Shown here: one piece after another, positions 1-64,000 of the stretch | How positions within the stretch are numbered: the stretch's first letter is position 1 | How the letters are laid out: each line of letters starts with the position of its first letter | Assembly: GCA_002421665.1 (NCBI GenBank) | Contig: DISH01000004.1 | Location: forward strand, 87,174 to 151,173 | Length of the DNA stretch: 64,000 nt | Direction of reading: 5' to 3' | DNA from: Candidatus Omnitrophica bacterium UBA6215 | Lineage (GTDB): Bacteria > Omnitrophota > Gorgyraeia > Pluralincolimonadales > Pluralincolimonadaceae | The notes under the pieces: generated by a model | Told to the model about the DNA's origin: nothing | Seen by the model: the letters and a program-made list of their open reading frames with translations, nothing else | Databases searched by the model: none | Position numbers and translations under genes: made by a program

Positions 1-1
1 G

Positions 2-1708
2 GGTTTGGTTTCACCCGACAGGACGAAAGACGTCCATACCTTGCTGCTCAACGGCCTCAGGGACCGCGGCATGCAGGCATCGGTCCAGGCGGTAAGGGTA
101 TCCGACATCGGGGTCTATAACCAAGGCGTGGTCATAAAGGTACTTCCCGACGTGACATATTTCAACGTCAAGGATGAAGACATCGGCAGGATACTTGATG
201 CGATCAAGCAGGACAAGACCATAAGCGAGCTTGCTTCACGCAGGGAACCCAAGCAGTTGAGGGTAGTCCTGCGCAATTGCGGCGTTATCGATCCCGAGAG
301 CATCGAAGAGTATATTGCCCACGACGGTTACCAGGCGATAAAGAAGGTCCTCTTCGAATTCAAGACCCCCGATAAGACCATAGATGAGATGAAGAAGAGC
401 GGGTTGAGGGGGAGGGGCGGCGCGGGTTTCCCGACATGGATGAAGTGGATCTTTGCGAAGCAGGTAGCCTCCGACCAGAAATATGTCATCTGCAATGGCG
501 ATGAGGGCGATCCAGGTGCATACATGGATAGGAGCGTCCTTGAAGGAGATCCTCACTCCGTAGTCGAAGGCATGATGATAGCCGGTTTTTCTATCGGTGC
601 CACAAAAGGATACTTTTATATCAGGGCGGAGTACCCGCTTGCCGTTGAGAGGGTCCAGAAAGCTATCGACCAGTGCTACGAGGCAGGATTGCTCGGTAAT
701 AATGTTTTGGGAAGCGGTTTTAATTTTGATCTCGAAGTCAGGCTCGGCGCGGGCGCTTTCGTCTGCGGCGAAGAGACCGCCCTTATCGCTTCGATAGAGG
801 GCAGGAGAGGCACCCCGCATCCGCGTCCGCCGTATCCGTCGGTCAAAGGACTCTGGGACAAACCGACCGTTATAAATAACGTCGAGACGCTTGCCAACGT
901 TCCTTATATAATCCTGAAAGGCGGGGATGAGTTCGCAAAAGTAGGAACGCAGACCTCTAAGGGAACCAAGGTATTCGCTCTTACCGGAAAGGTAAAGAAC
1001 TCCGGCCTCGTAGAAGTGCCGATGGGCACCAGTATCCGCGAGATAGTCTTCGATATCGGCGGCGGCATCCTGAACAACAAGAATATCAAGGCGGTCCAGT
1101 CGGGCGGGCCTTCGGGCGGAGTCATACCCAAGGACTACATAGATACACCCGTCGATTACGAGAACCTCCAGAAGCTCGGTTCCATAATGGGTTCGGGCGG
1201 CATGATAGTCATGGATGAGGATGATTGCATGGTAGATATCGCCTGTTTCTACCAGAGGTTCTGCTACGACGAATCCTGCGGCAAATGTTCGCCGTGCAGG
1301 ATAGGCACCACCCAGATGCTCAATACCTTGTGCAAGATCACCGAGGGCCTGGGTGAGTTGAGCGACCTGGACAATTTAAGAAGGATAGCGCAGGCCATGC
1401 AGAGGGCGGCTTTATGCGGCCTTGGGCAGACGGCGCCGAACCCGGTCATATCTACGTTAAGATATTACGAGGACGAGTACAAGGCCCATATAATCGATAA
1501 AAAGTGCCCGTCCAAGAAGTGCCGCAACCTGTTGACATACAAGGTTATCTCGGAAAAATGCAAGAAATGCGGTCTTTGCCTGAAGAATTGCGAGGCGAAG
1601 GCCATAACTGGCAATAAAGACGACGGTTACATCATCGACATGAACAAGTGCATCCGCTGCGGCAGATGTTTCGAGGTCTGCAAGTTCAAAGCGGTAAGCA
1701 AGGAATAG
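2..1708 (+). CDS. NADH-binding [FeFe]-hydrogenase subunit HydB/HndC (NuoF-like flavoprotein with C-terminal 2x[4Fe-4S] ferredoxin domain); 5' end outside window
   Basis: The ORF runs from the window edge. It has the NuoF signature GAGAFVCGEETALIASIEG, an SLBB/4Fe-4S region and a C-terminal CxxCxxCxxxCP pair (CKKCGLC...CIRCGRCFEVC). It sits immediately upstream of hydA. Confidence 0.85.
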   Translation, partial: GLVSPDRTKDVHTLLLNGLRDRGMQASVQAVRVSDIGVYNQGVVIKVLPDVTYFNVKDEDIGRILDAIKQDKTISELASRREPKQLRVVLRNCGVIDPESIEEYIAHDGYQAIKKVLFEFKTPDKTIDEMKKSGLRGRGGAGFPTWMKWIFAKQVASDQKYVICNGDEGDPGAYMDRSVLEGDPHSVVEGMMIAGFSIGATKGYFYIRAEYPLAVERVQKAIDQCYEAGLLGNNVLGSGFNFDLEVRLGAGAFVCGEETALIASIEGRRGTPHPRPPYPSVKGLWDKPTVINNVETLANVPYIILKGGDEFAKVGTQTSKGTKVFALTGKVKNSGLVEVPMGTSIREIVFDIGGGILNNKNIKAVQSGGPSGGVIPKDYIDTPVDYENLQKLGSIMGSGGMIVMDEDDCMVDIACFYQRFCYDESCGKCSPCRIGTTQMLNTLCKITEGLGELSDLDNLRRIAQAMQRAALCGLGQTAPNPVISTLRYYEDEYKAHIIDKKCPSKKCRNLLTYKVISEKCKKCGLCLKNCEAKAITGNKDDGYIIDMNKCIRCGRCFEVCKFKAVSKE

Positions 1709-1711
1709 ACA

Positions 1712-3463
1712 ATGGCCAAATTAATACACGCAAAGATAAATGATATACCGGTTGAGGTAAACGAAGGCACGACCATCCTTGAGGCTGCGAAGAGCGTACA
1801 GATCAAGATACCTACGCTTTGCAAGCACCCGGACCTTCCGCCGTCAGCAAGCTGCGGTATATGTATCGTAAGGGTCAAGGGCTCGAACAAGATGTTGAGG
1901 GCCTGCTGCACGCCGCTCGAGGAGAAGATGGAGATAACCACGCACGACCCCGAGATAGTCGCTATCAGGAAGAGCGTGATAGAACTGATACTTTCGAACC
2001 ACCCGAACGACTGCCTTACCTGCGGCCGCAACGGCAACTGCGAGTTACAGAAGCTGGTGGCTGATTTCGGCATTACCGAGGAATATTTCCCGAAGATAAA
2101 GAGGGACCTTCCTAAAGATGACTCCACCAAGGCGATCATCCTTGAACCGGAGAAATGCATCCTTTGCGGACGCTGCACCTACGTGTGCCAGGACATGCAG
2201 GATGTGTGGGCCCTCTCGTTCCTGCAAAGGGGTATAAAGACCAGGTTCTCCCCCGCGGGAGACATACAACTTTCCGAATCGCCGTGTATAAAGTGCGGCC
2301 AGTGCGCAGCGCACTGCCCGACCGGCGCCATACTTGAGTACTATGATGTCCCGAAGGCATGGGCCGCTCTCCAGAACCCGGACAAATATTGCGTGGTCCA
2401 GATCGCCCCGGCTGTCAGGGCCTCCATAGGCGAAGCGTTCGGCTATCCCGGGAAGAACTTTACCGGTAAGCTTTATTCGCTGCTTCGCAGGCTCGGTTTC
2501 AAGGCCGTCTTCGATACCAACTTCGCGGCGGACGTAACCATAATGGAAGAGGCCAGCGAGTTGAAGGAGAGGCTGTTGGAAGGCAGGAAGCCCCTTCCTC
2601 TTATCACGACCTGCTGCCCGTCGTGGGTAGACTTCATGGAGAAGTTCCACACCGATATGATAGACAATTTCTCCTCGTGCAAGTCGCCCCATGAGATCCT
2701 GGGCGTGCTTTCCAAGACATATTACGCGCAGAAGAACAAAATTGACCCGTCGAAGATCGTCATGGTATCCATCATGCCTTGCACCTCCAAGAAGTATGAG
2801 ATAGGCAGGTGCGATGAGATGCATGCCTCCGGCTACCAGGACGTGGACATAGTCCTTACGACCAGGGAGCTCGCCGGCATGATCAAACAGGCGGGTATAG
2901 ACTTCATCAACCTACCGGACAGCGAGCCGGATTCGATACTCGGCGATTATTCGGGTGCCGCCGTAATATTCGGAGCGACTGGCGGTGTCATGGAAGCCGC
3001 TGTCAGGACCGCGAACTACCTGATCACAGGCAAGGAACTTCCCAAGGTTGACCTCGAAGCCGTAAGGGGCCTTGAGAAGGTCAAGGAAGCCGAACTCGAG
3101 ATAGCCGGAAAGAAGATCCGGGTTGCGGTAGCGCACGGGATGGCGAACGTCGAATACGTACTTAACAAGGTCAGGGAAGCCAAAAAGGCAGGCAAGGAGC
3201 TTCCTTACCACTTCATAGAAGTAATGGCATGCCCCGGCGGTTGCGTCGGCGGCGGCGGCCAGCCCTACATGGTGACCGACGAGGTCCGCATGATGAGGGC
3301 GAAGGTCCTCTACGAGGATGATAAGGGCAAGGCGGAGCGCTGCTCGCACCAGAACCCTTATGTAAAGCAGCTCTACAAGGAGTTCCTTGAAAAGCCGTTG
3401 AGCGAGAAATCGGAAAAACTCTTGCACACGACTTATAAAGGCGTGCCCGTCTACAGAAAATAG
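1712..3463 (+). CDS. hydA: [FeFe]-hydrogenase catalytic subunit (M3-type, N-terminal 2Fe-2S plus accessory FeS domains)
   Basis: All three H-cluster motifs are present: L1 TTCCPSWV, L2 MPCTSKKYE, L3 EVMACPGGCVGGGGQP. There are N-terminal Cys clusters for [2Fe-2S] and [4Fe-4S]. The gene is 583 aa. Confidence 0.9.
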   Translation: MAKLIHAKINDIPVEVNEGTTILEAAKSVQIKIPTLCKHPDLPPSASCGICIVRVKGSNKMLRACCTPLEEKMEITTHDPEIVAIRKSVIELILSNHPNDCLTCGRNGNCELQKLVADFGITEEYFPKIKRDLPKDDSTKAIILEPEKCILCGRCTYVCQDMQDVWALSFLQRGIKTRFSPAGDIQLSESPCIKCGQCAAHCPTGAILEYYDVPKAWAALQNPDKYCVVQIAPAVRASIGEAFGYPGKNFTGKLYSLLRRLGFKAVFDTNFAADVTIMEEASELKERLLEGRKPLPLITTCCPSWVDFMEKFHTDMIDNFSSCKSPHEILGVLSKTYYAQKNKIDPSKIVMVSIMPCTSKKYEIGRCDEMHASGYQDVDIVLTTRELAGMIKQAGIDFINLPDSEPDSILGDYSGAAVIFGATGGVMEAAVRTANYLITGKELPKVDLEAVRGLEKVKEAELEIAGKKIRVAVAHGMANVEYVLNKVREAKKAGKELPYHFIEVMACPGGCVGGGGQPYMVTDEVRMMRAKVLYEDDKGKAERCSHQNPYVKQLYKEFLEKPLSEKSEKLLHTTYKGVPVYRK

Positions 3464-3490
3464 GGGACGTGCCGTTTTGGGACAGGTTAC
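3464..3490 (+). repeat. Dispersed repeat family copy (a): GGGGACGTGCCGTTTTGGGACAGGTTAC
   Basis: It shares the core GGGACGTG..TTTGGGACAGGTTAC with copies at 21362, 25820, 56471, 57193 and 61008. It lies directly after the hydA stop codon. Confidence 0.7.
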
Positions 3491-3554
3491 TTAAATAAAT
3501 ACCTGCGGCCAGGTACAAGTTACTGAAGCCAAGGGGACAGGGATGTAAATACCA

Positions 3555-3587
3555 CCCGGTTCCTTCGCAGGAACCGGGTTTTGTTTT
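3555..3587 (+). terminator. Rho-independent terminator after hydA
   Basis: Perfect 9-bp stem CCCGGTTCC / GGAACCGGG with loop TTCGCA, followed by TTTTGTTTT. Confidence 0.75.
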
Positions 3588-3608
3588 ATAAGCATACCGG
3601 GAGGATAA

Positions 3609-3857
3609 ATGGAAAAAAGACTTGGGTTCATGGGAATAATCGTGACGGACAGGAACAAGCAGGCCGGCGAGGTCAATAGGGTCCTTTCCGAGTTCGGCAG
3701 CATCATACTGGGCAGGATGGGTATCCCGTACAAGGAGAGGAACTGTTCGGTGATAACGATAATTGTCGACGCGACAACCGATGAAGTAGGCGCGCTTACC
3801 GGCAGGCTTGGCCTAATCAAAGGCGTCTCGGTCAAGTCCGCATTATCGAAAGGATAA
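3609..3857 (+). CDS. Iron-only hydrogenase system regulator (TM1266 family, ACT/CopG-like small protein)
   Basis: An 82-aa protein with a TM1266-like sequence (GIIVTDRNKQAGEVNRVLSEFGSIILGRMGIPY). It is the first gene of the hydEFG maturase cluster, as in Thermotoga. Confidence 0.7.
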   Translation: MEKRLGFMGIIVTDRNKQAGEVNRVLSEFGSIILGRMGIPYKERNCSVITIIVDATTDEVGALTGRLGLIKGVSVKSALSKG

Positions 3858-3864
3858 CGTTTAA

Positions 3865-5262
3865 ATGCGTTACAGGACGGAGAAGGACATTATCGGCGAA
3901 AGACAGGTCCCTGAGGACGCCTATTGGGGTATCCATACGCTAAGGGCTTCGGAAAACTTTCCTTTGAGCGGTTACAGGGTAAATCCCGCCTTACTCAAGG
4001 CGATAGTCTTTGTAAAGAAGGCCGCGGTACTCGCGAATAAAGAGCTCGGATATCTCGATGCCCCCAAGGCCGACGCCATTATATGCTCCTGCGACAGGAT
4101 CTCCGAAGGGATAGAGAAGCGGTCTTTTCTCCCGGAATTCCCGGTTGACGCGCTCCAGGGAGGTGCGGGCACCTCGACAAATATGAACGTCAACGAAGTC
4201 ATAGCAAACTGTGCCCTTGAAATTACGGGGAAAGCAAAGGGCGATTATGTGTCAATAGACCCCATAGAGGACGTAAACAAGCACCAATCCACGAACGATG
4301 TCTATCCTACGGCGCTCAAGATCGCCTGTATATACGGGCTCAGGCGCCTGAGCGCTGCAATAGAAAAAACTCAGGGAGCATTCCAGGCCAAGGAGAAGGA
4401 ATTTGCCGGCATTGTAAAGATGGGCCGCACCGAGCTGCAGGATGCCGTTCCGATAACATTAGGCGCTGAGTTCTCGGCGTTTGCCGAAGCTTTCGGCAGG
4501 GACAGGTGGCGGACGTTCAAGTGCGAAGAGCGCCTTCGGGTGGTCAACATAGGCGGCACCGCGGTCGGCACAGGTCTTACCGCCCCAAGGGACTATATTT
4601 TCCTCGCGATAGAAAAATTGCGCGAGACGACCGGCCTCGGGCTTTCCAGGTCGGAAAACTTAATGGATGCCACGGCTAACCAGGACCCCTTCGTGGAGGT
4701 ATCGGGAATGTTAAAAGCTCATGCCTCGAACCTGGTAAAGATCTCAGGAGACCTGCGGTTGATGGGCCTTTTGGGCGAGGTGATCCTGCCCAGGATCCAG
4801 GCGGGCTCTTCGGTGATGCCCGGAAAGGTGAATCCCGTGATACTTGAGGCCGCTGCCCAGGCCGGGATGAAAGTCATTGCGAACGATCTTGTCGTAACGC
4901 AGTGCGCTATGAAAGGCAGCCTCCAGATAGACGAGTTCATGCCGTTATTGGCGCACTCGATCCTTGAATCCATAGATATAATGGCCGGTATCAATACGGT
5001 CCTCTGCACGCATATAGGCGGCATAGGAGCGGATCCGGTAAAATGCCGCGAATACCTCGATAACAGTCCCGCGGTCATAACGGCTTTCCTGTCCGTACTC
5101 GGTTACAAGAAGGCCGAGGAACTGGCAAAAGGATATTCCGCCGGACGGGGGAAAAGCATAATACGGTATCTTGAGGAAAAACTCGGGAAAGAGGCGGTGG
5201 AAAAGGCACTCTCGCCGCAGAATCTTACGTCATTGGGATACAGGAATGATAAAAACACCTAA
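3865..5262 (+). CDS. Aspartate ammonia-lyase/fumarase-family protein associated with the [FeFe]-hydrogenase maturase cluster
   Basis: Fumarate-lyase family motifs GTSTNMNVNEVIAN and the signature GSSVMPGKVNP. It is 465 aa and lies between the regulator and hydF. Confidence 0.8.
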   Translation: MRYRTEKDIIGERQVPEDAYWGIHTLRASENFPLSGYRVNPALLKAIVFVKKAAVLANKELGYLDAPKADAIICSCDRISEGIEKRSFLPEFPVDALQGGAGTSTNMNVNEVIANCALEITGKAKGDYVSIDPIEDVNKHQSTNDVYPTALKIACIYGLRRLSAAIEKTQGAFQAKEKEFAGIVKMGRTELQDAVPITLGAEFSAFAEAFGRDRWRTFKCEERLRVVNIGGTAVGTGLTAPRDYIFLAIEKLRETTGLGLSRSENLMDATANQDPFVEVSGMLKAHASNLVKISGDLRLMGLLGEVILPRIQAGSSVMPGKVNPVILEAAAQAGMKVIANDLVVTQCAMKGSLQIDEFMPLLAHSILESIDIMAGINTVLCTHIGGIGADPVKCREYLDNSPAVITAFLSVLGYKKAEELAKGYSAGRGKSIIRYLEEKLGKEAVEKALSPQNLTSLGYRNDKNT

Positions 5263-6496
5263 ATCGCTCAGGCTGCAGATAGGCATCTTCGGCCGCACCA
5301 ACGTCGGCAAATCAAGCTTCCTTAACATGGCGGCGGGCCAGGATGTTGCCATAACTTCGCCGGTAGCCGGCACCACGACCGATGTCGTAGAGAAGTCTAT
5401 GGAGCTCCCGCCTATAGGCCCGGTCGTTTTTCTTGATACGGCCGGCATTGACGACAGGTCCGAACTCTCATCTGCGCGTCTGGGAAAGACCTCGAAGATA
5501 TTTGACCGCGCTGATGTTGCCGTCCTTGTAGTAGAACCGGATACCTGGTCCGATTACGAGGATAACGTTACCGCAGAACTCAGGAAGCGCGGCATACCGG
5601 TCATCATCGTGGTAAATAAGGCAGATATAAAGGCCCCGCGCGCGGGTTTTGCTGCGGATAAATCGGACAGGGTGATGCTTTGCTCGAGCGTGGACCTTTC
5701 CGGGAGGGACAGGTATGTCACAGAGCTCAAGAGGCACCTGATAGAGGCCTGCCCCGAAGATTTCCTGAACCCGCCCGCGCTTATCGGGGATCTGCTTCCG
5801 GCAGGGGGGACGGCCGTGTTGATAGTCCCCATAGACCTGCAGGCGCCGAAAGGACGCCTGATACTGCCGCAGGTCCAGACGATACGCGACGCCCTCGATA
5901 ACGACGCCTCCGCAATAGTGGTAAAGGAAAGGGAATTTGTCGCGCTGCTTGGGAAGATGAAAGTACTTCCCGATATAGTAGTCTGCGATTCACAGGTAGT
6001 GCTAAAGACGGTTGCGGATACTCCCGCGCAAGTCAAGTGCACCACTTTCTCGATATTGTTCTCAAGGTATAAAGGCGACCTCATAGAAGCGGCAAAAGGC
6101 GCGGCCGTAATAGATTCGCTCAAGCCCGGTGACAGGGTCCTTATCGCCGAAGCATGCAGCCATCACGCCATCGAGGACGACATAGGCCGCGTGAAGATCC
6201 CCCGATGGCTCAGGCAGTATGTCGGGGGCGACATCAAGATAGACGTTTCTTCGGGCAGGGATTACCCGGAGGACCTGGAGGAGTACAGACTTGTGATACA
6301 TTGCGGGGGATGCATGATAACCCGGCGCGAGATGCTCAGCCGCATCGAGAAGGCCGGACAGGCCGGTGTCGCGATAACGAATTACGGCCTGGCCATATCC
6401 GTATCACAGGGAGTGATAAAGCGCGTGCTCTCGCCGTTCCCGGCGGCGCTCGACGCTTACCTGAAGAGTTCCGAGGATAAAAAGGAGAAGAGATGA
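5246..6496 (+). CDS. hydF: [FeFe]-hydrogenase maturase GTPase HydF
   Basis: P-loop GRTNVGKSSFLN and the C-terminal FeS-binding motif CSHH...HCGGC. The start is moved to the internal ATG at 5246 (MIKTPKSL), which is preceded by AGGA. The 5171 ORF start overlaps the upstream gene by 92 nt. Confidence 0.8.
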   Translation: MIKTPKSLRLQIGIFGRTNVGKSSFLNMAAGQDVAITSPVAGTTTDVVEKSMELPPIGPVVFLDTAGIDDRSELSSARLGKTSKIFDRADVAVLVVEPDTWSDYEDNVTAELRKRGIPVIIVVNKADIKAPRAGFAADKSDRVMLCSSVDLSGRDRYVTELKRHLIEACPEDFLNPPALIGDLLPAGGTAVLIVPIDLQAPKGRLILPQVQTIRDALDNDASAIVVKEREFVALLGKMKVLPDIVVCDSQVVLKTVADTPAQVKCTTFSILFSRYKGDLIEAAKGAAVIDSLKPGDRVLIAEACSHHAIEDDIGRVKIPRWLRQYVGGDIKIDVSSGRDYPEDLEEYRLVIHCGGCMITRREMLSRIEKAGQAGVAITNYGLAISVSQGVIKRVLSPFPAALDAYLKSSEDKKEKR

Positions 6497-7875
6497 AATA
6501 CATAGATGAAGCAAGGATCGAGGAGCTTTTAGGCAAAAGCGCCGGTACTTGTGCGGCGCGCGTGGAAGAGATACTCGGGAAGGCCCGGACGCTCAAGCGG
6601 CTCTCGCTTGAGGAGACCGCCGTCCTGCTTGCCGTGGAAGACCCATCGCTAGTAAAAAAGGTCTTTGAGGCGGCCTTGTTCGTCAAGAATGCTATCTACG
6701 GCAACCGCATAGTCCTGTTCGCGCCTCTATATATATCGAACCTTTGCCAGAACCAGTGCCTCTATTGCGCATTCCACGCGGGGAACAAAGAGGTAAAAAG
6801 GAAATACCTGAATACCGAGGAGGTACGAGGCCAGGCAGAGTGGCTTCTCAAGAGAGGCCACAAGCGCCTCCTGCTGGTCGCGGGCGAATCGGGAGTGCCC
6901 GGCAAATCGGCCGTTGATTATTATATCGAATCGGTCGAGGCGGCATATTCCGCGCGTTCAGGGCCCCATTACATAAAGAGGGTAAATATAAACTGCGCGC
7001 CGCTTTCGGTGGAGGATTTCAGAAAATTGAAGGCGTCGCATATCGGGACTTTCCAGCTTTTCCAGGAGACGTACCACGATGCGACTTACAGGAAGTGCCA
7101 TGTCAAGGGGCCCAAGAGCGACCCCGACAACCGCCTCGATGCCATAGACAGGGCTTTCGCGGCCGGTATAGACGACGTGGGCATAGGACCCTTGTACGGA
7201 CTTTACGATTACAAGTTCGAGACGCTCGCGATGATGATGCATATCGAGCACCTCGAAAAGAAATTCAACGTCGGACCGCATACGATATCCGTTCCCAGGA
7301 TAGAACCGGCCGTCGGTTCGGAGCTTTCCATGCGCCCGCCTTACCCGGTATCCGACGACGAGTTCAAAAAACTCGTTGCCGTCATACGCCTGAGCGTTCC
7401 CTATACCGGGATGATACTTACTACCAGGGAGCTGCCGGCTATGCGTGATGAAGTTATCAGGCTGGGTATCTCACAGGTGAGCGCGGAATCCAGGACCTCT
7501 CCGGGCGGTTACGGGGACGACGAAAAATGGGACGCGCAATTCGTCAACAGCGACAGGCGCAGCCTCGACGACATGGTAGGGATGCTGATAAAGAACGGTT
7601 TTGTCCCCAGTTTCTGCGCGGCCTGCTACAGGCGCGAAAGGACAGGAGAGAGTTTCATGAGCCTGGCCAGGCCCGGGCTGATAAAAGGCATGTGCAGCGT
7701 CAACGCCCTTGTGACGCTCAAGGAATACCTCGATGATTTTGCCAGCCCTGCCGTAAAAGCTGACGGATACAAACTTATAGAGAGCGAGACCGCCAAACTC
7801 GATCCCGGTTCAAGGGAACAGGTTTCCAGGCTGTTCTCGGCCATCGATGCAGGAATGAGGGATGAATACGTCTAA
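6493..7875 (+). CDS. hydG: [FeFe]-hydrogenase maturase HydG (radical SAM tyrosine lyase)
   Basis: Radical-SAM motif CQNQCLYCAF. The 460-aa length and a C-terminal auxiliary-cluster Cys region (CAACYRRERTGESF...MCSVN) are typical of HydG. The ATGA overlap with hydF indicates translational coupling. Confidence 0.85.
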   Translation: MKYIDEARIEELLGKSAGTCAARVEEILGKARTLKRLSLEETAVLLAVEDPSLVKKVFEAALFVKNAIYGNRIVLFAPLYISNLCQNQCLYCAFHAGNKEVKRKYLNTEEVRGQAEWLLKRGHKRLLLVAGESGVPGKSAVDYYIESVEAAYSARSGPHYIKRVNINCAPLSVEDFRKLKASHIGTFQLFQETYHDATYRKCHVKGPKSDPDNRLDAIDRAFAAGIDDVGIGPLYGLYDYKFETLAMMMHIEHLEKKFNVGPHTISVPRIEPAVGSELSMRPPYPVSDDEFKKLVAVIRLSVPYTGMILTTRELPAMRDEVIRLGISQVSAESRTSPGGYGDDEKWDAQFVNSDRRSLDDMVGMLIKNGFVPSFCAACYRRERTGESFMSLARPGLIKGMCSVNALVTLKEYLDDFASPAVKADGYKLIESETAKLDPGSREQVSRLFSAIDAGMRDEYV

Positions 7876-8839
7876 AAACCTCGATTATTTCGAGAAGATA
7901 CTTTCATTGGAAGGGGAAGAGGCCCGTAAGCTCTACGACCGCGCCGATGAAGTCCGCAGGCGCTATGCCGGGGACAAGATACTCCTGCGGGGGCTTGTCG
8001 AATTCTCTAACCATTGTGCAAGGTATTGCTATTACTGCGGCCTGAATACGGCCAATGCCTCCCTGGAAAGGTACCGCCTTACGCGCGAAGAGATACTCGA
8101 GAGCGCGGCAAGGATAGCTGCCGATAACATCAAGACGATAGTCCTGCAATCAGGCGAGGACCCGGCTCTGGACCCTGCCTGGCTTGCGGAGATAATAAAA
8201 GAGATCAAGTCCCGCCATAATATGGCCGTGACGCTATCTGCAGGTGAAAGGCCGCGGGCCGATTATGGATTGTGGAGGAGATCCGGTGCTGACAGGTATC
8301 TGCTTAAGATAGAGACATCCGATAAGAAGCTTTACGACTCACTGCATAAGGGTATGAGTTTCGAGAACCGACTGCGCTGCCTGCAGGACATAAAGGACCT
8401 CGGGTATGAGGCGGGTTCGGGCATAATGGTAGGGTTGCCCGGGCAGACGTTGCGAAATATCGCGGAGGATATCTTGTTTTTCAAAGAGTGGAAATTTGAC
8501 ATGATAGGCATAGGGCCGTTCATCCCGCATGAAAAGACCGAGTTGGCCGGCAAGCCTGCCGGCGGCGTTGAGATGGTATTGAAGACGCTCGCGCTTACGC
8601 GAATAGTTATGGGGAGGGTCAACCTGCCTGCCACGACCTCTCTTGGGAGCATGGATAAGGATTACAGGATAGAGGGGCTTAAAGCCGGTGCGAACGTTCT
8701 TATGCCTAATTACACCCCAGATAAATACAAGGTATTATACGAGATCTATCCTAATAAGAGGTGTATAAGCGAATCTGCAGGAACCTGCGCGCCATGTATG
8801 GCATCGCTTGCCGCGTCGATAGGCAGGTTAGTCGCGTGA
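7862..8839 (+). CDS. hydE: [FeFe]-hydrogenase maturase HydE (radical SAM, biotin-synthase-like)
   Basis: Radical-SAM motif CARYCYYCG. The 325-aa BioB-like length and its position after hydG support HydE. Confidence 0.85.
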   Translation: MNTSKNLDYFEKILSLEGEEARKLYDRADEVRRRYAGDKILLRGLVEFSNHCARYCYYCGLNTANASLERYRLTREEILESAARIAADNIKTIVLQSGEDPALDPAWLAEIIKEIKSRHNMAVTLSAGERPRADYGLWRRSGADRYLLKIETSDKKLYDSLHKGMSFENRLRCLQDIKDLGYEAGSGIMVGLPGQTLRNIAEDILFFKEWKFDMIGIGPFIPHEKTELAGKPAGGVEMVLKTLALTRIVMGRVNLPATTSLGSMDKDYRIEGLKAGANVLMPNYTPDKYKVLYEIYPNKRCISESAGTCAPCMASLAASIGRLVA

Positions 8840-9364
8840 TCTTTTGAAACCGAGCAGGCCTATAAGTCCGGTGCCGAAAAGGAGGAGGGAGACGGGTTCC
8901 GGGACGGCCGCCACTTCGAAAGTAGCCGTATCCCCGCCGGTCAATATGATATTCGGCGTTATCCCGTTCAAAGTATATATAGTATAACCGCCGTACACTT
9001 TCCAGTCGCCGGGCTGTTTTAAGACATCCCAGCCGTCAAGTTTTACCCAGGTGTTCTGAAAACCGTTTGGATAAAATTCCTGGTCGAATCCCTCCACGTC
9101 TTCGAACGTTTCTTCTCCGTTATCAATGTGGAACCATGCGGCCGAAACGGACAACTTCGGGTACATGCCCTGGGCCCCGCTGAAACCCGGGACATTGATA
9201 TACAACCACGGGGTCTCATCATATCCGAAAACGGTTTTCTCGATAGTACTGCCCGATGATCCCACGGTCTTAACGCTGAAATCGGCGTGCGCGTCTGTTA
9301 AAAACGTTTCGAACGCCAGGAATAAAAAAAGGAAAATAATAAATTTATACGACTTTCTTGGCAT
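8828..9364 (-). CDS. Secreted PEP-CTERM sorting-domain protein
   Basis: N-terminal signal peptide MPRKSYKFIIFLFLFLAFE. The C-terminus is VPEPVSLLLFGTGLIGLLGFKRSRD: a PEP motif, a TM helix and a basic tail. It is convergent with hydE and overlaps its end by 12 nt. Confidence 0.85.
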   Translation of the reverse strand: MPRKSYKFIIFLFLFLAFETFLTDAHADFSVKTVGSSGSTIEKTVFGYDETPWLYINVPGFSGAQGMYPKLSVSAAWFHIDNGEETFEDVEGFDQEFYPNGFQNTWVKLDGWDVLKQPGDWKVYGGYTIYTLNGITPNIILTGGDTATFEVAAVPEPVSLLLFGTGLIGLLGFKRSRD

Positions 9365-9465
9365 CTATTTATGCCTCCATTGAAATTTGACTAATTATAC
9401 ACCATATCATAAAGGGCGTCCAGAGTAATTTATTGCTATTTGTGGGGATTGAACCGACAGCCGGC

Positions 9466-9494
9466 TTGACAAACGGCCGGTTTAGTCCTATAAT
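9466..9494 (+). promoter_or_regulatory. Consensus sigma70-type promoter (TTGACA-17-TATAAT) upstream of the membrane-complex operon
   Basis: Exact TTGACA at 9466-9471, a 17-nt spacer, and exact TATAAT at 9489-9494. This is about 24 nt upstream of the ATG at 9518. Confidence 0.65.
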
Positions 9495-9517
9495 ATCAAC
9501 AATCAAAATAAAATAAA

Positions 9518-11305
9518 ATGCAACTTGCCGGGAATTTCGGTGATCTAAGTGGGGACTATTTGTCCCTGTTTTTTCTTTTTACGATACTGCTTATATCTGT
9601 GCCTGCGGCTGTCTATTCCACGGGCTACATGATGGGGGAGTACGGCGGTAAAAAGAAGGCCGTACTATGGGCATTATTAGCCGCGTTCGTATCATCTATG
9701 GCGCTTGTGGTCCTTACGGCCAATGCATTTGTCTTCCTGGTGGCTTGGGAGCTGATGTCGCTCCTTTCGTATTTCCTCGTTGTCTCCGATTTCAAGCATG
9801 AAAAGTCCGTAAAGGCCGGGACCATCTATATCGTCATGACGCATATCGGCACGGCGTTCATGACAGCCGCTTTCCTGGTGATGTTCAGATACTCAGGATC
9901 ATTCGATTTCTCCGCTTTGAAAGAAGCCTGTTCCACGATGCCCCCCGAGATCAAGAATATCGTCTTCCTTATGTTGCTTGCCGGTTTTGGGACGAAAGCC
10001 GGGCTGGTGCCTTTGCATATATGGCTGCCATACGCGCATCCCCAGGCGCCGAGCCACATATCAAGTATAATGTCAGCTGTCATGATAAAGACCGCCGTCT
10101 ACGGCATGCTCAGGTTCGTATTCATGATATTGGGCATAGGTGCGATCTGGTGGGGCAACCTCGTGCTTGTCCTGGCGCTTGTCTCATGCCTTGCCGGCAT
10201 AATGTACGCGCTTACCGAAAATGACCTTAAGCGCCTCCTGGCTTATTCGAGCGTCGAGAATATCGGTATCATCATGCTCGGAGTGGGCGCGTCTATGGTC
10301 TTTATGAAGATGGGCCTGCCTGCCGTCTCGCTCCTGGCGCTTTGCGCGGGGCTTTTCCACCTGATCAATCATGCTGTGTTCAAGGGGCTGCTTTTCCTAT
10401 GCGCCGGATCAATTTATAAGGCAACCGGGACACGCAATATTGAGCACCTCGGCGGGCTTATCAAGAAGATGCCTGTTACCGCAGCGGCTTTCCTTGCCGG
10501 TTCGATAGCCATATCGGGCCTGCCGCCTTTTAACGGTTTCGTCAGCGAGTGGCTCACCCTGCAGGCGTTGTTCACGGGCGCGGTAAATACCGGCGGAAGC
10601 TACAAGATCTTCCTTTGCGTGTGCGCGGCGCTGCTTGCGCTTACCGGAGGGCTTGCGGCCGCGTGTTTTGTCAAAGCGTTCGGTGTCACTTTTCTGGCCG
10701 TACCCAGGAGCAGGGCAGCCGAAAGGGCGGGGGAAGTCCCGCTTTCAATGAAAGCCCCTATGGTGTTCCTTGCTGCGGCAGCCGTGCTCCTCGGCGTCGG
10801 CGCGCCCTCAGCAATAAGATGTATTTCGGCGGTTGCCGATTCGGTGATAGCCGCGCCTGCCGGGGGTATAACGCTTTCAGCTTCCTTGAATACGGTAATT
10901 ATCGCCTCTGCGATATTCACCGCATCCGCGGCGGCCTTTTATTTTATGAGGCCGAGAAGGACAACCGAATGCAATACCTGGGATTGCGGATATTACAAGC
11001 TGGGAGCGCGCACCGAATACAGCGCGACGGCATTTTCCAAGCCTCTGCGCATAGCTTTCGGTTTCTTCCTGTTGCCTTACAGCAAGACAGAAAAGATAAG
11101 GGATTCTTTCTATCATGTCCGGTCTTTTAAATACGAGGTCTTTACTACGCCCGTCTTCAGGGATTATGTTTATGAGCCGGCGGTAAAATTGGTCTTCATG
11201 GCGGCGCGCCAGGTCAAGAAGATACAACCCGGCAGTATCCATGTCTATGTGGCATATATTTTTGCGACCATAGTGCTCCTGGTCATATTTATGGGAAGGT
11301 TCTGA
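9518..11305 (+). CDS. NuoL/MrpA-like antiporter subunit of membrane-bound hydrogenase-type complex (HyfB-like)
   Basis: A 595-aa polytopic protein. The motif GTKAGLVPLHIWLPYAHPQAPSHISSIMSAVMIKTAVYGMLRF is typical of the NuoL/HyfB family. Confidence 0.85.
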   Translation: MQLAGNFGDLSGDYLSLFFLFTILLISVPAAVYSTGYMMGEYGGKKKAVLWALLAAFVSSMALVVLTANAFVFLVAWELMSLLSYFLVVSDFKHEKSVKAGTIYIVMTHIGTAFMTAAFLVMFRYSGSFDFSALKEACSTMPPEIKNIVFLMLLAGFGTKAGLVPLHIWLPYAHPQAPSHISSIMSAVMIKTAVYGMLRFVFMILGIGAIWWGNLVLVLALVSCLAGIMYALTENDLKRLLAYSSVENIGIIMLGVGASMVFMKMGLPAVSLLALCAGLFHLINHAVFKGLLFLCAGSIYKATGTRNIEHLGGLIKKMPVTAAAFLAGSIAISGLPPFNGFVSEWLTLQALFTGAVNTGGSYKIFLCVCAALLALTGGLAAACFVKAFGVTFLAVPRSRAAERAGEVPLSMKAPMVFLAAAAVLLGVGAPSAIRCISAVADSVIAAPAGGITLSASLNTVIIASAIFTASAAAFYFMRPRRTTECNTWDCGYYKLGARTEYSATAFSKPLRIAFGFFLLPYSKTEKIRDSFYHVRSFKYEVFTTPVFRDYVYEPAVKLVFMAARQVKKIQPGSIHVYVAYIFATIVLLVIFMGRF

Positions 11306-12180
11306 TGAAATACTTATTGGTGGCGCTGCAAATAGTCGTGCTTATCGCGGTTTCGCCGTTCATAACCGGTCTCATAAAGAAGATTAAGAATTTTATCAGG
11401 CTAAGGAAAGGTCCCGGTGTCTTCCAGCCGTACTACGACCTGGCCAAACTGGCCGGGAAGGAAGAGGTCATCTCCCGTGATACGTCGTGGATATTCGCTT
11501 TTGCGCCTTACGCGGTCATCGGGTCCGTAACGGCGGCTTTGCTGCTTGTCCCCGCGTTCGGGCCGGGGATATCGCTTAACCGCGCCGGCGACCTGATCGC
11601 CATGATATTCATCCTGGCGTTCGGGCGGTTCTTTATGGCCCTTGCCGGCCTTGATGCAGGCAGCGCGTTCGGCGGTATGGGATCATCTAGGGAGATGTTC
11701 ATCTCAAGCCTTGTAGAGCCGGTGGCGCTGCTTTCCGTTTTTGCCGTATCTCTTAACTGCGGCTCGACCGACGCGCAGGCGGTCGCCTCGTACGGGACAT
11801 TCAGGTTCTCCACGCTGGTCGCCACGGGCGCGCTCTTCGCGGTCACTATAGCCGAAACCTCCCGCATACCGGTGGATAACAGAGAGACGCACCTCGAATT
11901 GACTATGATACACGAAGCGATGGTCCTTGAATATTCGGGGCGTTCGCTGGCCCTGATAGAGCTTGCCTCGCATATAAAACAGGTATTGTTCTTTTCCGTG
12001 ATCGCGGCGGTAGCGGTGCCGTTCGGGAATTACGCGGTCAAGATGCTCGTTATCGCGGCTGCCGTGGCCGCACTCGAGGTCTCGATGGCCAAGATGCGGT
12101 TGTTCAGGGTGGTGGATATGATGAGTTTCTCTTTCGTGCTTTCCGTAATAGCGGTGGTCATCTCCGCGATGGGGTACTGA
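11305..12180 (+). CDS. NuoH-like membrane subunit (HyfC/HycD-like)
   Basis: A 291-aa polytopic protein with a NuoH/HycD-like sequence. It is translationally coupled to the upstream gene. Confidence 0.75.
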   Translation: MKYLLVALQIVVLIAVSPFITGLIKKIKNFIRLRKGPGVFQPYYDLAKLAGKEEVISRDTSWIFAFAPYAVIGSVTAALLLVPAFGPGISLNRAGDLIAMIFILAFGRFFMALAGLDAGSAFGGMGSSREMFISSLVEPVALLSVFAVSLNCGSTDAQAVASYGTFRFSTLVATGALFAVTIAETSRIPVDNRETHLELTMIHEAMVLEYSGRSLALIELASHIKQVLFFSVIAAVAVPFGNYAVKMLVIAAAVAALEVSMAKMRLFRVVDMMSFSFVLSVIAVVISAMGY

Positions 12181-12181
12181 T

Positions 12182-12820
12182 ATGGCAGTCGGGCTTATAC
12201 TTTTCGGGATACTGGTGATGGCGTTCGCGATGGTCGCCGCCAAGCGGCTTTCCGCGCTGATATTCGGGTTCAGGGCGCAGTCTTTTTTCCTGTTCATGCT
12301 TACTTTTATACTTGCCTGGAGGGAGAACTCCACCCAGCTCTATATTGTCACTACCATGTTGTTTGCGGTGAAAGTGGTACTTGTGCCGAACTTCCTTCAG
12401 AAGGTTGCGCGCAGGATCAAAGCCGATGAAGACCTCGGGCTTTCGGTCAACCCGACGGTATCCATGTCGGCCGCGGTGTTGTTGTCGTATATGGCCTACC
12501 TGTTTACAGGCAAGATAGTATCCATCCCGGGAGAGTTCGAGAACAGCGCGTTGTTCATTTCGCTTTCGGCCACGATGATAGGGACTTTCCTTATGATAAC
12601 CAGGATGAAGGCGCTTGCCCAGATACTTGGCTTGCTTGTAATGGAGAACGGGATATTCCTTGCCGCTGCGAGCGTATCCGGCGGAATGCCGTTCATAGTA
12701 GAGATCGCGATATTCTTCGATATCCTGCTGGTGGTTATCATACTCGGGATATTCGTGTTCAAGATAAACAGGCTTTTCACGCATATAGATGTCGACAAAC
12801 TTACGGAATTGAAGGGATGA
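12182..12820 (+). CDS. Hydrogenase-4 component E-like small membrane subunit (HyfE-like)
   Basis: A 212-aa multi-TM protein. The length and hydrophobic profile match HyfE, and it sits between the NuoH-like and NuoN-like genes. Confidence 0.6.
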   Translation: MAVGLILFGILVMAFAMVAAKRLSALIFGFRAQSFFLFMLTFILAWRENSTQLYIVTTMLFAVKVVLVPNFLQKVARRIKADEDLGLSVNPTVSMSAAVLLSYMAYLFTGKIVSIPGEFENSALFISLSATMIGTFLMITRMKALAQILGLLVMENGIFLAAASVSGGMPFIVEIAIFFDILLVVIILGIFVFKINRLFTHIDVDKLTELKG

Positions 12821-12821
12821 T

Positions 12822-14282
12822 ATGCAGATATTCGCGATATTACTGATACCGCTGGCGCTTTCGGGGATCGCTGTCCTTCCGGGAAAGACCAGGAGCTTCG
12901 GAGTATTTAACGCCGCAGGGCATTTCATTAATGCCGTCCTTGCAGTATGGCTGTCGCTCGACCTTCTCAGGACGCGCGAGGCCGCGGCGTATCTCGGTTT
13001 CTTCTATGCCGACCTGCTGAGCGCGTTTTTTATATTGACGATATCCGTCATCAATTTCATCGCGGCGCTCTATTCTATAGGCTATATATCCTCGGATGTC
13101 AGGGACAGTACTATGAGCGAGAGGAAGGCAAAGGCGTATTATGCGCTCTTCAACCTGTTCACTCTTACGATGCTTAGCGTTCCGGTTGTAAGTAACCTCG
13201 GCATGGTCTGGGTCGCCATAGAGATGACGACCCTTGTCTCCGCGTTCCTGGTCGGATTCTATAACAGGAAAGAGTCCATAGAGGCGGCATGGAAATACAT
13301 AATAATCTGTTCGGTAGGCATTACCCTGGCTCTCTTTGGCACGATCCTGTTCTATTACACGGCTTCTCGCGACGGCGGAGTCTCAAGCCTGAACTGGACA
13401 GACATGGCGGCGGTAGCCGGCGATCTCAACCCGTCAATACTTAAAGTGGCTTTCCTTTTCATAGTTGTGGGTTACGGCACGAAAGCCGGGTTCGTCCCCA
13501 TGCATACGTGGCTTCCGGATGCCCACAGCCAGGCCCTGGCGCCGATAAGTGCGCTGCTTTCCGGGGTATTGCTTCCTACGGCGGTCTACGCGATAATAAG
13601 GTTTGCGACGGTCATCAATATCTGTATAGGCACTTCATACACGGGAAACCTATTTATGTTCTTCGGACTCATGTCGCTGGGCATCTCCGCGGGGCTCGTG
13701 CTTGTACAGAGGGACATCAAGCGGCTCCTTGCCTATAGCAGCGTAGAGAATATCGGGATAATATCGATCGGCCTGGGTTTCGGGGGGACATTCGCGATTG
13801 CAGGTGCTCTGTTCCATGTCTTCAACCATGCCGCGGCGAAATCGCTTATGTTCTTTGCCGCCGGCCGCGCCGTAAAAAAATATAATTCACACAGTATAAG
13901 GGACATTCGCGGAATGATAAGCGCGATGCCGTTCGCCGGCACTATGCTTATAGTCGGGGCATTCGCGCTGACCGGAATGCCGCCGTTCTCGGCTTTCTTC
14001 AGCGAGATAATGATAATAATATCCGGTTTCACCGGAGGGTTCCTGTTCCAGTCGTCGCTGCTGCTGTTTTTCATGGCCGTCGTCTTCTGTGCCATGATAC
14101 ATAATATAAGCAGGTCGGTCTTCGGGGAGAAACCGTCGGGTATGGCCGCGGAAGGCGAGCCGTTAAGCGGTAAACTCGCTTTCGGCATCCTGATGCTCAT
14201 AATTTGTACTGCGGGCATCGTAGCGCCGGGATTCTTCAAGGAACTATTGACTGCCGCTTCGGAAATAATCAGGGGTGCATGA
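12822..14282 (+). CDS. NuoN/NuoM-like antiporter subunit (HyfF-like)
   Basis: A 486-aa protein with the proton-pumping family motif GTKAGFVPMHTWLPDAHSQALAPISALLSGVLL. Confidence 0.8.
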   Translation: MQIFAILLIPLALSGIAVLPGKTRSFGVFNAAGHFINAVLAVWLSLDLLRTREAAAYLGFFYADLLSAFFILTISVINFIAALYSIGYISSDVRDSTMSERKAKAYYALFNLFTLTMLSVPVVSNLGMVWVAIEMTTLVSAFLVGFYNRKESIEAAWKYIIICSVGITLALFGTILFYYTASRDGGVSSLNWTDMAAVAGDLNPSILKVAFLFIVVGYGTKAGFVPMHTWLPDAHSQALAPISALLSGVLLPTAVYAIIRFATVINICIGTSYTGNLFMFFGLMSLGISAGLVLVQRDIKRLLAYSSVENIGIISIGLGFGGTFAIAGALFHVFNHAAAKSLMFFAAGRAVKKYNSHSIRDIRGMISAMPFAGTMLIVGAFALTGMPPFSAFFSEIMIIISGFTGGFLFQSSLLLFFMAVVFCAMIHNISRSVFGEKPSGMAAEGEPLSGKLAFGILMLIICTAGIVAPGFFKELLTAASEIIRGA

Positions 14283-15808
14283 TGGACATTAACAGGGAAA
14301 CATATATAGAAGCGGCCCCGGAGCGGTTTGCGGCGGAGTGCCTAAGACTGCACAAGCGGCTCGATTCCGCCGTCATGACGTATTTTGCCGAGGACCTCAG
14401 GAAAGAACTCGGCATATTCCGCCTGTATTGCGTGTTCCTGGATAAAGAGAAAAAGGCCTGGACGGTCGTAAGGACAGGCCTCCCCGGCGCGGATGCAAGG
14501 ATGACATCGCTTTCGAAAGAGATGTTCTCCGCCGGCCTTTTCGAGCGCGAGATGGGGGAGATGTTCGGCATAAAATTCGAGGAAAGCCCCGATACCAGGC
14601 GTTTGTCGCTCCACGACGAGGTTTGGCCAAAGGGATATTACCCCCTGAGAAAGGATTTTTCGCCTGATGATGCCGCAAGAGCGGCCCCGGAAGGCGATTA
14701 CTGTTTCAACAGGGTCGACGGGGAGGGCATATTCGAAGTGCCGGTCGGGCCTGTGCATGCCGGTATTATCGGTCCGGGGCATTTCAGGTTCAGCGCGGCG
14801 GGTGAGCCTGTCATAAATCTCGAAACGCGGCTTGGGTTCACCCACCGCGGCGTCGAGAAACTGTTCGAGACGATGGATGCGGACAATGCCGTATCATTCT
14901 CGGAAAAGGTCTCCGGAGATTCGGCGTTCTCTTACAGTTGCGCGTTCTGCCGCGGCATAGAGAGTATATACGGCCTCGAGGTCCCGTTGAGGGCAAGTAT
15001 AATAAGGGCCATATTCATCGAACTTGAGAGGATGTATAACCACGCAAACGATATAGGCGGGATGGCCGTCGATGTAGGGTTCGGCTATCCCAATGCCCTT
15101 GCCTCGACGGTCAAAGAAGACTTGCTCGCGCTTAACAGGATGTTGACCGGCAGCAGGTACCTTAAAGGTGTTAACAGGATCGGCGGCGTAAACGCGGATA
15201 TCTCCGGGGAAATGAAACCGCTCCTTTTGGATTCGGTCTTGCGGGCGCGGGAGATCATGAACGAATTGAACGGCATATTGCATTCGAGTGTTTCGTTCAT
15301 GGACCGCGTTGACGGCACGGGGATATTGAAAAAGAAGACTGCGGCAGACCTCGGCGTGACCGGGCTCGCGGCCCGCGCGTCCGGGATCCGCTGCGATCTA
15401 AGGGAGATATTTGACGGGCAGGTATACGGCGCTTGCAGATTCAAACCTGCCGTTCAGGAGGAAGGCGATGTCCTGGCGAGGCTTAACGTGCGCTTTGATG
15501 AATTCGAGGCCAGCGTCGGAATGATAAATAAAATGGCGGAAATGCTGGATAAGGCGGGCAAATCCGGTTTGAAGGCGGAATATATCCCGAAAGCCGGAGC
15601 GGCTATCGGTTCCATTGAGGCATGGAGGGGGCCCGTCATTATATGGGTCAGGACCGATCCGTCCGGCCGTATTGAAAGGTGCAAGATAACAGACCCGTCA
15701 TTCAAGAACTGGCAGGGCCTTTGTTTCTCCGTCCTTGGTAATATCATCCCGGATTTCCCGTTATGCAACAAGAGCTTCGACCTTTCATACCCGGGTAATG
15801 ACCTATGA
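14279..15808 (+). CDS. Fused NuoC/NuoD-like large subunit (HycE/HyfG-like) with a degenerate NiFe-binding site
   Basis: N-terminal NuoC-like domain and C-terminal NuoD/NiFe-large-subunit-like domain. Only an N-terminal CxxC is retained (SCAFCRG), without the following His. The C-terminal DPCxxCxxR motif is replaced by ITDPSFKNWQ. The ATG at 14279 is preceded by AGGGG and overlaps the upstream stop. Confidence 0.75.
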   Translation: MMDINRETYIEAAPERFAAECLRLHKRLDSAVMTYFAEDLRKELGIFRLYCVFLDKEKKAWTVVRTGLPGADARMTSLSKEMFSAGLFEREMGEMFGIKFEESPDTRRLSLHDEVWPKGYYPLRKDFSPDDAARAAPEGDYCFNRVDGEGIFEVPVGPVHAGIIGPGHFRFSAAGEPVINLETRLGFTHRGVEKLFETMDADNAVSFSEKVSGDSAFSYSCAFCRGIESIYGLEVPLRASIIRAIFIELERMYNHANDIGGMAVDVGFGYPNALASTVKEDLLALNRMLTGSRYLKGVNRIGGVNADISGEMKPLLLDSVLRAREIMNELNGILHSSVSFMDRVDGTGILKKKTAADLGVTGLAARASGIRCDLREIFDGQVYGACRFKPAVQEEGDVLARLNVRFDEFEASVGMINKMAEMLDKAGKSGLKAEYIPKAGAAIGSIEAWRGPVIIWVRTDPSGRIERCKITDPSFKNWQGLCFSVLGNIIPDFPLCNKSFDLSYPGNDL

Positions 15809-16317
15809 ACAACATATTAAAGAGCAGGTTAAAGAGGGGAATATTGACGAGGCGTATAGATGCCGGCGGGCCGGTTCCTCCGGAACTGGAAACCCTTGGC
15901 GCCGAGATGAGAGAAAGGATAAAGAAGAGGTTCGGAAGGTCGTTCCATATCAGGCAGGTCGATACCGGCTCCTGCGGCGCGTGTGTGTCCGAGATAATCG
16001 CCGCGACGAACCCTATCTATGACCTGCAGCGCTTTGGTGTGGATTTTGTCGCGTCTCCGCGCCACGCGGACGCGCTACTGGTTACCGGCCCGGTCTCGAA
16101 GAACATGGCTGCCGCTTTGCGCAAAACCTATGACGCGGCGCCTGAGCCCAAGATAGTCATATCGGCGGGTGATTGCGCCCTCGACGGCGGCGCGTTCAAA
16201 GGTTCATATTATACCGCAGGAGGGGTCCGGCAGGTCCTTCCGGTGGATCTTCACATCCCGGGATGCCCTCCTTCGCCCGAAGAGATCATAAAAGCGCTCC
16301 TTGCATTGCTAAAATAA
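15805..16317 (+). CDS. NuoB-like small subunit (HycG/HyfI-like) with intact [4Fe-4S] ligands
   Basis: Four cluster-ligating Cys are present: SCGAC..., AGDCALDGG and IPGCPP. The CxxC-type first motif is hydrogenase-like rather than the complex-I CC type. Confidence 0.8.
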   Translation: MNNILKSRLKRGILTRRIDAGGPVPPELETLGAEMRERIKKRFGRSFHIRQVDTGSCGACVSEIIAATNPIYDLQRFGVDFVASPRHADALLVTGPVSKNMAAALRKTYDAAPEPKIVISAGDCALDGGAFKGSYYTAGGVRQVLPVDLHIPGCPPSPEEIIKALLALLK

Positions 16318-16369
16318 TAGTTTACATTTACGGCTTTTGAGGGATAATAACCTAAAAAGGAGGTATGCT

Positions 16370-16720
16370 ATGGCCATAATAGGGATAATAGCTCTCTTAT
16401 GGATGAGCCTTTTACTTGCGGTAAGCTATTTTGTCTTTCTTACGGCAGAAAAGGCGCCTGAGGGCGTAAAAGGATACGGAAAGCTTATCGGCGTTGTGCT
16501 GGTCGCGACAGCGCTGGTCATAGCGATAAGCGGCATAACGCTGCTTATCACGAACACCAACCCTCTTTGCGGCCCGAATTCGGCCTGCCCCATGATGCGC
16601 GGTATGTCCGGCGGCATGAAAGACATGGGAATGGGCGGAAAGATGGGCAAGGCGGGCAGGGGATCCGGCCCGGGTCCATGCGGTACTATGGCGAATCCTG
16701 CTCGCGGCAATCTCCAGTAA
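16370..16720 (+). CDS. Small two-TM membrane protein with C-terminal Met/Gly-rich tail
   Basis: The RBS AAAGGAGG lies 7 nt upstream of the ATG at 16370. It has two hydrophobic helices, then CGPNSACPMMRGMSGGMKDMGMGGKMGKAGRGSGPGPCG. It is the last gene before the operon terminator. Confidence 0.5.
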   Translation: MAIIGIIALLWMSLLLAVSYFVFLTAEKAPEGVKGYGKLIGVVLVATALVIAISGITLLITNTNPLCGPNSACPMMRGMSGGMKDMGMGGKMGKAGRGSGPGPCGTMANPARGNLQ

Positions 16721-16726
16721 TATCCG

Positions 16727-16768
16727 AGAGGGCGGTAAAAGCACGATTTACCGCCCTCTTTTTTATTT
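16727..16768 (+). terminator. Rho-independent terminator ending the membrane-complex operon
   Basis: Perfect 12-bp stem AGAGGGCGGTAA / TTACCGCCCTCT followed by TTTTTTATTT. Confidence 0.8.
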
Positions 16769-16825
16769 GTAAACCTTTTATCCTCCCCGACCGTCTAATT
16801 GATAAATAAAGGGAAGAATTATATC

Positions 16826-16854
16826 TTGACAATCTGAAAAGTATGATTTATCAT
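16826..16854 (+). promoter_or_regulatory. sigma70-type promoter (TTGACA-17-TATCAT) upstream of the AbrB-like gene
   Basis: TTGACA at 16826-16831, a 17-nt spacer and TATCAT at 16849-16854. A GGAGG RBS lies 5 nt upstream of the ATG at 16881. Confidence 0.55.
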
Positions 16855-16880
16855 ATATATCATACAATTCGGAGGTAAAG

Positions 16881-17120
16881 ATGAAGGAAAACGCGATAGA
16901 AGGTCCGGCGGGGGATTTCCATAGCGTCGTGACGATAGGCGAGAGGGGGCAGGTCGTAATACCGGCCGATATACGCAAGATGCGCAATATCAAGTCCGGC
17001 GACAAGCTCATCGTCGTCTCCAAGCGAGGAGGGCCTATCGGCCTTATCCCGGCGCAGGAATTCAACCGTTTCCTGACGGAAGCAACAAGGGTAATGTCAA
17101 AATTAAAGAGCCAGATCTGA
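16881..17120 (+). CDS. AbrB/MazE/SpoVT-family DNA-binding protein (transcription regulator or orphan antitoxin)
   Basis: A 79-aa protein. The motif VVTIGERGQVVIPADIRKM matches the swapped-hairpin AbrB N-domain. Confidence 0.6.
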   Translation: MKENAIEGPAGDFHSVVTIGERGQVVIPADIRKMRNIKSGDKLIVVSKRGGPIGLIPAQEFNRFLTEATRVMSKLKSQI

Positions 17121-17123
17121 AAA

Positions 17124-18443
17124 TTGAAGAATAGAGCACCGTTACTTATGATTTTCGCTTCGCTGGCGCTTGTATGCGCTTGCGCTCAAGCGGAAGAGAC
17201 GCTTACATGGGAGGATTGCGTCCGCGAGGCCGCGAAGAACAACCCTGCGCTCATCTCCTCTAAAGAATCCGTAAAGAGCACGGAAGCCGCCAAGTCGATA
17301 ACCGCCAGCGGGCTTTTCCCGCAGGTGTCCGCAAGCGCGGGAGTTGCCAAATCCAAGACGGAGACTTCAGGCTCATCGGGCGGGGACGGGAATAACGGGG
17401 GCGGCGGCTCGTCAAATGACAGCTCCGTCAATAATTATAATTACGGCGTAAGCGGGAACCAACTTATTTTCGACGGCTTCAAGACCGCGAACCAGGTGAA
17501 CGCCGCTTCCGAAGATATAAAGGCAGCGCAGGAAAACTATAAGTTTACTTCTTCGGACGTGAGGTTGAGCCTGCGTACCGCGTTCATCGAATTGCTTAAA
17601 GCGCAGGAGGGCCTGCGCATAAAGGAAGAGATATACGAGCGCCGCAGGCAGAACTTCGAACTCGTCACACTGCGTTACGAGTCAGGCCAGGAGAATAAAG
17701 GTTCCCTGCTGACCGAACAGGCCAACCTTATCCAGGCGCGTTTTGATGTCACCCAGGCGGGGAGAGATATAGACCTTTCCCGGCGCAAACTTTCCAAGGA
17801 GATGGGGCGTTCCGATACCTCCGAGATCACCGCAAAAGGCGATTTTAAGGTAGCAGAAGAGGTGCGCGAGATGCCGGATTTTTCCGTAATAGCGCAGGAT
17901 AACCCGTCTTTGAAACAGCTTATCGCGCAGAAGAATTCCGCTATATTCAACCTGAAGTCTGCCAGGGCGGAATTTATGCCGGAGGTTACCGCCAGCGGCA
18001 GCGCGGGACGTTCCGATACGAACTGGCCTCCGGAAAACAACAACTGGTCTATAGGCGCATCGGTCTCGCTGCCCATATTCGAGGGCGGCAAAAGGCTGGC
18101 GGATGTAAAAAAGGCGACAGCCCAGTTGAATAAGGCAGAAGCCGACCTGACCGACGGGTTGAACAGCGTGGTAGAGACCTTACAGGACAGATGGACATCC
18201 CTGCAGCAGGCGCTCGATAACGTTTCCGTCCAGAAAGAGTTCCTTACCGCCAACGAAGAGCGCGCTAAGATAACCGAGGCGCAATATTCGATAGGTTTTG
18301 TTTCGTTCAATGACTGGATAATAATAGAGAACAACCTCGTCGACGCAAAGAACTCGTACTTAGAGGCGCAGGCCAACGCGCTCGTCGCGGAGGCTAACTG
18401 GATACAGGCAAAGGGAGAGACAATAGAAAATGTCGAAAAATAA
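17124..18443 (+). CDS. TolC-family outer-membrane efflux channel
   Basis: Signal peptide, two OEP repeats, 439 aa. It has a Gly/Ser-rich low-complexity insert (SGSSGGDGNNGGGGSSNDSS). It lies upstream of macAB. Confidence 0.75.
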   Translation: MKNRAPLLMIFASLALVCACAQAEETLTWEDCVREAAKNNPALISSKESVKSTEAAKSITASGLFPQVSASAGVAKSKTETSGSSGGDGNNGGGGSSNDSSVNNYNYGVSGNQLIFDGFKTANQVNAASEDIKAAQENYKFTSSDVRLSLRTAFIELLKAQEGLRIKEEIYERRRQNFELVTLRYESGQENKGSLLTEQANLIQARFDVTQAGRDIDLSRRKLSKEMGRSDTSEITAKGDFKVAEEVREMPDFSVIAQDNPSLKQLIAQKNSAIFNLKSARAEFMPEVTASGSAGRSDTNWPPENNNWSIGASVSLPIFEGGKRLADVKKATAQLNKAEADLTDGLNSVVETLQDRWTSLQQALDNVSVQKEFLTANEERAKITEAQYSIGFVSFNDWIIIENNLVDAKNSYLEAQANALVAEANWIQAKGETIENVEK

Positions 18444-19410
18444 AAGCAAAATATTCTTGATCACGGCGGTCATAATAGGGATAGCCGCTTTCTTTATACT
18501 TAGACCTAAGAAGAGCGCCACTACCGAAGAAGCCGCGAAAGAGGTGAAGCCGCAGGCAGGGACGATCGAGACATACATCTCCACTACCGGTACCGTCCTG
18601 CCGCAGAACAGGCTTGAGATAATGCCGACGGTCGCCGGACGCGTAGAGCAGATACTCGCGAAGGAAGGCGAAAAGGTGAAGTCAGGCCAGATACTCGGAT
18701 GGATGAGTTCCACCGAGCGCGCCGCGCTGCTCGATGCGGCAAAAGGCAAGGGAGAAGAGGTCTTAAAATATTGGGAAGACGCTTATAAGCCCATACCGCT
18801 CCTGGCGCCGATAGACGGCGAGGTCATAGTATCTACTATACAGCCCGGCCAGACGGTAACTACCAGCGACGCCGTTTTTGTCCTGTCGGACAGGCTGATA
18901 GTGCGCGCTCAGGTTGACGAAACCGATATAGGCAAGGTCAAGCTCGGTCAGGAGGCCATGATAAGCCTCGACGCCTATCCGGACGCTAAGGTCAGCGCTG
19001 TCGTAGGCCATATATATTATGAATCCGAGACCGTGAACAACGTCACCATATATAAGGTAGATATGATACCCACGGTCGTCCCGTCGTTCTTCCGTTCGGG
19101 CATGAACGCCAATGTGGATTTCATTGAGCAGAGTAAGGCGAACATCCTGACCCTGCCGCTCGACGCCGTAAGGACCGATAAGGACGGTTCGTACGTCTTC
19201 ATCAACCAGGGCCCGGGTAAACCGCCGGCACGCCGCGCGGTAACGACCGGCCTGGCCGATGAAAAGAACATAGAGATAATCTCGGGAGTCACCGCGGACG
19301 ACACCGTGGAGATAAGGTCCGGGAAGTTCGTTCTCCCGATGAGCGCTTCCACGGGCTCTAACCCGTTCATGCCTCAAAGAAAAAATGATAGAAATAAGGA
19401 AAATAAGTAA
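18430..19410 (+). CDS. macA: Periplasmic adaptor (HlyD/MacA family membrane fusion protein)
   Basis: N-terminal TM anchor and biotinyl-lipoyl-like and beta-barrel MFP domains. It overlaps tolC and macB. Confidence 0.75.
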   Translation: MSKNKSKIFLITAVIIGIAAFFILRPKKSATTEEAAKEVKPQAGTIETYISTTGTVLPQNRLEIMPTVAGRVEQILAKEGEKVKSGQILGWMSSTERAALLDAAKGKGEEVLKYWEDAYKPIPLLAPIDGEVIVSTIQPGQTVTTSDAVFVLSDRLIVRAQVDETDIGKVKLGQEAMISLDAYPDAKVSAVVGHIYYESETVNNVTIYKVDMIPTVVPSFFRSGMNANVDFIEQSKANILTLPLDAVRTDKDGSYVFINQGPGKPPARRAVTTGLADEKNIEIISGVTADDTVEIRSGKFVLPMSASTGSNPFMPQRKNDRNKENK

Positions 19411-21355
19411 AACATACGCCAAAGGCGAAGCTGAGGTCCGCGCTCTCCGCGAAGTCTCGATCAAAATAGAGGCGGGGGAGTTCGTCGCGATAATGGGCGC
19501 TTCCGGATCGGGCAAGTCCACCCTTATGCACCTTATGGGCCTGCTCGACAGGCCGGATTCCGGGTCCTATATGCTGGGCGGGAAAGATGTCACAGGGCTC
19601 TCCGACGACGAACTTGCCGCCACGCGCAACCGCCTGATAGGTTTCGTATTCCAGCAGTTCCATCTCCTGCCAAGGATGACCGCGCTCGAGAACGTTGAAC
19701 TGCCGCTTATCTATGCCGGCAACCGCCACCTCAAAGACAAAGCATTCGACAAACTCAAGGACGTCGGGCTGGAGAGCCGCACGCGCCACCGGCCGAACGA
19801 AATGTCGGGCGGTCAGCAGCAGCGCGTGGCCGTTGCCAGGGCGTTGGTCAATGACCCGCTCATAATAATGGCTGACGAGCCTACCGGCAACCTCGATTCC
19901 AAGAGCAAGGAAGAGATAATGGCGATCCTCAAGCAGCTCAACGAACAGGGCAAGACGCTCATCATAGTCACACATGAGGACGAGATCTCCCGCTACGCCA
20001 GGAGGGTCATCCGCATGCGCGACGGCGAGATAATTTCCGACGAGCTCAACCGCGCGGAACGGACAGACCGCAAACCCGCGGCGGACGCTAAGCCGGCCGA
20101 TGAAACCCTTAACAAAGCGGAGAAGTTCTCGCGGCGCGCGGAGTTCGTCGACTACATGAGGCAGGCTCTCAGCGCCATGGCGACTCACAAGCTGCGTACT
20201 TTCCTTTCGGTGCTCGGCATACTTATCGGTGTCGCGGCGGTCGTGGCTATGCTCGCGATAGGCCAGGGCGCGCAGGAGACCATATCCAAGCAGTTGTCAT
20301 CGCTCGGCTCGAACCTGCTGCTCATTATGCCTGGGTCTACGCGCCTGCACGGCGTGGCGACGGGTACCGGCGCTTTCACGAGGTTCACCTTCGAGGATAT
20401 CGACGCGATAAAAAAATTGTCCGATGAAGTCAGCCGTGTGTCGGCATCGGTCCAGGGCAAGGGGCAGGTGGTCTACGGGAACAAGAACTGGAATACCACT
20501 GTTGACGGCCAGGGCCTGGATTATCCCGAGATGCGCGCGTCCGTGCCGGACATCGGCAGGTATTTTAACGAGAAGGAGATGAGGTCCAGGGAGAAGGTGG
20601 CGGTCATCGGCAGGACGGTCGTGCGGGAACTTTTCGGCGACGAAAATCCCGTCGGCAAGAATATCAAGATCAACCTGTTGAATTTTAAGGTCATCGGCAT
20701 ATTGCCGGAGAAAGGCGCTTCCGGCTGGCGCGACCAGGACGACACGATAGTCATCCCGGTAACCACCGCGATGTACCGCGTCTTCGGCAAGGATTATATA
20801 GATACCATATCGGTCGAGGTCAAGGAAGCCGGACAGATCGAACAGGCGCAGGAAGATATCAGGAAACTTATAATTAAGCAGCACAGGCTTACCACCAAGG
20901 ACCAGCAGGATTCTTTCCAGATAAGGGATATGTCCGAGTTCAAGAATATGCTCACCTCGACGACGAAGACCATGTCGCTGCTCCTCGGTTCCATCGCGGC
21001 CATATCGCTGCTCGTAGGCGGTATCGGCATCATGAACATCATGCTCGTCTCTGTTACGGAACGCACCCGCGAGATAGGCCTGCGTAAGGCAATAGGGGCG
21101 CGTAATGTGGATATAATGATCCAGTTCCTTATAGAAGCCGCGCTTATAGCTTTCATCGGCGGGATAGCAGGCGTCGTCCTCGGCGCGGGCATATCTTCGC
21201 TGATCGCCGCCGTCGCGGGATGGGCGGTCAAACTTTCCGCTTTCTCCGTAGCTCTCGCGACGGGTTTCTCGCTCGCGATAGGCGTATTGTTTGGAAGCTG
21301 GCCCGCGCACCAGGCCTCCCAGCTCAACCCCATCGAAGCGCTCAGATATGAATAA
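19385..21355 (+). CDS. macB: MacB-type ABC transporter (fused ATPase plus FtsX-like permease)
   Basis: Walker A GASGSGKST, signature LSGGQQQRVAVARAL, Walker B IIMADEP, and a C-terminal four-TM FtsX domain. It is 656 aa. Confidence 0.85.
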   Translation: MIEIRKISKTYAKGEAEVRALREVSIKIEAGEFVAIMGASGSGKSTLMHLMGLLDRPDSGSYMLGGKDVTGLSDDELAATRNRLIGFVFQQFHLLPRMTALENVELPLIYAGNRHLKDKAFDKLKDVGLESRTRHRPNEMSGGQQQRVAVARALVNDPLIIMADEPTGNLDSKSKEEIMAILKQLNEQGKTLIIVTHEDEISRYARRVIRMRDGEIISDELNRAERTDRKPAADAKPADETLNKAEKFSRRAEFVDYMRQALSAMATHKLRTFLSVLGILIGVAAVVAMLAIGQGAQETISKQLSSLGSNLLLIMPGSTRLHGVATGTGAFTRFTFEDIDAIKKLSDEVSRVSASVQGKGQVVYGNKNWNTTVDGQGLDYPEMRASVPDIGRYFNEKEMRSREKVAVIGRTVVRELFGDENPVGKNIKINLLNFKVIGILPEKGASGWRDQDDTIVIPVTTAMYRVFGKDYIDTISVEVKEAGQIEQAQEDIRKLIIKQHRLTTKDQQDSFQIRDMSEFKNMLTSTTKTMSLLLGSIAAISLLVGGIGIMNIMLVSVTERTREIGLRKAIGARNVDIMIQFLIEAALIAFIGGIAGVVLGAGISSLIAAVAGWAVKLSAFSVALATGFSLAIGVLFGSWPAHQASQLNPIEALRYE

Positions 21356-21361
21356 GAATAA

Positions 21362-21420
21362 GGGACGTGTCACTTTGGGACAGGTTACACGGGCGGAGTG
21401 TCCCAAAGTGACACGTCCCC
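21362..21420 (+). repeat. Dispersed repeat family copy (b): inverted dimer forming a 59-bp perfect hairpin
   Basis: GGGACGTGTCACTTTGGGACAGGTTAC, then ACGGGC, then GGAGTGTCCCAAAGTGACACGTCCCC. The arms are reverse complements over about 22 nt. The second arm contains GGAG-N9-GTG. Confidence 0.8.
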
Positions 21421-22631
21421 TTTTGTTCGGGAATACTTTCAGGGCGCTGAAATACCCGAACTTCCGGCTTTTCTTCACGGGCCAGAGCATATCGCTTGTA
21501 GGCACGTGGATGCAGTCGGTGGCGATGAGCTGGCTCGTATACCGCCTGACGGGTTCGGCGCTGCTGCTCGGTGTCGTGGGGTTCGCTTCCCAGATACCCG
21601 TATTCATATTCAGCCCGTTCGCCGGGGTGTTCGCCGACAGGTATAACCGCCACCGCATAGTCGTGGTAACGCAGGCCCTCGCCATGATACAGGCGTTCAT
21701 ACTTGCCGGGCTCACCATTTGGGGAAGGATACAGGTTTGGCAGATACTTTCGCTTGGTTTCTTCCTCGGATGCGTCAACGCCGTAGAGATACCCGCGCGC
21801 CAGGCGTTCCTGATAGACATGGTCGAATCGCGTAAGGACCTTTTGGGAAACGCCATAGCGCTGAACTCCGCGATATTTAATACCGCGCGTTTCATAGGCC
21901 CGACGCTCGCCGGTATCATCGTGGCCATAGTAGGCGAGGGGATATGCTTCCTCGTAAACGCCGTAAGTTTCGTAGCCGTGCTCGTCTGCCTGCTTTTGAT
22001 GAAAATAACGCCCAAAGAGTTCAAGCCGTCGGGTAAACATATCTTCGATGAGCTCAGGGAAGGCCTCGCCTATGCTTTCGGTTCCCGTCCCATACGGATG
22101 ATACTGTTCCTGCTCAGCATCATAAGCATGCTCGGCATGTCTTATATTGTCCTTATGCCGATATTCGCCGCCGAGGTCCATCACGGAGGCTCAAAGATGC
22201 TCGGGTTAATGATGGCGTCGGTCGGCGCAGGAGCTCTTTCCGCGACGCTGTATCTGGCCTCGCGCAGGGAACCGCCCACGCTCGAGAAATTTATCCCGGC
22301 GGCCGCGGCGCTCTTTTCATCGTCGATAATCCTCTTCGCGCTCGCGCGCGCTTTCTGGGTATCTATGCTGCTTTTAGCGGCGACGGGCTTCGGGTTCCTC
22401 CTTACGACCGCCTCGAGCAATACGATAATCCAGACGACGGTCCAGGATGACAAGCGCGGACGCGTGATGGCCTTTTACACGATAGCTTTTCTCGGCATGG
22501 CACCCATCGGAAGCCTCCTGGCGGGCGCCGTGGCCAATAAGATAGGCGCTCCGGACGCCCTCCTGCTCGGCGGGACGCTTTGCCTCTTCGCAACGTTCAT
22601 TTTTTACCGCTTGACACACCCCCGCAACTAA
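21408..22631 (+). CDS. MFS transporter
   Basis: Twelve predicted TM segments. The N-terminal motif is FRALKYPNFRLFFTGQSISLVGTWMQ. The start is placed at GTG 21408 inside the repeat, giving MTRPLLFG. The ORF track extends to 21291, but that N-terminal extension translates the palindromic repeat. Confidence 0.7.
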   Translation: MTRPLLFGNTFRALKYPNFRLFFTGQSISLVGTWMQSVAMSWLVYRLTGSALLLGVVGFASQIPVFIFSPFAGVFADRYNRHRIVVVTQALAMIQAFILAGLTIWGRIQVWQILSLGFFLGCVNAVEIPARQAFLIDMVESRKDLLGNAIALNSAIFNTARFIGPTLAGIIVAIVGEGICFLVNAVSFVAVLVCLLLMKITPKEFKPSGKHIFDELREGLAYAFGSRPIRMILFLLSIISMLGMSYIVLMPIFAAEVHHGGSKMLGLMMASVGAGALSATLYLASRREPPTLEKFIPAAAALFSSSIILFALARAFWVSMLLLAATGFGFLLTTASSNTIIQTTVQDDKRGRVMAFYTIAFLGMAPIGSLLAGAVANKIGAPDALLLGGTLCLFATFIFYRLTHPRN

Positions 22632-22679
22632 CGTAAAATATTCACTTACTTACCTTTATATAGAACGGACCATTACTCT

Positions 22680-23819
22680 ATGGTAAAAAAACCAATAATA
22701 ACTTCTATAATATCGTTGTGCCTGTTCATATTCGCCTCCGCGGCGGATGCCAGGGTATTCAGGTTCGGCCAGGCCGAGGTCATGTTCCGCGGTTCGGTCT
22801 TCGAAACCTACGATGATAACATCACCTATGTCAAAGATAACAAGATCTCCGATTACATAACCAAGCCCTCGGTCGGAGGCAGGCTCACCTATGACGGCAA
22901 GACAACCACGGCCTCGATAGACGGGAATTATTACCACGAATTTTACGCCGACAATTCCGGTTTCAACAACAATTCGGGCGAGTTGACCGCCGAAGTCAAC
23001 TCCGAGCTGTCGAAATACGACAGGTTCACCTTCAGGGATAAATATACCAAGACATATGAGCCGCGCAGCTTCGAGGACCAGTTCGGTTTTATCGGCGGCC
23101 GTTACAGTTCCGACCGCAACCGCATCGACGTCGGTTACGCGAGGGACGTCTCGCAGCACTTCGGGTTTTCGGCGCGTTACTCGAACGAGTATAACAGTTA
23201 TTCCCGCGATGATATCGCGAAGTCTTTCCTCAACTCCGGCGGGGTGGAGGGGGCGTATATAATCAGCTCCGATTTCAGCCTTTTTACCGCCTACGACTAT
23301 ACCCGCAGGGATTTCGATGACGGCCCGCACGCGACCGTAAATACCTGGTCCGGAGGTTTCCGCAAATACCTGACCAAGCAGTTATATGTCGACGCCTCCA
23401 CCGGCGTGGATTTTATCGGGGCATACGGCGGCGGCACCGATTACACGAAGCCCTTCGGCCTGATATCGCTTACCGACGATATCGACGACCGCACCGTCCT
23501 CAATTTTCTCTTCTCGAAACGTTACAGCACCATTTCCTATTCCCAGGATATATTCGACCAGTGGCAGGTATCCGGCACGCTCAACCGCGAACTGACTCCC
23601 AAGCTCGCGGGGACGATATCCGCGTTCTACGGTAAGGGCAAGTATATCGGAACGGGGGAGGAGGACGACTTCCTCGGATCGAGCGCCGGGCTCGAATACG
23701 AGATCAACGATAAATGGAAGGCCAGGGCCGCGTATTCCTATTCCAAGCAGGATTCGAATTCCATTTTCAGCGAATACCGTAAGAACACTGTTACTTTAGG
23801 GATCATGGCGGAATTTTAG
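22680..23819 (+). CDS. Putative outer-membrane beta-barrel protein of the polysaccharide locus (EpsL-like, PEP-CTERM-locus-associated)
   Basis: Signal peptide MVKKPIITSIISLCLFIFASAADA, a Tyr/Asp/Gly/Ser-rich sequence with alternating residues, and a C-terminal Phe (GIMAEF). It is the first gene of the EPS block. Confidence 0.45.
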   Translation: MVKKPIITSIISLCLFIFASAADARVFRFGQAEVMFRGSVFETYDDNITYVKDNKISDYITKPSVGGRLTYDGKTTTASIDGNYYHEFYADNSGFNNNSGELTAEVNSELSKYDRFTFRDKYTKTYEPRSFEDQFGFIGGRYSSDRNRIDVGYARDVSQHFGFSARYSNEYNSYSRDDIAKSFLNSGGVEGAYIISSDFSLFTAYDYTRRDFDDGPHATVNTWSGGFRKYLTKQLYVDASTGVDFIGAYGGGTDYTKPFGLISLTDDIDDRTVLNFLFSKRYSTISYSQDIFDQWQVSGTLNRELTPKLAGTISAFYGKGKYIGTGEEDDFLGSSAGLEYEINDKWKARAAYSYSKQDSNSIFSEYRKNTVTLGIMAEF

Positions 23820-23823
23820 CGGT

Positions 23824-25185
23824 ATGCTCAGACAGCATTCGGATGTTTTCAGGAAGCTGTTGATATTTGCCGACATTTGTCTGGCGGCAGGTACGTTCAC
23901 CGCGGCGTATTTTTTAAGCAACGAGATGAGGCAGTTGTACCCCCTCGATGATTACCTGCGGCTTATGCCGTATTTTGTCCTTGTGTGGGTAGGGCTGTTG
24001 TATTTTCTCGGGATGTACAGCTCTTTCAGGACAAAACCGCTCCCGGACGTGGTATCGATAGTCTTCGAGACGGCATTCTTCGGTTTTGTCCTCTTCAGCA
24101 GCGTCGTTTACATCGTGAAGCTGCATGACGTAAGCAGGGCTTTCGTCTTCATGATAGTAATCGTGTCGACGGCGGCTTTTATCTTTGAGAAACTGCTCAT
24201 TGTCACGGTGTTCAGGTATTTCCGCAGGAAGGGATACAACACCCGCAATATCCTTATCGTCGGCACCGGCCGCAGGGCGCAGAACTTCGCGAAGTCGGTC
24301 GAGGGCCACGGCGAATGGGGTTTTAAGATCGTCAGGATGATAGACGAGGACGAGTTCGCGGATATGGCGGGCATACTCCACAAGAATGTGATAGACCACG
24401 TTGTCTTCGTCGTACCGCGGTTGTGGTTCGAGAAGATCGAGGACCTCATACACCTTTGCGAGACGGAGGGTATTCCCGCGAGTGTTGTCGTCGACCTTTA
24501 CGAGCTCAAGTTCGCGCGCGCGAAACAGACGGATTTTTTCGGGACGCCGATGCTGACGTTCCAGTCGGCCCCGGACAGGCAGTGGGAGCTTTTGCTCAAG
24601 CGCGTATTCGACCTTGTCTCGTCCGCCGCGGGGCTGGTGGTATTGTCTCCGCTGTTCCTGACGCTGGCGGTGATGATAAAAGCGACATCGCCCGGGCCGG
24701 TCTTCTTCAGGCAGAAGCGCTGCGGGCTCAACGGCCGCAGGTTCGCGCTTTATAAGTTCAGGACGATGGTCAAGGGCGCCGAGGAGAAACTCGCGGAACT
24801 CCGTAAGTTCAACGAGATGGACGGTCCTGTATTCAAGATGGACAATGACCCCCGCGTTACGAAGATCGGCCGGTTACTAAGGATGTTAAGCCTTGACGAA
24901 CTCCCGCAGCTCTGGAATGTCTTGAAGGGGGAGATGAGCATAGTCGGGCCTCGTCCGCCTATCCCGAGCGAGGTCGATAAGTACGATAACTGGCAGCGCC
25001 GGCGCCTGAGCATGAGGCCGGGTATCACATGCCTGTGGCAGGTCAGGGGACGCAGCGAGATAACGGATTTTAACGAATGGATGCGTCTTGACCTTGAATA
25101 TATAGATAATTGGTCCATATGGTTGGACCTGAAGATACTGTTAGCTACAATACCCGTGGTCTTAATAGCGAAAGGAGCAAAGTGA
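23824..25185 (+). CDS. Polyprenyl-phosphate glycosylphosphotransferase (WbaP/EpsB-type initiating sugar transferase)
   Basis: N-terminal multi-TM region and a C-terminal bacterial sugar transferase domain ([26 protein letters not shown]...[21 protein letters not shown]). Confidence 0.85.
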
Positions 25186-25817
25186 TGAAAGGACTGGTAA
25201 TAGTTATTGTTATGGCGGCTTTATTCGTATTCGCGCAGCCTAAAGGGATATCGGCCCCTCCCGCGGAACCGGCGCCCGAGACGGCGGCGGAAAGCGTCCC
25301 GCAACAGGCGGCCGCTTCGCAGGAATATAAGATCGGGAACGATGACATCATCGATATAGCCGTCCTGCAGCCCGAACAGTTGGCGCTCACGGTAACGGTA
25401 TCCCCGGACGGGTCGATAACGTTCCCGTATATCGGCAAGGTCGACGTAAAAGGCAAGACCCCTTCCGAGGTGCAGGAGGAGATCCAGACGCGCCTGTCCG
25501 ACGGTTACCTGAAATACCCCGTCGTATCGGTCGCGGTCAAGGAATCGCGCAGCAAGAAATTCTATGTATACGGCGAAGTCCTCAAACCCGGCACGTATTT
25601 TCTCGAGGATAACATGACCGTCCTTAAGGCGATATCGACCGCCGGCGGTTTCACTAAGTACGGATCGTCGAGCCGCGTGAAGGTCCTTCGCCCCAAGACC
25701 GGCGCGGCCGGTTATGAGACCATCAAGGTCAACATGAAGCTTATAATGAACGGTTTATCGAATGATATCGTCCTTGAGCCGGGGGACATAGTACAGGTAG
25801 AAGAAGGCGTATTCTAA
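25185..25817 (+). CDS. Polysaccharide export protein (short Wza/EpsE-like, Poly_export plus SLBB)
   Basis: Signal peptide [18 protein letters not shown]. The sequence [14 protein letters not shown]...[20 protein letters not shown] is typical of the Wza N-terminal domains. The internal ATG at 25185 overlaps the upstream stop. Confidence 0.7.
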
Positions 25818-25819
25818 GC

Positions 25820-25845
25820 GGAGTGTCCCAAAGTGACACGTCCCC
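25820..25845 (+). repeat. Dispersed repeat family copy (c): GGAGTGTCCCAAAGTGACACGTCCCC
   Basis: Identical to the second arm of copy (b). Its GGAG-N9-GTG supplies the SD and GTG start (25833) of the following GT2 gene. Confidence 0.75.
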
Positions 25846-26804
25846 TAATATCCGTTATTGTTCCCGCGTATAACTGCGGGGATGTGCTGGGAAGGGTAAT
25901 CGGCGCTTTAAAGCTCCAGGGTGGTATCGCGGCGCGGGACGTCGAGATAATTGTTATAGATGACGCTTCAACCGACTCCACGTGCGAGATATCCGAAAAT
26001 TTCGCTAAAGACGGTTCGATAAAGTTTTTCAGGAATAAAGAACGCCTCGGTTCCGGGGTTGCCCGGAACAGGGGGATAGACGCCGCGACGGCGCCTTGTT
26101 TGTTGTTCCTTGACGCGGATAACGTTCCCGGAAAAGATTGCCTGGCGGAACATCTTGAATTCCACAAAAGGTTCCCTGGCCCGCAGATAGCGGTACTCGG
26201 AAACCCGCTGCCGCCGGTTGACGTCAAGACGACGCCGCTGATGAGGCTTGATGACGTAGGGCTTGCGTTCAGGGGCCTCAAACACGGCGAGCAGTGCCCG
26301 TGGCAGGATTTTTCCTCTATGAATATCTCGCTTATGAGGTCGTTCCTTGACTCTGCGGGCGAGCGGTTCGACGAGAAGACCTTCGCCAGGACGATAGGTT
26401 TCGAGGATACCGACCTGGGTTTACGGCTTTACAGGAAAGGCCTTAGGATAATATATAACTCTAAGGCGGTCTCATACCATTACCACTTCAGGACGCCGGA
26501 ACAGTTCCTCGAAAAGGTCCGCAGGTACGGCGAGGCGTTCCGTCTCTGGCTTGACGCCGCGGATAAGGACCTGTTGAAGGAGACGGCTTTTATATCGAGG
26601 TTCCTTCCCGAGAAGGGGCCTAAAATTTCGATTCGTTACGCGAGGTACGCCTTACAAAAGGTCTTTATCAACGCCCTTACGATAGACCCGTACCTGGCGC
26701 TGACGAAAAAATTAGAGCGCCGCAGCGAAACTGTAAGCTCATTTTTATATAGACGTTTGTTCAATTATTATTTCCACAAAGGATACTACGGAAGAAAACC
26801 GTAA
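25833..26804 (+). CDS. Family 2 glycosyltransferase
   Basis: GT2 N-terminal motif ISVIVPAYNCGDVL...IIVIDDASTDST. The start is GTG 25833 (MTRPL), encoded by the repeat. Confidence 0.8.
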   Translation: MTRPLISVIVPAYNCGDVLGRVIGALKLQGGIAARDVEIIVIDDASTDSTCEISENFAKDGSIKFFRNKERLGSGVARNRGIDAATAPCLLFLDADNVPGKDCLAEHLEFHKRFPGPQIAVLGNPLPPVDVKTTPLMRLDDVGLAFRGLKHGEQCPWQDFSSMNISLMRSFLDSAGERFDEKTFARTIGFEDTDLGLRLYRKGLRIIYNSKAVSYHYHFRTPEQFLEKVRRYGEAFRLWLDAADKDLLKETAFISRFLPEKGPKISIRYARYALQKVFINALTIDPYLALTKKLERRSETVSSFLYRRLFNYYFHKGYYGRKP

Positions 26805-26820
26805 TAAAAGGAGGACGCAG

Positions 26821-28386
26821 ATGGACCGTTACGAGATGAGTGCGCGTGACAACCTCAGGATCATATTCAAAAGGAAATCGCTGCTTCCGATATTCGCGGT
26901 GCTTTCCCTGGTTTTTACGACGATATTCCTGTCATTCTTCCTGCCGAAGTACAAGAGCGAGGTAAGGCTGCTGGTCGCGAGCCTTCCGCAGGTCGAGTCG
27001 CCGTATTATTCCCCTATACCGGCCTTCAGGACCGTTGATATCGCCAGCACGGTCAGCGAGGTGATCAAGAGCCGGGACCTTTTGAGGGAAGTGACCGTTA
27101 CCCTCGGGTTAGACAAGCGCTCGGATGAACTTAAATTTTCCCCGCTGGGGTGGAAGTTCGTGAAACTTACCATGAATTACGTCATCGACCCGGTAGTCTC
27201 CATATTCAAGAGGCCTCCGACAGAATCCGAGAAACTCGAACTTTCGATAAACCGCCTCGCCAAGCAGGTCAAGGTCGACAGCATTGAGAGGACGGACGTC
27301 ATACGCGTGGCGGCCATAGATTACGACCCGCAGATGGCGGCGAAGATCGCCGACGCGCTCACGAAGCGGTACATACTCTTCAATATGATGCAGCAGATGG
27401 ACGAGTACCGCACGAAATACGGCGAGAAGCATCCTAAGATAACTATACTCGAGAACCAGATAAGCGCCATCAAGAACGAGATCTCCTCGGGCACCCTGGG
27501 TTTCAGCGAGGCGATGAGCAGCGGCAACGTCAAGGTCATAGAGCAGGCCTCCGTACCGGCATGGCCCTCGACACCCAACAAGAAGATAGCCTACCTCGTC
27601 ACGCTCGTGCTTTTCATAATATTGAGCGTGGCGGGCATGTTCGCCATGGAGATACTCGACCACTCGGTCAAGACTCCAATGGAGATAGAGAAGTACCTCA
27701 ACCTTCACGTTCTCGCGTCCATACCCTCGCTCAAGGCGAGGATGGCCGGGGACCTCAGCCCGGACATGAACGACGCCTATTACGGCGCGTATGAGATGTT
27801 CGCGGGCCGCCTGCAGATACTCGTAAAGGACAGGCATCCGTTGTGCGTTGCAATAACCAGCACCGAGAAACAGGAAGGCAAGAGCCTCACCGCGAAAGAC
27901 ATCGCCGTCATACTCAGCAAACGCTCGCACGCCAAGACCCTCCTTATAGACGCCAACGTCAAGTCGCCGTCCGTAAATAAGCTCTTCGGAGTCCCGGAGA
28001 ACCCGGGCCTGAGCGACGTGCTCGACGGTATGGCCATAGAGAAGGCCAAGAACACCATCAACGAGAACCTCGACGTCATAACCGCCGGCAAGACGGATAC
28101 GCGCGGCGCGTTCAAGGCCGAAAAGATACGCCATATGATAGACGAGGCGAAGAAACATTACGACCTCATCATAATAGATACGCCTTCGATGAAGAGCTCG
28201 GCCGCGGCCCTGCTGGTGCTCAAGCAGGCCGACCTGGGCATAATGGTCGTCAAGGAGAGCGCCACGAGGCGCGAGGTAATAAGGGACGTATTGCGCAAGA
28301 CGGAGAGGGAGGGTATCACCTTCCTCGGCGCGGTCCTGACGAACCAGAGGTATTTCATACCGGCGTTCATATACAGGCATGTTTAA
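26821..28386 (+). CDS. Polysaccharide co-polymerase (Wzz-like chain-length determinant fused to P-loop ATPase; Wzc/EpsG-like)
   Basis: N-terminal TM plus Wzz periplasmic region, a second TM, then an ATPase with Walker A TSTEKQEGKS, LLIDANVKSP and IIIDTPS. No obvious C-terminal Tyr cluster. Confidence 0.75.
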   Translation: MDRYEMSARDNLRIIFKRKSLLPIFAVLSLVFTTIFLSFFLPKYKSEVRLLVASLPQVESPYYSPIPAFRTVDIASTVSEVIKSRDLLREVTVTLGLDKRSDELKFSPLGWKFVKLTMNYVIDPVVSIFKRPPTESEKLELSINRLAKQVKVDSIERTDVIRVAAIDYDPQMAAKIADALTKRYILFNMMQQMDEYRTKYGEKHPKITILENQISAIKNEISSGTLGFSEAMSSGNVKVIEQASVPAWPSTPNKKIAYLVTLVLFIILSVAGMFAMEILDHSVKTPMEIEKYLNLHVLASIPSLKARMAGDLSPDMNDAYYGAYEMFAGRLQILVKDRHPLCVAITSTEKQEGKSLTAKDIAVILSKRSHAKTLLIDANVKSPSVNKLFGVPENPGLSDVLDGMAIEKAKNTINENLDVITAGKTDTRGAFKAEKIRHMIDEAKKHYDLIIIDTPSMKSSAAALLVLKQADLGIMVVKESATRREVIRDVLRKTEREGITFLGAVLTNQRYFIPAFIYRHV

Positions 28387-29842
28387 GGAGAAGAACGACA
28401 GTTTCAGGAATATAGTCTTCTCGCTGCTGGTTTGCACGGCGATAGGGGCGTTGTCCGCGATAACCGGGCTCCTGCCCCTTCGTTTCGTGCTTACGATCGG
28501 CGCGGGCATACTTATCCTGATATTCTCGCTTTTCTTCCATGACAAGAAGCTGTATTACCTGATACTTTACGTATTCTTCCTGCCCATCAACATCAACAAG
28601 GCGATATTCAGGATAGATAACCCCATACCGTCGCTTTGCGACGTCCTCCCGTTCTTCGCCACCGACGTCTTCCTCGCCATATTGTACGGTTTCTGGATAG
28701 TCAGGATGGCGCATAACGAGAAGAGGAGCAAGACCATCTGGATGACCCCGCTGATGTTCATGATGATGGTCATGATAGCCGCGGATATCCTCTCGATGGT
28801 CAACGCGGTCAGGTTCGACCGTTCCTATATCGAGATCGCGATGATGATAAAGGTGGTCCTGACCTATTTTTACCTCATAAATAACATACACTCGATGAAA
28901 GAGGTGAAGATAATGGTGGGCACCCTTGCCGTGGGGCTCATACTGCAGACCGCCATAGTCATAACGCAGGTCTATTTCCGCGACACCCTCGGTTTTATCT
29001 ACCTGGGCGAGCTGAAGTCTCCTTACCTGTCTTATGAGGAAGAACACCAGATATTCAGGCCGTCCGGGCTCTTCGGGCACCCGAACCTCTTCAGTAATTA
29101 TCTCGAGTTCCTTATACCGCTCATGTTCGCGATGTCTTTTATCCGCCATAACGGCGGGCTCCGCAAACTATGCACCGTCGCGTTGTTCGCCGGGGGCGTG
29201 TCCCTGATACTTACGCTCTCCCGAGGCGGGTGGATGGGAGTTGTCACGTCGTGTTTCTTCCTGTTCTTCGTCATAACCGCGCGCAATATCTACGAGCAAA
29301 AATTCTTTTTCAAGACCCTGGCGATAATCCTCCTGGCGGTAGGCGTGCTCGCGGCCTTTTCGCCGAAGATATACAAGAGGGTAACTTCCCGCGACAGGGG
29401 CGCCGCGCAAGCGAGGGTCAGCCAGTATTATGTGGCCGCGGAGATAATCACCACGCATCCGATCATAGGGGTAGGCATCAATAATTACGTCGAGGTCATG
29501 GAGAATTACGACGAGACGACCTCGCGCATCTCGCGCGGCTTCAAGTTCCCGATACATACCGTCTACCTCGAGTATTACGCGGAGACGGGCCTGCTCGGCA
29601 TAACCGCGCTTCTTTCGTTCTTTCTTATAATAGTCATTACCGGGGTAAAGAACATCGCGAGGGCGAGGGGTTTCCTGTTCAGCCTCAACGCGGGCCTGTT
29701 CTTCGGGTTTATCGCCTACGGCATACACGCGATCTCCGACATGAACTACCCGTCGAGGCTTACCGTTTTCGCCTTCTTTGCGGCGATGTTCACGATAACG
29801 AATTACGCCATCCGCGACAGGATAACGCTCATCGATGGCTAA
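28379..29842 (+). CDS. O-antigen ligase/polymerase-family membrane protein (Wzy_C domain)
   Basis: About 11 TM segments. The motif LTLSRGGWMGVV is characteristic of the Wzy_C/O-antigen ligase family, with a large periplasmic loop. Confidence 0.7.
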   Translation: MFKEKNDSFRNIVFSLLVCTAIGALSAITGLLPLRFVLTIGAGILILIFSLFFHDKKLYYLILYVFFLPININKAIFRIDNPIPSLCDVLPFFATDVFLAILYGFWIVRMAHNEKRSKTIWMTPLMFMMMVMIAADILSMVNAVRFDRSYIEIAMMIKVVLTYFYLINNIHSMKEVKIMVGTLAVGLILQTAIVITQVYFRDTLGFIYLGELKSPYLSYEEEHQIFRPSGLFGHPNLFSNYLEFLIPLMFAMSFIRHNGGLRKLCTVALFAGGVSLILTLSRGGWMGVVTSCFFLFFVITARNIYEQKFFFKTLAIILLAVGVLAAFSPKIYKRVTSRDRGAAQARVSQYYVAAEIITTHPIIGVGINNYVEVMENYDETTSRISRGFKFPIHTVYLEYYAETGLLGITALLSFFLIIVITGVKNIARARGFLFSLNAGLFFGFIAYGIHAISDMNYPSRLTVFAFFAAMFTITNYAIRDRITLIDG

Positions 29843-31073
29843 AAGCGTCGCGAAGAACGCTATGGCGCTGGTGGCCTCCGAGGCCTTCAATATGGCCTGC
29901 GGGGTCGCGCTGGTCATCGTGCTCGCGAGGGCGCTGGGCGTGGCCGACCTCGGGCTATTTTCCTTCGCGTACTCGACCGCGACGGTAATATATTTCGCCA
30001 GTTTCTTCGGCATGAACGATTTCGCGATAAGGGCCGTCGCCAGGGACCCGCGCAAGGCAGGGGAGTATTATTACAATATCCTCGTCTCCCGCGCGGCGCT
30101 GATGGCTGCGGGCATCATAGCATTGGACGCCGCGCTAAGGATCTCGGGTTACCCGCCCGAGAAGAGGACGGTTGTATATCTTGTAATGTCTGCCCGGCTC
30201 ATAGAGTCGCTGATGTTCTCGTTCTTCGCGTATTTCAGGGCGTTCCAGAAGATGCTCTATGAGGCTGCCATACGCGGTTCGATGTACCTTACGGCTACCG
30301 CGGCGTCGATCTTCGTGATATTCAAGTACAGGAATATAGGGATATTCGCGCTGACGCAGATGTCGGTCTATGCGGTGTTCTTTCTTATAGCTTATATAGC
30401 CTCATCGCGTTTCGTCGCGTCAAAGGCAAAATTGAGCCCGTTCTCGGCGCGCGCGAGCGCGGCGTTGTTCAAGGGCAGCGCCCATATCTCGGTGATACAG
30501 GTGCTTTTGGCGGTATATGTCCAGACCAACACCATACTGCTTAATTTTTTCAAGGGCGACGAGGCTACCGGCATCTACGCGGCCGGCTTTCGTTTTGTAA
30601 GCGTATCGGGCATTTTGGCGGTCAGCATGACGCAGGCGATATTCCCGCACCTGTCCAGCCTGGCTTCCGGAAAGGACGCGGCGCGGCTCAAGGCGGCGAT
30701 AGGCAGGGCGCGCAAGTACCTTTTCTGGTCGGGCCTGGCGATAAGCGCCTGCATATTCGCGGCGGCGCCTTTCCTGGTGCGGCTTGTCTACGGGGATAAG
30801 TTCAGCGCGGCGGTCATGCCGCTTTATATAATGGCCTTTACGCCGGTTTTCCTGTTCCTTAATACGGGCAATAATTATTTTCTCTATGCCCTGGACAGGG
30901 AGAAGTCTTACCTTAAGGTGCTTATCGGGATATTGCTGTTCACGGTAGCGATAAATCTCGTCCTGCTTCCGAGGTTCGGAGCCGCGGGCGCGGCCGTCAC
31001 GACGTTCGTGCCGGAGGCGTTGTTCTTCGCGGTATTGAGCGTAAGCGTAAGGAGGGCCGTTAGGGCGGCATGA
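29835..31073 (+). CDS. Wzx-type oligosaccharide flippase (MOP superfamily), copy 1
   Basis: A 412-aa protein with about 12 TM segments. The N-terminal MAKSVAKNAMALVASEAFNMACGVALVIVLARALG is the polysaccharide biosynthesis protein family signature. Confidence 0.75.
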   Translation: MAKSVAKNAMALVASEAFNMACGVALVIVLARALGVADLGLFSFAYSTATVIYFASFFGMNDFAIRAVARDPRKAGEYYYNILVSRAALMAAGIIALDAALRISGYPPEKRTVVYLVMSARLIESLMFSFFAYFRAFQKMLYEAAIRGSMYLTATAASIFVIFKYRNIGIFALTQMSVYAVFFLIAYIASSRFVASKAKLSPFSARASAALFKGSAHISVIQVLLAVYVQTNTILLNFFKGDEATGIYAAGFRFVSVSGILAVSMTQAIFPHLSSLASGKDAARLKAAIGRARKYLFWSGLAISACIFAAAPFLVRLVYGDKFSAAVMPLYIMAFTPVFLFLNTGNNYFLYALDREKSYLKVLIGILLFTVAINLVLLPRFGAAGAAVTTFVPEALFFAVLSVSVRRAVRAA

Positions 31074-31810
31074 ACGAGGCGGAATTCTGGGACAGCAAGG
31101 CGGCAGGGCCGTTGAATTATTACAAGGGGCTTGTAAATAACCCCGACGAGAAACTCTACCGTATGCACGTATACGCGCTCTCGCTTTTGGGCGATGCCAA
31201 AGGGAAGGCCGTCCTTGACATGGGCTGCGGGCCGGGCGGCAATTCGGTATACCTGGCGAGGAACGGGGCGAAGGTAAGCGCCATTGATATCTCCCCGGCT
31301 AATATCGCCAGGACGAAGGAGTGGGCGGACAAAAACAGCGTAAATGTTGACGCCAGCGTAATGGATTGCGAAAAACCGGGGTTCGCCGATGCCTCCTTCG
31401 ACATGGTTTTCGGTTCGTTCATTTTGCATCATATAGATATAGGCAAGGCCGCGCCTGAGATCCGCCGCGTATTGAGGCCGGGCGGCAAGGCGGTGTTCAT
31501 AGAGAACTCGGGAGATAACCCGCTGCTTATGTTCTTCAGGAACAGGGTGCTTCCCGTATTCGGGCTCAGGAAGAGTTCGCCTTCTGAATACCCGCTGACG
31601 GCGAAAGAGATACAAGCCGCGGGCGGATGTATCGGTCCCGTTAAACAGTATTACCCGGAACTGGTTTTCTTCCGGCTGGCGGCCTCGTATTTTTTCCGGG
31701 ACGCGCATTGGGCGCGCGCGTTCTTCTCGGCGTTCGATGACGCGCTTTGGCTGTTCCCGCCCGCGAGGCGGCTGTCATATTATAAAATACTGGAGTTCAC
31801 GCTCAGATGA
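31070..31810 (+). CDS. Class I SAM-dependent methyltransferase
   Basis: Motif I VLDMGCGPGGNS, motif II VSAIDIS, and post-I/III spacing typical of Methyltransf_11/25. Confidence 0.75.
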   Translation: MNEAEFWDSKAAGPLNYYKGLVNNPDEKLYRMHVYALSLLGDAKGKAVLDMGCGPGGNSVYLARNGAKVSAIDISPANIARTKEWADKNSVNVDASVMDCEKPGFADASFDMVFGSFILHHIDIGKAAPEIRRVLRPGGKAVFIENSGDNPLLMFFRNRVLPVFGLRKSSPSEYPLTAKEIQAAGGCIGPVKQYYPELVFFRLAASYFFRDAHWARAFFSAFDDALWLFPPARRLSYYKILEFTLR

Positions 31811-32406
31811 AGAGGACTACGCTTAAAGAGACTTTCGCGAATATGTGGGGCGATTATACCTTCTGGCTCACCCTTAACCACAAAAAAGCGGGACCGGCGT
31901 CATGGGTAAGTTTCATATTGCTTCCCGGGACGTGCGCCGTATATATCTACAGGATCGCGCGCTGGTTTGACGGCTTGAGCATACGCCTGGTCAGCAGGAT
32001 ACTGCAGAATATCGGGATAATGCTCACCGGGACCGACTTGAACCCGCGTTCCGATATAGGCAAGGGGTTCATAATTTTCCATACACCGGCCACGGCGTTC
32101 ACCGGAAAGATCGGCGAGAACGCAGTCTCGGCCGGCGCGTTGAAGGCGGGAGGGGACGGTTCGGACCTCGATATCGGAGCGGGCCCCGGATTGCCGGTCA
32201 TCGGCGATAACGTCCAGTTCGGCGTCGACATATTGATACTCGGCCCCGTGAAGATCGGGGACGGCTGTTGGGTACTTTCGCGGGCCTCGATATTCAAGGA
32301 TATCCCGGCCGGTTCGATAGTGGCGGGCACGCCGGCGCGTGTCGTAGGCAAAGCGGAACCCGGCTCAAACATGTTCGAAAGAAAATGTCACTCAAACAAC
32401 TTATAA
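31807..32406 (+). CDS. Serine O-acetyltransferase-like hexapeptide acyltransferase
   Basis: CysE-like N-region (YRIARWFDGLSIRLVSRILQNIGIMLTGTDLNPRSDIGKGF), then left-handed beta-helix repeats. Confidence 0.7.
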   Translation: MKRTTLKETFANMWGDYTFWLTLNHKKAGPASWVSFILLPGTCAVYIYRIARWFDGLSIRLVSRILQNIGIMLTGTDLNPRSDIGKGFIIFHTPATAFTGKIGENAVSAGALKAGGDGSDLDIGAGPGLPVIGDNVQFGVDILILGPVKIGDGCWVLSRASIFKDIPAGSIVAGTPARVVGKAEPGSNMFERKCHSNNL

Positions 32407-32954
32407 CATATATTCTTGAGGATAACCGCCGCAGGCGCGTATACATGCGCAAGAGCGTCTCTTTCCTTGGCCTGTTCTCGGGCCTGTTCTCGCACATATC
32501 CGTTGCGACGGGGATATACAGGCTCTCGCATTATTTCTTCACTAAACGGCTGGGGCTCGTATCGAAATTCTTTTATGTCCTTAATATCACGCTCTTCGGG
32601 CTGGATATCTCCCCGATGTCGGAGATAGGCCCGGGGTTCGTCATATGCCACCTTACGGGCAATATCATACACGGCAAGATAGGCAGGAACGCCCTGCTGT
32701 ACGGCCAGAACGTGCTTGGCGGCGACGGCTACGACAGTAAAACCGGCTGGTACGGCGGCCCGACTGCGGGCGACAACCTGGTGATGTATATCGGCTCCAA
32801 GATACTCGCCCCCGTGAAGGTCGGCGACAACGTCGTAATCGGTGCGGCCTCCCTGGCGCTCGATGACATCCCGGACAATAAAGTCGTCGTAGGTTCTCCG
32901 GCGAAAATAATCAAGGATAATAATGGCCAGGGACCTTTCGGTCATAATAGTTAA
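32385..32954 (+). CDS. Second serine O-acetyltransferase-like hexapeptide acyltransferase
   Basis: A paralogous arrangement (YRLSHYFFTKRLGLVSKFFYVLNITLFGLDISPMSEIGPGF) plus LbH repeats. The internal ATG at 32385 overlaps the upstream gene by 22 nt. Confidence 0.65.
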   Translation: MSLKQLITYILEDNRRRRVYMRKSVSFLGLFSGLFSHISVATGIYRLSHYFFTKRLGLVSKFFYVLNITLFGLDISPMSEIGPGFVICHLTGNIIHGKIGRNALLYGQNVLGGDGYDSKTGWYGGPTAGDNLVMYIGSKILAPVKVGDNVVIGAASLALDDIPDNKVVVGSPAKIIKDNNGQGPFGHNS

Positions 32955-33819
32955 TTGGAACGCGGGCGGCCTCCTGCGCGACTGCGTGGAGAGCGTATAC
33001 CGCGAAACTCTCAAATATTCCCCGCAGGTCATCATTGTTGATAACGCCTCCTCCGACGACAGCGTCGCGCGCGTCGAAAAAGAATTTCCCGAAGCCGTAA
33101 TAATTAAGAATGCCGCCAACCTCGGTTTTGCCAAAGGCAATAATATCGGCGTCGAAGCGGCGGAGGGAAGATACGTTGTCCTGCTCAATCCCGACGCCAG
33201 GGTAACCGACAGGGCGCTCGATAAGCTCTGCGGCTTCCTTGAGTCCGCAGGCGCGGAGACCGGCGCCGCCGGGCCTGTTTTGCTGAACGGCGACGGCAGT
33301 TTCCAGACCCAGCAGGGGAGCCGCTTCCCGACCCTCGGCACCGCTTTTTCCCAATATCTTTTCCTGGGCAGGATATTAGGACTTCCCGGTATCTTTATGA
33401 ACCGCGCGCCCTCGTCCGACGGGCCGAGGCGGGTAGATTGGCTCTGCGGCGCTTGCCTGGCCTGCGAGACGGAAGTTTACAGGCAGGCGGGCGGCCTCGA
33501 CGAGAAGTTCTTCCTATACGCCGAGGACATGGACTTCTGTTACCGGCTGGGGGAGAAAGGGCTGAGCAGTTTTATCCTTCCGGCCGCAAAGGTGATCCAT
33601 GTATCCAAGCGCAGCACATCACAGCAGGGCGAGGAGATCTCCAAATACCAGGTAGAGAGCCTTAAAGAATTTTTCAGGACGAAGAACCCTTCGTGGAAAT
33701 TCACCGTGTTCAAGGGCATACTTTTCATCGGGCTGGCGGCGCGTTTCCTCGCGCTGTCATTGGTATCGCGCGAAAAAGCCCGTTCAATAAGGGTACTATT
33801 AAAATATGTCTATTCGTGA
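32923..33819 (+). CDS. Family 2 glycosyltransferase
   Basis: LSVIIVNWNAGGLLRDCVESV...VIIVDNASSDDS. There are DXD-like motifs and a rhamnosyltransferase-like C-terminal region. Confidence 0.8.
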   Translation: MARDLSVIIVNWNAGGLLRDCVESVYRETLKYSPQVIIVDNASSDDSVARVEKEFPEAVIIKNAANLGFAKGNNIGVEAAEGRYVVLLNPDARVTDRALDKLCGFLESAGAETGAAGPVLLNGDGSFQTQQGSRFPTLGTAFSQYLFLGRILGLPGIFMNRAPSSDGPRRVDWLCGACLACETEVYRQAGGLDEKFFLYAEDMDFCYRLGEKGLSSFILPAAKVIHVSKRSTSQQGEEISKYQVESLKEFFRTKNPSWKFTVFKGILFIGLAARFLALSLVSREKARSIRVLLKYVYS

Positions 33820-34942
33820 GGTGCGCAACGACAGGGATCGTTTCCTGGCCGCTGCCGCCGACATAGTTTTGAGGCCGTTGGCTTTCCTGCTCGGCGCGAT
33901 AAGGGGAGGGGAGAAGCCGCCCGTTACCGCTCCGCAGGACGTCAAGAACGTCCTGGTGATGCGCGTCGATAACATCGGCGACGTGGTCATGGCGACGGCC
34001 CTGATACACGAACTCAAGAAGGTGTTCAGGAACGCGCGGGTAGACGCGCTCGTAAGGCCTGAAGCGGCCGCGCTTCTCAAGAACGACCCTTCCATAGGCA
34101 ATGTCATCGCGTTCGACGGTTACCGCTGCCTGCCGAAGGTGCGCGCCAACGGTTACGACGTTGCCATCGAGCCGCGCGGCGACATAAGATATATTTTCTT
34201 CCTGTTCCTGGCGGGAATAAAGCGCAGGGTAGGCTTCGACCGAGCCGGCGGGGCATATATGCTGACAGATGTTGTGCAGTTCGACCTGTCAATGTCCGTC
34301 ACTGAAAGGAACATGGCGATCGTCAAATACCTTGATAAGGACGCCCGGCCGGACGGATACACCGGGCTCTTCGAGACCGATAAGGGCAAAAGCGAGGCGG
34401 AAGAATTGTTTCGCGAGGTGCCCGCGGGCAAGAAGGTCATAGGGATATTCCCCGGTTCTAAGTTCGCCTCCAAGGAATGGCCCGCTGAAAAGTTCGGCGC
34501 GCTGGCCGCGAAAATATCGGACGACGGTTTCGCCGCGGTTATCTGCGGGAGCGTGTCCGACGCCGGTAAATGCGAAAAGGCCTGCGGCGCTTCCGGCTGG
34601 AAGGCCGTAAACTGCGCCGGGAGGCTTTCGCTCGAGGGGCTTGTAAGCTTAATTAAGAGGTGCGAATGCGTCGTCGCCAACGACAGCGCGCCCGCCCACA
34701 TAGCCGAGGCGCTCGGAGTTCCCGCGGCGGTGATCTACGGGCCCATGGACCCCGGCATCGTTAAGCCCCGCCTCAAGCCCGGAGCGAAGCACATTGCGGT
34801 ATTCAAGCGCCTGCCATGCTCGTTCTGCAACAGCATAAAGGTCCTTCCCGCGAAGTGCAGGGGGAAGGCCTCGCCCGAATGCCTTGAGGAAATCGGCATA
34901 GATGATGTATACTCTTCATTACGCGGGCTGATGACAAAATGA
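33806..34942 (+). CDS. Family 9 glycosyltransferase (heptosyltransferase-like)
   Basis: VLVMRVDNIGDVVMATALIHELKK N-terminal motif and the C-terminal GT-B nucleotide-binding half (SAPAHIAEALGVP). Confidence 0.75.
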   Translation: MSIREVRNDRDRFLAAAADIVLRPLAFLLGAIRGGEKPPVTAPQDVKNVLVMRVDNIGDVVMATALIHELKKVFRNARVDALVRPEAAALLKNDPSIGNVIAFDGYRCLPKVRANGYDVAIEPRGDIRYIFFLFLAGIKRRVGFDRAGGAYMLTDVVQFDLSMSVTERNMAIVKYLDKDARPDGYTGLFETDKGKSEAEELFREVPAGKKVIGIFPGSKFASKEWPAEKFGALAAKISDDGFAAVICGSVSDAGKCEKACGASGWKAVNCAGRLSLEGLVSLIKRCECVVANDSAPAHIAEALGVPAAVIYGPMDPGIVKPRLKPGAKHIAVFKRLPCSFCNSIKVLPAKCRGKASPECLEEIGIDDVYSSLRGLMTK

Positions 34943-35721
34943 CGGACGTTACGGTATCCATAGTAAATTACAACAGCAAAGACGACCTGATCGGATGCCT
35001 GGACTCACTCGGGAACGCGTTTCCCGCAGGCACGCGGGTATCGGTGGTCGATAACGCTTCCCGCGAGCCTATCCGCGGCCTCGAAGGCAAGTACGAATGG
35101 GCGCGTTTTATCTTCAACGAGAAGAACACGGGCTTCGGCGCGGGCAATAACTTGGTGCTGAAAGAAGCCAAGACAAAATATTTTTTGGTATGCAACCCGG
35201 ACATACGTTTCAAGAAAGGATCCATCGAGGCGCTCGGGGAATATATGGATGCGAACCCGGAGACCGCTATCGCCGGGCCGAAACTGGTAAATACCGACGG
35301 GACTATCCAGTACTCGTGCAGGAAGTTCCCTACGGTGGCGACGTTCCTCGCCAGGGGATTGTTTCCCCGGGAAAAACCTAAGTTTATGAGGGATTACCTT
35401 ATGAGCGGCTCCGGCCACTCTCGCCCGATGGACGTAGACTGGGTGCTCGGCAGTTTCATGTTCGCGCGGACAGGGGCGCTCCTGGAATTAGGCGGGTTCG
35501 ACGAAAGCCATTTCATGTATTACGAGGACATAGACCTCTGCTACCGCGCGAAAAAAGCGGGATGGAAGGTCGCTTATGTCCCGCGGGCCGAGGCGATACA
35601 CACATACATGCGCTCAAGCGCCAGGGGATTTTTTAACCCGCTTAAGATACACCACACAATAAACGCCATACGGTTCTTCGCCAGGTATTTCGGCGACAGG
35701 AAATGGAGGACGTTCATATGA
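34939..35721 (+). CDS. Family 2 glycosyltransferase
   Basis: VTVSIVNYNSKDDLIGCLDSL...VVDNASRE. GT2 fold, 260 aa. Confidence 0.8.
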   Translation: MTDVTVSIVNYNSKDDLIGCLDSLGNAFPAGTRVSVVDNASREPIRGLEGKYEWARFIFNEKNTGFGAGNNLVLKEAKTKYFLVCNPDIRFKKGSIEALGEYMDANPETAIAGPKLVNTDGTIQYSCRKFPTVATFLARGLFPREKPKFMRDYLMSGSGHSRPMDVDWVLGSFMFARTGALLELGGFDESHFMYYEDIDLCYRAKKAGWKVAYVPRAEAIHTYMRSSARGFFNPLKIHHTINAIRFFARYFGDRKWRTFI

Positions 35722-36761
35722 GGGGTTTGCCGGTACTTTTGATCGCTTTGACCGCGCTGGCATGGGAGGCCTCGGCCTCGGACGGCGCCGCGAGGCTGAC
35801 GGACAAGAATTTCGGGACATACATGGGCGGAGTTCTCGGGGTATGGGCCCCGATAGAGACCTACCAAAAAGAGGTCCCTTACGTGAAAGACCTTAACATC
35901 GGGATAACGCGCCTGAACACCGACTGCTGGGACGAGCTCGAGCCGTCGCGCGGCAAGTACTCGTGGGACAAACTCGACAAGATAGTCGACCTCCTGCGCG
36001 CCAACGATATCGACATACTTTTTACCGTGCCGATATCCGCGAAGTGGAACGCGAGCGGCGGTCCGGTGCGCGTGAATAATTTCGATATCGGCACGACGCA
36101 TTTCCCCGCCAAGGACCCGCGGGACATAGAAGACTTTTGTTTCGCGCTCGCCTCGCATTTCAAGGGAAGGATAAAATATTATGAGGCGTGGAACGAGCCG
36201 GACCTTTTTATCTTTTGGAAGGGCAAGCCGAACGTCGATGAGTACATCGAGGTCCTGAAGAGGATGTATACGGGCCTCAAGAGGGGAGATCCCGATTGTA
36301 AAGTCCTCGTCGGGGGTATCGCTTACGCCCTCGATGACAGCTTCATGAAAGGTCTCTGGAAGAAAGGCGCCTTCGATTATTTCGACATCTTCAGCATCCA
36401 CATTTATACCAAGAGCACCTGGGACGCGCAGAGGGCGCTGACGAACACGCAGAATATCATAAAGTGGTCGGGCAAGCCGAAACCGCTCTGGGTAACGGAA
36501 CTCTCGACGACGCCGGATTTCTTCAAGAGCAACGACCGGGCCGGGGAAGAGAGAGAGAAGGCCGAGCTCCTGCCGCGGTTCTACGACATGTTCTTCAAGC
36601 AGGGGGTGGAGGCCGTCTTCTGGCATACCCTGCGCGATTGCGGCACCGAGATAGGCATGCCGAAGGACTTCGACTTCGGCCTAATGACCTCGGACTACAA
36701 AAAACTCCCGGCATACGACGCTTTGAAGAAATACACGGACAACGCCGTAAAAGGTGAATAG
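35703..36761 (+). CDS. Secreted TIM-barrel glycoside hydrolase (GH5/GH39-like, PslG-like polysaccharide-processing enzyme)
   Basis: Signal peptide. The candidate acid/base glutamate is in YEAWNEPDLF and the candidate nucleophile in LWVTELS. It is 352 aa. Confidence 0.6.
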   Translation: MEDVHMRGLPVLLIALTALAWEASASDGAARLTDKNFGTYMGGVLGVWAPIETYQKEVPYVKDLNIGITRLNTDCWDELEPSRGKYSWDKLDKIVDLLRANDIDILFTVPISAKWNASGGPVRVNNFDIGTTHFPAKDPRDIEDFCFALASHFKGRIKYYEAWNEPDLFIFWKGKPNVDEYIEVLKRMYTGLKRGDPDCKVLVGGIAYALDDSFMKGLWKKGAFDYFDIFSIHIYTKSTWDAQRALTNTQNIIKWSGKPKPLWVTELSTTPDFFKSNDRAGEEREKAELLPRFYDMFFKQGVEAVFWHTLRDCGTEIGMPKDFDFGLMTSDYKKLPAYDALKKYTDNAVKGE

Positions 36762-36763
36762 GT

Positions 36764-38086
36764 ATGAAGGCCTTCGATAAAAGGATACAACTCGCGGTCA
36801 TCGCCTTATGCGACCTCGCCGTCATTTATGTGAGCCTGGCGCTGGCGATATGGCTGTCTTACAGGACGGGGCTTATCGGCGAGGAACGGCTCGGCGTAAA
36901 ACTGCCGGAGTTCCTTTTTATGGGGCCGTATTTCATCTTCGTTTTCAAGAGCGTGGGGCTGTATAAGGAAAAGACGGGTATCCTGCACATCAGGGAGACG
37001 ATGGCGATATTTAAGGGAGTCTTGTTCGGTTTCCTTTTCGTCTTCATGATCTTCTTCCTTTTCCCGGGGCTTTCGGGCCTGCACAAGTCGCTCTTATTCT
37101 TTTTCGTTTTTATGATGGGTTTCATGCCGCCGGAACGCCTCTTCCTGCGCAAGCTGACCCAGGGCCTCCACGAGAGAGGGGTAGGGGTCACCAATACGCT
37201 CATTATCGGCACGGGAGCCGTAGCCAAGCGTCTCGCGATAAAACTCCACCAGATGCCGAAGATAGGATATAAACCCGTCAAGATCATCGCCGCCGCGTCC
37301 CAGCTCAAGGATGCCGTTGAGAAGAACGATATCGGCGCGGTCTTCGTCGCAGACCAGGACCTGCCCTATGACCAGGTCCTGGCGATAATGAACTTCTGCT
37401 CGGACAGTAAAGTGCCTTTCAAATTCGTGCCTTATATCTATAATATGCCCATAGACCTTATCTCCATGGACGATATAGAGGGCATCCCGGTCATCGGGCT
37501 GCGCAAATACAGCCCGCATTCGCTCTACGCCGTCTTCAAGCGCGCCGCCGATATAGCCGTATCATCGGCCCTGCTGCTGATCGCGCTTCCCGCGGGGATA
37601 TTGATAGCCCTGGCGGTCAGGATGGACTCCCGCGGTGCCGTGATATTCAGCCAGGAGCGCGCCGGCCAGAACGGCAAACCGTTCAGGATAATGAAATTCC
37701 GCACGATGTTCGTAAAATCGGCCAGGTACGAGTTCTCCCCGAAAGATTCGGGAGACCCGCGCATAACCGGGGTAGGCCGGTTCCTGCGCAAAACGGGCCT
37801 GGACGAGCTTCCCCAGCTTCTGAACGTCCTGAAAGGCGACATGAGCCTTGTAGGGCCGCGGCCTGAGATGGAATTCATCGTGAAAGAATACAGCGAAATA
37901 CAAAAAGAACGCCTTAAGGTAAAACCCGGCATCACGGGTTTGTGGCAGATAAGCGAACACCGCAGGGCGCCCATCCACGAGAACATGGAATACGACCTTT
38001 ACTACATAGAGAACCAAAGCCTGCTTTTAGACCTCGCCATACTCCTTCGTACTTTCTTCTCAGTTTTTGGCCTCAAAGGCAAGTAG
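36764..38086 (+). CDS. Polyprenyl-phosphate glycosylphosphotransferase, second copy (WbaP-like)
   Basis: Multi-TM N-terminus and the sugar-transferase domain (AVIFSQERAGQNGKPFRIMKFRTM...DELPQLLNVLKGDMSLVGPRPE). Confidence 0.85.
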   Translation: MKAFDKRIQLAVIALCDLAVIYVSLALAIWLSYRTGLIGEERLGVKLPEFLFMGPYFIFVFKSVGLYKEKTGILHIRETMAIFKGVLFGFLFVFMIFFLFPGLSGLHKSLLFFFVFMMGFMPPERLFLRKLTQGLHERGVGVTNTLIIGTGAVAKRLAIKLHQMPKIGYKPVKIIAAASQLKDAVEKNDIGAVFVADQDLPYDQVLAIMNFCSDSKVPFKFVPYIYNMPIDLISMDDIEGIPVIGLRKYSPHSLYAVFKRAADIAVSSALLLIALPAGILIALAVRMDSRGAVIFSQERAGQNGKPFRIMKFRTMFVKSARYEFSPKDSGDPRITGVGRFLRKTGLDELPQLLNVLKGDMSLVGPRPEMEFIVKEYSEIQKERLKVKPGITGLWQISEHRRAPIHENMEYDLYYIENQSLLLDLAILLRTFFSVFGLKGK

Positions 38087-38110
38087 AATGTGGTATAATT
38101 ATAAATTGAT

Positions 38111-39433
38111 ATGTTCAATAGGTTTAGCACAGACAAGAAGCGCCTGGCAGGCAATTTTTTCAGCCTTTCGGCGATAGAGGCGGCAAACTACCTTTTGCCG
38201 CTTATCACGGTGCCGTATCTGGTGCGCGTGCTCGGTCCGGCGAAGTTCGGTCTGGTAGCGTTCGCGCAGGCGCTTATACAGTATTTTATCACGTTCACCG
38301 ATTACGGTTTCCAACTTACCGCCACGCGCGCGATATCGGTGGCGAGGGAAGACGCAGGGAAGGTCTCGCGCATCTTCTCGGCGGTAACGCTCATTAAGGC
38401 CGGTTTCATGCTGGCGAGTTTCGCGGCGGTATCGGCCATAGTATTTTCCGTGCCGAAGTTCAGGCAGGACGCTCTTTTATATATTTTCGCTTTCGGGATG
38501 GTCATCGGCGACGTTCTATTTCCGGTGTGGCTCTTCCAGGGCCTTGAGAAGATGAAGTTCATAGCGGCTATCAACCTGCTTGCTCGCACAATATTTGTGC
38601 TCGCTATATTCGTCTTCGTCAGGAAAGAGTCAGATTACCTTTACGCGCCGCTTATAACCTCGGCGGGGACTATCGTAGCGGGGATAGTGAGCATGCTTGT
38701 CATTACCTCGCGGCTCGGGATAAAGTTCACAGTGCCGGCGCTTTCGGAGATCGCGGCGCACCTTAAAGAGGGCTGGAACGTCTTTATCTCGATGGTCTCG
38801 ATAAGTTTGATCACGACGAGCAACACGTTCTTCCTCGGGCTCTTCGCGCCCAGCGAGATAGTCGGCTACTACTCGGCGGGCGAGAAGATAATAAATCTCG
38901 TCAACAAGGCGTTCAACCCGATACTGGTAGCGGTATACCCGCATATCGCCAAGACAGCGGCCGAGGCGCGCGATATAGCGCTGATAAAGCTAAGGAAGCT
39001 CTTTGTGCTCGTGATGACGGCGTCTTTTGCGGTGTTTATCGGGATATTCGCGTTCAGCGGCCTGATAGTGGCGGTGGTGCTCGGCCCGAAGTTCGGGCCC
39101 ACGGAGGCGGTGCTCAGGGTATTGTCTCCGCTGGCTTTTGTGATACCCATAGCGTACATTTTCGCGAACCTCGGGCTGCTGCCGTTCAAGTTAGACAGGT
39201 ATTTCGCGAGGATATACATATTCGGCGGCATACTGAATATTTTACTTTTGATAATACTGGTGTATTTCTTGAAAACGGGGGCTATCGGCACTGCCCTGGC
39301 CGTGCTCGTAACCCAGACGTTTATAACGGCGCTGATGTGGAGGGTCTTGGGCAAGCACGGGATAAAGATAGTGAATATGGACATACCGCCGCTGTTGGCG
39401 GTATTCAACAATAAGGCGATAATAGACAATTAA
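38111..39433 (+). CDS. Wzx-type flippase (MOP superfamily), copy 2
   Basis: A 440-aa protein with about 12 TM segments. The N-terminal LPLITVPYLVRVLGPAKFGLVAFAQA is the RfbX/Wzx family motif. Confidence 0.75.
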   Translation: MFNRFSTDKKRLAGNFFSLSAIEAANYLLPLITVPYLVRVLGPAKFGLVAFAQALIQYFITFTDYGFQLTATRAISVAREDAGKVSRIFSAVTLIKAGFMLASFAAVSAIVFSVPKFRQDALLYIFAFGMVIGDVLFPVWLFQGLEKMKFIAAINLLARTIFVLAIFVFVRKESDYLYAPLITSAGTIVAGIVSMLVITSRLGIKFTVPALSEIAAHLKEGWNVFISMVSISLITTSNTFFLGLFAPSEIVGYYSAGEKIINLVNKAFNPILVAVYPHIAKTAAEARDIALIKLRKLFVLVMTASFAVFIGIFAFSGLIVAVVLGPKFGPTEAVLRVLSPLAFVIPIAYIFANLGLLPFKLDRYFARIYIFGGILNILLLIILVYFLKTGAIGTALAVLVTQTFITALMWRVLGKHGIKIVNMDIPPLLAVFNNKAIIDN

Positions 39434-39445
39434 CAGGAGGTCGGA

Positions 39446-40999
39446 ATGGACGAGATAACTTTAAGAGATTACCTGAAGGTCCTTTTCAGGCAGAAGTGGG
39501 TGGTCATCACGTCGATAGTTACGGTGACGGTCGTTACGGCGCTCGGGATCTGGATAAAGACGCCCACCTACGAGGCGACCGTTACCATGCAGGTATCGGC
39601 GCAGAAGGGCGTTGAAGCGCCGTATTACATGCCGCTTATAAATATGCAGAACATGCAAGTGGCGCTCAGCCAGAGCGAACTGGTAAAGTCCAATCCAGTC
39701 CTGGAGCGCGCCCTAAAGGCGATAGGCCTAAAGCCGCTCGATTTCGAGAAGAAGTTCGCGAGCGAGCCGAGGAAGAAGTTAATAAGCTGGCAGGTCGCCT
39801 CAATAAACAAAAAGATCGAGGAGATGAGCGCGAAGATAGAAGATCCGAAACTCGCCGAACAGCAGAAGCAGAATATCCTCTTTCGCATGGCGCTTAAAGA
39901 ACTCGAGGACAATATAAAGGTCGAGCCCGTTCGCGATACCAACCTTTTTACCATTTCATACAGGGATTTCGACCCCGGCGTGGCGGCGGCAATCGCGAAT
40001 ATCATCAGCCGTTCGTATGTCATATTTGACCTCGAACAGCAGTTAGCCGAGATGCAGGTCAAGTACGGAGACAAGAACCTCGCTGTCATACAGCTAAGCG
40101 ACAGCATATCGCGGATGGAGCAGAACCTCAACGGGCAGCTGCTCCCGAATATAGAGGCGATAGGCCCGGCGAGCGTCAAGATAGTGAACCAGGCGCTGCC
40201 GCCCATGAAGCCCACGGGCCTGCCGAATACGGTCATGCTCGCGCTCGCTATCTTCATGAGTGTATTCCTCGGCGTCATGCTCGCCTTCGGGTTCGATTAC
40301 CTTGACCAGTCTTTTAAGACGCCGCAGGAAGTGGAGGCGACGCTCGGCATGCCGTTTCTGGGCGCCATACCCATAAAACCCAAAGCCAACGACTACGAAC
40401 ATATCTCGGACCAACTCTGTTTCGAACTTAAGGACAGGAAACTAAAGTCCCTTATGATATCGGCGGCGTATCCCAAAGAGGGCGCCACCATGGCGATAAT
40501 GAGCCTGGCGAAGAGCGTCTCGGCAAAGTGCAGGCCGAAGGTGCTGGTGGTAGACGCCAACCTGCGCAAGCCTGCCATGCACACGGCCTTCAAGATAGCC
40601 AACAAGGCCGGGCTTGTGGACGTGCTGGAGGGGAGCGTTTCATTCGATGAGGCGGTCCATAAGGTCACAGAGAACCTCTCTGTTTTGACAAGCGGCAGGA
40701 TAAACATGAACCCGGGCACTTTGCTCGAGTCGCAGAAGATGGCGGTGCTTTTGGAACACGCCAAGGAAAAATACGACATTGTCTTTGTCGACTGCGTGAA
40801 CCTCAGGGAGGCTAAGGACGCGGTGGTATTGTGCCGCCACGTGGACAGCGTTGTCTTCATGGTAAAAGAAGGCCATACCCGCCGCCAGACCGCCAAGGAA
40901 GCTGTGGAGCTTCTGGCAAAGGCCAAGCCGGTATTTTTGGGCGCCATACTCGGAAGCAGGACGTATGTGATACCCAAGGCGATATACGAAAGGCTATGA
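39446..40999 (+). CDS. Polysaccharide co-polymerase with ATPase domain (Wzc-like), second copy
   Basis: Wzz-like N-terminal half with 2 TM segments and a C-terminal P-loop ATPase (AAYPKEGATMAIMSLAKS; VLVVDANLRKP; IVFVDCVNLREAKD). It is a paralog of the gene at 26821-28386. Confidence 0.75.
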   Translation: MDEITLRDYLKVLFRQKWVVITSIVTVTVVTALGIWIKTPTYEATVTMQVSAQKGVEAPYYMPLINMQNMQVALSQSELVKSNPVLERALKAIGLKPLDFEKKFASEPRKKLISWQVASINKKIEEMSAKIEDPKLAEQQKQNILFRMALKELEDNIKVEPVRDTNLFTISYRDFDPGVAAAIANIISRSYVIFDLEQQLAEMQVKYGDKNLAVIQLSDSISRMEQNLNGQLLPNIEAIGPASVKIVNQALPPMKPTGLPNTVMLALAIFMSVFLGVMLAFGFDYLDQSFKTPQEVEATLGMPFLGAIPIKPKANDYEHISDQLCFELKDRKLKSLMISAAYPKEGATMAIMSLAKSVSAKCRPKVLVVDANLRKPAMHTAFKIANKAGLVDVLEGSVSFDEAVHKVTENLSVLTSGRINMNPGTLLESQKMAVLLEHAKEKYDIVFVDCVNLREAKDAVVLCRHVDSVVFMVKEGHTRRQTAKEAVELLAKAKPVFLGAILGSRTYVIPKAIYERL

Positions 41000-41397
41000 A
41001 GATGATAAAGAAACTGAGCGTCTTAGCGGCATTCGCCATGTTCCCGTTCGCGGTATCGGGCAATTACGCCGAGGTAGCCCAGCCGAGGATCATCTCGCCG
41101 ACGGGCACGGTGGATATCTCTAACGGCGCGGTAGAGTTCAAGTGGTATTACAACATACGCGGCACGCAGGGGCAGGGGGGCAGTTATGAGATAGAGGTAT
41201 ACAAGGCCGGCATGATGGTCCAGAGCAACATTGTATATGAACAAAAGGTCCCGTTCGGGCAGGACAGCCTGCAGGTAGACGCCAAGCTCTTCCAGCCCGG
41301 GCAGGGGTATTCGTGGCAGATAAGGTTCATCAAGTACGACCTAAGGAAGAGTGATTGGGTGACGGGGAGTTTCAAGGTATCGGATGGGAGTAAATGA
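40996..41397 (+). CDS. Small secreted hypothetical protein
   Basis: The ATG at 40996 overlaps the upstream stop (ATGA). Signal peptide MKMIKKLSVLAAFAMFPFAVSG. 133 aa with no recognisable domain. Confidence 0.5.
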   Translation: MKMIKKLSVLAAFAMFPFAVSGNYAEVAQPRIISPTGTVDISNGAVEFKWYYNIRGTQGQGGSYEIEVYKAGMMVQSNIVYEQKVPFGQDSLQVDAKLFQPGQGYSWQIRFIKYDLRKSDWVTGSFKVSDGSK

Positions 41398-42836
41398 GTT
41401 TAAAGCAGAAGACAATAAAGGGCCTGTTCTGGTCTGGGGCGTCCCAAGCCGGCAAACAGATAAGCCAATTCATCATAACCGCTATTCTCGCGCGTCTCTT
41501 ATCCCCGAACGATTTCGGCCTCCTGGCGATGGCTACGGTATTTATCAACTTCGGGATGATATTCAGCGAGATGGGCATTAGCAGCGCCCTTATCCAGAAG
41601 CAGGATACCCACGACAGGCATTTTTACTCGGCGTTTTGGCTGAATGTTGTTGTCGGCGTGGTTTTAACGCTCATTTTTATCGCTATTTCACCTTTGATCG
41701 CGTGGTTTTACAAGAAGCCGGAACTGCAGATAATATTGACGGTAATATCCGTAAATTATTTCATTTCATCGTTCGTTGTCATCCAACAGACTATTCTTAC
41801 CAAGGAGATGGATTTTAAGAGCCTTGCCATAAGGGATATCATTGCCATTATCCTATCCGGCGGCGTCGGTATCTTCATGGCTTACCATGGTTTTGGGGTT
41901 TGGAGTTTAGTATTTCAATCTGTTGTATTTACGTTATCGAATGCTATATTGTTGTGGACCTTATCATCTTGGCGCCCGAAATTTCAATTTGCAAAATCTG
42001 ACATTAAGGACATATTTAAATTTGGTGCTAATATTACAGGATTTAATATTGTTAATTATTTTGCAAGAAATATCGATCAGCTGTTAATTGGTAAATTTCT
42101 TGGATCACAAGCATTGGGTTATTACTCTCTAGCGTATAAAATTCTATTGTACCCATTGCAATTTATGTCAGGAGTGATTGTAAGAGTGGTATTTCCTGCT
42201 TTTTCTAAGTTACAAAATAACATTGATAAGTTACGAATTTCATATATGAAAATGATAAAATTTCTGTCTTTGATAACATTCCCTATGATATTTGTATTGT
42301 ATGGGATTTCAACAGAGTTTATATTAACTATTTTTGGAAGTAAGTGGGCACCAGTTATTACCTTATTCAAAATATTCGCTTTCTGTGGACCTTTTCAATC
42401 ATTGATAACGGTAAATGGTACGATTTACTTATCAATTGGCAGATCGGATGTACAGTTCAGAATGCAGTTGATAGGGACTTTAGTTACCACTATATGTGTT
42501 ATATTTGGTCTCCAATATGGAGTTGTAGGAGTCGCTTTTGCATATACTATACAGTCAATCTTATATTTACAATATGCTCTATTTGTATCTAGGAGCATGA
42601 TTTGTTTAAAATCAAAGGATTTTTATTCTCTTCTAAAAGCGCCGCTACTAATTAGTAGCATAATTATTATTTTATTGTATATATATAAAATTATCTTTAG
42701 TCATTTCTCTTATCCTCAAATTGTGTATACATCATTACCATTGTGTTTAATAGCGTATATAGTATTGCTGTTCGTTTTTAAGGAAATTGGGGTAAAGAAT
42801 AATAGAATTAAAATACAACTGATAGAGTCTTATTAA
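41394..42836 (+). CDS. Wzx-type flippase, copy 3 (apparently chimeric: GC-rich 5' third, AT-rich 3' two-thirds)
   Basis: The N-terminal Wzx motif LLSPNDFGLLAMATVFINFGMIFSEMGISSALIQ is encoded in GC-rich DNA. Base composition drops sharply near 41880 to about 30% GC within the same reading frame. The protein is 480 aa. Confidence 0.75.
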   Translation: MSLKQKTIKGLFWSGASQAGKQISQFIITAILARLLSPNDFGLLAMATVFINFGMIFSEMGISSALIQKQDTHDRHFYSAFWLNVVVGVVLTLIFIAISPLIAWFYKKPELQIILTVISVNYFISSFVVIQQTILTKEMDFKSLAIRDIIAIILSGGVGIFMAYHGFGVWSLVFQSVVFTLSNAILLWTLSSWRPKFQFAKSDIKDIFKFGANITGFNIVNYFARNIDQLLIGKFLGSQALGYYSLAYKILLYPLQFMSGVIVRVVFPAFSKLQNNIDKLRISYMKMIKFLSLITFPMIFVLYGISTEFILTIFGSKWAPVITLFKIFAFCGPFQSLITVNGTIYLSIGRSDVQFRMQLIGTLVTTICVIFGLQYGVVGVAFAYTIQSILYLQYALFVSRSMICLKSKDFYSLLKAPLLISSIIIILLYIYKIIFSHFSYPQIVYTSLPLCLIAYIVLLFVFKEIGVKNNRIKIQLIESY

Positions 42837-42837
42837 T

Positions 42838-43944
42838 ATGAATTCAACTAAATTATGCGAATATATAATTAATTTAACTAACGATAGTATAATAAAACAA
42901 AATCGGGATGGGAGCATGCCCGCCGGTCACAATGGGCCTTGGAATAATATAGATACTCCGGTTAGAAATACGGCTCATTGGGCAATAACATTTTGCGAAA
43001 TATACAAATTGACTAAAGATAATAGATTTTTGGAGGCTGCATTTAAGGCTGCAGAGTATTTACTATCGAAACAGGCACGGCCAGGCGGAGTAGCTTATTT
43101 ATGCCGCATTGATGAAAATAAGAATTTTTCAAATGGCTTAATTGGACAAGCATGGGCAATCGAATCCTTATCACTTTTATATAAGTGCTTAGGTATCGAA
43201 AAGTGCAGGATTGTGGCCGAAGAGGTATTTATTAGCCATCCTTTTAACTATAAATTGGGTCTTTGGAATGCCATAGATATTTATGGAGAACCTCTCCCAG
43301 TTCATCGCACTTATAATCAACAATTATGGTTTGCCCTTTCTGGCATACTATTATTAAGTAGCGGTATAAATAATGAGTTGATTAAGGAAAGAGTGGGTAT
43401 TTACCTTTCAAATCTAGTTCAGCATACATATTTAGAGAAGGACGGTGTAATTAACCATCGAATATGGTTTACAGATAAACACGCAGATTTAAAACGGAAA
43501 ATAAAGGGAACATTAACAGATATCTCCTTGCGTTTAGATAAAAATTATTCAGAGATTTCAGCTGGTTACCATTCTTTTAATTTATATGCTTACGGGATGA
43601 TAAAAAAGTATTATTCCGGATACGTTAGTTTTTTTGATTCAAATATATTTAGACAAGTTAAGAGCAACTGTCTAAACAATAACTATCTGAGTTTATTAAA
43701 TACAAACAAATTTGCTTTTAAGTATAATCCAACTGGTTTTGAAATAGCATATTTTTGTGAAATGTTCGAGTTAAATAAGAACGGCAACGAGATTATGGCA
43801 AAAGATTTATTAGAAAAACAGCTTTGTTTTTATAATGATAAAATTGTTAGTTCAAATATTGATTACGATACCTTGTTTGCTAGAATTTATGAAGCAACTC
43901 GATTAAATGAATTTAATCTGCAATATATTAATGGTGAGTCATGA
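42838..43944 (+). CDS. Hypothetical protein in the low-GC cassette (possible alpha/alpha-toroid glycan-modifying enzyme)
   Basis: A 368-aa protein. The segment GHNGPWNNIDTPVRNTAHWAITF ... GLIGQAWAIESL is reminiscent of (alpha/alpha)6-barrel enzymes such as AGE, LanC-like or unsaturated glycosyl hydrolases. The family cannot be resolved by eye. Confidence 0.4.
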   Translation: MNSTKLCEYIINLTNDSIIKQNRDGSMPAGHNGPWNNIDTPVRNTAHWAITFCEIYKLTKDNRFLEAAFKAAEYLLSKQARPGGVAYLCRIDENKNFSNGLIGQAWAIESLSLLYKCLGIEKCRIVAEEVFISHPFNYKLGLWNAIDIYGEPLPVHRTYNQQLWFALSGILLLSSGINNELIKERVGIYLSNLVQHTYLEKDGVINHRIWFTDKHADLKRKIKGTLTDISLRLDKNYSEISAGYHSFNLYAYGMIKKYYSGYVSFFDSNIFRQVKSNCLNNNYLSLLNTNKFAFKYNPTGFEIAYFCEMFELNKNGNEIMAKDLLEKQLCFYNDKIVSSNIDYDTLFARIYEATRLNEFNLQYINGES

Positions 43945-44843
43945 AAAAGGATCTTCCGTTAATAAGTGTTATTATGCCTGCCTATAATGCGGAAGAAACA
44001 ATTGAGAAGGCAATATTATCGTTACTAAATTTAAACTATCCAAAAGAAAGAATCGAATTATTAATCGTAGATAATAATTCTAGCGATTCTACTGTAGATA
44101 TAATTGGCAAATATCCGGTGACATTGCTTCAAGAATGCGAAAAACAAAGTTCCTACGCAGCAAGAAATTTAGGTGTTAAAGTTGCAAAAGGAGAGATATA
44201 TGCTTTTACAGATGCTGACTGTATTGTTGATGTAAATTGGGTTATGATGGGTATCGAAGCTTTACAGAAAGCCGATTTAGTCGGAGGCAAAGTTGAATTT
44301 ATATATTCTGAGAAAAAAACGTCATCAGAAATGTATGATTCGCTAATTAGTATGGATAACGAGTTGTATATATTGAGCTCTAAGGGAGCTACAACGGCCA
44401 ACTTATTTGTTAAATCCAGTATTTTTTCTAAAATTGGTTTATTTGACGATACTGTCGTTTCTGGTGGAGACATGGAGTGGACGATAAGAGCTAGCAACTC
44501 AGGATATAAAATAGAATATTCCAACGCTGTTATAATAAGGCATCCGTCCAGAAAGTTTAAAGATTTGATGGCCAAAGGTTTTAGAGTTGGGACGGGATTT
44601 ATTAACATATGGCGTAAAAGCGGTCTATCGAGTAAACAGATATTAAGTAATATTTTTAGATTGTGCATACCGACGAGGCCCTATTATATAAGGAAGATGG
44701 TAAAAAGGCGCGGGACAACAGATATGTACAATAAAATAGCTCAGGTATGGTTAGTAGCATATTTGAGCAAATTGTCCCGAATCACAGGGATATTATTTTC
44801 ACTTGTTTCCAGAAGGAATAAAAATTGTTTGGGCCTAAAATGA
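43941..44843 (+). CDS. Family 2 glycosyltransferase (low-GC cassette)
   Basis: LISVIMPAYNAEETIEKAILSLLNLNYPKERIELLIVDNNSSDST. DAD motif (FTDADC). Confidence 0.8.
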   Translation: MKKDLPLISVIMPAYNAEETIEKAILSLLNLNYPKERIELLIVDNNSSDSTVDIIGKYPVTLLQECEKQSSYAARNLGVKVAKGEIYAFTDADCIVDVNWVMMGIEALQKADLVGGKVEFIYSEKKTSSEMYDSLISMDNELYILSSKGATTANLFVKSSIFSKIGLFDDTVVSGGDMEWTIRASNSGYKIEYSNAVIIRHPSRKFKDLMAKGFRVGTGFINIWRKSGLSSKQILSNIFRLCIPTRPYYIRKMVKRRGTTDMYNKIAQVWLVAYLSKLSRITGILFSLVSRRNKNCLGLK

Positions 44844-46228
44844 AAATATTACTAACAGTTTTAATAGCTTCAATAGCATTTTTAGCGGTAATATTCTTTC
44901 CAAAATATTTGTTGTATATATCAGGCTTATTGCTATTTGGTTGGTATGCAATATCGCCTGATTTAAAAAAGCTCGCCATTCTTACAATAGCCGTTACTGC
45001 GTTAATTTCACAGGGTTTATCAGAATACGTGCTTTCAATTAGACTGCTCGGATTCAATATTCATATTATTGAAATTATGATCGTTGTTATTTGGGCTGGT
45101 TGTTTTATAGCTGCATTGCGCGTAAAAGAGCAAATAAATGAGTTTCCAAAAGAATATTATTTTATGATTGTGTTTTATTTCATTGTTTTTATTTCAATAT
45201 TTAGAGGTGCTGATTATTCAATCAGCCATTCATTTTCTGCTTCTAGAGAGTTATTTTATTATTCCGTAGCTTTTATCGCATTTATTAAAATTAAAAAAAT
45301 GGAAGATGCCAAATTTGTTTTAAATGCTTTTTACTTAGGTATAATTTTATATTCAATAGAATTAATATCTGTCTATATTTGGAAGGGAAATCCTCTAAGA
45401 GAATTTATTAACCAGCAAGGTATATGGGGAGCGGGAAGAATTTCGTTCAGGAACCACCAATTATTACTTATATCTTTATCAGTTAGTTTTGCGATGTTTG
45501 GACTGAAGAAATATTCAAATAGATTTTTGAATATGGCAATATTTTTTATCAGTCTGATTTTTATAACGCTTGGAGAAAGTAGAATACTATTACTATGTGC
45601 AATTACATCTATAATAGCCGTATTTGTTTTATCGTTAATTAAAAGAAACTCAAATATTGATGTATCTAAATATTTTATTTTGTTTGCGGTTATTCTATCA
45701 ATAACTGTTTCCAGTCTAACATTATTGTTCTATGGAGATGCCGGAACTAAAGGAATTCCGTACGAGCTTAAGCAGAGGATTTCTAGTGTAAATAAGTTAA
45801 ACTTGGATAGCTCTTATAAGTTTAGGGAGCAGCAGTGGTTTAGAGAAATTAACAAAATAAGGAATTATTTGTGGTTCGGACAGGGTACAAAAGCATTCTA
45901 TAATGAGTTTGATCAAGACAATTTTGAAAATATATATTGGGATAATACCAATACTTTATTTATTAGAAAAGTCGGTTTGTTGGGTTATATTTTTATTTTA
46001 CTATTTTGTTTTTGTATATTTTATAAATTAATATATATCTATGTAACTTCTAGAGATCCATATATTTTGGCTATCACCATTGGTTTATTATCTATTATCC
46101 CTGGTTTTGTCATAAGGTTATTTACTTCTCCTTTTATGATTCAGCATAAAGGTATAGTTATATATGCAATATTGATGGGGTTGGTGCAACGAGTTTACTT
46201 AATAACGAAGTATGGCAAAATCAGTTGA
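44825..46228 (+). CDS. Wzy-like polymerase / O-antigen-ligase-like polytopic membrane protein (low-GC cassette)
   Basis: A 467-aa protein with 10 or more TM segments and a large loop containing ITLGESRILLL. This is a typical Wzy architecture. Confidence 0.6.
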   Translation: MFGPKMKILLTVLIASIAFLAVIFFPKYLLYISGLLLFGWYAISPDLKKLAILTIAVTALISQGLSEYVLSIRLLGFNIHIIEIMIVVIWAGCFIAALRVKEQINEFPKEYYFMIVFYFIVFISIFRGADYSISHSFSASRELFYYSVAFIAFIKIKKMEDAKFVLNAFYLGIILYSIELISVYIWKGNPLREFINQQGIWGAGRISFRNHQLLLISLSVSFAMFGLKKYSNRFLNMAIFFISLIFITLGESRILLLCAITSIIAVFVLSLIKRNSNIDVSKYFILFAVILSITVSSLTLLFYGDAGTKGIPYELKQRISSVNKLNLDSSYKFREQQWFREINKIRNYLWFGQGTKAFYNEFDQDNFENIYWDNTNTLFIRKVGLLGYIFILLFCFCIFYKLIYIYVTSRDPYILAITIGLLSIIPGFVIRLFTSPFMIQHKGIVIYAILMGLVQRVYLITKYGKIS

Positions 46229-46237
46229 TAGGTCATA

Positions 46238-47419
46238 ATGAAAATTTTGTATATAAACGAATGCATAAATAGAATTGATGGAAGTTCTGTTCATGCGAGA
46301 AGCATTATTAGGGAACTGCAGAATAAAGGAATAGTATTATTAACAATCCCAAACAAAAAAATTCTGAATCGTACATTTGAGCCAGGAGGTACATATAGAC
46401 TTGAATTATCTTTACCGGTTTTATATCGGGAAATTCTAGTGTTTTTAAAAAGTGTGTTGAAATGTATATACAACATAGCCCTCGTTTCATTTAAAATACC
46501 TATATTTAAACCAGATATAATAATGATTAGAACGGTTCCTTATGATTTTTTACCTCTATTTCTTAATTTTGTTGGGGTCAGAAAAATAATTTTGGAGGTT
46601 AATGCGCCTCATTATATAGAAAGAGAGATGTATTATAAAATTCAATACGATAAAAGCGTTCATTTAAGTTTAATGAAAAAAATTGAAATTGTATCGTGGA
46701 AATCCGTTGATGCTTTATATGTTGTGTCAAATGAACTGAAGGAAATGATTGAACATGAGGTTGGGTCTTGTAATCCGATCATAGAGGTTATCCCCAATGG
46801 TTCAGATCAAATTAATATAGTTGATGTTAAAGTAAATTGTGATATTGTAAAAATAGGATATTCAGGGAGTTTTCATAAATGGCATGGGGTTGAATTATTA
46901 GTAGAGGTTGCCAGAAAAATTCTTAAAGAATCGGATCGTATTGAATTTTATCTAATAGGAGACGGCGAAAATAAAAAGGCAATAGAGAATATTGTAAATA
47001 ACGATAGCTTATTAAAGGATAAAATTAAATTTACTGGATATTTAACACAAAAAGAAGTTTTGGACATCATGGTTACTATGGATATTTTAGTTGCACCATA
47101 TTTAAACATGGAAAAATTCTATTTTTCTCCGATTAAAATTATGGAATATATGGCCTGCGGTAGAGCCATTATAGCTTCGAGAGTTGGGCAAATTTCCCAA
47201 ATTATTCAAGATGGGGTAGATGGAGTACTAATTCCTCCAGGTTCTAGAGACGACCTAGTGATAGCAATTAAAACATTGGTTACGAATCCTGAATATAGGT
47301 TGAGTTTAGGGAGAATGGCATTAGAGAAATCAAAAGAACATACTTGGGAAACAGTTGCATCAAAAATATTATTGCTTACAAATAAAATAAATGAAAAAAA
47401 TAATAATATACAACGATAG
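46238..47419 (+). CDS. Family 4 (GT-B) glycosyltransferase
   Basis: C-terminal E-X7-E motif region SPIKIMEYMACGRAIIASRVGQISQIIQDGVDGVL. 393 aa. Confidence 0.8.
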   Translation: MKILYINECINRIDGSSVHARSIIRELQNKGIVLLTIPNKKILNRTFEPGGTYRLELSLPVLYREILVFLKSVLKCIYNIALVSFKIPIFKPDIIMIRTVPYDFLPLFLNFVGVRKIILEVNAPHYIEREMYYKIQYDKSVHLSLMKKIEIVSWKSVDALYVVSNELKEMIEHEVGSCNPIIEVIPNGSDQINIVDVKVNCDIVKIGYSGSFHKWHGVELLVEVARKILKESDRIEFYLIGDGENKKAIENIVNNDSLLKDKIKFTGYLTQKEVLDIMVTMDILVAPYLNMEKFYFSPIKIMEYMACGRAIIASRVGQISQIIQDGVDGVLIPPGSRDDLVIAIKTLVTNPEYRLSLGRMALEKSKEHTWETVASKILLLTNKINEKNNNIQR

Positions 47420-48488
47420 TAAAATCTTCGGCGGACATGAAGTAATGTCTGCCGAAATTGCTAATGAATTGTCAGAGAAATACACTATTTGGTATGTTAG
47501 TTATAGCCGAGATATAGAAAGCCATTTGAATAATTCAATCAAATTTGTAAAAACAAACGTTAAATCATGTTTAACAATATTCGGTTTGGGTAGTTACAGT
47601 ATCTTTGACATAGTTAAGTTATACATATTATTTAAACGAATACAACCAGATTTAGTTATAATTTGTCAAGGTACTATTGAAGTGGGTCTTAAGGGAATGT
47701 GGGCATCAAAACTCTGTAGATATAAAACAATCAGCTATATTCCATTATGCTACAGTTTTAGTGAAATTAAATCTTTTATGGGATGCTGGAGGGATATCAT
47801 AGCTAGTTACTATTATAGGGTTTTTGATGCGATTATTACTATTTCTGGGGAACAAAAAGAGCTTCTTTCTCATAGAGTGGATAAAAAGGTATATATTTTA
47901 AACAATGCTGTCGACGGTAAATGTGATAATGGATATCTGTCTCCACTTAAAAAAGATGAACCGGTGGTTATCGGTATCATAGGTCGAATATCATTTGTTC
48001 AAAAAGGTCAAAATAAAATAATTGGCATAGCAAACAAGGTTAAGAGTCTTAAAATTAATGTTATATTTAGAATTATAGGTGACGGTGAAGATGCTGATAA
48101 TATGAGAGCAAGTATACGCGCGAATGGATTAGACAAAATGATTTATGTTGATAATTGGGAAAAGGATAGGCGGATATTATATAAAGGAATCAATATTGTA
48201 CTTATAACATCAAACTATGAAGGCGTCCCATTAGTTATGCTTGAATCGATACTATTTGGTAAATATGTAATAGCGCCAAATATGGGGATATTCAAAGAAT
48301 ATTTGGATAAGGATTTCTTGTATAATTCTATTAATGATGCTGCGGGAATTATATGCAGAGTAATTGAAAATTATAATGAGTATAGGTATAAATTTGATAA
48401 ATCATATAGGTTGGTTATAGAAAATAATAACAGAGAAACTTTTAGAAGCAATTTATTTAGCATTATTGATGAAATAACATCAAATTAG
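47391..48488 (+). CDS. Family 4 (GT-B) glycosyltransferase
   Basis: EGVPLVMLESILFGKYVIAPNMG motif. 365 aa. Confidence 0.75.
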   Translation: MKKIIIYNDSKIFGGHEVMSAEIANELSEKYTIWYVSYSRDIESHLNNSIKFVKTNVKSCLTIFGLGSYSIFDIVKLYILFKRIQPDLVIICQGTIEVGLKGMWASKLCRYKTISYIPLCYSFSEIKSFMGCWRDIIASYYYRVFDAIITISGEQKELLSHRVDKKVYILNNAVDGKCDNGYLSPLKKDEPVVIGIIGRISFVQKGQNKIIGIANKVKSLKINVIFRIIGDGEDADNMRASIRANGLDKMIYVDNWEKDRRILYKGINIVLITSNYEGVPLVMLESILFGKYVIAPNMGIFKEYLDKDFLYNSINDAAGIICRVIENYNEYRYKFDKSYRLVIENNNRETFRSNLFSIIDEITSN

Positions 48489-48490
48489 AT

Positions 48491-49600
48491 ATGAAAATTA
48501 TCCATATAGTAAGACAATTTTACCCATGTATTGGCGGAGTTGAAAATTATATTTACAATTTGTCGAAAACACAGCTTGCGGCTGGGAACGATGTTACGGT
48601 TTTAACTCTAAACAAGAATCTTTGCACTAAAGAGGATCTCTCTGATAACGAAATAATAGAAGGAATTAAGATTAAGAGGATACCATTTACGGGCAGCAAA
48701 AGATATCCAATCGCTTTATCGAGCGTTACTAATTTAGACGGTTGTGACATTGTTAACATTCATTGTGTTGATTCTTTTATTGATTATCTAGGAATTTTAA
48801 AACCGTTTCATAAAAAACGAATTATTCTTAGCACACACGGAGGTTATTTCCATACAAAATGGCTTAAAATCCTTAAGCAGGTATATTTTTATACGGTCAC
48901 AAGAATAATTTTGTATAGTTGTGACAAAATTATAGCAAACAGTAATAGTGATCATATTTTATTTAAAAAAATCAGTAATAATGTAGTAAGAGTTGATAAT
49001 GGCGTGGAAGTAGAAGCATTTAGTTCAGTTAGCAAGAATATAGAGTTCGGTTATCTTTTATACATTGGTAGATTGGATTCCCACAAGCGTATTGATAATT
49101 TAGTCCGTACGATCCCTTTTTTGCTAAAAAAGAATATTAATGTTAAATTGGGAATCATAGGACCAGATTGGAATGATACAAGGAAGGGGTTAGAACATAT
49201 AGCCAAGGGTTTAGGTATTAAAAATTCAATAAATTTTATGGGGAGCTTGAGCAGGGATAATCTGCTTAATGAGTTGTCTAAAGCTCATTTGTTTGTTTCC
49301 GCATCTGAATATGAAGGATTTGGAATTTCAGCGATTGAAGCAATGGCTTCTGGAACACCCTGTGTTTTAAATGATATTGCGTCATTCAGGGATTTCATTG
49401 CTACTTCAAAAGCTGGTGCGCTTGTCAATTTCAATGATCATGAACAAGCTGCGCGGGCCATATCGAATATTATATGCATGGATAAAATTAACTATGATCT
49501 AATGGCATTAAATGCTAAAAAGAAGGCAAAAGAATATTCCTGGGAAACGGTTGGTAAGGCGGTGATGAAAGTATATGAGGATGTTTTATATCAAAAATGA
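48491..49600 (+). CDS. Family 4 (GT-B) glycosyltransferase
   Basis: EGFGISAIEAMASGTPCVLNDIASFRDFI motif. 369 aa. Confidence 0.8.
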   Translation: MKIIHIVRQFYPCIGGVENYIYNLSKTQLAAGNDVTVLTLNKNLCTKEDLSDNEIIEGIKIKRIPFTGSKRYPIALSSVTNLDGCDIVNIHCVDSFIDYLGILKPFHKKRIILSTHGGYFHTKWLKILKQVYFYTVTRIILYSCDKIIANSNSDHILFKKISNNVVRVDNGVEVEAFSSVSKNIEFGYLLYIGRLDSHKRIDNLVRTIPFLLKKNINVKLGIIGPDWNDTRKGLEHIAKGLGIKNSINFMGSLSRDNLLNELSKAHLFVSASEYEGFGISAIEAMASGTPCVLNDIASFRDFIATSKAGALVNFNDHEQAARAISNIICMDKINYDLMALNAKKKAKEYSWETVGKAVMKVYEDVLYQK

Positions 49601-50334
49601 TACTATTCGGAATTGAATATGAAAATATCAGTAAGGCTGTTGCTTTGGAGAAAATATTCGGCCTGCTAAGCACTTCTTCTAAATCATCCGTCTATTTCTT
49701 AAATGCAGATTGTCTCAATATTTCTCTTAGGGATGGGCAGTATAGAGATATTCTTAAATCAGCAAGTTTAGTATTGCCCGATGGAATTGGACTTAAAATT
49801 GCTACTAAAATATTTGGCGGTAAGATGGAAGAAGATTGTAATGGGACAGACCTCAGCCCTTTGATAATGGGAAAAGCAGCAAAGGATGAATATAGAATTT
49901 ATTTGCTGGGGGGAAGAGAGGGAGTAGCTGAAAAGGCCGCCAAAAATATTAGTAAACAGATCGCGGGTATTAAAATCGTAGGCACTAATTCAGGTTATTT
50001 TAGCGAAGACAGCGAAATAATTAGTGATATTAATAATTCAGGGGCTGATATTCTTTTTGTTGCGATGGGTGTGCCATTACAGGAAAAATGGATTGCTAAA
50101 CACAGACAAGATCTGAATCCTCGTTTATGTTTGGGGGTTGGAGCCCTTTTTGATTATCTTTCAGGAAGGATACCGCGCGCGCCGATATTTATGCGTAAAA
50201 TTCATCTTGAGTGGTTGTGGCGGATATTTATAGAACCCAAGAGGATGTTCAAAAGGTATATTATCGAAGGCGCAAAATTATTCTGGTGCATTTTGAAGTA
50301 TAGACTTACTGCAAAGTGTTCTGAATTAAAATAG
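49597..50334 (+). CDS. WecB/TagA/CpsF-family glycosyltransferase (GT26, UDP-ManNAc/ManNAcA transferase-like)
   Basis: LPDGIGL...YLLGGREGVAEKAAKNI...KIVGTNSGYF...ILFVAMGVPLQEKWI matches the WecG/TagA family. 245 aa. Confidence 0.8.
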   Translation: MILFGIEYENISKAVALEKIFGLLSTSSKSSVYFLNADCLNISLRDGQYRDILKSASLVLPDGIGLKIATKIFGGKMEEDCNGTDLSPLIMGKAAKDEYRIYLLGGREGVAEKAAKNISKQIAGIKIVGTNSGYFSEDSEIISDINNSGADILFVAMGVPLQEKWIAKHRQDLNPRLCLGVGALFDYLSGRIPRAPIFMRKIHLEWLWRIFIEPKRMFKRYIIEGAKLFWCILKYRLTAKCSELK

Positions 50335-51751
50335 GCGAAGTTCCCCACTCGTATTTTCCGGAAGTACTCCAGCCGCTTCCTGTATTTTTAATTTGACGTA
50401 CGATAGGTATTGCGGGGTTATCTCCTTCAAGAAATATCCTGCTTCCATAAGAGCATAATATTAACTGTTGGGAATTAGCGCTAATTTCGAAATAATTTTG
50501 TATATAGTTAAAGCAATCTTTTGATTCCCACCCTCTTCCAAAATCAAACTGGAACAACCCGTCCCAATCTTCCTGCCTGGCTGTCTTGGCGAGCAGGGTA
50601 GGGGTTTCATAAGCGTATGGGTTTGGATAGCAATGGTTCCACTCGCTTATGACATAGGGCATATTCTTCGGCGCGCGTTTCTTGAACTCGCCTATTATCC
50701 CGAGGTTTTTGTCCGCCAGCAAAGACTTATTATGCATACGGAAATCATTCATGTCCCATGATTTATTCGGGAATTTCGGATGGTCCCAGTAGCCGTGCTT
50801 GTCAACATAATCAAGGCATTCCCGCTGAAGCTCCAACTGCTTGTCGTTCCAATGGCCGCCTATTCCAATAGGGACTTTGACCCCTACCTTATTCCTTAAA
50901 TAGTCCCTCATATCGAAAAGATAACGTTTCTCAAGGTCTGGCAAAGGGATCTTGCCGTTATCCGATAGGGTCTTTAATTCGTTTTGGTAATATTCGGGTA
51001 ACTTGGAAGGGTTAAGTTCGACAAGGGTGTTTTCGTTATTTATCTCGACCAGGCAAACAGCCGGGTCATCGCAATAGCGCAGCTTTGTGTATGGGTTCAG
51101 GTGCGTCAGGAGGTCCTTCGAATACTGTTTCTGGAGCTCTATAATGCGCGCGTCGAACAATGAGACGGGCTTGGCGGCCATGCCGAGTTTTTCGGCGTCC
51201 CTGACGCCGTCGGCCTCGGTAAAGAAACGCGAGACGAGGGTGTTGATATTTACATAAATGCCGCGTTGTTTGAGCTGGTAGATAAGATAATCGAGCTTGT
51301 CTAATTGGCGCGGGCTAAGGTGCCCGGTAGGTTTCAACTGCTTGTTCTTGTAAGCCGGGGCGGTGTCCTCAAATATCCCGTTCGGCTCAAAGAAATAATC
51401 CATATGGTGCAGGCGCACAGCATTGAACCCGAAATACGCGATGCGGTTCGCCATTACCTCGGCGTCTTTGTGCTCGGGGAAGCACGCACCGAAGCAGAGA
51501 TTCGTTCCCCAGAAGCGCGCGCGGGTACCGTCCTCGAAATAAAAATGGCCGTCCTTGACTTTCACGAAGCCATGCTTGCCCGCGGGAGGGTCCAGGACGT
51601 CTTTGCCAGCGTTGAACGCCGTTGCCGGGATACCCATGTAATCCGGCGCCTTCGCCGGGTCGGCGGGGAAGTAGTAGGGGAACCAACCCTCTTCGGCGTG
51701 TGCCGTGCCTGACAAAAATATAAGTACAAGCAAAAACAGGAACTTTTTCAT
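50306..51751 (-). CDS. Secreted TIM-barrel glycoside hydrolase-like protein (GH5-like)
   Basis: Signal peptide MKKFLFLLVLIFLSGTAHA. Motifs FNAVRLHHMD, VEINNEN (candidate acid/base) and ISEWN (candidate nucleophile). It is GC-rich, unlike its neighbours, and convergent with the cassette. Confidence 0.5.
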   Translation of the reverse strand: MKKFLFLLVLIFLSGTAHAEEGWFPYYFPADPAKAPDYMGIPATAFNAGKDVLDPPAGKHGFVKVKDGHFYFEDGTRARFWGTNLCFGACFPEHKDAEVMANRIAYFGFNAVRLHHMDYFFEPNGIFEDTAPAYKNKQLKPTGHLSPRQLDKLDYLIYQLKQRGIYVNINTLVSRFFTEADGVRDAEKLGMAAKPVSLFDARIIELQKQYSKDLLTHLNPYTKLRYCDDPAVCLVEINNENTLVELNPSKLPEYYQNELKTLSDNGKIPLPDLEKRYLFDMRDYLRNKVGVKVPIGIGGHWNDKQLELQRECLDYVDKHGYWDHPKFPNKSWDMNDFRMHNKSLLADKNLGIIGEFKKRAPKNMPYVISEWNHCYPNPYAYETPTLLAKTARQEDWDGLFQFDFGRGWESKDCFNYIQNYFEISANSQQLILCSYGSRIFLEGDNPAIPIVRQIKNTGSGWSTSGKYEWGTSPILIQNTLQ

Positions 51752-51889
51752 ATTAAGATTATATCACGTAAAAATAATATAGATGAAAGAAAATCGTATT
51801 AAAATTGACAATGCCGGAAGTAGATGTCATAATTTCATTAAGCTGTTTTGTAGTTTTAAAGTGAAAAGGGGCATGGGTAAAAATCCAAA

Positions 51890-52942
51890 ATGAAAATTAT
51901 TAATTCCGATATCTATGATAATACGAATTGGATCTGGTACCTTAAAGGCTGTGCCATATTAGGTATAGTTCTATTTCATTGGTTTTCTTATTATTTAAGC
52001 GAAACGTGTGTATTTGCGGTTAATTTCGGAGGGCAGGGAGTACATGTATTTATTATTTTAAGCGCGTTTGGTATTTATTTATCATATGAAAAATCACATC
52101 CTAAGTGGGGTATCTGGTGCCGCAAACGTTTTTTCAAAATAATATTACCTTATTATTCCTCCATATTACTTGTAGTTTTCTCAATATTGATATTTGGTGT
52201 AGTTTCCGGTAATGTTGGAAGATATTTAGGAATGTCAGGTCTCAGCATAGGATCCTTGGTTGCCTCAGTTTTACTATATAGAGCGTTTATAGATAAGTAT
52301 GTATTGATAATTAATTCCCCGTGGTGGTTTATCGTTACGATCTTGGAGTTATACCTGATTTTCCCATTGTTATATCGTTGCTTTAAGAAATATGGTTGGA
52401 TGATTATATTGGGTTCCTTGGTCATAACGGTAGGTTATGAAGTGTATTACGCTGTTATCTTAATGTCGGATAGCGTTGTATATAGCAAATTCTTTTTAGC
52501 GTTTCTTTTTGAGTATACCAGCGGGATAATTCTGGCGGACATTTATATAAACAGGATCGCTGTTTTTAAGAAAATTACCATAGGGCTTGTTCCGTTTATG
52601 TTTGGTTTGCTTATGGAGATGATTGGGATAATCCTAGCTTTCCATGGGCCAAAAGGCAGAGCTTTTAACGATGTTTTTAATTCTGTAGGATATTTTTTGA
52701 TTTTAATAAATATAGTTAATTATTTATGCAAATATAAAATTATAACCCGTTCCTTTTATTGGCTGGGTAGATATTCTTTATCGATATTCCTTGTCCATGC
52801 TCCTTACATATACTTGATATATAACAATTACAGAAATGGCGGTATTAAAAGTAGCTTGGTATATTTACCCGGTTATTTGATCGTCGTGGGCTCCATTTCA
52901 TATATATTTCAGAAATGTCTGTCAAAATATAGCAATGTTTGA
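51890..52942 (+). CDS. Acyltransferase family 3 membrane protein (OafA/WecH-like O-acetyltransferase), low-GC
   Basis: N-terminal NWIWYLKGCAILGIVLFHW, the Acyl_transf_3 hallmark, and 10 TM segments. 350 aa. Confidence 0.75.
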   Translation: MKIINSDIYDNTNWIWYLKGCAILGIVLFHWFSYYLSETCVFAVNFGGQGVHVFIILSAFGIYLSYEKSHPKWGIWCRKRFFKIILPYYSSILLVVFSILIFGVVSGNVGRYLGMSGLSIGSLVASVLLYRAFIDKYVLIINSPWWFIVTILELYLIFPLLYRCFKKYGWMIILGSLVITVGYEVYYAVILMSDSVVYSKFFLAFLFEYTSGIILADIYINRIAVFKKITIGLVPFMFGLLMEMIGIILAFHGPKGRAFNDVFNSVGYFLILINIVNYLCKYKIITRSFYWLGRYSLSIFLVHAPYIYLIYNNYRNGGIKSSLVYLPGYLIVVGSISYIFQKCLSKYSNV

Positions 52943-53182
52943 TTGTAATTATTTTTAAATAAGGATAAGGAAAGCGAGCGGGGTCTTTAAGTTTGACCCA
53001 GTGATCGTTAAGAGCATCACAAAACTGGGAACAGGGGAGAAGGCGTCCTAAGGGTCCCGCAATGGCGTTGCTTAAAGTAGCTGAAGCCGCGCCGGACGCA
53101 GTGACGAAGGCGTTAAATAGTTGGAAGAAAATTCTTCCTCAGGTGTCCATAAATTCTACCCTAAAAAGACAAAATATTTCAT

Positions 53183-53210
53183 TTGACTTTTTCGGCATTT
53201 TTGGTAAAAT
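53183..53210 (+). promoter_or_regulatory. Candidate sigma70 promoter (TTGACT-16-TAAAAT) for the PEP-CTERM gene array
   Basis: TTGACT at 53183-53188, a 16-nt spacer and TAAAAT at 53205-53210. This is about 110 nt upstream of the first PEP-CTERM gene. Confidence 0.45.
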
Positions 53211-53321
53211 TATCACAATGCATTGATGTGCACCCGCCTGTTAAAATTCCAATGACGGAATAGGTTTTTTGGTACAGATATGTCTTGTAATTTCACTGCC
53301 TTACAAAACAGGAGCAGCAAG

Positions 53322-53810
53322 ATGTTGAAGTCATTTATTACTTTAGCCGCGGTAATGGTGTTTTTGTTCTCTTTTAACGCCGCCCGCGCCGATTTCGAGG
53401 TGCACATAGTTGATTCTCTCGGCGAGAACGTGAATTTTCGTGACGGGGATACTTTTCAGTTGAGCGAGACCCCGTATTTGTATTTCAATGTGCCGGATTT
53501 CAATCCCGCGTGGCAATATATAACCTTTACCGGTTCTTACTGGCAGGACCCGGAGAATGCTTTAACCGCTACTTTACCGGTAAGCCCGAATAGCGACGGC
53601 GATGTTTGGGTAACTCTTGATTGGGATTCGATATCAAAGACCGCGGGTTTGTGGAATGTTTCAGGCTGGTACGCGGCGCCAAGCGGCGCTGTGGGGAGCG
53701 ATTCAACCACTTTCAGTTATGCCGCTGTCCCGGAACCCGTGGCTATGGTGTTGTTCATAACCGGAGGTTCGGTATTGATGGCTCGCAGGATGAGAAGGGG
53801 CAGGAAATAA
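53322..53810 (+). CDS. PEP-CTERM sorting-domain secreted protein 1
   Basis: An AGGAG RBS precedes the ATG at 53322. Signal peptide MLKSFITLAAVMVFLFSFNAARA. C-terminus AAVPEPVAMVLFITGGSVLMARRMRRGRK. Confidence 0.8.
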   Translation: MLKSFITLAAVMVFLFSFNAARADFEVHIVDSLGENVNFRDGDTFQLSETPYLYFNVPDFNPAWQYITFTGSYWQDPENALTATLPVSPNSDGDVWVTLDWDSISKTAGLWNVSGWYAAPSGAVGSDSTTFSYAAVPEPVAMVLFITGGSVLMARRMRRGRK

Positions 53811-54511
53811 TGAAAAAGGTACTTATATTAGCTTCTATTATATTGATGGTTTCCGCGGCGGCTTCGGCCGACGTGGTCAGTTTTGTATGGAACTCAAGCG
53901 GCGACACCATACAGGGCGTTGACGGCGACACCTCGTGGTGGTCGAGCGGTGACAATATGGTGAACCTCGGAAGTTATTATTTGAACCTCCTTGGCGGCAG
54001 CGCCCAGGCGGTCGGCTATGACGGGACGAGCAACGGCTGGCTTACCCAGCGCGGAACCCGCGGCCTTGGTATCTACGGCAGTGAGAACGACGAAATAGAC
54101 AGCTACGATAAGGTCGAGAAGCTTATCATCAATTTTGACGCCCCTGTTTACCTTGATTCTTTCCAGGTCAGGTCGCTTTATTATGAATCAAGCCTTTTGA
54201 CGAACGGAGATCACAAAGAGAGGGGTATAGCGAATTTCTATCTTGACGGGACGAGCATATATACCCAGAACTTGGTCGGCGTGGAGAACATCAATGCCGG
54301 CGGCGACGGTATAGTGGATTATTCATACAGCGAACCCTTGCTTATCGATAAGATAGTCTTCAACGTGCCTTCATGCAAGTGGTATACCTACCAGAGCGAG
54401 TTTTCGGTCGCTAAGATGGATGTTTCTACGGTCCCGGAACCGGTAAGCACGACATTATTCATACTTGGCGGGACCACGCTTCTTGTCCGCCGCATCCGCA
54501 GGAGAAAGTAA
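53810..54511 (+). CDS. PEP-CTERM sorting-domain secreted protein 2
   Basis: Start MKKVLILASIILMVSAAASA (the ATG overlaps the upstream stop). C-terminus VPEPVSTTLFILGGTTLLVRRIRRRK. Confidence 0.8.
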   Translation: MKKVLILASIILMVSAAASADVVSFVWNSSGDTIQGVDGDTSWWSSGDNMVNLGSYYLNLLGGSAQAVGYDGTSNGWLTQRGTRGLGIYGSENDEIDSYDKVEKLIINFDAPVYLDSFQVRSLYYESSLLTNGDHKERGIANFYLDGTSIYTQNLVGVENINAGGDGIVDYSYSEPLLIDKIVFNVPSCKWYTYQSEFSVAKMDVSTVPEPVSTTLFILGGTTLLVRRIRRRK

Positions 54512-54514
54512 AAA

Positions 54515-55222
54515 GTGAAGAGACTCATATTCGCGGTAATAGTAAGTCTGCTTGTTTGCCCCGCGGTTTTCGCGGACGTTGTTTTTAGCGATGATTTCAG
54601 CGCCGACACCATCGGCACCCTGTGGACGGTGAATGTTTCCGGCGCGAATAACTATGCCGGGATATCGTCGGATGGTTACGTGACATACAGCCTCGTCAAC
54701 AGCGGATACGCTTACCTCTATTCTTCGTCCTTCGCGGCAACAGGCGATATATCATTTTCCGGCCAGGTTTTTGCCGGCAGCTATACGTCTTACCCGGCGA
54801 TCACGCAGTCGAGCGAGATAGCGATATTCAACAGTTCCGACTCTTCAAAGTATTATAAGGTTTCCTATGAAGCGGGCTCCAATACGCTTCGTTTTGTGGA
54901 CAGCGGCACCCTGGTAGACGAGATCTCCTGGGCCGACCAGCCGTCCTTTAACTGGAAAGATTATTCATTGCAGTTCAACGGCTCCGAGTGGGCTTTTTAC
55001 CAGGGCGGGTCTTCGGTATGGTCGCGTGCCAGTTCCACGATGGACGGCGTCGGCTCGTACTTCCTGGGCATCGGGGCGTCGGATGTTTGCTCCAACAATA
55101 ATTTTACCCTGTTTGATAATGTCTCGGTCACGGCTAACACCGTGCCGGAGCCTGTAAGCACCACGCTGTTCATACTTGGCGGTTCGGTGCTGGCGCTAAG
55201 ACGTCTGCGCCGCAGGAAATAG
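54515..55222 (+). CDS. PEP-CTERM sorting-domain secreted protein 3
   Basis: GTG start. Signal peptide MKRLIFAVIVSLLVCPAVFA. C-terminus VPEPVSTTLFILGGSVLALRRLRRRK. Confidence 0.8.
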   Translation: MKRLIFAVIVSLLVCPAVFADVVFSDDFSADTIGTLWTVNVSGANNYAGISSDGYVTYSLVNSGYAYLYSSSFAATGDISFSGQVFAGSYTSYPAITQSSEIAIFNSSDSSKYYKVSYEAGSNTLRFVDSGTLVDEISWADQPSFNWKDYSLQFNGSEWAFYQGGSSVWSRASSTMDGVGSYFLGIGASDVCSNNNFTLFDNVSVTANTVPEPVSTTLFILGGSVLALRRLRRRK

Positions 55223-55259
55223 ATTTCGGGCGAGAGAAAACAATTAGGGGGATGGGAAG

Positions 55260-55844
55260 ATGAAATACTTTGTGTTTGCGGTGTTGTTTGTGGCGCTTGC
55301 CGCGGCGCCGGTATTCGCCGATGAAGCGAACATGGTGTATAACCCGGGATTCGAGATGGCCCTTAACGGCTGGGGCACCGGCGGAAGCGGGGTTTGGCTG
55401 GGTGCCGACGGGCAGGCCAGTGCCAACGCGGCCTATGCGTGGATCGGCGGGTACGGCTGGCAGGATATCACGATAACCGACCCGTTGCAGGCATTGAAGA
55501 TAAGCGGTTGGGTTTCCGACAGTTCGGATGATAAGCTCGGGACCGGCGGTTATGTTTCGTTCCGCCTTGAGTTCAAGGATGATGATGGCAACATACTCAA
55601 CGAATGGGATTCCGATAAGATCTACGGGACCGGCCTTGGATTGAGTTGGACGGAGCTTTCGGGTATCGCCACTCCCGGTTCGGGTGTTGCGAAAGCGACG
55701 CTTGTCTGGGAGACCCAGGGAAGCGGCAACGGGACGGGCAAGTTCGATAATTTCAGCGTTAGCGCGGTTCCGGAGCCTGTCAGCACGGCCTTTTTCCTTT
55801 TGGGCGGCGTGACTCTCTTGGCAAGGCGGCTGCGCAGGAAGTAG
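55260..55844 (+). CDS. PEP-CTERM sorting-domain secreted protein 4
   Basis: Signal peptide MKYFVFAVLFVALAAAPVFA. C-terminus AVPEPVSTAFFLLGGVTLLARRLRRK. Confidence 0.8.
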   Translation: MKYFVFAVLFVALAAAPVFADEANMVYNPGFEMALNGWGTGGSGVWLGADGQASANAAYAWIGGYGWQDITITDPLQALKISGWVSDSSDDKLGTGGYVSFRLEFKDDDGNILNEWDSDKIYGTGLGLSWTELSGIATPGSGVAKATLVWETQGSGNGTGKFDNFSVSAVPEPVSTAFFLLGGVTLLARRLRRK

Positions 55845-56513
55845 CTATTTTCCGAACAGGTATTCCGCTTGTTCGGGAGAGAGGCCGCGGGAAAGGTCTT
55901 TAACGAAGTCGCGGGCGAGGCGGAGGGAGACCTCCGAATTTCCGACGCGCGTAGGGATATCAAGCCGGACCATGAGTCCGGCTTTTTTCTTGTGCAGTAT
56001 CGATGACCAGAGTTCTATCATCTTCTGTTCCGTCCAGCCGACGATCTTTTTGTCGATGCATATCCAGTAGACCATAGTAAGCCCGTCTCCGCCTTTTTCC
56101 ATATAAAGCGCGTGGGCCATGAATTTCTTTCCGCCCGCGTCGAGTTCCAAGTCCTCAAGCTCGGTTATCTTGTATCCGGAACTTCCGTAACAGACCTTGG
56201 GGTTGTGGAAGTTGCCCGCGTCGAGGACAAGCATCAGCAGTCGCTCGCCGAGATAATTGACGTATGCCCTCGCGAAGACATCGCCGACGAAATTGTATAC
56301 TTCCTGGTCCTTCATCTTCGACTTCATGCTGCCGGAGACGTCTATGCTTTGCCAGTCCTTCATCTCCGCGGGGATATTTACCTGCAAGAGCGTGTCCGCG
56401 CCCCGGTATTTCCATTTAGGCAGGGCGAACGCTATCACCATCGCCGCGATCACCAGCATGCATACAATTAGGGGACGTGCCGCTTTGGGACGTGCCCTTA
56501 CAGGACAAGTCAT
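55845..56513 (-). CDS. EpsI-family exosortase-associated protein
   Basis: One N-terminal TM segment plus a periplasmic domain with the EpsI motif FHNPKVCYGSSGYK. It lies directly downstream of the exosortase gene. The first 18 codons of the ORF translate repeat copy (d). The internal ATG at 56459 (MLVIAAMVIAF...) is the more likely start. Confidence 0.8.
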   Translation of the reverse strand: MTCPVRARPKAARPLIVCMLVIAAMVIAFALPKWKYRGADTLLQVNIPAEMKDWQSIDVSGSMKSKMKDQEVYNFVGDVFARAYVNYLGERLLMLVLDAGNFHNPKVCYGSSGYKITELEDLELDAGGKKFMAHALYMEKGGDGLTMVYWICIDKKIVGWTEQKMIELWSSILHKKKAGLMVRLDIPTRVGNSEVSLRLARDFVKDLSRGLSPEQAEYLFGK

Positions 56514-56526
56514 TTTGGGACGGACC
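56471..56526 (+). repeat. Dispersed repeat family copy (d), degenerate tandem: GGGGACGTGCCGCTTTGGGACGTGCCC...TTTTGGGACGGACC
   Basis: It shares GGGGACGTGCCG(C/T)TTTGGGAC with copy (a), followed by further GGGAC units. It lies at the exosortase/EpsI junction. Confidence 0.6.
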
Positions 56527-57367
56527 TCACTTTATTCCTGTCTTCGGCCTTCTCGAGCAGGAACTCCAGGATGAGCAGACCGACGATCATTATCACGAAT
56601 ATCACCCCGCCGCTGAAATAATGGAAGAATCCCTGCGCGATCTCCTCGCCCTTGTAAAATGTCAGCAGGCAGAGGGTGATGACGCGGATGAGGTTTCCAA
56701 GGAGCGCCAGCGGGATTATCGCCGCGACCAGGATGATCTTCTTCCAGATGGAACCCTTTATCACGTAAACGTAGAATATGCCGAGAGAGAACATCGTGAT
56801 GAGCGACCGGAATCCGCTGCACGGCGCGCCCATGAAGATCTCGTGTCCGCCGAGGTAGATCATCAACCCTTCCCGGCTGACAGGGTAATGCAGGGCGTTG
56901 AGTATCGCGACCGCGGCCACCGATATGCCGTGGCGCATCGGTATGGTTATGGCGTCGAGGACGCCCAGCGGAGGCGGTACCATCAAAAGCAGGTAGAGTA
57001 TCGGGAAAGAGAGGGCCTTTGCTGCCGGGCCGCCGTATAAATATATTATTACCCCGAAAAGCAGGGGGATCGCCGAGATCGTGGTTATAAAAAGGAAATC
57101 GAGTTTCCATCCGAAGACGAACATTATCAGGCCGAGGACGATGAGCGAGGGGGCGAATACGTTAACGGCTGCGTTCAAGGGTTTATTTTCGAGTAACCTG
57201 TCCCTAAGTGACACGTCCCCTATTTTTTTCCAGACGAGGAAGAGCGAGAGGGGGAGGATGAAGTAGGCGTGGGTGTAATCGATCATCTCCCAACGCGACC
57301 TGTATAGCTGGTAGATGACCGGCGAGTAAAGGGCGCAGACCAGTCCCCAGACGACCCAGTTTAACAT
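56510..57367 (-). CDS. Exosortase (EpsH/Xrt family transpeptidase)
   Basis: A 285-aa polytopic protein. The N-terminal motif is YRSRWEMIDYTHAYFILPLSLFLVWKK (exosortase N-region). The catalytic-Cys motif is EIFMGAPCSGFRSL and the conserved Arg is in LGNLIRV. The stop overlaps the EpsI start. Confidence 0.85.
   Translation of the reverse strand: MLNWVVWGLVCALYSPVIYQLYRSRWEMIDYTHAYFILPLSLFLVWKKIGDVSLRDRLLENKPLNAAVNVFAPSLIVLGLIMFVFGWKLDFLFITTISAIPLLFGVIIYLYGGPAAKALSFPILYLLLMVPPPLGVLDAITIPMRHGISVAAVAILNALHYPVSREGLMIYLGGHEIFMGAPCSGFRSLITMFSLGIFYVYVIKGSIWKKIILVAAIIPLALLGNLIRVITLCLLTFYKGEEIAQGFFHYFSGGVIFVIMIVGLLILEFLLEKAEDRNKVRSVPK
57193..57220 (-). repeat. Dispersed repeat family copy (e), embedded in-frame in the exosortase CDS
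   Basis: The + strand reads GTAACCTGTCCCTAAGTGACACGTCCCC. Its reverse complement encodes GDVSLRDRL (exosortase residues 50-58), immediately after the first TM helix. Confidence 0.7.
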
Positions 57368-57427
57368 GGGGACATTATACCAGATAATAAAGTGTTGTGT
57401 CCCGATAATTATTTGATATAATACGGA

Positions 57428-58360
57428 TTGGGAGCGATCACAACTATGGACTTGTCGATAGTAATAGTCAATTATAAGACGAAGGATCTGACCTCCGGAT
57501 GTATAGATTCGGTCATACGAAACACGAAGGGCGTATCGTATGAGATCATCCTCGTGGACAACGCCTCGAATGACGGCAGCTGCGAGTATTTAAAGAGCAG
57601 GTATCCGGGGATAAGGATAATAGAGAACAGCGGGAACCTGGGCGTCGTTAAGGCCAATAACCAGGGTATCAAGGCGTCGAAGGGCAGGTATATACTTATG
57701 CTTAACAGTGATACCATCGTCCTGGGAGACTGTATGGCAAAATGCCTTGAGTTCGCGAAAAGCAGGAGCGATGCCGGTATAATCGGCTGCAAGGTGCTTG
57801 ATAAGGACGGGGCTTTGCAGTATTCGTGCTATCATAAGCCCAACCTGCTCACGGAGCTGGTTTGTTTTACGAAGGATATACTCAAGCCCAGCTGGGACCC
57901 GGTGAATTATTTTAAGTATATGCTCTATTGGAAGCATGACAGCGTAAGGGAGGTCGAATGCCTTTCCAGCTGTTTCTTCTGGATAGATAGGCAGATAATA
58001 AAGGAAGCCGAGTACTTCGACGAGAATATATTTATGTATTACGATGATACGGAATACTGCGTGAGGCTCAGGGAGCGGACCGGCTACAAGGTTTATTATT
58101 ACCCTTTCGCCGAAATAATCCATTTGAAGGGGTCGCGTTCAAGCGATCTGCGATACGACTCGATGACGCCGGTGAACCTGTTCCGTTCGGCCAGGTATTA
58201 TTTTGAGAAAAATTACGGCGTTTTTTACAGGGACCTGTTCGTGAAACTGTGTTCGTTTGCCTGGAGGGCAGAGAAGCTGGCGCTCAGCCCGTGCAGGTCA
58301 AACGAGAAGGTGGAAAAAAAATACAGGCTGCTGGACGAACTTATAGGGCGCTGCGCATGA
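57428..58360 (+). CDS. Family 2 glycosyltransferase
   Basis: LSIVIVNYKTKDLTSGCIDSV...IILVDNASNDGS. 310 aa. It is divergent from the exosortase gene. Confidence 0.8.
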   Translation: MGAITTMDLSIVIVNYKTKDLTSGCIDSVIRNTKGVSYEIILVDNASNDGSCEYLKSRYPGIRIIENSGNLGVVKANNQGIKASKGRYILMLNSDTIVLGDCMAKCLEFAKSRSDAGIIGCKVLDKDGALQYSCYHKPNLLTELVCFTKDILKPSWDPVNYFKYMLYWKHDSVREVECLSSCFFWIDRQIIKEAEYFDENIFMYYDDTEYCVRLRERTGYKVYYYPFAEIIHLKGSRSSDLRYDSMTPVNLFRSARYYFEKNYGVFYRDLFVKLCSFAWRAEKLALSPCRSNEKVEKKYRLLDELIGRCA

Positions 58361-58704
58361 GGATACTTATTCTTGCTCTTGTCTTTGCGGTGCTGGCGGT
58401 TCCCGCGGCATTCGCTCATCCGCCGTCGCTGGTCGATATTTCTTTGACGGATACCGGCAAGGTGCAGGTCATGGTCACCCATGCGGTGGGCAATCCCAAG
58501 GAGCACTACATCGAGAAGATAGAGCTGTTTATCAACGGCGTGAAGTTAGAGGAGAGGGAATACGCGTCCCAGTTGGGCAACCAGCAGATAGATGTTTTTA
58601 AGGTCCCCGGCCTGGCGGCCGGAGATAAGATTTCAGCGCGCGCGTATTGCAATAAAGGCGGCGAGCGCAGCGGAGAGATGATAATAGAGCAGCCGGAGGA
58701 ATGA
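58357..58704 (+). CDS. Secreted desulfoferrodoxin/superoxide-reductase-fold protein (SOR centre-II-like, one His ligand missing)
   Basis: Signal peptide MRILILALVFAVLAVPAAFA. The mature region HPPSLV...VQVMVTHAVGNPKEHYIEKIELFI...YCNKGGE parallels SOR (KHVPVIE...HPNTTEHHIRYIELYF...CNIHG). The Cys and three His are conserved. The fourth His is Gly. Confidence 0.5.
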   Translation: MRILILALVFAVLAVPAAFAHPPSLVDISLTDTGKVQVMVTHAVGNPKEHYIEKIELFINGVKLEEREYASQLGNQQIDVFKVPGLAAGDKISARAYCNKGGERSGEMIIEQPEE

Positions 58705-58716
58705 ACGGAGGGGTAA

Positions 58717-58926
58717 ATGGTCAACCTTCAGAAAGCCATAATGATATCGGGGATAGCGGCGTTCATCTCCCTTATTGTGACTGGTTATCTCGGGGCCAAA
58801 GGGACAAATATCGAAGCGCATGAAAAGGCGGCTATGGCGACGTTCGCTTTGGCGCTTGTCCACGTAGGGTTTGTCGTCTATAAACAGGCAAAAGTCCGCA
58901 GGGCCAAAAGGCAGGCGGGAAGATGA
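58717..58926 (+). CDS. Small two-helix membrane protein
   Basis: A 69-aa protein with two hydrophobic segments and a basic C-terminus (KVRRAKRQAGR). It lies between the SOR-like and EF-hand genes. Confidence 0.4.
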   Translation: MVNLQKAIMISGIAAFISLIVTGYLGAKGTNIEAHEKAAMATFALALVHVGFVVYKQAKVRRAKRQAGR

Positions 58927-59204
58927 AGAACTCTTTACTGGTAACTTGTGCCGTTGCCGCGGCAATGTTGGCGGCTCCTGCTGCGATGGCCTTGAGCCTC
59001 TCGGGCGTCCTTAATGCCAATAAGGTCCCTAAGCTTGAGAAGATGAGCAGTCAGGAAGAGCGCGAATACATCGAAAAGAACAACCTCGGCAATAACTATA
59101 CCGTAAAAGTGACCACTAAAAATCAGGACCGGTTCGACAGGGATGGGGACGGCTATTTGAGCGGCGATGAGCTCAATGATTATTTGAGGAAATACGAAAG
59201 ATAA
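58923..59204 (+). CDS. Secreted EF-hand calcium-binding protein
   Basis: Signal peptide MKNSLLVTCAVAAAMLAAPAAMA. Canonical EF-hand loop DRDGDGYLSGDEL. Confidence 0.55.
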   Translation: MKNSLLVTCAVAAAMLAAPAAMALSLSGVLNANKVPKLEKMSSQEEREYIEKNNLGNNYTVKVTTKNQDRFDRDGDGYLSGDELNDYLRKYER

Positions 59205-59219
59205 CCACCGGAGGGGAAA

Positions 59220-60290
59220 ATGGTCGATTTCGGGGCGGTAATTGGCGATTCGGTGAACTGGACCAGGAAGATGCTTTTCAGACCGTTCAACCTCAAGAAA
59301 TGGCTTATCCTGGCATTCGTCGCCATCATGGCGGGAGCCATGTCCAACGGCTGTAATCTCAATACCTCCGGCGGCAATGATAACCATTATGAGTCTTCGC
59401 AAAGTTGTTCCTCGCCTGCGGCCCCTTCTGACTGCGGCCAATTGGGTACGCCCGAAATGGCGGTTGTCTGGACGGTTCTGGGGATAGCGATACTTTTTGT
59501 TTTGCTGATAGTTGTGCTTTTCACATGGCTGGCCGCGCGGTTCTCGTTCGTCTTTATCGAGGATATAGTCAAGGATGACGCATCGGTCAAAAAGCCGTTT
59601 GCGGACAACGCAGAAATAGGCAACTCTTATTTTAAGTTTGCGCTGCTGTTCATGCTGACTTTCTTCGCGTGCGTGGTCGCCATGATAGCCCTGGGGATAT
59701 TTATATTTGCCAAGAGCGGGCTTATGGCTGCGTTCAGCTCGCCCGAACCGAGCGGTTCGGCCATCGGCGGATTCCTGCTGGTATTCATACCGTTCCTTGT
59801 CGTGTTTGTGATAGTAGCTGCCGGCGTAGGGATCTTCTCGACGATGGTAGTGGATCTCGCCCTGCCGATAATGTATAAGGACAAGGCAAGGGTTTTGGCG
59901 GGTATCGGGAAGGCCTGGGATATAGTGAAGGCCAACAAGGGCAACTTCGTGGTCTACCTGCTGATAAAACTTGGCTTGGGGATAGGCGCGGGAATCGCTT
60001 ACCTGATAGTTTTTATATTGGGCCTGTTGATAGCATTGGTGCCCATGATATTGCTGGTTGCTGTCCTGTATTTCATATCGTTGGCCCTGCCGGCGGGCGC
60101 GTCCCTGGCTTACTGGGTGGCCGCAGGGATAATATTGACGCCGGTGGTGTTCTTCCTGTTGTACTGCCTGCTGGCATTGAATGTGCCGTTCGCGGTATTC
60201 TTCAGGACAATGAGCATGAAGTTCCTTGAAAGGATGGACCCGACTTATGCCCTCATACCTTCAGAAAAACAAGTGGCGCCTCAACAGTAA
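59220..60290 (+). CDS. Polytopic membrane protein of unknown function
   Basis: A 356-aa protein with about 7 hydrophobic helices and no recognised catalytic motif. Confidence 0.5.
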   Translation: MVDFGAVIGDSVNWTRKMLFRPFNLKKWLILAFVAIMAGAMSNGCNLNTSGGNDNHYESSQSCSSPAAPSDCGQLGTPEMAVVWTVLGIAILFVLLIVVLFTWLAARFSFVFIEDIVKDDASVKKPFADNAEIGNSYFKFALLFMLTFFACVVAMIALGIFIFAKSGLMAAFSSPEPSGSAIGGFLLVFIPFLVVFVIVAAGVGIFSTMVVDLALPIMYKDKARVLAGIGKAWDIVKANKGNFVVYLLIKLGLGIGAGIAYLIVFILGLLIALVPMILLVAVLYFISLALPAGASLAYWVAAGIILTPVVFFLLYCLLALNVPFAVFFRTMSMKFLERMDPTYALIPSEKQVAPQQ

Positions 60291-61011
60291 CCACGACCTG
60301 GAATTTACGGTAACCCAATCAAAGGGCCTCGGAAGCGTCGAGGCCCTGAGTTTGAAAGGGGAGATAGCAGGGGCGTCTTCGGACCAGCTGGTTGCCGTTG
60401 TAACCTCCAAGAAGGTCGGGGGCGTGGAAGTGACCCGTATCGTCAAGCTTAACGGCAGGTGGCAGGCCGACGACAGGAACCGCCTGTGTTTTGCTGTTTC
60501 GAAGCAGGACGGCAAAAAGGACGTCCTTGTCTTCGACGGGAAATGGGAGATCGGCAAGGACAACGAGATAATTTACAGGTATAGACGGACCGATCTTGTC
60601 CGCAAGAGGAAAGAAGAACGCGCCATAATTTTAAGGGGCGCATGGCGCGTCGACGGGAAGAATAAGATATCTTACCTGCTCGATACGAGCGGGGAGTCGG
60701 GTTTTGTATTCAGGGCCCAGTTCGAGAGTTCAGGCGTGGTCAACGGCCTCGGGGCGCTGAAGTTCAAGGTGGGTATAGGGGTTTCGAGGTATAAAAGGCC
60801 GGTTGAGCAGGTGGTGAAGGTGCTTGGGACGGTCCGCTGGAACATGACCCGTAAATATGCCATTGAGTTCGAAGCCGTCGGGGCGAGGGGACGCAGGCCG
60901 GGAATGGGGGTTACCCTTAGCCGTAACCTGTTGGGGGGAGAGGCCTTCCTGAGGTTAAAGAGGCTTGCGGAGGAGAAGAAGGCAGAAGTCGGGCTTAAGT
61001 TTAAGTGGTAA
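60247..61011 (+). CDS. Hypothetical protein (basic, soluble)
   Basis: ORF with no recognisable motif. The internal start MPSYLQKNKW at 60247 reduces the overlap with the upstream gene. Confidence 0.4.
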   Translation: MPSYLQKNKWRLNSNHDLEFTVTQSKGLGSVEALSLKGEIAGASSDQLVAVVTSKKVGGVEVTRIVKLNGRWQADDRNRLCFAVSKQDGKKDVLVFDGKWEIGKDNEIIYRYRRTDLVRKRKEERAIILRGAWRVDGKNKISYLLDTSGESGFVFRAQFESSGVVNGLGALKFKVGIGVSRYKRPVEQVVKVLGTVRWNMTRKYAIEFEAVGARGRRPGMGVTLSRNLLGGEAFLRLKRLAEEKKAEVGLKFKW

Positions 61012-61034
61012 CCTGTCCCTAAGTGACACGTCCC
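61008..61034 (+). repeat. Dispersed repeat family copy (f): GTAACCTGTCCCTAAGTGACACGTCCC
   Basis: Same orientation and sequence as copy (e). It overlaps the stop codon of the upstream gene and lies just upstream of the tRNA promoter. Confidence 0.7.
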
Positions 61035-61043
61035 TAAAATATA

Positions 61044-61072
61044 TTGACCTGGCGGCAAGTTTGTGCTAAAAT
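61044..61072 (+). promoter_or_regulatory. sigma70-type promoter (TTGACC-17-TAAAAT) for the tRNA cluster
   Basis: TTGACC at 61044-61049, a 17-nt spacer and TAAAAT at 61067-61072. This is about 15 nt upstream of tRNA-Lys. Confidence 0.55.
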
Positions 61073-61087
61073 CTCATTTCTAAATAC

Positions 61088-61163
61088 GGGCCGCTAGCTC
61101 AATCGGTAGAGCAGCAGACTCTTAATCTGTTGGTTGAAGGTTCGAGTCCTTCGCGGCTCACCA
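61088..61163 (+). tRNA. tRNA-Lys (anticodon CTT)
   Basis: A 76-nt cloverleaf. Acceptor GGGCCGC/GCGGCTC, anticodon loop CTCTTAA, T-loop TTCGAGT, encoded CCA. Confidence 0.85.
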
Positions 61164-61183
61164 TAGCGCTGTTTTTTTGTTTC

Positions 61184-61268
61184 GCGCGGATGGCGGAACT
61201 GGCAGACGCGATAGCCTTAGGAGCTATTGGGGAAACCCGTGGAGGTTCAAGCCCTCTTCCGCGCACCA
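61184..61268 (+). tRNA. tRNA-Leu (anticodon TAG)
   Basis: An 85-nt class II tRNA. Acceptor GCGCGGA/TCCGCGC, anticodon loop CTTAGGA, 13-nt variable arm, T-loop TTCAAGC, encoded CCA. Confidence 0.85.
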
Positions 61269-61286
61269 GTTTTGGGAGTGACATAA

Positions 61287-61362
61287 GCGGGTGTAGCTCA
61301 GTTGGTAGAGCGCTACCTTGCCAAGGTAGTTGTCGACGGTTCGAACCCGTTCACCCGCTCCA
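61287..61362 (+). tRNA. tRNA-Gly (anticodon GCC)
   Basis: A 76-nt cloverleaf. Acceptor GCGGGTG/CACCCGC, anticodon loop TTGCCAA, T-loop TTCGAAC, encoded CCA. Confidence 0.85.
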
Positions 61363-61396
61363 TTATTCGCGAGAATTCTTTTAGGAGGAAGCCGTA

Positions 61397-61861
61397 ATGA
61401 AGATAATGGATTTTCTTAACCAGGATGCTGTGACCGCAGATCTTCAGGCAAAGACCAAGGAAGATGTGATAAAAGAGCTTGTTGACCTTTTATCCAAGTC
61501 GGGCGCCGTAAGGGAGAAAGACAAGCTTACCAAGATACTCATGAGCCGCGAAGCCCTGGGTTCGACGGGCATCGGTTCGGGTGTCGGCATACCCCACGGC
61601 AAATGCGACGGAGTTAAAGAGTTGACGGCGGCGTTCGCCATATCGCAGAGGGGAGTGAATTTCGATTCTCTCGACGGCGAACCGGTGCACATCTTCTTCC
61701 TTCTGGTAGCGCCTCAAGATTCGGCGGGTCCTCACCTCAAAGCTCTGGCGCGGATTTCGCGCCTGCTCAAGGACAGGGTTTTCCGTGAATCCCTCAAACA
61801 GTGTAAAGACGAAAAGAGCATTCTGCGGCTTATCGAAGACGAAGACACGAAACGCCACTAA
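61397..61861 (+). CDS. ptsN: PTS EIIA-Ntr-like nitrogen regulatory protein
   Basis: PTS EIIA type-2 domain with the phosphorylatable His in GSGVGIPHGK. 154 aa. Confidence 0.8.
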   Translation: MKIMDFLNQDAVTADLQAKTKEDVIKELVDLLSKSGAVREKDKLTKILMSREALGSTGIGSGVGIPHGKCDGVKELTAAFAISQRGVNFDSLDGEPVHIFFLLVAPQDSAGPHLKALARISRLLKDRVFRESLKQCKDEKSILRLIEDEDTKRH

Positions 61862-61925
61862 TTTTTTTCCCTTAGAAGTATCCGTAGTCTTTATTGAAAA
61901 TAAATCTTTGAAAAAAGGATAAACA

Positions 61926-63188
61926 ATGCGGTGGTTTAAGTGGTTATATCCGGGTATGAGGATAAAGAGGTGGATCTTCCTCTTTACGCTCGGTATCGTC
62001 GCCGTGATGTTCGCCGCCGGCTTTCTCTGGTTCGGCTACGCGAAATACCTGGATACGCATAAGGCGAATTTGCTGGTCTTTGGCACGCTGCTCTTTATGA
62101 CGGGCATAATAATGATGATCATCGGTATAAGGAAGATGGTCAAGTCTTTCGTCACGGTCTTCCTGCCGCGCCGCGAGAAGGACCTGGTGGATATAATGTT
62201 CAAGCAGCGCCAGCTCTCGAAGGGGCCGAAGATAGCGGTCGTCGGGGGCGGGACCGGGCTGTCGGTCCTGCTGCACGGGCTGAAGGAACTTACATCGAAC
62301 ATAACGGCTGTGGTGACCGTAGCCGATGACGGCGGCAGTTCCGGAAGGATCAGGGCGGATTTCGATGTCCTGCCTCCGGGCGATATCCGTAACTGCCTCG
62401 TGGCCCTTGCCGATGCGGAAGGCCTTATGGGCGAACTCTTCCAGTACCGTTTTACCGAAGGCGAAGGGCTCAAGGGGCACAGTTTCGGAAACCTTTTTAT
62501 CACGGCTCTTTCTAAGATCACCGGCGATTTCGACAAGGCGATAAAGGAATCGAGCAAGGTCCTGGCGATACGAGGAAGCGTGGTGCCTTCGACACTCGAT
62601 AAGGTGACGCTTGTTGCCAGGCGCGCGGACGGGACGCAGACATCGGGGGAGAGCAAGATACCCGCGGAGAATCCGGTCAGCCCGATAAAAAGCGTCTTTC
62701 TCACGCCGGACAACGCCAGGCCTACTCCGGAGGCGCTGCTTGCCTTGCGCGAGGCCGATGCCATAGTCTTCGGGCCGGGCAGCCTTTATACGAGCATACT
62801 CCCGAACCTGCTCATTGACGGCATCGTCGAAGAGGTGTTGAGGTCCAGGGCGGTAAAAGTATATATTTGCAACGTCATGACACAGCACGGTGAGACGGAC
62901 GGTTTCAATGCCTCCGACCACCTCGATGTCCTGCTCAAACATACGCACCACGCGCTCGTAGATTATGTGCTCGTAAATACCGCGAAGATACCCGAGCGCC
63001 TGCAGGAAAAATATAAGGCGGAATCGGCCTACCCGGTGGAAGCGGACGTAAAGAAGATACGCGAGCTCGGCGTAGGGGTAGTGGAGGGCGACATGACATC
63101 CGTCGACGGTTACGTCAGGCATAATGCGGACAAGATCTCGAAGAGGATAATGGACCTCATCTATGAGGTGAAGGGTATAGGGGTTTAA
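61926..63188 (+). CDS. YvcK/CofD-family (UPF0052, gluconeogenesis-factor-like) protein with an N-terminal two-TM extension
   Basis: The core starts at KIAVVGGGTGLSVLLHGLK (CofD/YvcK Rossmann motif). It is preceded by about 95 residues containing two hydrophobic helices. 420 aa. Confidence 0.75.
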   Translation: MRWFKWLYPGMRIKRWIFLFTLGIVAVMFAAGFLWFGYAKYLDTHKANLLVFGTLLFMTGIIMMIIGIRKMVKSFVTVFLPRREKDLVDIMFKQRQLSKGPKIAVVGGGTGLSVLLHGLKELTSNITAVVTVADDGGSSGRIRADFDVLPPGDIRNCLVALADAEGLMGELFQYRFTEGEGLKGHSFGNLFITALSKITGDFDKAIKESSKVLAIRGSVVPSTLDKVTLVARRADGTQTSGESKIPAENPVSPIKSVFLTPDNARPTPEALLALREADAIVFGPGSLYTSILPNLLIDGIVEEVLRSRAVKVYICNVMTQHGETDGFNASDHLDVLLKHTHHALVDYVLVNTAKIPERLQEKYKAESAYPVEADVKKIRELGVGVVEGDMTSVDGYVRHNADKISKRIMDLIYEVKGIGV

Positions 63189-64000
63189 TGGGGAGAAGCA
63201 CCATAGATCTTTTGATGGCGGTACACTCGCACCAGCCGGAAGGCAATTTTGAGTGGGTATTCGCCGAAGCATACGAAAAGTCGTACCTGCCTTTTTTGGA
63301 TCTGCTTTACAGGCACCCTAAGTTGAAGGCGTCGCTGCATTATTCGGGATGCCTTTTGGATTGGATAGCCGGTAAGCACCCGGAGTTCATCAAGATGCTC
63401 AGGGAGATGGTCGGCCGCGGACAGGTCGAGATGCTGGGCGGAGGTTATTACGAGCCGATACTTTCGCTCATCCCGGAGAGGGACATTCTCGGCCAGGTAA
63501 AACTGATGAACGAGAAGCTCAAGGCGTTCACCGGCAAACCCGCCGCAGGAATATGGCTGACGGAGAGGGTCTGGGAGCCGGCGCTTATAAAGCCGTTGGC
63601 CAGGGCAGGGGTGAAGTTTGCGATAGTCGATGACTGGCATTTTACGTACGTCGGCCGCAACCCCGATGAGCTTACGGGGTATTATGTGACCGAGGATGAC
63701 GGGGAGAAACTTTTTATCTTCCCGGGCTCGGAGAAACTGAGATATTTGATGCCCTTCAAGCTTCCCCATGAGACGGTCGATTACATGAGGGGGCAGAAGG
63801 ACGCGGGCGTGGCCTCAAAAGTTTTTGCCGATGACGGAGAGAAATTCGGCGTATGGCCGGGGACCCATAAATGGGTCTACGAGGAAAAGTGGCTCGAGAA
63901 TTTCCTCGGCGCGTTGGAGAACGATTCGTCCTGGCTAAGGACGACGACATTCTCCGAATATATAGATGTGAACGGGCCGAGCGGCAGGATATACCTGACA
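63188..64000 (+). CDS. Glycoside hydrolase family 57 enzyme (alpha-glucan branching/4-alpha-glucanotransferase-like); 3' end outside window
   Basis: GH57 N-terminal motifs HSHQP, GGGYYEP, WLTERVW and FGVWPG. The ORF is open to the window end. Confidence 0.75.
   Translation, partial: MGRSTIDLLMAVHSHQPEGNFEWVFAEAYEKSYLPFLDLLYRHPKLKASLHYSGCLLDWIAGKHPEFIKMLREMVGRGQVEMLGGGYYEPILSLIPERDILGQVKLMNEKLKAFTGKPAAGIWLTERVWEPALIKPLARAGVKFAIVDDWHFTYVGRNPDELTGYYVTEDDGEKLFIFPGSEKLRYLMPFKLPHETVDYMRGQKDAGVASKVFADDGEKFGVWPGTHKWVYEEKWLENFLGALENDSSWLRTTTFSEYIDVNGPSGRIYLT

Follow-up and report, generated by a model that had tools for sequence, protein, structure and literature searches.

A probable Ehr-type complex without NiFe ligands in an Omnitrophota-affiliated bacterium

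Six genes encoding, in order, NuoL-, NuoH-, HyfE-, NuoN-, fused NuoC/D- and NuoB-like proteins (Pfam and NCBIfam assignments) raise the question of whether their product is a [NiFe]-hydrogenase, an intermediate on the way to complex I, or a complex of another kind. As the initial annotation had recognized, they form one transcription unit. Tightly packed and in one orientation (forward strand, as for the other features of the unit), they lie between a sigma-70-type promoter (9466..9494; TTGACA and TATAAT separated by 17 nt, 12/12 consensus positions, the best site in the region) and a strong intrinsic terminator (16726..16768; hairpin at 16726-16760 with a 14-bp stem containing seven G-C pairs, followed by a T-run), and constitute a real operon. 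The first start codon, the ATG at 9518, is preceded by an A-rich leader without a Shine-Dalgarno sequence.

Operon and membrane arm

The gene order matches that of E. coli hyfB-C-E-F-G-I, with 31-43% identity per subunit, and each subunit scores higher against its Hyf/Hyc than against its Nuo counterpart. The identical six genes recur in identical order in nine related loci, the flanks of which are unrelated; these nine have no NuoI-, formate dehydrogenase- or NuoEF-type neighbor in common. The operon itself contains no NuoI/HyfH/HyfA-like gene, in agreement with the initial annotation; in a scan of the window (the whole 64-kb stretch of DNA that was analysed), the sole HyfH match was weak (23 bits) and falls on the ferredoxin domain of HydB, a NuoF-like ORF at 5-1708, and no NuoA, NuoJ or NuoI homologs were found.

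The two antiporter-type subunits are EhrA, which is HyfB/NuoL-like (9518..11305; 595 aa; PF00361, E = 2.8e-59; NCBIfam HyfB, 618 bits; 38% identity to E. coli HyfB), and EhrD, which is HyfF/NuoN-like (12822..14282; 486 aa; NCBIfam HyfF, 473 bits; 43% identity to HyfF). Both retain the TM5 Glu, the TM7 Lys, the His pair (TM11 in EhrA) and the TM12 Glu. EhrA also retains the TM8 Lys, and is devoid of the first ~75 residues (TM1-2) that HyfB, NuoL and other Ehr clades have. Between them are encoded the HyfC/HycD/NuoH-like EhrB (11305..12180; 291 aa; PF00146, E = 1.9e-36), which among solved proteins is best matched by HycD (7z0s_D, E = 2.9e-35) and retains the signature 'E..RIP.D..E...EL...EYSG', and the HyfE-like EhrC (12182..12820; 212 aa; NCBIfam HyfE, E = 6.4e-28), which has two membrane glutamates ('MENG' and 'VEIA') in common with HyfE and whose C-terminal half is NuoK-like, with a weak PF00420 match at residues 123-212. 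As judged from sequence, all four membrane-arm subunits retain the charged residues used for proton or cation transport by Hyf/Hyc and complex I.

Former NiFe site and the small subunit

EhrL (14279..15808; 509 aa; PF00329 + PF00346), which together with the small subunit makes up the peripheral arm, is a fused NuoC and NuoD/large-subunit homolog. Among solved proteins its best match is HycE (7z0s_E, E = 2.6e-58), with MbhL next and then Nqo4. Its motifs were placed by alignment to these three proteins and to 150 family representatives, including members that retain the NiFe site. The L1-equivalent position is KVSGDSAFSY (residues 210-219; 14906..14935), which aligns with HycE RVCGICGFAH, MbhL RMCGICSFSH and the 'ER[IV]CG[VA]C..SH' of NiFe-retaining family members; both cysteines are replaced by Ser, with an Asp between them, and the His by Tyr. 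The initial annotation had instead taken SCAFCRG for a retained N-terminal CxxC. This segment begins one residue past the true L1, and its CAFC pair (C221-C224; 14939..14950) lies outside L1 and is not conserved: C221 is restricted to relatives of at least 69% identity, and several homologs have V, S, T or Q in place of C224. The L2-equivalent position is the C-terminus itself, FDLSYPGNDL (residues 500-509; 15776..15805), which aligns with HycE 'LDPCYS' and with the 'NKSFELCY[SA]CxDR' of NiFe-retaining relatives, such that HycE 'DPCYSC' pairs with 'DLSYPG' (501-506); the 'NKSF.LSY' core is invariant within the clade. ITDPSFKNWQ (470-479), previously regarded as the replacement of L2, aligns with HycE 'CRAATYANWP' and Nqo4 'VRAPSFVNLQ'.

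With L1 and L2 placed correctly, the four ligands C1 to C4 correspond to S212, S215, S503 and G506, and all four NiFe cysteines are therefore lost. The initial annotation was right to call this an Ehr-type complex unable to assemble a NiFe site, and the case is stronger than first put, since the N-terminal pair of ligands has gone as well as the C-terminal pair; its description of the subunit as half-degenerate, which was based on the misplaced motifs, does not hold.

The NuoB/HycG-like small subunit EhrS (15805..16317; 170 aa; PF01058, E = 1.6e-30) has HycG (4e-36) and MbhJ as its best solved relatives, and all four cysteines noted earlier align with theirs. These residues, C57, C60, C124 and C154, provide a single [4Fe-4S] site that is invariant in 13 homologs, and the motif is the hydrogenase-type CxxC, not the tandem CC of NuoB and complex I. 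A ~85-110-aa 2x[4Fe-4S] insert found in three related loci (L003, L012 and L013) is missing from EhrS.

Comparison with a 90%-identical locus (L001) indicates purifying selection on all seven genes of the unit, the seventh of which is described below, with dN/dS values from 0.035 to 0.16, the latter for EhrL. With all four NiFe cysteines lost, the complex cannot be a [NiFe]-hydrogenase, and the purifying selection on the seven genes shows that it is no decaying relic. The operon thus very probably encodes an Ehr complex, maintained by selection, rather than a hydrogenase.

Ancestry and known relatives

The operon is the canonical ehrABCDLS of an Omnitrophota-affiliated uncultured bacterium and a typical member of the Ehr family as already defined (PMC6688271, PMC7894505, PMC3569383, PMC6349859, PMC10284858), with a gene order that matches the published cluster (PMC6688271, PMC7894505, PMC3569383). 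Ehr has been reported for Geobacter sulfurreducens, Methylacidiphilum, Nitrospira, Margulisbacteria and M. tuberculosis. Architecture and motifs are the grounds on which membership was assigned here, together with a relative from Desulfotomaculum similar to the published Desru_3260-3265. The G. sulfurreducens Ehr, GSU0739-0745, was reportedly treated by Coppi in 2005 and Marreiros et al. in 2013. The Geobacter type and the present complex have in common the six-gene order (NuoL-, NuoH-, HyfE-, NuoN-like, large, small), a large subunit devoid of NiFe cysteines, a small-subunit [4Fe-4S] site and the lack of a separate NuoI-type subunit (PMC6688271, PMC7894505, PMC10284858, PMC13194489). In contrast, the Omnitrophota-type clade has an EhrA that is ~75 N-terminal residues shorter, Gly instead of Glu in the EhrL beta1-beta2 loop, and an added 116-aa Met/Cys-rich membrane protein.

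Among relatives that retain the NiFe site is the six-gene, group 4f 'Ehf'-type Desru_3260-3265 of Desulfotomaculum ruminis (PMC3569383); those analysed here are L012 ('Ca. Wujingus') and L013 (Desulfotomaculum sp.). Their gene order is the same, their large subunit is 37-40% identical to EhrL, and the 'PDFPL[IC]NKSF' context around L2 is common to both. However, they keep L1 'R[IV]CG[VA]C..H', L2 'ELCY[SA]CxDR' and the loop Glu, all of which are lost here, and their small subunit, of 240-263 aa, carries an N-terminal 2x[4Fe-4S] ferredoxin domain that is likewise lost. In a neighbor-joining tree, which has no support values and assumes a NuoCD root, the Cys-less enzymes form one derived clade, and the Omnitrophota-type clade is nested among these Cys-less descendants of Hyf-like NiFe enzymes. 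Such comparisons indicate that the ancestors were six-gene Hyf-like (group-4f-type) hydrogenases whose small subunit bore a fused NuoI-like 2x[4Fe-4S] domain, and that this relay domain was excised here, as in most Ehr.

For the three subunits searched (EhrL, EhrS and EhrB), the best matches among solved proteins come from E. coli Hyf and FHL-1 (Hyc; PDB 7z0s). Unlike these enzymes, the present operon has no equivalents of HyfA, HyfD, HyfH or HyfJ, no formate dehydrogenase and no NiFe site, and EhrL has no C-terminal extension for protease processing. MBS/Mbx of Pyrococcus furiosus (PDB 6u8y), a group-4 descendant without NiFe ligands, is a redox-driven ion pump in which catalysis takes place at the proximal cluster. 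It provides a precedent for NiFe-ligand loss, but is much more distant (MbsL, 95 bits, versus HycE, 201 bits) and possesses NuoI-like and Mrp-type subunits, neither of which is present here.

Possible function and genomic neighborhood

It might be supposed that the single EhrS cluster, exposed by loss of the relay module, donates electrons directly to a soluble carrier of low potential, such as ferredoxin, or accepts them from it. Redox or charge changes where EhrL, EhrS and EhrB meet would then be linked to the movement of H+ or Na+ through EhrB, EhrC, EhrD and EhrA, or, in the reverse direction, would be driven by this movement. We regard this mechanism, taken as a whole, as about an even call, and the much higher confidence placed in the Ehr assignment does not extend to it. 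In the related loci compared, no gene for an electron donor, acceptor or partner is conserved beside the operon, and one cluster with no recognizable substrate site does not allow a catalytic cycle to be written.

That absence of a conserved partner, together with the loss of the NiFe ligands, quinone ligands and electron-relay domain and the intact antiporter-type residues, would also fit an Mrp-like cation/proton antiporter that works independently of redox reactions in pH or Na+ homeostasis, with EhrL/EhrS as a hydrophilic cap that is structural or acts as a redox sensor or gate. To our knowledge, Mrp antiporters function without NuoH-, NuoB- or NuoD-like subunits; moreover, the four EhrS cluster cysteines are invariant over deep divergence, and the constraint on EhrL, in which many invariant polar residues surround the former active site, exceeds what a passive cap would lead one to expect. 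We therefore consider an antiporter unlikely, even though a function in pH homeostasis has been suggested for Ehr in genome papers (PMC6688271) and acid induces the related group 4f genes (bioRxiv 10.1101/2025.08.29.672306). Clearly less probable still is a minimal complex-I-like oxidoreductase that passes electrons from ferredoxin or another donor to quinone, as an evolutionary intermediate towards complex I. The fused NuoC/D, NuoB, NuoH and two antiporter-like subunits do form the 'universal adaptor' in common with complex I, with conserved charged residues in the membrane arm, and Ehr was proposed as a missing link by Marreiros et al. (2013), as cited in PMC4758237 and PMC6728331. However, the quinone ligands His38 and Tyr87 of Nqo4 are Ile164 and Gly213 in EhrL, and the N-module is missing along with NuoA, NuoJ and NuoI. 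The CxxC small subunit, the closer similarity of every subunit to Hyf/Hyc and the nesting of the clade within NiFe-enzyme derivatives also argue against it. The operon is accordingly a degenerate hydrogenase, not the half-way stage to complex I that the initial annotation had envisaged.

The location of the operon invites a further proposal, namely that Ehr anchors an adjoining bifurcating [FeFe]-hydrogenase, HydABC, to the membrane or pumps ions as its partner. As annotated, hydB, hydA, hydF, hydG and hydE lie 0.7-9.5 kb upstream, and the adjacency is repeated in the closest relatives (L001, L004/L005 and L017), but only in these; L006-L009 and L016 have unrelated ehr neighbors and no hyd genes in the 8-10 kb flanks read. 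In addition, an oppositely oriented PEP-CTERM gene separates the two clusters and ehr has its own promoter. The adjacency singled out earlier is thus real but confined to close relatives, and such a partnership appears very improbable. As for a working [NiFe]-hydrogenase with non-canonical ligands, for example the CAFC pair, a sub-threshold PF00374 match (20 bits versus a cutoff of 25.8), the CxxC at residues 221-224 and the retained conserved arginine of 'EAWRG' might be cited in its favor. Nevertheless, the alignments already contradict this reading, which has next to no chance of being correct: all four canonical ligands are replaced, CAFC varies even within the clade, and no hyp genes were found within the window. 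The conserved Glu of the beta1-beta2 loop is replaced by Gly in EhrL and in six of the other eight members of the clade, and by Ala in P0066; outside the clade, every relative has this Glu apart from one Cys-less representative, P0195.

Finally, the promoter-terminator unit contains a seventh co-transcribed gene (16370..16720), located between ehrS and the terminator and missed in the initial annotation. It has a strong Shine-Dalgarno sequence, AAAGGAGG, 6 nt before its ATG, and encodes a protein of 116 aa that appears to have two TM segments, contains an invariant 'CPMM' motif and has a tail rich in Met, Gly and Cys. Its homologs comprise only seven clusters, and both of those that carry an organism name are from Omnitrophota. 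The gene is placed 3' of ehrS in the window and in L001 and 5' of ehrA in L004 and L017, and its dN/dS against L001 is 0.12. It is an extra, lineage-specific small membrane-protein gene of the ehr operon.

Architecture of the ehr operon

The six ehr genes form a single compact transcription unit on the + strand of the window (9466–16768), and the promoter, the terminator and the Pfam and NCBIfam matches all bear out the description of six complex I/Hyf-like genes between a promoter and a terminator that the initial annotation had given. A sigma-70-type promoter (TTGACA-17 nt-TATAAT; 9466–9494, +), which matches the consensus at 12 of 12 positions and scores highest in the region, precedes the genes, and a strong intrinsic terminator (16726–16760, +), composed of a 14-bp stem and a T-run, follows them. 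Encoded on the + strand in between are EhrA, a HyfB/NuoL-like protein of 595 aa (9518–11305; PF00361; 618 bits with the NCBIfam HyfB model); EhrB, NuoH-like, 291 aa (11305–12180; PF00146); EhrC, HyfE-like, 212 aa (12182–12820; HyfE E = 6.4e-28); EhrD, HyfF/NuoN-like, 486 aa (12822–14282; 473 bits with the HyfF/NuoN-like model); EhrL, a NuoC+NuoD fusion of 509 aa (14279–15808; PF00329 + PF00346); and EhrS, NuoB-like, 170 aa (15805–16317; PF01058). Neighbouring ORFs of this set overlap or are separated by a 1-base gap. [quoted passage not shown] The short N-terminus of EhrA is not a frameshift or annotation artefact, as there is an in-frame stop upstream and the proteins are 585–613 aa long across the clade, in which the first ~75 residues (TM1-2) are missing.

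The initial annotation did not include a seventh ORF of 116 aa (16370–16720, +), which lies between ehrS and the terminator; AAAGGAGG precedes its ATG by 6 nt. Its product appears to span the membrane twice, carries an invariant CPMM motif and ends in a tail rich in Met, Gly and Cys. No Pfam or NCBIfam family matched this protein, and its homologues make up only seven clusters, both of those with an organism name being from Omnitrophota. The gene follows ehrS in the window and in L001, a locus of 90% identity, and precedes ehrA in the related loci L004 and L017; P0306, whose longest contig (5,712 bp) matches in length the one with an 82%-identical EhrL, is probably a third case of the downstream position. 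The protein is probably a lineage-specific accessory component. In L004, an IS200-type Y1 transposase gene (12138–12713) fills the slot 3' of ehrS that is held by the small gene in the window.

In EhrA, as in HyfB, the TM5 Glu, TM7 Lys, TM8 Lys, TM11 His pair and TM12 Glu are all retained; EhrD resembles HyfF in having the TM5 Glu, TM7 Lys, TM11 His pair and TM12 Glu, and its TM8 residue is Pro where HyfF has Asn. In addition, both membrane glutamates of HyfE are present in EhrC, and the NuoH/HycD signature is present in EhrB. Relative to L001, dN/dS is 0.035–0.16 across all seven genes, values on which a pseudogene or relic reading was rejected; together with the retained residues, they indicate that the complex is maintained by selection.

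Loss of the NiFe site and of the ferredoxin relay

EhrL is homologous to group 4 [NiFe]-hydrogenase large subunits and lacks the NiFe-binding cysteines, as expected for an Ehr protein. When EhrL was compared with solved structures using phmmer, the N-terminal Cys motif (L1) of HycE (RVCGICGFAH) and of MbhL (RMCGICSFSH) aligned with KVSGDSAFSY at residues 210–219, and the C-terminal motif (L2) of HycE (DPCYSC) aligned with DLSYPG at the extreme C-terminus (501–506). The same placement is found in a family alignment of the best 150 representatives from a library clustered at 50% identity, NiFe-retaining members included, of which ~25 keep the canonical motifs ER[IV]CG[VA]C..SH and NKSFELCY[SA]CxDR. 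Because the motif columns of these NiFe-retaining relatives coincide with EKVSGDSAFSY and NKSFDLSYPGNDL of EhrL, all four NiFe ligands can be identified as replaced: C1 by S212, C2 by S215, C3 by S503, and C4 by G506. Thus, where group 4 enzymes have RxCGxCxxxH and DPCxxCxx[HR], EhrL reads KVSGDSAFSY and DLSYPGNDL, and its score with PF00374 is 20 bits, under the cutoff of 25.8.

The initial annotation had located L1 at SCAFCRG and L2 at ITDPSFKNWQ, and both placements were wrong. SCAFCRG begins one residue past KVSGDSAFSY and stands opposite STAYTTS of HycE. As C221 is confined to the closest relatives and residue 224 varies, CAFC is not a functional site; for this lack of conservation, it was dismissed as a residual or newly formed metal site. 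ITDPSFKNWQ corresponds to CRAATYANWP of HycE and VRAPSFVNLQ of Nqo4, an upstream strand conserved in HycE and NuoD, and was rejected as the replacement of L2. The description of a half-degenerate large subunit with a retained CxxC therefore falls, and the NiFe site of EhrL is fully degenerate. The conclusion that a NiFe site cannot be assembled nevertheless survives with all four ligands gone, and the assignment to the Ehr family is correct despite the misplaced motifs on which it was built. A correct alignment is needed to recognize the loss of the NiFe site, and a chance CxxC nearby had misled the by-eye reading.

Some Cys-less subfamilies carry the first L1 Cys (ICGDS) and/or an L2 Cys shifted by one position (LSYCGxDL), including the representatives P0209, P0225, P0237, P0238, P0236, P0264, P0204, P0212, and P0222. 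These cysteines may be partial or alternative sites.

The small subunit retains the ligands of its proximal [4Fe-4S] cluster, again as in Ehr complexes. C57, C60, C124, and C154 of EhrS align with the cysteines of HycG and MbhJ and are invariant in 13 homologues (39–92% identity), confirming the earlier statement that all four are present. The reported lack of a NuoI/HycF-type ferredoxin subunit was likewise confirmed for the operon, the whole window and the flanks of eight related loci, and the 2x[4Fe-4S] relay that NuoI, HycF or HyfH provides in group 4 complexes was found neither as a subunit (in the operon, the window or the scanned Ehr flanks) nor as a fused domain. In the NiFe-retaining loci L012 and L013, the small subunit (240–263 aa; L012, 12080–12871; L013, 11597–12319) contains an N-terminal fused, NuoI-like 2x[4Fe-4S] ferredoxin domain, and the acidobacterial Ehr loci L002 and L003 (L003, 3310–4227) are Cys-less and yet retain this domain. 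From the small subunits of the window and of eight further Ehr loci, it has been cleanly deleted, with conserved segments on either side. The relay was thus a fused small-subunit domain that has been deleted in most of the Ehr loci examined, leaving one cluster, and this constrains the possible mechanisms.

Relationship to known complexes

The initial annotation had regarded the complex as an intermediate between group 4 hydrogenases and complex I, a view that did not hold. Each ehr subunit resembles the corresponding Hyf protein more closely than the Nuo one (EhrL, 202 vs. 115 bits; EhrA, 372 vs. 120; EhrB, 134 vs. 31), and E. coli FHL (PDB 7z0s) provides the best solved relatives of EhrL, EhrS, and EhrB, the three subunits searched. 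The quinone ligands His38 and Tyr87 of Thermus thermophilus Nqo4 are Ile164 and Gly213 in EhrL. Whereas NuoB of complex I has a tandem-Cys CCxxE motif for cluster N2, EhrS has a hydrogenase-type CxxC opposite the "laCC" of NDUFS7. NuoA, NuoJ, and NuoI had no matches in the window, where a NuoK-like protein occurs only as the HyfE-type subunit, and neither the window nor the flanks of eight related loci contained homologues of NuoI/HyfH, HyfA, NuoA, or NuoJ. Judged by these sequence features, the ehr complex is not a proto-complex I. Nor does it belong to MBS/Mbx, which has a NuoI-like MbsN and Mrp-type subunits, as the window has no NuoI-like gene and the scores with MbsL (95 bits) and MbsJ (69 bits) compare with 201 for HycE and 128 for HycG.

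Most of the closest homologues, which form several thousand clusters at 55–69% identity, come from MAGs of Candidatus Omnitrophota, and a contig scan with the large subunit returned only three loci, none of them from Geobacter. The six genes occur in the same order in nine related loci (L001, L004/L005, L006–L009, L014, L016, and L017) with otherwise unrelated flanks, and this order is shared by the NiFe-retaining L012 ("Ca. Wujingus", Planctomycetota) and L013 (a Desulfotomaculum species). Cys-less relatives come from Omnitrophota, Acidobacteriota, Binatia, Persephonella (Aquificota), Acidimicrobiales (Actinomycetota), Longimicrobiales (Gemmatimonadota), and Margulisiibacteriota. In a neighbour-joining tree rooted on NuoCD and built without support values, the NiFe-retaining enzymes are a basal grade beside HyfG and the Cys-less enzymes are one derived clade, inside which the window's clade is nested. 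The latter has HAGIIGPGHF in place of HAGIIEPGHF in the beta1-beta2 loop of EhrL. The syntenic, 90%-identical L001 (CAZAEH010000006.1) is labelled "uncultured Planctomycetia bacterium", and the label of the next relatives, for example P0006/L004 (GCA_022710515.1), whose synteny extends over the same 20 kb, is Candidatus Omnitrophota; probably one of these taxonomic labels is loose.

The name Ehr dates from about two decades ago, and complexes of this family are widespread. The cluster is called ehrABCDLS (PMC6688271), and the subunits are named for Geobacter (GSU0739-45), with a NuoL-like EhrA, a HyfE-like EhrC, EhrL, and EhrS (PMC7894505). Ehr has also been described in Methylacidiphilum (PMC6688271), Nitrospira (PMC10284858), and Margulisbacteria (PMC6349859). 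The window's operon matches published Ehr in architecture and motif loss, the Geobacter type being likened by description. According to the Desulfotomaculum ruminis genome paper, most Ehr complexes lack the cysteines and its own EhrL retains them (PMC3569383); L013 resembles the published Desru_3260-3265 Ehr (PMC3569383), which ties the window to Ehr indirectly. None of the cluster members inspected has a recognised "Ehr" annotation. As late as 2026, the function of Ehr was given as unknown (PMC13194489), a related group 4f complex has been described as uncharacterised (bioRxiv 10.1101/2025.08.29.672306), and the Ehr papers found report no tested function. The operon is an ordinary further member of this family, to which it adds modest comparative detail. 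EhrL easily passes PF00346 (128 bits; cutoff, 24), the family by which "respiratory complex I" was scored in an Omnitrophota survey (PMC10066038), so such surveys may count Ehr-only genomes as having complex I and over-call respiration.

Possible function and genomic surroundings

Overall, the complex is not a hydrogenase; it has one FeS cluster and an intact ion-translocation arm, and it is under selection. Having lost the relay domain, EhrS would exchange electrons with a soluble low-potential carrier directly through its cluster, and redox or charge changes where EhrL, EhrS, and EhrB meet would then be coupled to the movement of H+ or Na+. We infer this scheme with roughly even confidence. 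A redox-independent, Mrp-like antiporter is rather unlikely. There is a slim chance of a quinone reductase, and a non-canonical hydrogenase is barely conceivable; no hyp families matched among the ~57 ORFs scanned in the 64-kb window.

The complex is very unlikely to be a partner of HydABC, although the adjacency to an [FeFe]-hydrogenase and hydE/F/G noted in the initial annotation is present. Upstream of ehr are a NuoF-like hydB ORF (5–1708), which may extend beyond the window start, hydA for a multi-domain [FeFe]-hydrogenase (1712–3463), and hydF, hydG, and hydE (5171–8839), with a gene for a class-II (fumarase/aspartase-class) lyase (3865–5262) between hydA and hydF-hydG-hydE; the hydB-hydA arrangement looks like the electron-bifurcating HydABC type. 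Only the closest relatives show the same adjacency, and a functional link was rejected as unsupported, since synteny is not kept beyond them.

It is also conceivable, but doubtful, that the Omnitrophota-type Ehr is a distinct, further-reduced module of seven genes, perhaps a redox- or metal-gated cation pump, and perhaps linked to stress. Such a module would combine the loss of TM1-2 of EhrA, of the Glu in the beta1-beta2 loop and of the ferredoxin relay with the gain of the Met/Cys-rich CPMM protein, and a new site would be made up of the clade-specific Cys468/Cys496 pair and the invariant Asp214 where the NiFe pocket used to be. The link to nitrosative or redox stress stems from genes for an Rrf2-family regulator and a hybrid-cluster protein (Prismane) that recur beside ehr, directly upstream in L004 (2662–4738) and L017 (5905–7984) and downstream in the more distant L009 (13671–16740); the window contains neither gene. 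These neighbours may reflect such a link or chance.

A PEP-CTERM gene (8828–9364, −) lies beside the ehr promoter in the opposite orientation. The next transcription unit (16826–21355), with its own promoter (16826–16854; 11 of 12 matches), begins with a 79-aa AbrB/MazE-like protein (16881–17120) followed by TolC-, HlyD-, and MacB-like efflux genes, a set that likewise follows ehr in L004. Farther downstream is a ~35-kb exopolysaccharide cluster (Wzz, Wzy, flippases, and sugar transferases; within 22680–58360), together with an exosortase EpsH gene and an EpsI-like (DUF3485) gene (55845–57367, −). The polysaccharide cluster includes a low-GC island (42000–50000; 31% vs. ~54%) with genes for GT2 and GT4 glycosyltransferases, a Wzy-like polymerase and a WecG/TagA-type transferase, which looks horizontally acquired.

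Follow-up and report, generated by a model that had tools for sequence, protein, structure and literature searches.

Two exact copies of a 26-mer, GGAGTGTCCCAAAGTGACACGTCCCC, lie on the plus strand of the 64,000-nucleotide stretch of DNA analysed here (the window), at 21395-21420 and 25820-25845, where none would be expected by chance (100 shuffles). The first copy is situated at the 5' end of a gene for an MFS_3 transporter (21348-22631, plus strand) that follows MacB, and the second at the 5' end of a gene for a GT2 glycosyltransferase (25833-26804, plus strand) that follows Wza. The original prediction noted that each copy contains a GGAG followed 9 nt later by a GTG in frame with the gene downstream, and this is exact at 21395 and 25820 (GGAG 21395-21398 with GTG 21408, and GGAG 25820-25823 with GTG 25833). 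Translated from GTG 21408 the transporter reads MTRPLLFGNTFRALKYPNFRLFF and comprises 407 aa matching Pfam MFS_3, while an upstream in-frame ATG at 21348 would extend it to 427 aa. The glycosyltransferase translated from GTG 25833 reads MTRPLISVIVPAYN and comprises 323 aa, with the Pfam domain Glycos_transf_2 beginning at residue 7. It had been proposed that the repeat is a mobile or repeated element which hands a ribosome-binding site and a start codon to both genes, such that both proteins begin with the same M-T-R-P tetrapeptide. The parts of this proposal fare differently at the two genes.

The 21-nt core of the repeat, TGTCCCWAAGTGACACGTCCC, is found seven times in the window at three mismatches or fewer (3464-, 21362-, 21399+, 25824+, 56472-, 57199+ and 61014+), again against a chance expectation of none. 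The 5' flank GCGGAG is confined to the copies at 21399 and 25824, four others carry GTAACC and one carries AGGGCA. The first copy (3459-3490, minus strand, GTAACC type, three mismatches, repeat family D7) lies directly past the stop of an Fe-hydrogenase gene and is conserved at this junction in the related locus L002. The second and third form an inverted pair at the start of the MFS gene and the fourth stands alone in front of the GT2 gene. Two degenerate tandem copies at 56472-56526 on the minus strand (56472-56492 and about 56501-56526) span the stop of an exosortase gene and the start of EpsI, where an ATGA at 56510-56513 joins the two and an ATG replaces the GTG of the repeat to give MTCPVRARPKAARPL. 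A further copy (57193-57221, plus strand) lies within the exosortase ORF itself (56510-57367, minus strand) and is translated in frame as GDVSLRDRLL. The last copy (61008-61036, plus strand, GTAACC type) overlaps the stop of ORF 60226-61011 and closely precedes a TTGACC-N17-TAAAAT site and a tRNA-Lys/Leu/Gly cluster, in a layout that recurs in L012.

The repeat is not confined to this organism. Exact matches to the 21-mer occur at 49 loci in 18 MAG assemblies, 17 of which are labelled Omnitrophota or uncultured Planctomycetia and one Gammaproteobacteria, and the density of copies within the window is approximately 1 per 9 kb, with more than 80 in 468 kb of related loci. The consensus, (G/A)(T/C)GGAG-TGTCCCWAAGTGACACGTCCCC, includes the GGAG, the 9-nt spacer and the GTG, and (G/A)(T/C)GGAG is the predominant 5' form across the whole family. 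A TGA overlaps the GTG, and the T variant has a TAA before the GTG. The unit is built on a 15-nt direct sub-repeat, GTCCC-N10-GTCCC, and shows little palindromic character beyond a 5-bp stem (GTGTC/GACAC); a single copy folds no better than shuffled sequences (z = -0.46). The GTAG guide is absent, with GTGGAG/GCGGAG or GTAACC on the inner side. The ORF that begins at the internal GTG has a median length of 19 codons, so that most copies are non-coding. The search for a promoter within the repeat returned only weak 9/12 sigma-70-like matches (GTGACA-N17/18-...) that fall within the range of shuffles, and in Rfam only the tRNAs of the window pass the gathering threshold. The region of the inverted pair gives sub-threshold matches to generic hairpins (miRNA precursors), and an E-value threshold likewise brought up no meaningful RNA family.

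The organisation of the copies in related genomes points to the REP/REPIN-RAYT type of element. In the MAG JAHJHP01 the repeat occurs as inverted doublets with a fixed spacing of 71-73 nt at at least ten loci, and a 37-nt form is present in L031 and L035. A 196-aa ORF lies between inverted copies in L020 (6725-/7412+), L026 (6845-/7569+), L041 and L042, and in L013 a copy is present on one side only. This ORF matches Pfam Y1_Tnp with 60.7 bits (cutoff 23) and the NCBIfam model REP_Tyr_transpos with 77.7 bits, just below the cutoff of 80. The best PDB match of a profile of four such sequences is the Escherichia coli TnpAREP structure 4er8 (E = 8e-4), with the IS608 TnpA ranking below it; a four-sequence profile is required, as a single-sequence search against the PDB gave no match. 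In the alignment with TnpAREP, the HUH motif H60-F-H62 corresponds to H59/H61, and the invariant residues Y120 and N124 correspond to Y115 and N119. Filled and empty orthologous sites, a sign of mobility or excision, are seen at both the MacB-MFS and the Wza-GT2 junction. A tblastn search with the RAYT found no RAYT gene in the 64-kb window, so that it is the related genomes that connect REP and transposase. The copies at 56472 and 57199 are spaced like those of a RAYT pair; a RAYT between them was ruled out, as Pfam identifies exosortase and EpsI there.

On the strength of these sequence comparisons the repeat is a REP and its inverted doublet a REPIN, of the non-autonomous, RAYT-mobilised kind and widespread in Candidatus Omnitrophota, which bears out the mobile nature that had been attributed to it. 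No paper linking Omnitrophota to REPIN or RAYT was found in the literature searched, nor one linking REPIN/RAYT to the supply of start codons, and the system documented here in this candidate phylum is thus without prior description in that search. A different reading, in which the motif either serves DNA uptake or is bound by a regulator of the polysaccharide/PEP-CTERM cluster, could draw on the direct GTCCC repeat and on the location of five of the seven window copies (21362, 21399, 25824, 56472 and 57199) in or beside EPS/PEP-CTERM genes. The many unrelated neighbours of the repeat across related loci, which include hydrogenase, tRNA, IspG, NuoH and Fmt genes, the spread over 18 assemblies, the inverted pairs flanking RAYT genes and the fixed-spacing doublets all speak against it, and uptake sequences are far denser than this repeat (about 1 per kb). 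Both an EPS-specific operator and an uptake sequence were rejected on the diversity of contexts and the association with RAYT, which makes this reading highly improbable.

The REP/REPIN identity provides the frame in which the two gene starts can be compared, and the GT2 gene is the clearer case. Its single REP of the GCGGAG type (25818-25846, plus strand, repeat family D2) begins immediately past the Wza stop TAA at 25815-25817, and GTG 25833-25835 is the only canonical start 5' of the Glycos_transf_2 domain. Orthologous REPs are present in L019, L051, L055 and L056, making five species including that of the window, with GT2 proteins 68-81% identical to that of the window and the REP in frame in all of them. 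Start and Ser codon are 18, 18, 18, 24 and 33 nt apart, so that indels of +6 and +15 nt have left the frame intact. From the in-frame stop to the conserved strand SV(I/V)IPAYN, the window, L055 and L056 contain no ATG, GTG or TTG other than the REP GTG. This strand is also written SVIVPAYN. In L051 the GT2 gene has a half-REP in an ATG version, ATGACACGTCCCC, and in L019 a downstream ATG has been kept besides the REP. The comparison with orthologs that lack the repeat, which had been suggested as a check, shows these to use starts of their own, a TTG, GTG or ATG located at the Wza stop or adjacent to it. The junction is filled with a REP in five species and empty in six, and a quick NJ tree does not group the filled ones as a clade.

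Because the window, L055 and L056 offer no other canonical start and the frame is kept in five species, the REP GTG at 25833 is read as the most likely start of GT2, with the REP GGAG serving as its Shine-Dalgarno sequence, and the predicted N-terminal peptide is TRPLISVIVPAYNCGDVLGR. Shine-Dalgarno sequences are in use in this organism, as they precede 14 of 38 starts compared with a background of 12%. A REP would have come to lie between the Wza stop and the first β-strand of GT2, the native start would have been lost, and translation would now proceed from within the repeat. The opposing reading is one of coincidence, in which the REP is inert, neither GTG is used, the MFS protein starts at ATG 21348, and GT2 either employs a non-canonical codon (ATA 25848 and ATT 25857 are nearby) or is poorly expressed or decaying. 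Most REP copies are indeed unused, frame 0 is reached by chance in one case of three and the MFS gene has a good alternative start; three species without any other canonical start nevertheless have an intact and conserved GT2 gene, and the GT2 frame has survived the indels described above. A further observation is that the start position of NTGACACGTCCC is G in 80, T in 7 and A in 3 copies within the 468 kb, and all three ATG variants are at in-frame gene starts as opposed to about 10% of the GTG copies. Pure coincidence is consequently very unlikely.

The MFS gene is preceded by a complete REPIN (21354-21427, plus strand), recognised by repeat search (inverted pair I6), by its fold and by alignment of orthologous junctions, where it adds 66 nt in frame compared with orthologs that lack a REP. 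Its left REP (21362-21388, minus strand, GTAACC type) starts 6 nt past the MacB stop, and its right REP (21393-21421, plus strand, GCGGAG type, repeat family D2) holds the GGAG at 21395-21398 and the GTG at 21408-21410. The two halves pair into a perfect 21-bp stem (21362-21382 with 21399-21419) that encloses a 16-nt loop at 21383-21398, GGTTACACGGGCGGAG. The RNA from 21330 to 21450 is predicted to fold with -57.2 kcal/mol (z = -7.3), with the GGAG single-stranded at the 3' edge of the loop and the GTG base-paired halfway along the stem. The predicted ancestral start of the gene is the ATG at 21348-21350 (plus strand) within TATGAATAA, which overlaps the MacB stop at 21353-21355. This ATG is in frame with the MFS sequence and open through the REPIN, which would be read as NKGRVTLGQVTRAECPKVTRPL.

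The stability of this fold raises the possibility that the doublet is mainly a regulatory RNA hairpin, acting as an attenuator or terminator, as a stabiliser of the mRNA or as a device that makes MFS translation dependent on MacB. Classical REPs stabilise upstream mRNA and, when close to a stop codon, can depress translation. The hairpin begins at the MacB stop and is directly followed by UUUUGUU, which would suit such a role, and a role of this kind would be compatible with a REP origin of the doublet. The terminator scan nevertheless made no call because the loop is 16 nt long, and an intrinsic terminator at the REPIN was dropped as a candidate. Moreover, the U-rich tail is coding and also present in relatives without a REPIN, orthologs function without the REPIN, and the same repeat occurs in contexts as unrelated as those listed above. 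A primarily regulatory hairpin is accordingly unlikely.

The state of the MacB-MFS junction varies among relatives, being empty in L019 and L058, filled by the full REPIN in the window, by a single REP in L064 and by remnants in L059, L051, L065 and L062. The REP-free orthologs in L019 and L058 start at the ATG overlapping the MacB stop, which is the alternative start that the original prediction had named as speaking against it and which the window retains in frame. The ATG of TATGAATAA is also found in L019, L058, L065, L062 and L051, and most database homologs begin with MN. Its conservation alone says little, because the same bases encode the C-terminus of MacB (..Y E stop), and was discounted as proof of use. 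Its in-frame state across the REPIN has a chance of about one in three. In L065, L062 and L051 the remnants are read in frame from the ancestral ATG, and L062 and L065 are the closest relatives. In L064 and L059 a TGA closes the ancestral frame and an ATG derived from the REP must start the MFS protein, giving MTRPQVTRPHIFRSLEY and MTRPHMFRALQF, and it is because of these two loci that GTG 21408 is a real possibility in the window.

The proposal that both genes start at the repeat GTG, that both proteins carry an M-T-R-P N-terminus and that the repeat is a portable module of Shine-Dalgarno sequence and start can thus call on the spacing and frame shared by the two copies, on the lack of another canonical start in GT2, on L064 and L059 and on the position of the REPIN GGAG in the loop. 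The public gene calls P0001 and P0017 also choose the REP GTG starts (VTRPL), and the over-extension of these genes by ORF callers that had been anticipated is found only in the mechanical ORF list, in which MFS runs from TTG 21291. The proposal is opposed by the pairing of GTG 21408 in the perfect stem, by the intact and in-frame ancestral ATG that is coupled to MacB, by the closest relatives, which read their REP remnants from that ATG, and by the behaviour of the 83 copies described below. As a whole it is possible but doubtful, and the repeat-borne start is supported for GT2 and questionable for MFS. MFS translation most likely continues to re-initiate at ATG 21348; GTG 21408, being held within the 21-bp stem, would serve as a minor internal start at best. 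In this scenario a complete REPIN of 66 nt would have inserted in frame directly after the ancestral ATG, and ribosomes re-initiating there would read through it and place about 20 basic residues on the cytoplasmic N-terminus of the transporter. The loop of the exosortase illustrates that an in-frame REP inside a coding sequence is tolerated in this lineage. The combination of a REP/REPIN element, a co-opted start in GT2 and an MFS protein that is likely still made from ATG 21348 is the probable explanation of the locus.

A survey of 83 REP copies does not support the supply of starts as the general role of the repeat. ORFs of at least 150 aa are open in the GTG frame in 12 cases and in the other open frame in 7, several of these being antisense artefacts, and the curated real downstream genes are divided roughly 6:4:4 over frames 0, 1 and 2, without enrichment. 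Most genes near a REP have their own Shine-Dalgarno sequence and ATG 30-60 nt further downstream, and a general portable-start property was rejected on the missing frame bias and on the number of unused copies. Starts borne by a REP comprise GT2 in five species, MFS in L064 and L059, and, as an independent case, a dCache-HAMP-GGDEF protein in L013 that has no start other than the REP GTG before the TM helix; IspG in L039 is a possible addition, and together these are a minority of copies. Each sense-oriented REP copy would constitute a latent translation-initiation site, mostly extragenic and unused, that can be co-opted when it lands in frame 0 in the few bases between tightly coupled genes. 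The use of a REP as a start is best described as occasional co-option and not as a dedicated portable start. A bolder version, in which the Omnitrophota REP has been shaped as a self-contained cassette for operon junctions, with stops in two frames, a Shine-Dalgarno sequence and a start in approximately 26 nt, is rather unlikely. If it were true, an insertion would stop translation of the upstream gene and begin it anew for the downstream gene, REPINs could thereby spread and persist in compact genomes and mark a set of proteins with an M-T-R-P tag, and the repeated occupation of the Wza-GT2 junction in non-sister lineages would reflect repeated, selected in-frame insertion.

It is debated whether REPINs are selfish passengers or beneficial residents in the long term, and the GT2 gene would offer a concrete benefit that can be traced in sequence, as a downstream gene that has lost its own start now appears to depend on that of the repeat, with an upgrade from GTG to ATG in some lineages. 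The repeat also matters for the annotation of Omnitrophota MAGs, in which gene callers truncate or mis-start genes beside REPs; in close relatives it is truncation that occurs, and P0002 and P0018 lose conserved N-terminal segments. In addition, peptides derived from REPs (MTRP..., GDVSLRD...) will turn up in unrelated proteins as motifs that look conserved but are spurious.

The element resembles the BIME/TnpAREP system of E. coli and the GI-GIII REPINs of Pseudomonas fluorescens in being a short, mostly intergenic repeat. As in other REP/REPIN-RAYT systems, inverted doublets fold into long hairpins and the RAYT, with its HUH and Tyr motifs, is flanked by inverted copies. GI REPINs are 71 bp long (PMC3116915), which matches the doublet spacing of 71-73 nt in one MAG. 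Unlike classical REPs, the Omnitrophota unit is barely palindromic with its 5-bp stem, contains the GTCCC-N10-GTCCC sub-repeat and has no GTAG guide. It also differs in that genomes with just 58% identity between their RAYTs share an identical 21-mer, and in that some copies are coding in frame or provide start codons.

The supply of a ribosome-binding site and a start codon by a repeat was thought to be unusual, yet it has precedents in REP2 of Neisseria and in the IR of Borrelia plasmids, interspersed repeats that lie directly upstream of genes and carry both signals (PMC3184786). REP2 and IR also carry a promoter and are typically 5' gene modules, whereas the Omnitrophota REP is without a convincing promoter and only a minority of its copies act as starts. 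Homology to these repeats is not expected because the Omnitrophota element is RAYT-type. Repeats that are translated within proteins, where they form variable loops and termini, are known from the Rickettsia palindromic elements, enterobacterial and Anabaena MITEs and the pneumococcal BOX and RUP elements (PMC3184786). The exosortase loop GDVSLRDRLL, the EpsI N-terminus and possibly the MFS N-terminus are similar to such in-frame repeats, although the element belongs to another family and its main interest here lies in start-codon replacement more than in internal insertion. Finally, like IS elements with outward-directed expression signals, the REP is a mobile element that equips a neighbouring gene, and a symmetric doublet can present GGAG-N9-GTG at both ends. 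In contrast to IS elements, the signal is translational, a Shine-Dalgarno sequence with a start codon instead of a promoter, and it is delivered by an element of approximately 30-120 nt without a gene of its own.

The 26-mer GGAGTGTCCCAAAGTGACACGTCCCC occurs in two exact + strand copies in the window, at 21395-21420 and 25820-25845, and has no match in 100 dinucleotide-preserving shuffles. In both copies GGAG is followed after 9 nt by a GTG, at 21408 in frame with a 407-aa MFS_3 transporter ORF (product start MTRPLLFGNTFRALKYPNFRLFF) and at 25833 in frame with a 323-aa family-2 glycosyltransferase (GT2) ORF (product start MTRPLISVIVPAYN); the in-frame repeat of the original prediction is thus real and beyond chance. 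The 21-nt core, TGTCCCWAAGTGACACGTCCC, has seven window copies, at 3464(-), 21362(-), 21399(+), 25824(+), 56472(-), 57199(+) and 61014(+), with those at 21362 and 21399 forming an inverted pair. GTAACC, which is the opposite side of the short doublet's loop, replaces the GGAG-bearing hexamer in four window copies.

The repeat is a REP/REPIN-RAYT system, that is, short REP units, their inverted doublets (REPINs) and a REP-associated tyrosine transposase (RAYT). With one genome scanned per species, exact matches to the 21-mer came from 49 loci in 18 MAG assemblies; 17 bear the label Candidatus Omnitrophota or uncultured Planctomycetia, and one, a single contig, Gammaproteobacteria. The latter (MGXQ01000038.1, locus L027) has the Omnitrophota REP twice and reflects either a mis-binned contig or transfer of the element. 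The family consensus is (G/A)(T/C)GGAG-TGTCCCWAAGTGACACGTCCCC, and GGAG therefore belongs to the REP family itself. Many loci of MAG JAHJHP01 contain inverted doublets whose copies start 71-73 nt apart, matching the described REPIN architecture (PMC3116915). In four related loci (L020, L026, L041 and L042) a 196-aa ORF lies between inverted copies separated by 690-730 nt; it scores 60.7 bits against Pfam Y1_Tnp (cutoff 23) and 77.7 bits, under the cutoff of 80, against the NCBIfam REP-associated tyrosine transposase. With a profile of four such proteins the best solved relative is E. coli TnpAREP (4er8), and the H-F-H motif, the invariant Y120 and N124 align with TnpAREP H59/H61, Y115 and N119. 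No RAYT lies within the 64-kb window and no Rfam family matches the repeat. REP is built of a 15-nt direct sub-repeat (..GACACGTCCCC) that sometimes appears as three tandem units or lone half-copies (L001, L042, L051, L064 and window 56472-56526), and lone half-copies, ATGACACGTCCCC, are found at gene starts. At one locus in two species (L031 897-954, L035 157-214) the short REPIN outer flanks and arms are the same and the 16-nt loop (GGTTAC..GCGGAG) has opposite orientations, which would be the expected product of recombination between inverted arms.

At the GT2 gene, REP begins directly after the stop codon (TAA, 25815-25817, + strand) of the Wza-like gene, and the in-frame codons between this stop and GTG 25833 include no start codon. 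The next ATG, GTG or TTG on the 3' side is GTG 25884, and a start there would cost the protein its first 17 residues, including SVIVPAYN; counted from GTG 25833 the Pfam domain starts at residue 7. Four related loci carry REP at the same junction, in frame in all. Its GTG is the sole canonical start in L055 (GT2 81% identical to that of the window) and L056 (69%), L019 (71%) has REP plus an ATG six codons downstream, and L051 (68%) has TTG as REP codon followed by a duplicated half-REP with an ATG (ATGACACGTCCCC, giving MTRPLFSVIIPAYN). In the five REP-bearing genes the REP start precedes the Ser codon by 18, 18, 18, 24 and 33 nt, each divisible by three. In the six orthologs without REP (L058, L059, L060, L061, L066 and L067) the start codon is a TTG, GTG or ATG that lies at the Wza stop or no more than 15 nt from it. 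Shine-Dalgarno (SD) sequences precede 14 of 38 window genes against a background of 12%, good examples reading AAGGAGG, and RNA folding gives no significant structure for a single REP. As a reading of these sequences, the functional GT2 start is very probably GTG 25833 with the GGAG of REP, as predicted; the orthologs support it, and the REP GTG is the sole canonical start in the window, L055 and L056. In a quick neighbour-joining tree of this one protein, which is not robust, the REP-bearing orthologs are not monophyletic (window with L055, L051 with L056, and L019 beside the REP-free L066), and therefore REP was either gained repeatedly at this site or lost repeatedly.

GTG 21408 was likewise proposed as the MFS start. 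The repeat is absent from the MacB-MFS junction of L019 and L058, where the MFS gene starts at the ATG of TATGAATAA, overlapping the MacB stop; in L019 this is the only possible start, and it is the reason why most database homologs begin MN. The window retains this ATG at 21348, and its 66-nt insertion relative to the REP-free junctions is the REPIN (21354-21427), which is open in the frame of ATG 21348 (predicted product start MNKNKGRVTLGQVTRAECPKVTRPLLFGNTFRALKY). The closest relatives keep only a REP remnant (..CGTCCCC), read in frame from the ancestral ATG as MNNRARSFPLENTF in L062 (87% identity), MNKARPLSFENTF in L065 and MNKARPQMF in L051. The REPIN RNA is predicted to fold into a 16-nt loop on a perfectly paired 21-bp stem (region -57 kcal/mol, z = -7.3); the loop leaves GGAG unpaired at its 3' end, but GTG 21408 lies base-paired in the middle of the stem. 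In favour of the repeat-borne codon, a TGA closes the ancestral frame in L064 and L059, whose MFS start, judged from the frames, must be a REP-derived ATG, preceded in L064 by GCGGAG 9 nt upstream. MacB codons also dictate the ATG, so that only the frame argument counts for ATG 21348, and an open frame across the REPIN has a chance probability of about 1/3. On balance ATG 21348 is somewhat more likely than not the MFS start in the window; initiation at GTG 21408 is possible though rather unlikely, and use of both codons, or of another start, takes up the rest.

The repeat does not act as a general portable start. Across 83 copies the ORF from the internal GTG has a median of 19 codons. In 17 of them an in-frame stop comes 4-5 codons on (MTRPL stop or MTRPQ stop), since the usual outer flank is C(T/A)ATAG, TGA or TAA; a target-site preference, or selection against read-out translation, could account for this. 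Genuine genes whose starts lie up to 100 nt downstream are spread over frames 0, 1 and 2 at about 6:4:4, and the majority use an SD and ATG of their own, 30-60 nt farther along, as in L002 (AAGGAGGTAAGATG). Start supply is not a property of the REP family as a whole; the short ORFs and lack of frame bias therefore indicate that co-option takes place where a very short junction has received a copy in frame. Among Omnitrophota sequences totalling 468 kb, 80 copies have GTG as the start-position codon, 7 have TTG and 3 have ATG; each of the three ATG copies stands where a long gene begins in frame (GT2 in L051, MFS in L059 and L064). An example independent of GT2 is L013, where REP follows a RAYT stop and gives the sole start before the transmembrane helix of a dCache-HAMP-GGDEF protein.

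REP DNA is translatable in this lineage, since the copy at 57193-57221 (core 57199) lies in frame inside an exosortase (Pfam Exosortase_EpsH) ORF (56510-57367, minus strand), where it encodes GDVSLRDRLL, in the variable loop that follows the first TM helix. Decayed versions (GDVS.., GDVP.., GDVF..) are present in several orthologs, and others lack the REP-derived segment. At 56472-56526 (minus strand) a degenerate REP covers the ATGA overlap of the exosortase stop and EpsI (DUF3485) start, with ATG at the REP GTG position and a second degenerate copy following. Two protein ends look REP-derived here: MTCPVRARPKAARPL at the N-terminus of EpsI, and ..SVPK at the C-terminus of the exosortase, which several orthologous exosortases share. 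Adjoining this pair, four tandem genes (53280-55844) share a C-terminal VPEP motif (repeat family D1) that looks like a PEP-CTERM sorting signal. The polysaccharide gene region also holds a low-GC island, at 31% GC compared with about 54% elsewhere. It spans about 42000-50300, with a tail to about 53000, contains AT-rich repeats (families D3 and D6) and was probably acquired horizontally. The copy at 61008-61036 lies directly upstream of a promoter-like TTGACC-N17-TAAAAT preceding tRNA-Lys(ctt), tRNA-Leu(tag) and tRNA-Gly(gcc), and in another species (L012, 2322-2350) REP again precedes TTGACC...TAAAAT.

Within REP, GGAG-N9-GTG has its GTG overlapping a TGA, and the T variant has TAA before GTG. 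Locus comparison places insertions between tightly coupled genes, immediately behind the stop codon, with the native start lost in three GT2 lineages and GTG replaced by ATG at gene starts only. From these patterns we infer that insertion into a coupled junction would displace or destroy the native start, and that in-frame copies may persist because translation is restored by the SD and GTG that REP itself brings; subsequent mutation could then improve the REP start or erase a native start now redundant. At MFS, coupled re-initiation at ATGAATAA would be kept, the ribosome reading through the REPIN hairpin.

A literature search found no paper on start-codon supply by REPIN/RAYT elements, and none that connects these elements with Omnitrophota. 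The view that such supply by a repeat is unusual is weakened by Neisseria REP2 and Borrelia IR sequences, interspersed repeats that provide a ribosome-binding site and initiation codon, and RPEs, MITEs and BOX/RUP are repeats fused in frame to ORFs (PMC3184786). The Omnitrophota element is a member of the REP/REPIN-RAYT systems, but differs from typical ones in its weak unit palindrome, its 15-nt internal direct sub-repeat, the identical 21-mer in genomes whose RAYTs are only 58% identical, and its frequent contact with coding sequence.

What the first reader, a model, noticed from the sequence alone, without database searches (positions are those of the whole stretch)
22680..58360. Duplicated Wzx/Wzy-type polysaccharide modules under one PEP-CTERM/exosortase system
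Module A (22.7-36.8 kb) has an OMP, a PGT, Wza, Wzc, Wzy, Wzx, a methyltransferase, two acetyltransferases, three GT2s, a GT9 and a glycosidase. Module B (36.8-53 kb) has a second PGT, two more Wzx, a second Wzc, Wzy, GT2, three GT4s, GT26, a glycosidase and an O-acetyltransferase. Both are followed by four tandem PEP-CTERM proteins, EpsI and an exosortase. Three flippases and two initiating transferases imply at least two distinct lipid-linked repeat units. The two acyl modification steps and the methyltransferase suggest a decorated polymer. PEP-CTERM/exosortase loci were defined mainly in Proteobacteria and biofilm-formers. Here one is fused to an unusually large double module in a hydrogenase-bearing anaerobe.
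Basis: partly seen in the sequence, partly recalled or inferred. Interest (0 to 1): 0.55.

Follow-up and report, generated by a model that had tools for sequence, protein, structure and literature searches.

The report
Omnitrophota exosortase-linked double polysaccharide locus
This is a real 35-kb surface-polysaccharide gene cluster of an uncultured Omnitrophota bacterium: a conserved sugar-polymer line, a second line with a swappable low-GC gene cassette, and an exosortase with its sorted proteins. It is built from known parts, so it is a useful example rather than a new kind of system.

Summary
The gene inventory is confirmed almost gene for gene. Twenty-six co-directional genes (22,680-50,334, no gap above 38 bp) encode two Wzx/Wzy-type sets. 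They are followed by a GH5-like hydrolase, a membrane acyltransferase, four tandem PEP-CTERM genes, and EpsI plus an exosortase on the minus strand. The last gene (57,428-58,360) is a GT2, not the exosortase.

"Duplicated" is misleading: the paired proteins are only 26-29% identical. The organism is a Candidatus Omnitrophota. Three related species keep module A and the head of module B gene for gene. Directly after that head, GC falls from about 0.54 to about 0.30 in every species and the gene content differs. This is a serotype-type variable cassette, with a recombination gradient inside the third wzx.

Only module A has an outer-membrane exporter (short OPX plus beta-barrel). Module B's Wzc lacks the Walker A lysine. 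The exosortase passes only the generic model, as do nine Omnitrophota relatives. One PEP-CTERM cargo models as a carbohydrate-binding beta-sandwich. A sister genome carries a clean 33,058-bp deletion from mid-OMP to mid-EpsI.

Verdict: a real and well-organised locus, and a new variant of known kinds. Interest is modest.

The parts
22611..22639 (+). Near-consensus sigma-70-like promoter site (TTGACA-17-TAAAAT) just upstream of the first gene
   Evidence: 11 of 12 matches. This is a consensus match only, not shown to be functional.
22680..23819 (+). A01: outer-membrane beta-barrel protein, the inferred pore partner of the short OPX
   Evidence: PF10082 BBP2_2 scores 42.5 bits against cutoff 23.7. 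TIGR03016 scores 57.4, below its cutoff of 90.85. A signal peptide is visible.
23824..25185 (+). A02: initiating polyprenyl-phosphate hexose-1-phosphate transferase (PGT)
   Evidence: TIGR03025 scores 425.9 bits against cutoff 295.55.
25182..25817 (+). A03: short periplasmic OPX protein (Poly_export plus SLBB only, 211 aa, class 3 / D1D2 type)
   Evidence: PF02563 85.4 bits, PF10531 43.8 bits and PF22461 42.4 bits. No Wza_C match was returned.
25833..26804 (+). A04: GT2 glycosyltransferase
   Evidence: EpsD-like and other GT2 models, all below their equivalog cutoffs.
26821..28386 (+). A05: PCP-2a-type co-polymerase with a BY-kinase domain and an intact Walker A (EGKS)
   Evidence: It is 86-88% identical in three related species.
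28379..29842 (+). A06: Wzy_C-domain polytopic membrane protein (polymerase, or a ligase-like enzyme)
   Evidence: PF04932 scores 68.8 bits against 31.7. About 10 hydrophobic segments are present.
29835..31073 (+). A07: Wzx (MOP) flippase
   Evidence: PF01943 scores 60.8 bits against 28.2.
31070..31810 (+). A08: SAM-dependent methyltransferase
   Evidence: Precomputed Pfam methyltransferase families are listed.
31807..32406 (+). A09: hexapeptide-repeat acetyltransferase
   Evidence: EpsC/CysE-like, below cutoffs.
32445..32954 (+). A10: second hexapeptide-repeat acetyltransferase, 32% identical to A09
   Evidence: The start coordinate follows the gene call.
32923..33819 (+). A11: GT2
33806..34942 (+). 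A12: GT9 (heptosyltransferase-like)
   Evidence: TIGR02195 scores 105.6 bits, below its cutoff of 134.6. PF01075 is precomputed for this gene.
34939..35721 (+). A13: GT2
35718..36761 (+). A14: secreted clan-A glycoside hydrolase (GH39/GH42-like)
   Evidence: PF02449 scores 34.9 against 21 and PF01229 scores 32.8 against 26. A signal peptide is visible.
36764..38086 (+). B01: second PGT. It starts 2 bp after A14 and is 29% identical to A02
   Evidence: TIGR03025 scores 372.7 bits. Identity. Orthologues are 72-77% identical in Omnitrophota.
38111..39433 (+). B02: conserved Wzx flippase
   Evidence: PF01943 scores 190.2 bits. It is 76-78% identical in relatives.
39446..40999 (+). B03: PCP with a BY-kinase-like domain whose Walker A lysine is replaced (EGAT), a likely pseudokinase
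   Evidence: TIGR01007 scores 115.7 against 108.05. The Walker A reads EGAT here, EGIT and EGVT in orthologues, against EGKS in A05.
40996..41397 (+). B04: small secreted protein (133 aa, weak Ig-like hit), the last gene of the conserved native-GC part
   Evidence: (50% identical in relatives).
41394..42836 (+). B05: third Wzx, a mosaic. The 5' ~150 codons have native GC3 and are 82-88% identical to a relative. The 3' third has low GC3 and is 23-30% identical
   Evidence: NF007773 scores 316.8 against 273. GC3 profile, windowed identity.
41850..50550 (.). Low-GC variable cassette (GC about 0.29-0.38). Its position is conserved in relatives but its gene content is species-specific
42838..43944 (+). 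B06: 368-aa protein of unknown family in the cassette
   Evidence: Only sub-threshold hits were found (Pec_lyase 17.6 bits, C5-epimerase C-terminus 12.6 bits). There is no significant PDB sequence hit.
43941..44843 (+). B07: GT2
44825..46228 (+). B08: Wzy_C-domain membrane protein, with no detectable homologue other than itself
   Evidence: PF04932 scores 33.8 against 31.7. The homologue search is.
46238..47419 (+). B09: GT4
47391..48488 (+). B10: GT4
48491..49600 (+). B11: GT4
49597..50334 (+). B12: GT26 (WecG/TagA/CpsF family)
   Evidence: TIGR00696 scores 150.2 against 69.
50306..51751 (-). B13: secreted GH5-like glycoside hydrolase. GC3 is native except in the last ~80 codons. Homologues lie next to EpsI in other Omnitrophota
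   Evidence: A family profile matches PDB GH5 mannanases at E=6e-8. Neighbourhood (L007, L008, L013). GC3.
51890..52942 (+). B14: membrane O-acyltransferase (Acyl_transf_3), low GC, with its own promoter-like site at 51,805-51,833
   Evidence: PF01757 scores 83.7 against 31. Promoter-like site.
53322..53810 (+). C1: PEP-CTERM protein
   Evidence: TIGR02595 scores 16.0, exactly at the cutoff of 16. Tail sequence.
53810..54511 (+). C2: PEP-CTERM protein
   Evidence: TIGR02595 scores 13.7, below 16. The tail VPEPVSTTLFILGGTTLLVRRIRRRK is seen.
54515..55222 (+). C3: PEP-CTERM protein
   Evidence: TIGR02595 scores 16.9.
55260..55844 (+). C4: PEP-CTERM protein with a CBM/lectin-like beta-sandwich domain
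   Evidence: TIGR02595 scores 16.3. The AF2 model has a core pLDDT of 80-90. Foldseek top hits are sugar-binding modules.
55845..56513 (-). C5: EpsI, the exosortase-associated protein
   Evidence: TIGR02914 scores 52.2 against 42.8. The B-type and V-type EpsI models are below cutoff.
56510..57367 (-). C6: exosortase of an uncurated subtype
   Evidence: TIGR02602 scores 151.4 against 105.55. XrtV scores 192.9 against 313, XrtB 175.1 against 275 and XrtA 137.6 against 208. C183, R228 and H249 are invariant in 10 sequences.
57428..58360 (+). C7: GT2 glycosyltransferase, absent at this site in two related genomes
8828..9364 (-). Fifth PEP-CTERM protein of the window, outside the locus, with a more canonical tail
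   Evidence: PF07589 scores 23.9 against 20.7. TIGR02595 scores 22.5.

Best explanation
The region is one conserved surface-glycan supercluster of an uncultured Candidatus Omnitrophota bacterium. It holds two Wzx/Wzy-dependent assembly lines.

Line A (22.7-36.8 kb) is complete and conserved between species. Its parts are:
- a PGT, GT2 and GT9 transferases, a methyltransferase and two acetyltransferases;
- Wzx, Wzy and a PCP with an intact kinase motif;
- a periplasmic GH39-like hydrolase;
- a composite outer-membrane exporter made of a short OPX protein and a beta-barrel.

Line B (36.8-53 kb) has a conserved head: a PGT, a Wzx, a PCP with a degenerate kinase and a small secreted protein. This head feeds a low-GC cassette holding Wzx, Wzy, GT2, three GT4s, GT26 and, after the hydrolase gene, an O-acyltransferase. 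The cassette is exchanged between lineages by recombination, as in O-antigen and capsule serotype regions.

Inferred steps:
- Line A makes a conserved polymer and line B a lineage-specific one.
- Line B has no exporter of its own. It therefore uses A's exporter or stays cell-bound.
- The exosortase and EpsI process the adjacent PEP-CTERM proteins. At least one of these has a carbohydrate-binding fold. They end up on the surface or in the matrix, where they bind polysaccharide.

Shown here: gene identities, conservation pattern, GC mosaic and motif states. Not shown: the products, the sharing of the exporter, and the fate of the PEP-CTERM proteins.
For: -
- The 26 genes from A01 to B12 are co-directional with gaps of at most 38 bp, and A to B is 2 bp apart. 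One near-consensus promoter-like site lies in front of A01.
- Three related Omnitrophota species keep GT2 through GH of module A, then PGT-Wzx-Wzc-small protein, at 60-88% amino-acid identity and native GC. Directly afterwards GC falls to 0.29-0.42 and the gene content differs.
- Inside B05 wzx, identity to the L023 orthologue falls from 0.82-0.88 to 0.23-0.30. GC3 falls from about 0.7 to 0.1-0.3. This matches the gradient described for Salmonella O-antigen clusters (PMC3715488).
- Only A carries Poly_export/SLBB plus a BBP2_2 barrel. None is listed in B of the window or of two relatives.
- The short-OPX plus beta-barrel pairing is an established export type (PMC9601211, PMC9603273).
- The B03 Walker A lysine is replaced in three species, while A05 keeps it. 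A BY pseudokinase, EcpK, is described in PMC12004946.
- The exosortase passes TIGR02602 and has invariant Cys, Arg and His. EpsI passes TIGR02914.
- Three of the four tandem proteins reach the TIGR02595 cutoff.
- Eight of ten related loci have 1-7 PEP-CTERM genes within 10 kb of the exosortase, with a shared tail consensus.
- The C4 model matches sugar-binding beta-sandwiches.
- A sister genome lost window 23,085-56,143 in one clean deletion. The locus is therefore a contiguous, dispensable block.
Against: - No product chemistry or expression data exist.
- Wzy_C (PF04932) also covers WaaL and PglL-type ligases, so either 'Wzy' could be a ligase rather than a polymerase.
- Line B without an OPX fits an O-antigen-like, Lpt-exported or cell-bound glycan as well as it fits a shared exporter.
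- The four tandem tails fail the Pfam PEP-CTERM threshold (14.1 and 8.3 bits, and two with no hit, against 20.7).
- The C4 model rests on six close sequences (mean pLDDT 67). C1-C3 have no fold assignment.
- The promoter-like sites are consensus matches in a phylum whose promoters are uncharacterised.
- No sugar-nucleotide synthesis genes lie in the locus, so the monomers cannot be inferred.
Confidence: 0.6

Rival explanations
1. Two independent pathways sit side by side. A is a secreted EPS or capsule. B is an O-antigen-like, cell-bound glycan that is ligated to a lipid anchor and leaves by another route. The exosortase unit belongs functionally to neither, or only to A.
For: - B has no OPX or beta-barrel.
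- B carries the hypervariable low-GC wzx/wzy/GT block typical of O-antigen clusters (PMC3715488).
- GT26 and WbaP-type PGTs occur in O-antigen and ECA-type pathways (established knowledge).
- A06 and B08 carry the O-antigen-ligase-type Wzy_C domain.
Against: - B's co-polymerase is a PCP-2-type protein with a C-terminal BY-kinase-like domain (TIGR01007, 115.7 bits). It is not a Wzz-type PCP-1.
- A and B are 2 bp apart, co-directional, and stay adjacent in at least three species.
- The variable block lies directly beside the PEP-CTERM genes.
Confidence: 0.2
2. One of the two lines builds a lipid-linked oligosaccharide that a Wzy_C-domain enzyme transfers onto the PEP-CTERM proteins. The enzyme would act as a PglL/WaaL-like ligase. 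The locus would then couple protein sorting with protein O-glycosylation.
For: - A06 hits TIGR03097, the 'putative O-glycosylation ligase, exosortase A system-associated' model (44 bits).
- B05 hits the O-glycosylation flippase model NF058658 (263 bits).
- The variable cassette abuts the cargo genes.
- Glycosylation of PEP-CTERM proteins is a standing proposal in the field (preprint 10.64898/2025.12.21.693542).
Against: - Both hits are far below their cutoffs of 188 and 720.
- Each line has its own PCP, which argues for polymerisation.
- No glycosylation sequon or acceptor was identified.
Confidence: 0.1
3. The low-GC block is a one-off recent island from an unrelated low-GC donor, or an assembly chimera. 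It would not be an integral variable region.
For: The GC3 step is sharp, from 0.65-0.74 to 0.23-0.38. B08 Wzy has no homologue in the indexed search.
Against: - The identical join is present on 19 contigs, and the places shown come from five samples and three assembly sources.
- Relatives have a low-GC block at the same position with other genes.
- The borders lie inside homologous genes, wzx and the GH5-like gene, with graded identity.
- No integrase, transposase or flanking tRNA was found. The only tRNAs are at 61.1-61.4 kb.
Confidence: 0.04
4. A and B cooperate on a single complex heteropolymer, for example a backbone plus a block or side chain. The duplicated functions would then be redundant or subunit-like.
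For: The two are tightly contiguous and conserved together. There is a single exporter and a single upstream promoter-like site.
Against: Two PGTs, two Wzy_C proteins and two PCPs each imply separate initiation and polymerisation. B varies between species while A does not.
Confidence: 0.06

Closest known systems
PEP-CTERM/exosortase (EpsH/EpsI) systems linked to EPS loci, such as XrtA systems and the Zoogloea zooglan cluster with its PEP-CTERM proteins
   Same: - An exosortase with the conserved Cys, Arg and His, and an adjacent EpsI.
- Several secreted proteins ending in PEP, a hydrophobic helix and a basic cluster.
- All of this embedded in a large Wzx/Wzy-type EPS cluster with PGT, PCP/kinase, OPX and OMP (for the zooglan comparison).
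   Different: - The exosortase and nine Omnitrophota relatives fail every curated subtype model: XrtV 170-200 against 313, XrtB 159-197 against 275, XrtA 132-151 against 208.
- All XrtA-associated marker models score below cutoff.
- No PrsK, PrsR or PrsT regulator is seen in the window.
- The tail has a lineage-specific consensus, PEP[VI]S..LFL.GG...R+LR+K.
- The host is a PVC-group candidate phylum.
Myxococcus xanthus EPS pathway: EpsZ PGT, Wzx, Wzy, EpsV PCP with the EcpK pseudokinase, and the EpsY/EpsX composite OPX/beta-barrel translocon
   Same: - A Wzx/Wzy-dependent line with a short D1D2-type OPX and a gene for an OM beta-barrel two genes away (the PGT gene lies between them).
- A BY-kinase-like module lacking a catalytic residue.
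- Many best NCBIfam hits are to the M. xanthus Eps models: EpsZ, EpsY, EpsD, EpsC, EpsE, EpsA, EpsV and Wzx_EPS (PMC9601211, PMC9603273, PMC12004946).
   Different: - All these hits are far below the equivalog cutoffs, so none is an orthologue.
- Here the degenerate kinase is fused to the PCP.
- Two lines lie in tandem, with only one exporter between them.
- The 18-strand barrel topology was not tested.
O-antigen and capsule (cps/K-locus) clusters with conserved flanks and a low-GC serotype-specific centre
   Same: - A conserved head and tail.
- Central wzx/wzy/GT genes at about 30% GC in a genome of about 54% GC.
- Different gene sets at the same site in related species.
- A divergence and GC gradient inside the gene at the border. 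Salmonella shows 28-37% against 51-52% (PMC3715488).
   Different: - The variable block follows a second, fully conserved polysaccharide line.
- It is bounded on the far side by exosortase cargo genes rather than by housekeeping genes.
- Strain-level serotype diversity was not observed. All contigs seen for this population are near-identical here.
Periplasmic glycoside hydrolases encoded in EPS operons, such as PslG (GH39) of Pseudomonas aeruginosa (from my own knowledge)
   Same: A14 passes the GH39 and GH42 Pfam thresholds and has a signal peptide. B13 is a secreted GH5-like enzyme. There is one hydrolase per line.
   Different: The B13 family has no Pfam or NCBIfam model above threshold. 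In other Omnitrophota it sits directly after EpsI. Substrates are unknown.

Membership tests
PEP-CTERM/exosortase system (generic) | An exosortase: a polytopic membrane protein matching the EpsH/exosortase model | tested here: met
   TIGR02602 scores 151.4 bits against cutoff 105.55, and TIGR04178 scores 66.3 against 23.
PEP-CTERM/exosortase system (generic) | Conserved Cys, Arg and His residues of the exosortase/archaeosortase active site | tested here: met
   C183 (PCSG), R228 (GNLIR) and H249 (FHYF) are invariant in the window protein and nine Omnitrophota relatives. Their catalytic role is taken from established knowledge and was not tested.
PEP-CTERM/exosortase system (generic) | Cargo proteins with an N-terminal signal peptide and a C-terminal PEP motif, a TM helix and a basic cluster | tested here: met
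   The tripartite tails are seen directly. TIGR02595 scores are C1 16.0, C3 16.9 and C4 16.3 against cutoff 16, with C2 at 13.7. The fifth protein scores 22.5. Caveat: Pfam PF07589 is passed only by the fifth protein.
PEP-CTERM/exosortase system (generic) | EpsI partner next to the exosortase | tested here: met
   TIGR02914 scores 52.2 against 42.8. The genes overlap by 4 bp.
XrtA-type system (exosortase A with its EPS-locus markers) | The exosortase reaches the XrtA model cutoff | tested here: not met
   TIGR03109 scores 137.6 against cutoff 208.
XrtA-type system (exosortase A with its EPS-locus markers) | Associated marker families: TIGR03016 OMP, TIGR03013 transferase, TIGR03027 export, TIGR03007/03018 chain length and kinase, TIGR03097 ligase | tested here: not met
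   All hit, but below cutoff: 57.4/90.85, 206.3 and 204.7/393.35, 125.1/180, 51.8 and 55.8/278.85, 85.9 and 107.1/230.65, and 44.1/188.1.
XrtA-type system (exosortase A with its EPS-locus markers) | PrsK/PrsR two-component regulators and the PrsT TPR protein | tested here: inconclusive
   No such protein appears among the ORFs scanned in the 64-kb window. The rest of the genome was not available.
Exosortase subtypes XrtV / XrtB | Score at or above the subtype model cutoff | tested here: not met
   XrtV scores 192.9 against 313 and XrtB 175.1 against 275. EpsI type B scores 73.7 against 220 and type V 61.1 against 228. Nine relatives give the same result.
Wzx/Wzy-dependent polysaccharide pathway | Initiating polyprenyl-phosphate glycosylphosphotransferase | tested here: met
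   TIGR03025 is passed by A02 (425.9) and B01 (372.7) against 295.55.
Wzx/Wzy-dependent polysaccharide pathway | MOP-family Wzx flippase | tested here: met
   A07 scores 60.8 and B02 190.2 on PF01943. B05 scores 316.8 against 273 on NF007773.
Wzx/Wzy-dependent polysaccharide pathway | Wzy polymerase | tested here: inconclusive
   A06 (68.8) and B08 (33.8) pass PF04932 Wzy_C (cutoff 31.7). That domain is shared with WaaL and PglL-type ligases, so polymerase activity is not shown.
Wzx/Wzy-dependent polysaccharide pathway | PCP co-polymerase and an OPX exporter | tested here: met
   PCP: A05 and B03 hit the PCP/BY-kinase models, and PF02706 Wzz is precomputed for B03. OPX: only A03. Line B alone would not meet the OPX criterion.
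Composite OPX/beta-barrel translocon (class-3 OPX) | A short OPX with Poly_export and SLBB domains only, and no OM-spanning Wza_C domain | tested here: met
   A03 is 211 aa and hits PF02563, PF10531 and PF22461. No Wza_C hit was returned. The definition is taken from PMC9603273 and PMC9601211.
Composite OPX/beta-barrel translocon (class-3 OPX) | A genomically coupled 18-stranded OM beta-barrel | tested here: inconclusive
   A01 lies two genes upstream and passes PF10082 BBP2_2.
Bacterial tyrosine (BY) kinase | Walker A lysine (GK[ST]) | tested here: not met
   This row concerns B03. It reads EGAT, and its orthologues read EGIT and EGVT. A05 has EGKS and meets the criterion.
Bacterial tyrosine (BY) kinase | C-terminal tyrosine-rich cluster | tested here: inconclusive
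   Only two Tyr occur in the last 25 residues of both A05 and B03. No threshold is defined.
Serotype-type variable polysaccharide locus (O-antigen / cps architecture) | Conserved flanks, a central wzx/wzy/GT block of lower GC, and different content in related genomes at the same site | tested here: met
   Within-species serotype variation was not observed.

The most novel reading that the evidence does not exclude
Omnitrophota carry their own, so far uncurated, exosortase subtype. It has a lineage-specific sorting tail (PEP[VI]S..LFL.GG...R+LR+K). Its lectin/CBM-like cargo genes sit directly beside a recombination-swapped glycan cassette. Together these would form a switchable glycan-plus-lectin surface coat. 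In a phylum proposed to include host-dependent nanobacteria, such a coat could set attachment or aggregation specificity. The clean 33-kb loss in a sister lineage would then be a natural knockout of that coat.
Probability: 0.15. Interest if true: 0.6.

Novelty: new variant of a known kind. Interest (0 to 1): 0.32.

Why it matters
- It gives a detailed map of an exosortase-linked polysaccharide locus in Omnitrophota. My searches of the held paper library found no description of such a locus in this uncultured PVC-group phylum.
- The serotype-locus pattern of conserved flanks, a low-GC variable centre and a recombination border inside wzx also operates here, right next to exosortase cargo genes.
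- It flags three items for curation or experiment: an exosortase clade that no subtype model captures, a PCP with a conserved dead Walker A motif fused to it, and a large GH5-like family without a Pfam or NCBIfam model.
- It does not change how these systems are understood.

Tried and rejected
- Rfam (gathering thresholds) over the whole window found only three tRNAs at 61.1-61.4 kb. No RNA element or tRNA lies at the cassette borders.
- The GC-rich patch in the AT-rich spacer before the PEP-CTERM genes (about 52,990-53,110) has no match in any related locus or elsewhere in the window. I dropped it.
- PDB sequence searches for C3, C4 and B06 gave nothing significant.
- The single-sequence AF2 model of C3 is unusable (pLDDT 41).
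- A homologue search with B08 Wzy, meant to find the cassette's donor, returned only the protein itself. The donor remains unknown.
The phylum assignment rests on relatives: 72-77% identical proteins named Omnitrophota/Omnitrophica by NCBI, and about 74% identical syntenic DNA in an Omnitrophota MAG.
- Recent tandem duplication is rejected by the 26-29% identity of the pairs.
- An assembly chimera is rejected by 19 independent contigs.
- Membership in the XrtA, XrtB or XrtV subtypes is rejected by the cutoffs.
- Genome-wide counting of PEP-CTERM proteins was not possible. Only the window (five proteins) and 20-kb neighbourhoods could be read.

Full report
**Observation**

I listed the ORFs of 20-64 kb. 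I scanned each plausible gene against NCBIfam and Pfam.

Module A (22,680-36,761, all on the + strand) encodes:
- a beta-barrel OMP (PF10082, above threshold);
- a PGT that passes TIGR03025;
- a 211-aa OPX with only Poly_export and SLBB domains;
- a GT2;
- a Wzc-like PCP with a BY-kinase domain;
- a Wzy_C protein and a Wzx;
- a SAM methyltransferase;
- two hexapeptide acetyltransferases;
- GT2, GT9 and GT2;
- a signal-peptide-bearing GH39/42-like hydrolase.

Module B starts 2 bp later. It encodes:
- a second PGT, which also passes TIGR03025;
- a Wzx;
- a second Wzc-like protein;
- a 133-aa secreted protein;
- a third Wzx, which passes NF007773;
- a 368-aa unknown protein;
- GT2, a Wzy_C protein, three GT4s and a GT26;
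- a secreted hydrolase on the minus strand;
- an Acyl_transf_3 protein.

Four tandem genes follow. Their products end in VPEPV(S/A)..LF..GG..L..RR.RR(R)K. Then come EpsI and the exosortase, both on the minus strand, and a GT2 at 57,428-58,360.

From A01 to B12 there are 26 co-directional genes, and no intergenic gap exceeds 38 bp. A near-consensus sigma-70-like site lies just upstream of A01. Others lie before B14, before the first PEP-CTERM gene and before the exosortase. These are pattern matches only.

GC content falls from about 0.54 to about 0.30 between roughly 41.8 and 50.5 kb, and again between 51.7 and 53.0 kb.
- GC3 per gene is 0.63-0.78 for A01-B04. It is 0.23-0.38 for B05-B12 and B14.
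- The minus-strand hydrolase B13 lies between the two low-GC stretches and has GC3 of 0.61.
- Within B05 wzx, GC3 is 0.63-0.77 over the first ~75 codons. It then declines through 0.4-0.6 and reaches 0.1-0.3 from about codon 200.
- Within B13, only the last ~80 codons are low in GC3.

The paired proteins of A and B are only 26-29% identical (PGT 29%, Wzc 27%). The Wzx proteins are 22-26% identical over long alignments. 'Duplicated' is therefore true of function only, not of recent history.

**Origin and reality of the sequence**

- The exosortase sequence occurs on 14 contigs and the B03 sequence on 19. The places shown come from five sample accessions in ENA, JGI and Logan. All carry the same gene order, including the low-GC block. 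The block is therefore not an assembly chimera.
- A scan of representative genomes with the exosortase returned ten close relatives. Eight are labelled Candidatus Omnitrophota MAGs and two are binned as uncultured Planctomycetes (53-75% identity).
- Orthologues of B01 at 72-77% identity are named Omnitrophota or Omnitrophica by NCBI.
- The upstream part of the window holds a NuoF-like subunit, an [FeFe] hydrogenase, HydF and two radical-SAM maturases. It also holds an Mrp/complex-I-like membrane module with a NiFe-type large subunit, TolC-MacAB and an MFS transporter. 'Hydrogenase-bearing anaerobe' is therefore fair.

**Comparative anatomy**

Three related species were examined: L022 (GCA_041651455), L023 (GCA_028718735) and L024.
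- They keep module A from the GT2 before Wzc through the GH gene for gene, at 60-88% amino-acid identity.
- L022 and L023 also keep the whole head of B (PGT, Wzx, Wzc, small protein) at native GC. L023 has an extra methyltransferase there. The L024 contig ends within the Wzx gene.
- Directly after the small protein, GC falls to 0.29-0.42 in both and the gene content differs. L022 has two unknown genes, GT4, GT4, Wzy and a beta-helix protein. L023 has Wzx, GT4, GT4, Wzy and GT4.

The L023 Wzx is the counterpart of B05. Identity is 82-88% over the first ~100 residues and still 65-80% to about residue 160. It is 53-70% in the middle and 23-33% over the last ~140 residues. The conserved-to-variable border therefore runs through this gene.

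On the other side, L005 is the same contig as L022. There, the low-GC stretch is followed by seven tandem PEP-CTERM genes, EpsI and the exosortase.

This is the architecture of O-antigen and capsule loci. [quoted passage not shown] The gene next to the specific region shows a gradient of GC and divergence (PMC3715488).

**A natural deletion**

L004 is an Omnitrophota MAG contig whose flanks are about 74% identical in DNA. It aligns to the window up to 23,085 and resumes at 56,143. It therefore lacks 33,058 bp.
- The deletion leaves the first 138 codons of the OMP gene.
- It also leaves roughly the first 124 codons of EpsI, facing each other.
- The exosortase gene is intact.
- The flanking MacB-MFS genes are syntenic on one side. 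On the other side the genes from the small protein at 58.4 kb to YvcK are syntenic.

The ancestor therefore had the locus, and the whole block from OMP to EpsI can be lost in one step. L004 and L005 also lack the GT2 at 57,428-58,360.

**Export**

Only line A has an exporter. A03 has the domain make-up of class-3 (D1D2) OPX proteins, which lack the OM-spanning helix. Such proteins work with a genomically coupled beta-barrel (PMC9601211, PMC9603273). A01, two genes upstream, is a BBP2_2 barrel.

I did not test its strand number. No OPX or barrel is present in B, either here or in L022 and L023. B must therefore either use A's exporter or make a glycan that does not need one.

**Kinase motifs**

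A05 has an intact Walker A (EGKS) in all four species. B03 has EGAT, and its orthologues have EGIT and EGVT, although B03 passes the BY-kinase domain model TIGR01007.

This resembles the phosphorylation-independent PCP-2/pseudokinase pairing described for EpsV and EcpK in Myxococcus xanthus (PMC12004946). Here the module is fused to the PCP.

**Hydrolases**

A14 passes the GH42 and GH39 Pfam thresholds. B13 has no family hit above threshold.
- An exhaustive search found at least 4,999 relatives of B13, most of them longer proteins.
- A profile of 14 of them matches GH5 mannanases in the PDB at E=6e-8. The N239-E240 pair is invariant.
- B13 homologues lie directly after EpsI in L008 and within about 1-3.5 kb downstream of EpsI in L013 and L007.

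**The sorting unit**

- The exosortase passes the generic model (151.4 against 105.55) but no subtype model. XrtV scores 192.9 against 313, XrtB 175.1 against 275 and XrtA 137.6 against 208.
- Nine related Omnitrophota exosortases behave the same way.
- C183, R228 and H249 are invariant across the ten sequences.
- EpsI passes TIGR02914 but neither the B-type nor the V-type model.
- C1, C3 and C4 reach the TIGR02595 cutoff, C1 exactly. C2 is just below. All four fail Pfam PF07589.
- A fifth PEP-CTERM protein at 8,828-9,364 has a more canonical tail and passes both models.
- In eight of ten related loci, one to seven PEP-CTERM genes lie within 10 kb of the exosortase. They share the tail consensus [VT]PEP[VI]S..LFL.GG..LA.R+LR+K.

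The C4 family is confined to close relatives: six sequences at 61-100% identity. An AlphaFold model built from them has a confident core (pLDDT 80-90 for residues 60-170, mean 67). Its best PDB matches are sugar-binding beta-sandwiches: the Fbs1 sugar-binding domain, a hyaluronan-binding module, CBM16, CBM22, CBM61 and phage tailspike glycan-binding domains.

That supports, at moderate confidence, the idea that the cargo binds polysaccharide. What the exosortase attaches the cargo to is unknown in every system.

**Interpretation**

The best reading is a conserved glycan supercluster with two Wzx/Wzy lines.
- One line is conserved and complete.
- The other has a conserved head and a recombination-exchanged, low-GC specificity cassette.
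- The cluster ends in an exosortase unit whose cargo is at least partly lectin-like.

The main rival is that B is an independent O-antigen-like pathway. The absence of an exporter in B fits this equally well. Its PCP-2-type co-polymerase and the conserved 2-bp junction with A argue against it but do not exclude it. A glycosylation role for one of the Wzy_C proteins also cannot be excluded.

**Comparison and novelty**

Every component belongs to a known family. The three organising principles are all described: an exosortase beside an EPS locus, a composite OPX/barrel exporter, and a low-GC variable centre.

What is new:
- the combination of these principles;
- the host phylum, since full-text searches found no paper treating exosortase, PEP-CTERM or EPS loci of Omnitrophota;
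- an exosortase clade outside all curated subtypes;
- the fused, conserved dead-Walker-A PCP.

I rate it a new variant of known kinds, of modest interest.

Noticed in passing
L004:11186-11191, which corresponds to window 23,085 and 56,143: A related Omnitrophota MAG (JAGONY010000006.1) has a clean 33,058-bp deletion. It removes everything from codon ~138 of the OMP gene to codon ~124 of EpsI. The exosortase is left intact and the flanks stay syntenic.
   Followed up: yes
window 8828-9364 (-): A fifth PEP-CTERM protein lies between the hydrogenase maturase genes and the Mrp-like complex. Its tail is more canonical (VPEPVSLLLFGTGLIGLLGFKRSRD) and passes both PF07589 and TIGR02595. This hints at dispersed cargo, or at a second exosortase elsewhere in the genome.
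   Followed up: partly
window 39446-40999 (+), about residues 343-350: The Walker A lysine of the second Wzc-like protein is replaced (EGAT). Orthologues in two other species have EGIT and EGVT, so this is a conserved pseudokinase-like state. The first Wzc keeps EGKS. Both proteins also have DAN where BY-kinases usually have the DxD Walker A' motif.
   Followed up: partly
window 50306-51751 (-): This secreted 481-aa protein belongs to a very large family (at least 4,999 cluster representatives, mostly longer multidomain proteins). The family has no Pfam or NCBIfam model above threshold. A family profile links it to GH5 mannanases (E=6e-8).
   Followed up: yes
window 44825-46228 (+): The Wzy_C protein of the low-GC cassette has no homologue at E<=1e-5 other than itself in the 5.8-billion-protein indexed search. 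That search is limited by its word index.
   Followed up: partly
window 57428-58360 (+): The GT2 gene just beyond the exosortase has slightly low GC (0.48). It is absent at this site in L004 and L005, so it is a separate small indel.
   Followed up: partly
window 52990-53110: A GC-rich patch of about 120 bp (0.56) sits inside the AT-rich 379-bp spacer before the PEP-CTERM array. It has no Rfam hit and no similarity in related loci or elsewhere in the window. It may be a gene remnant or part of a 5' leader.
   Followed up: partly
window 1-16317: This stretch holds a NuoF-like flavoprotein plus an [FeFe] hydrogenase, an aspartase/fumarase-type lyase and HydF. It also holds two radical-SAM maturases (HydG/HydE-like). 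An Mrp/complex-I-like module follows, with a fused 30K/49K (NiFe-type) subunit and a 20K subunit.
   Followed up: partly
L019 (JGI 3300001592) compared with window 29.8-44 kb: The JGI copy of the same locus has several genes split or shortened: the first Wzx, a GT2 and the 368-aa unknown. These are most likely sequencing or assembly frameshifts rather than biology.
   Followed up: no
window 58357-61011 (+) and 61088-61362: Three small secreted or membrane proteins, a DUF7544 membrane protein and a 254-aa protein follow the locus. They are conserved in L004, which lacks the locus, so they are not part of it. A tRNA-Lys/Leu/Gly cluster comes next.
   Followed up: partly
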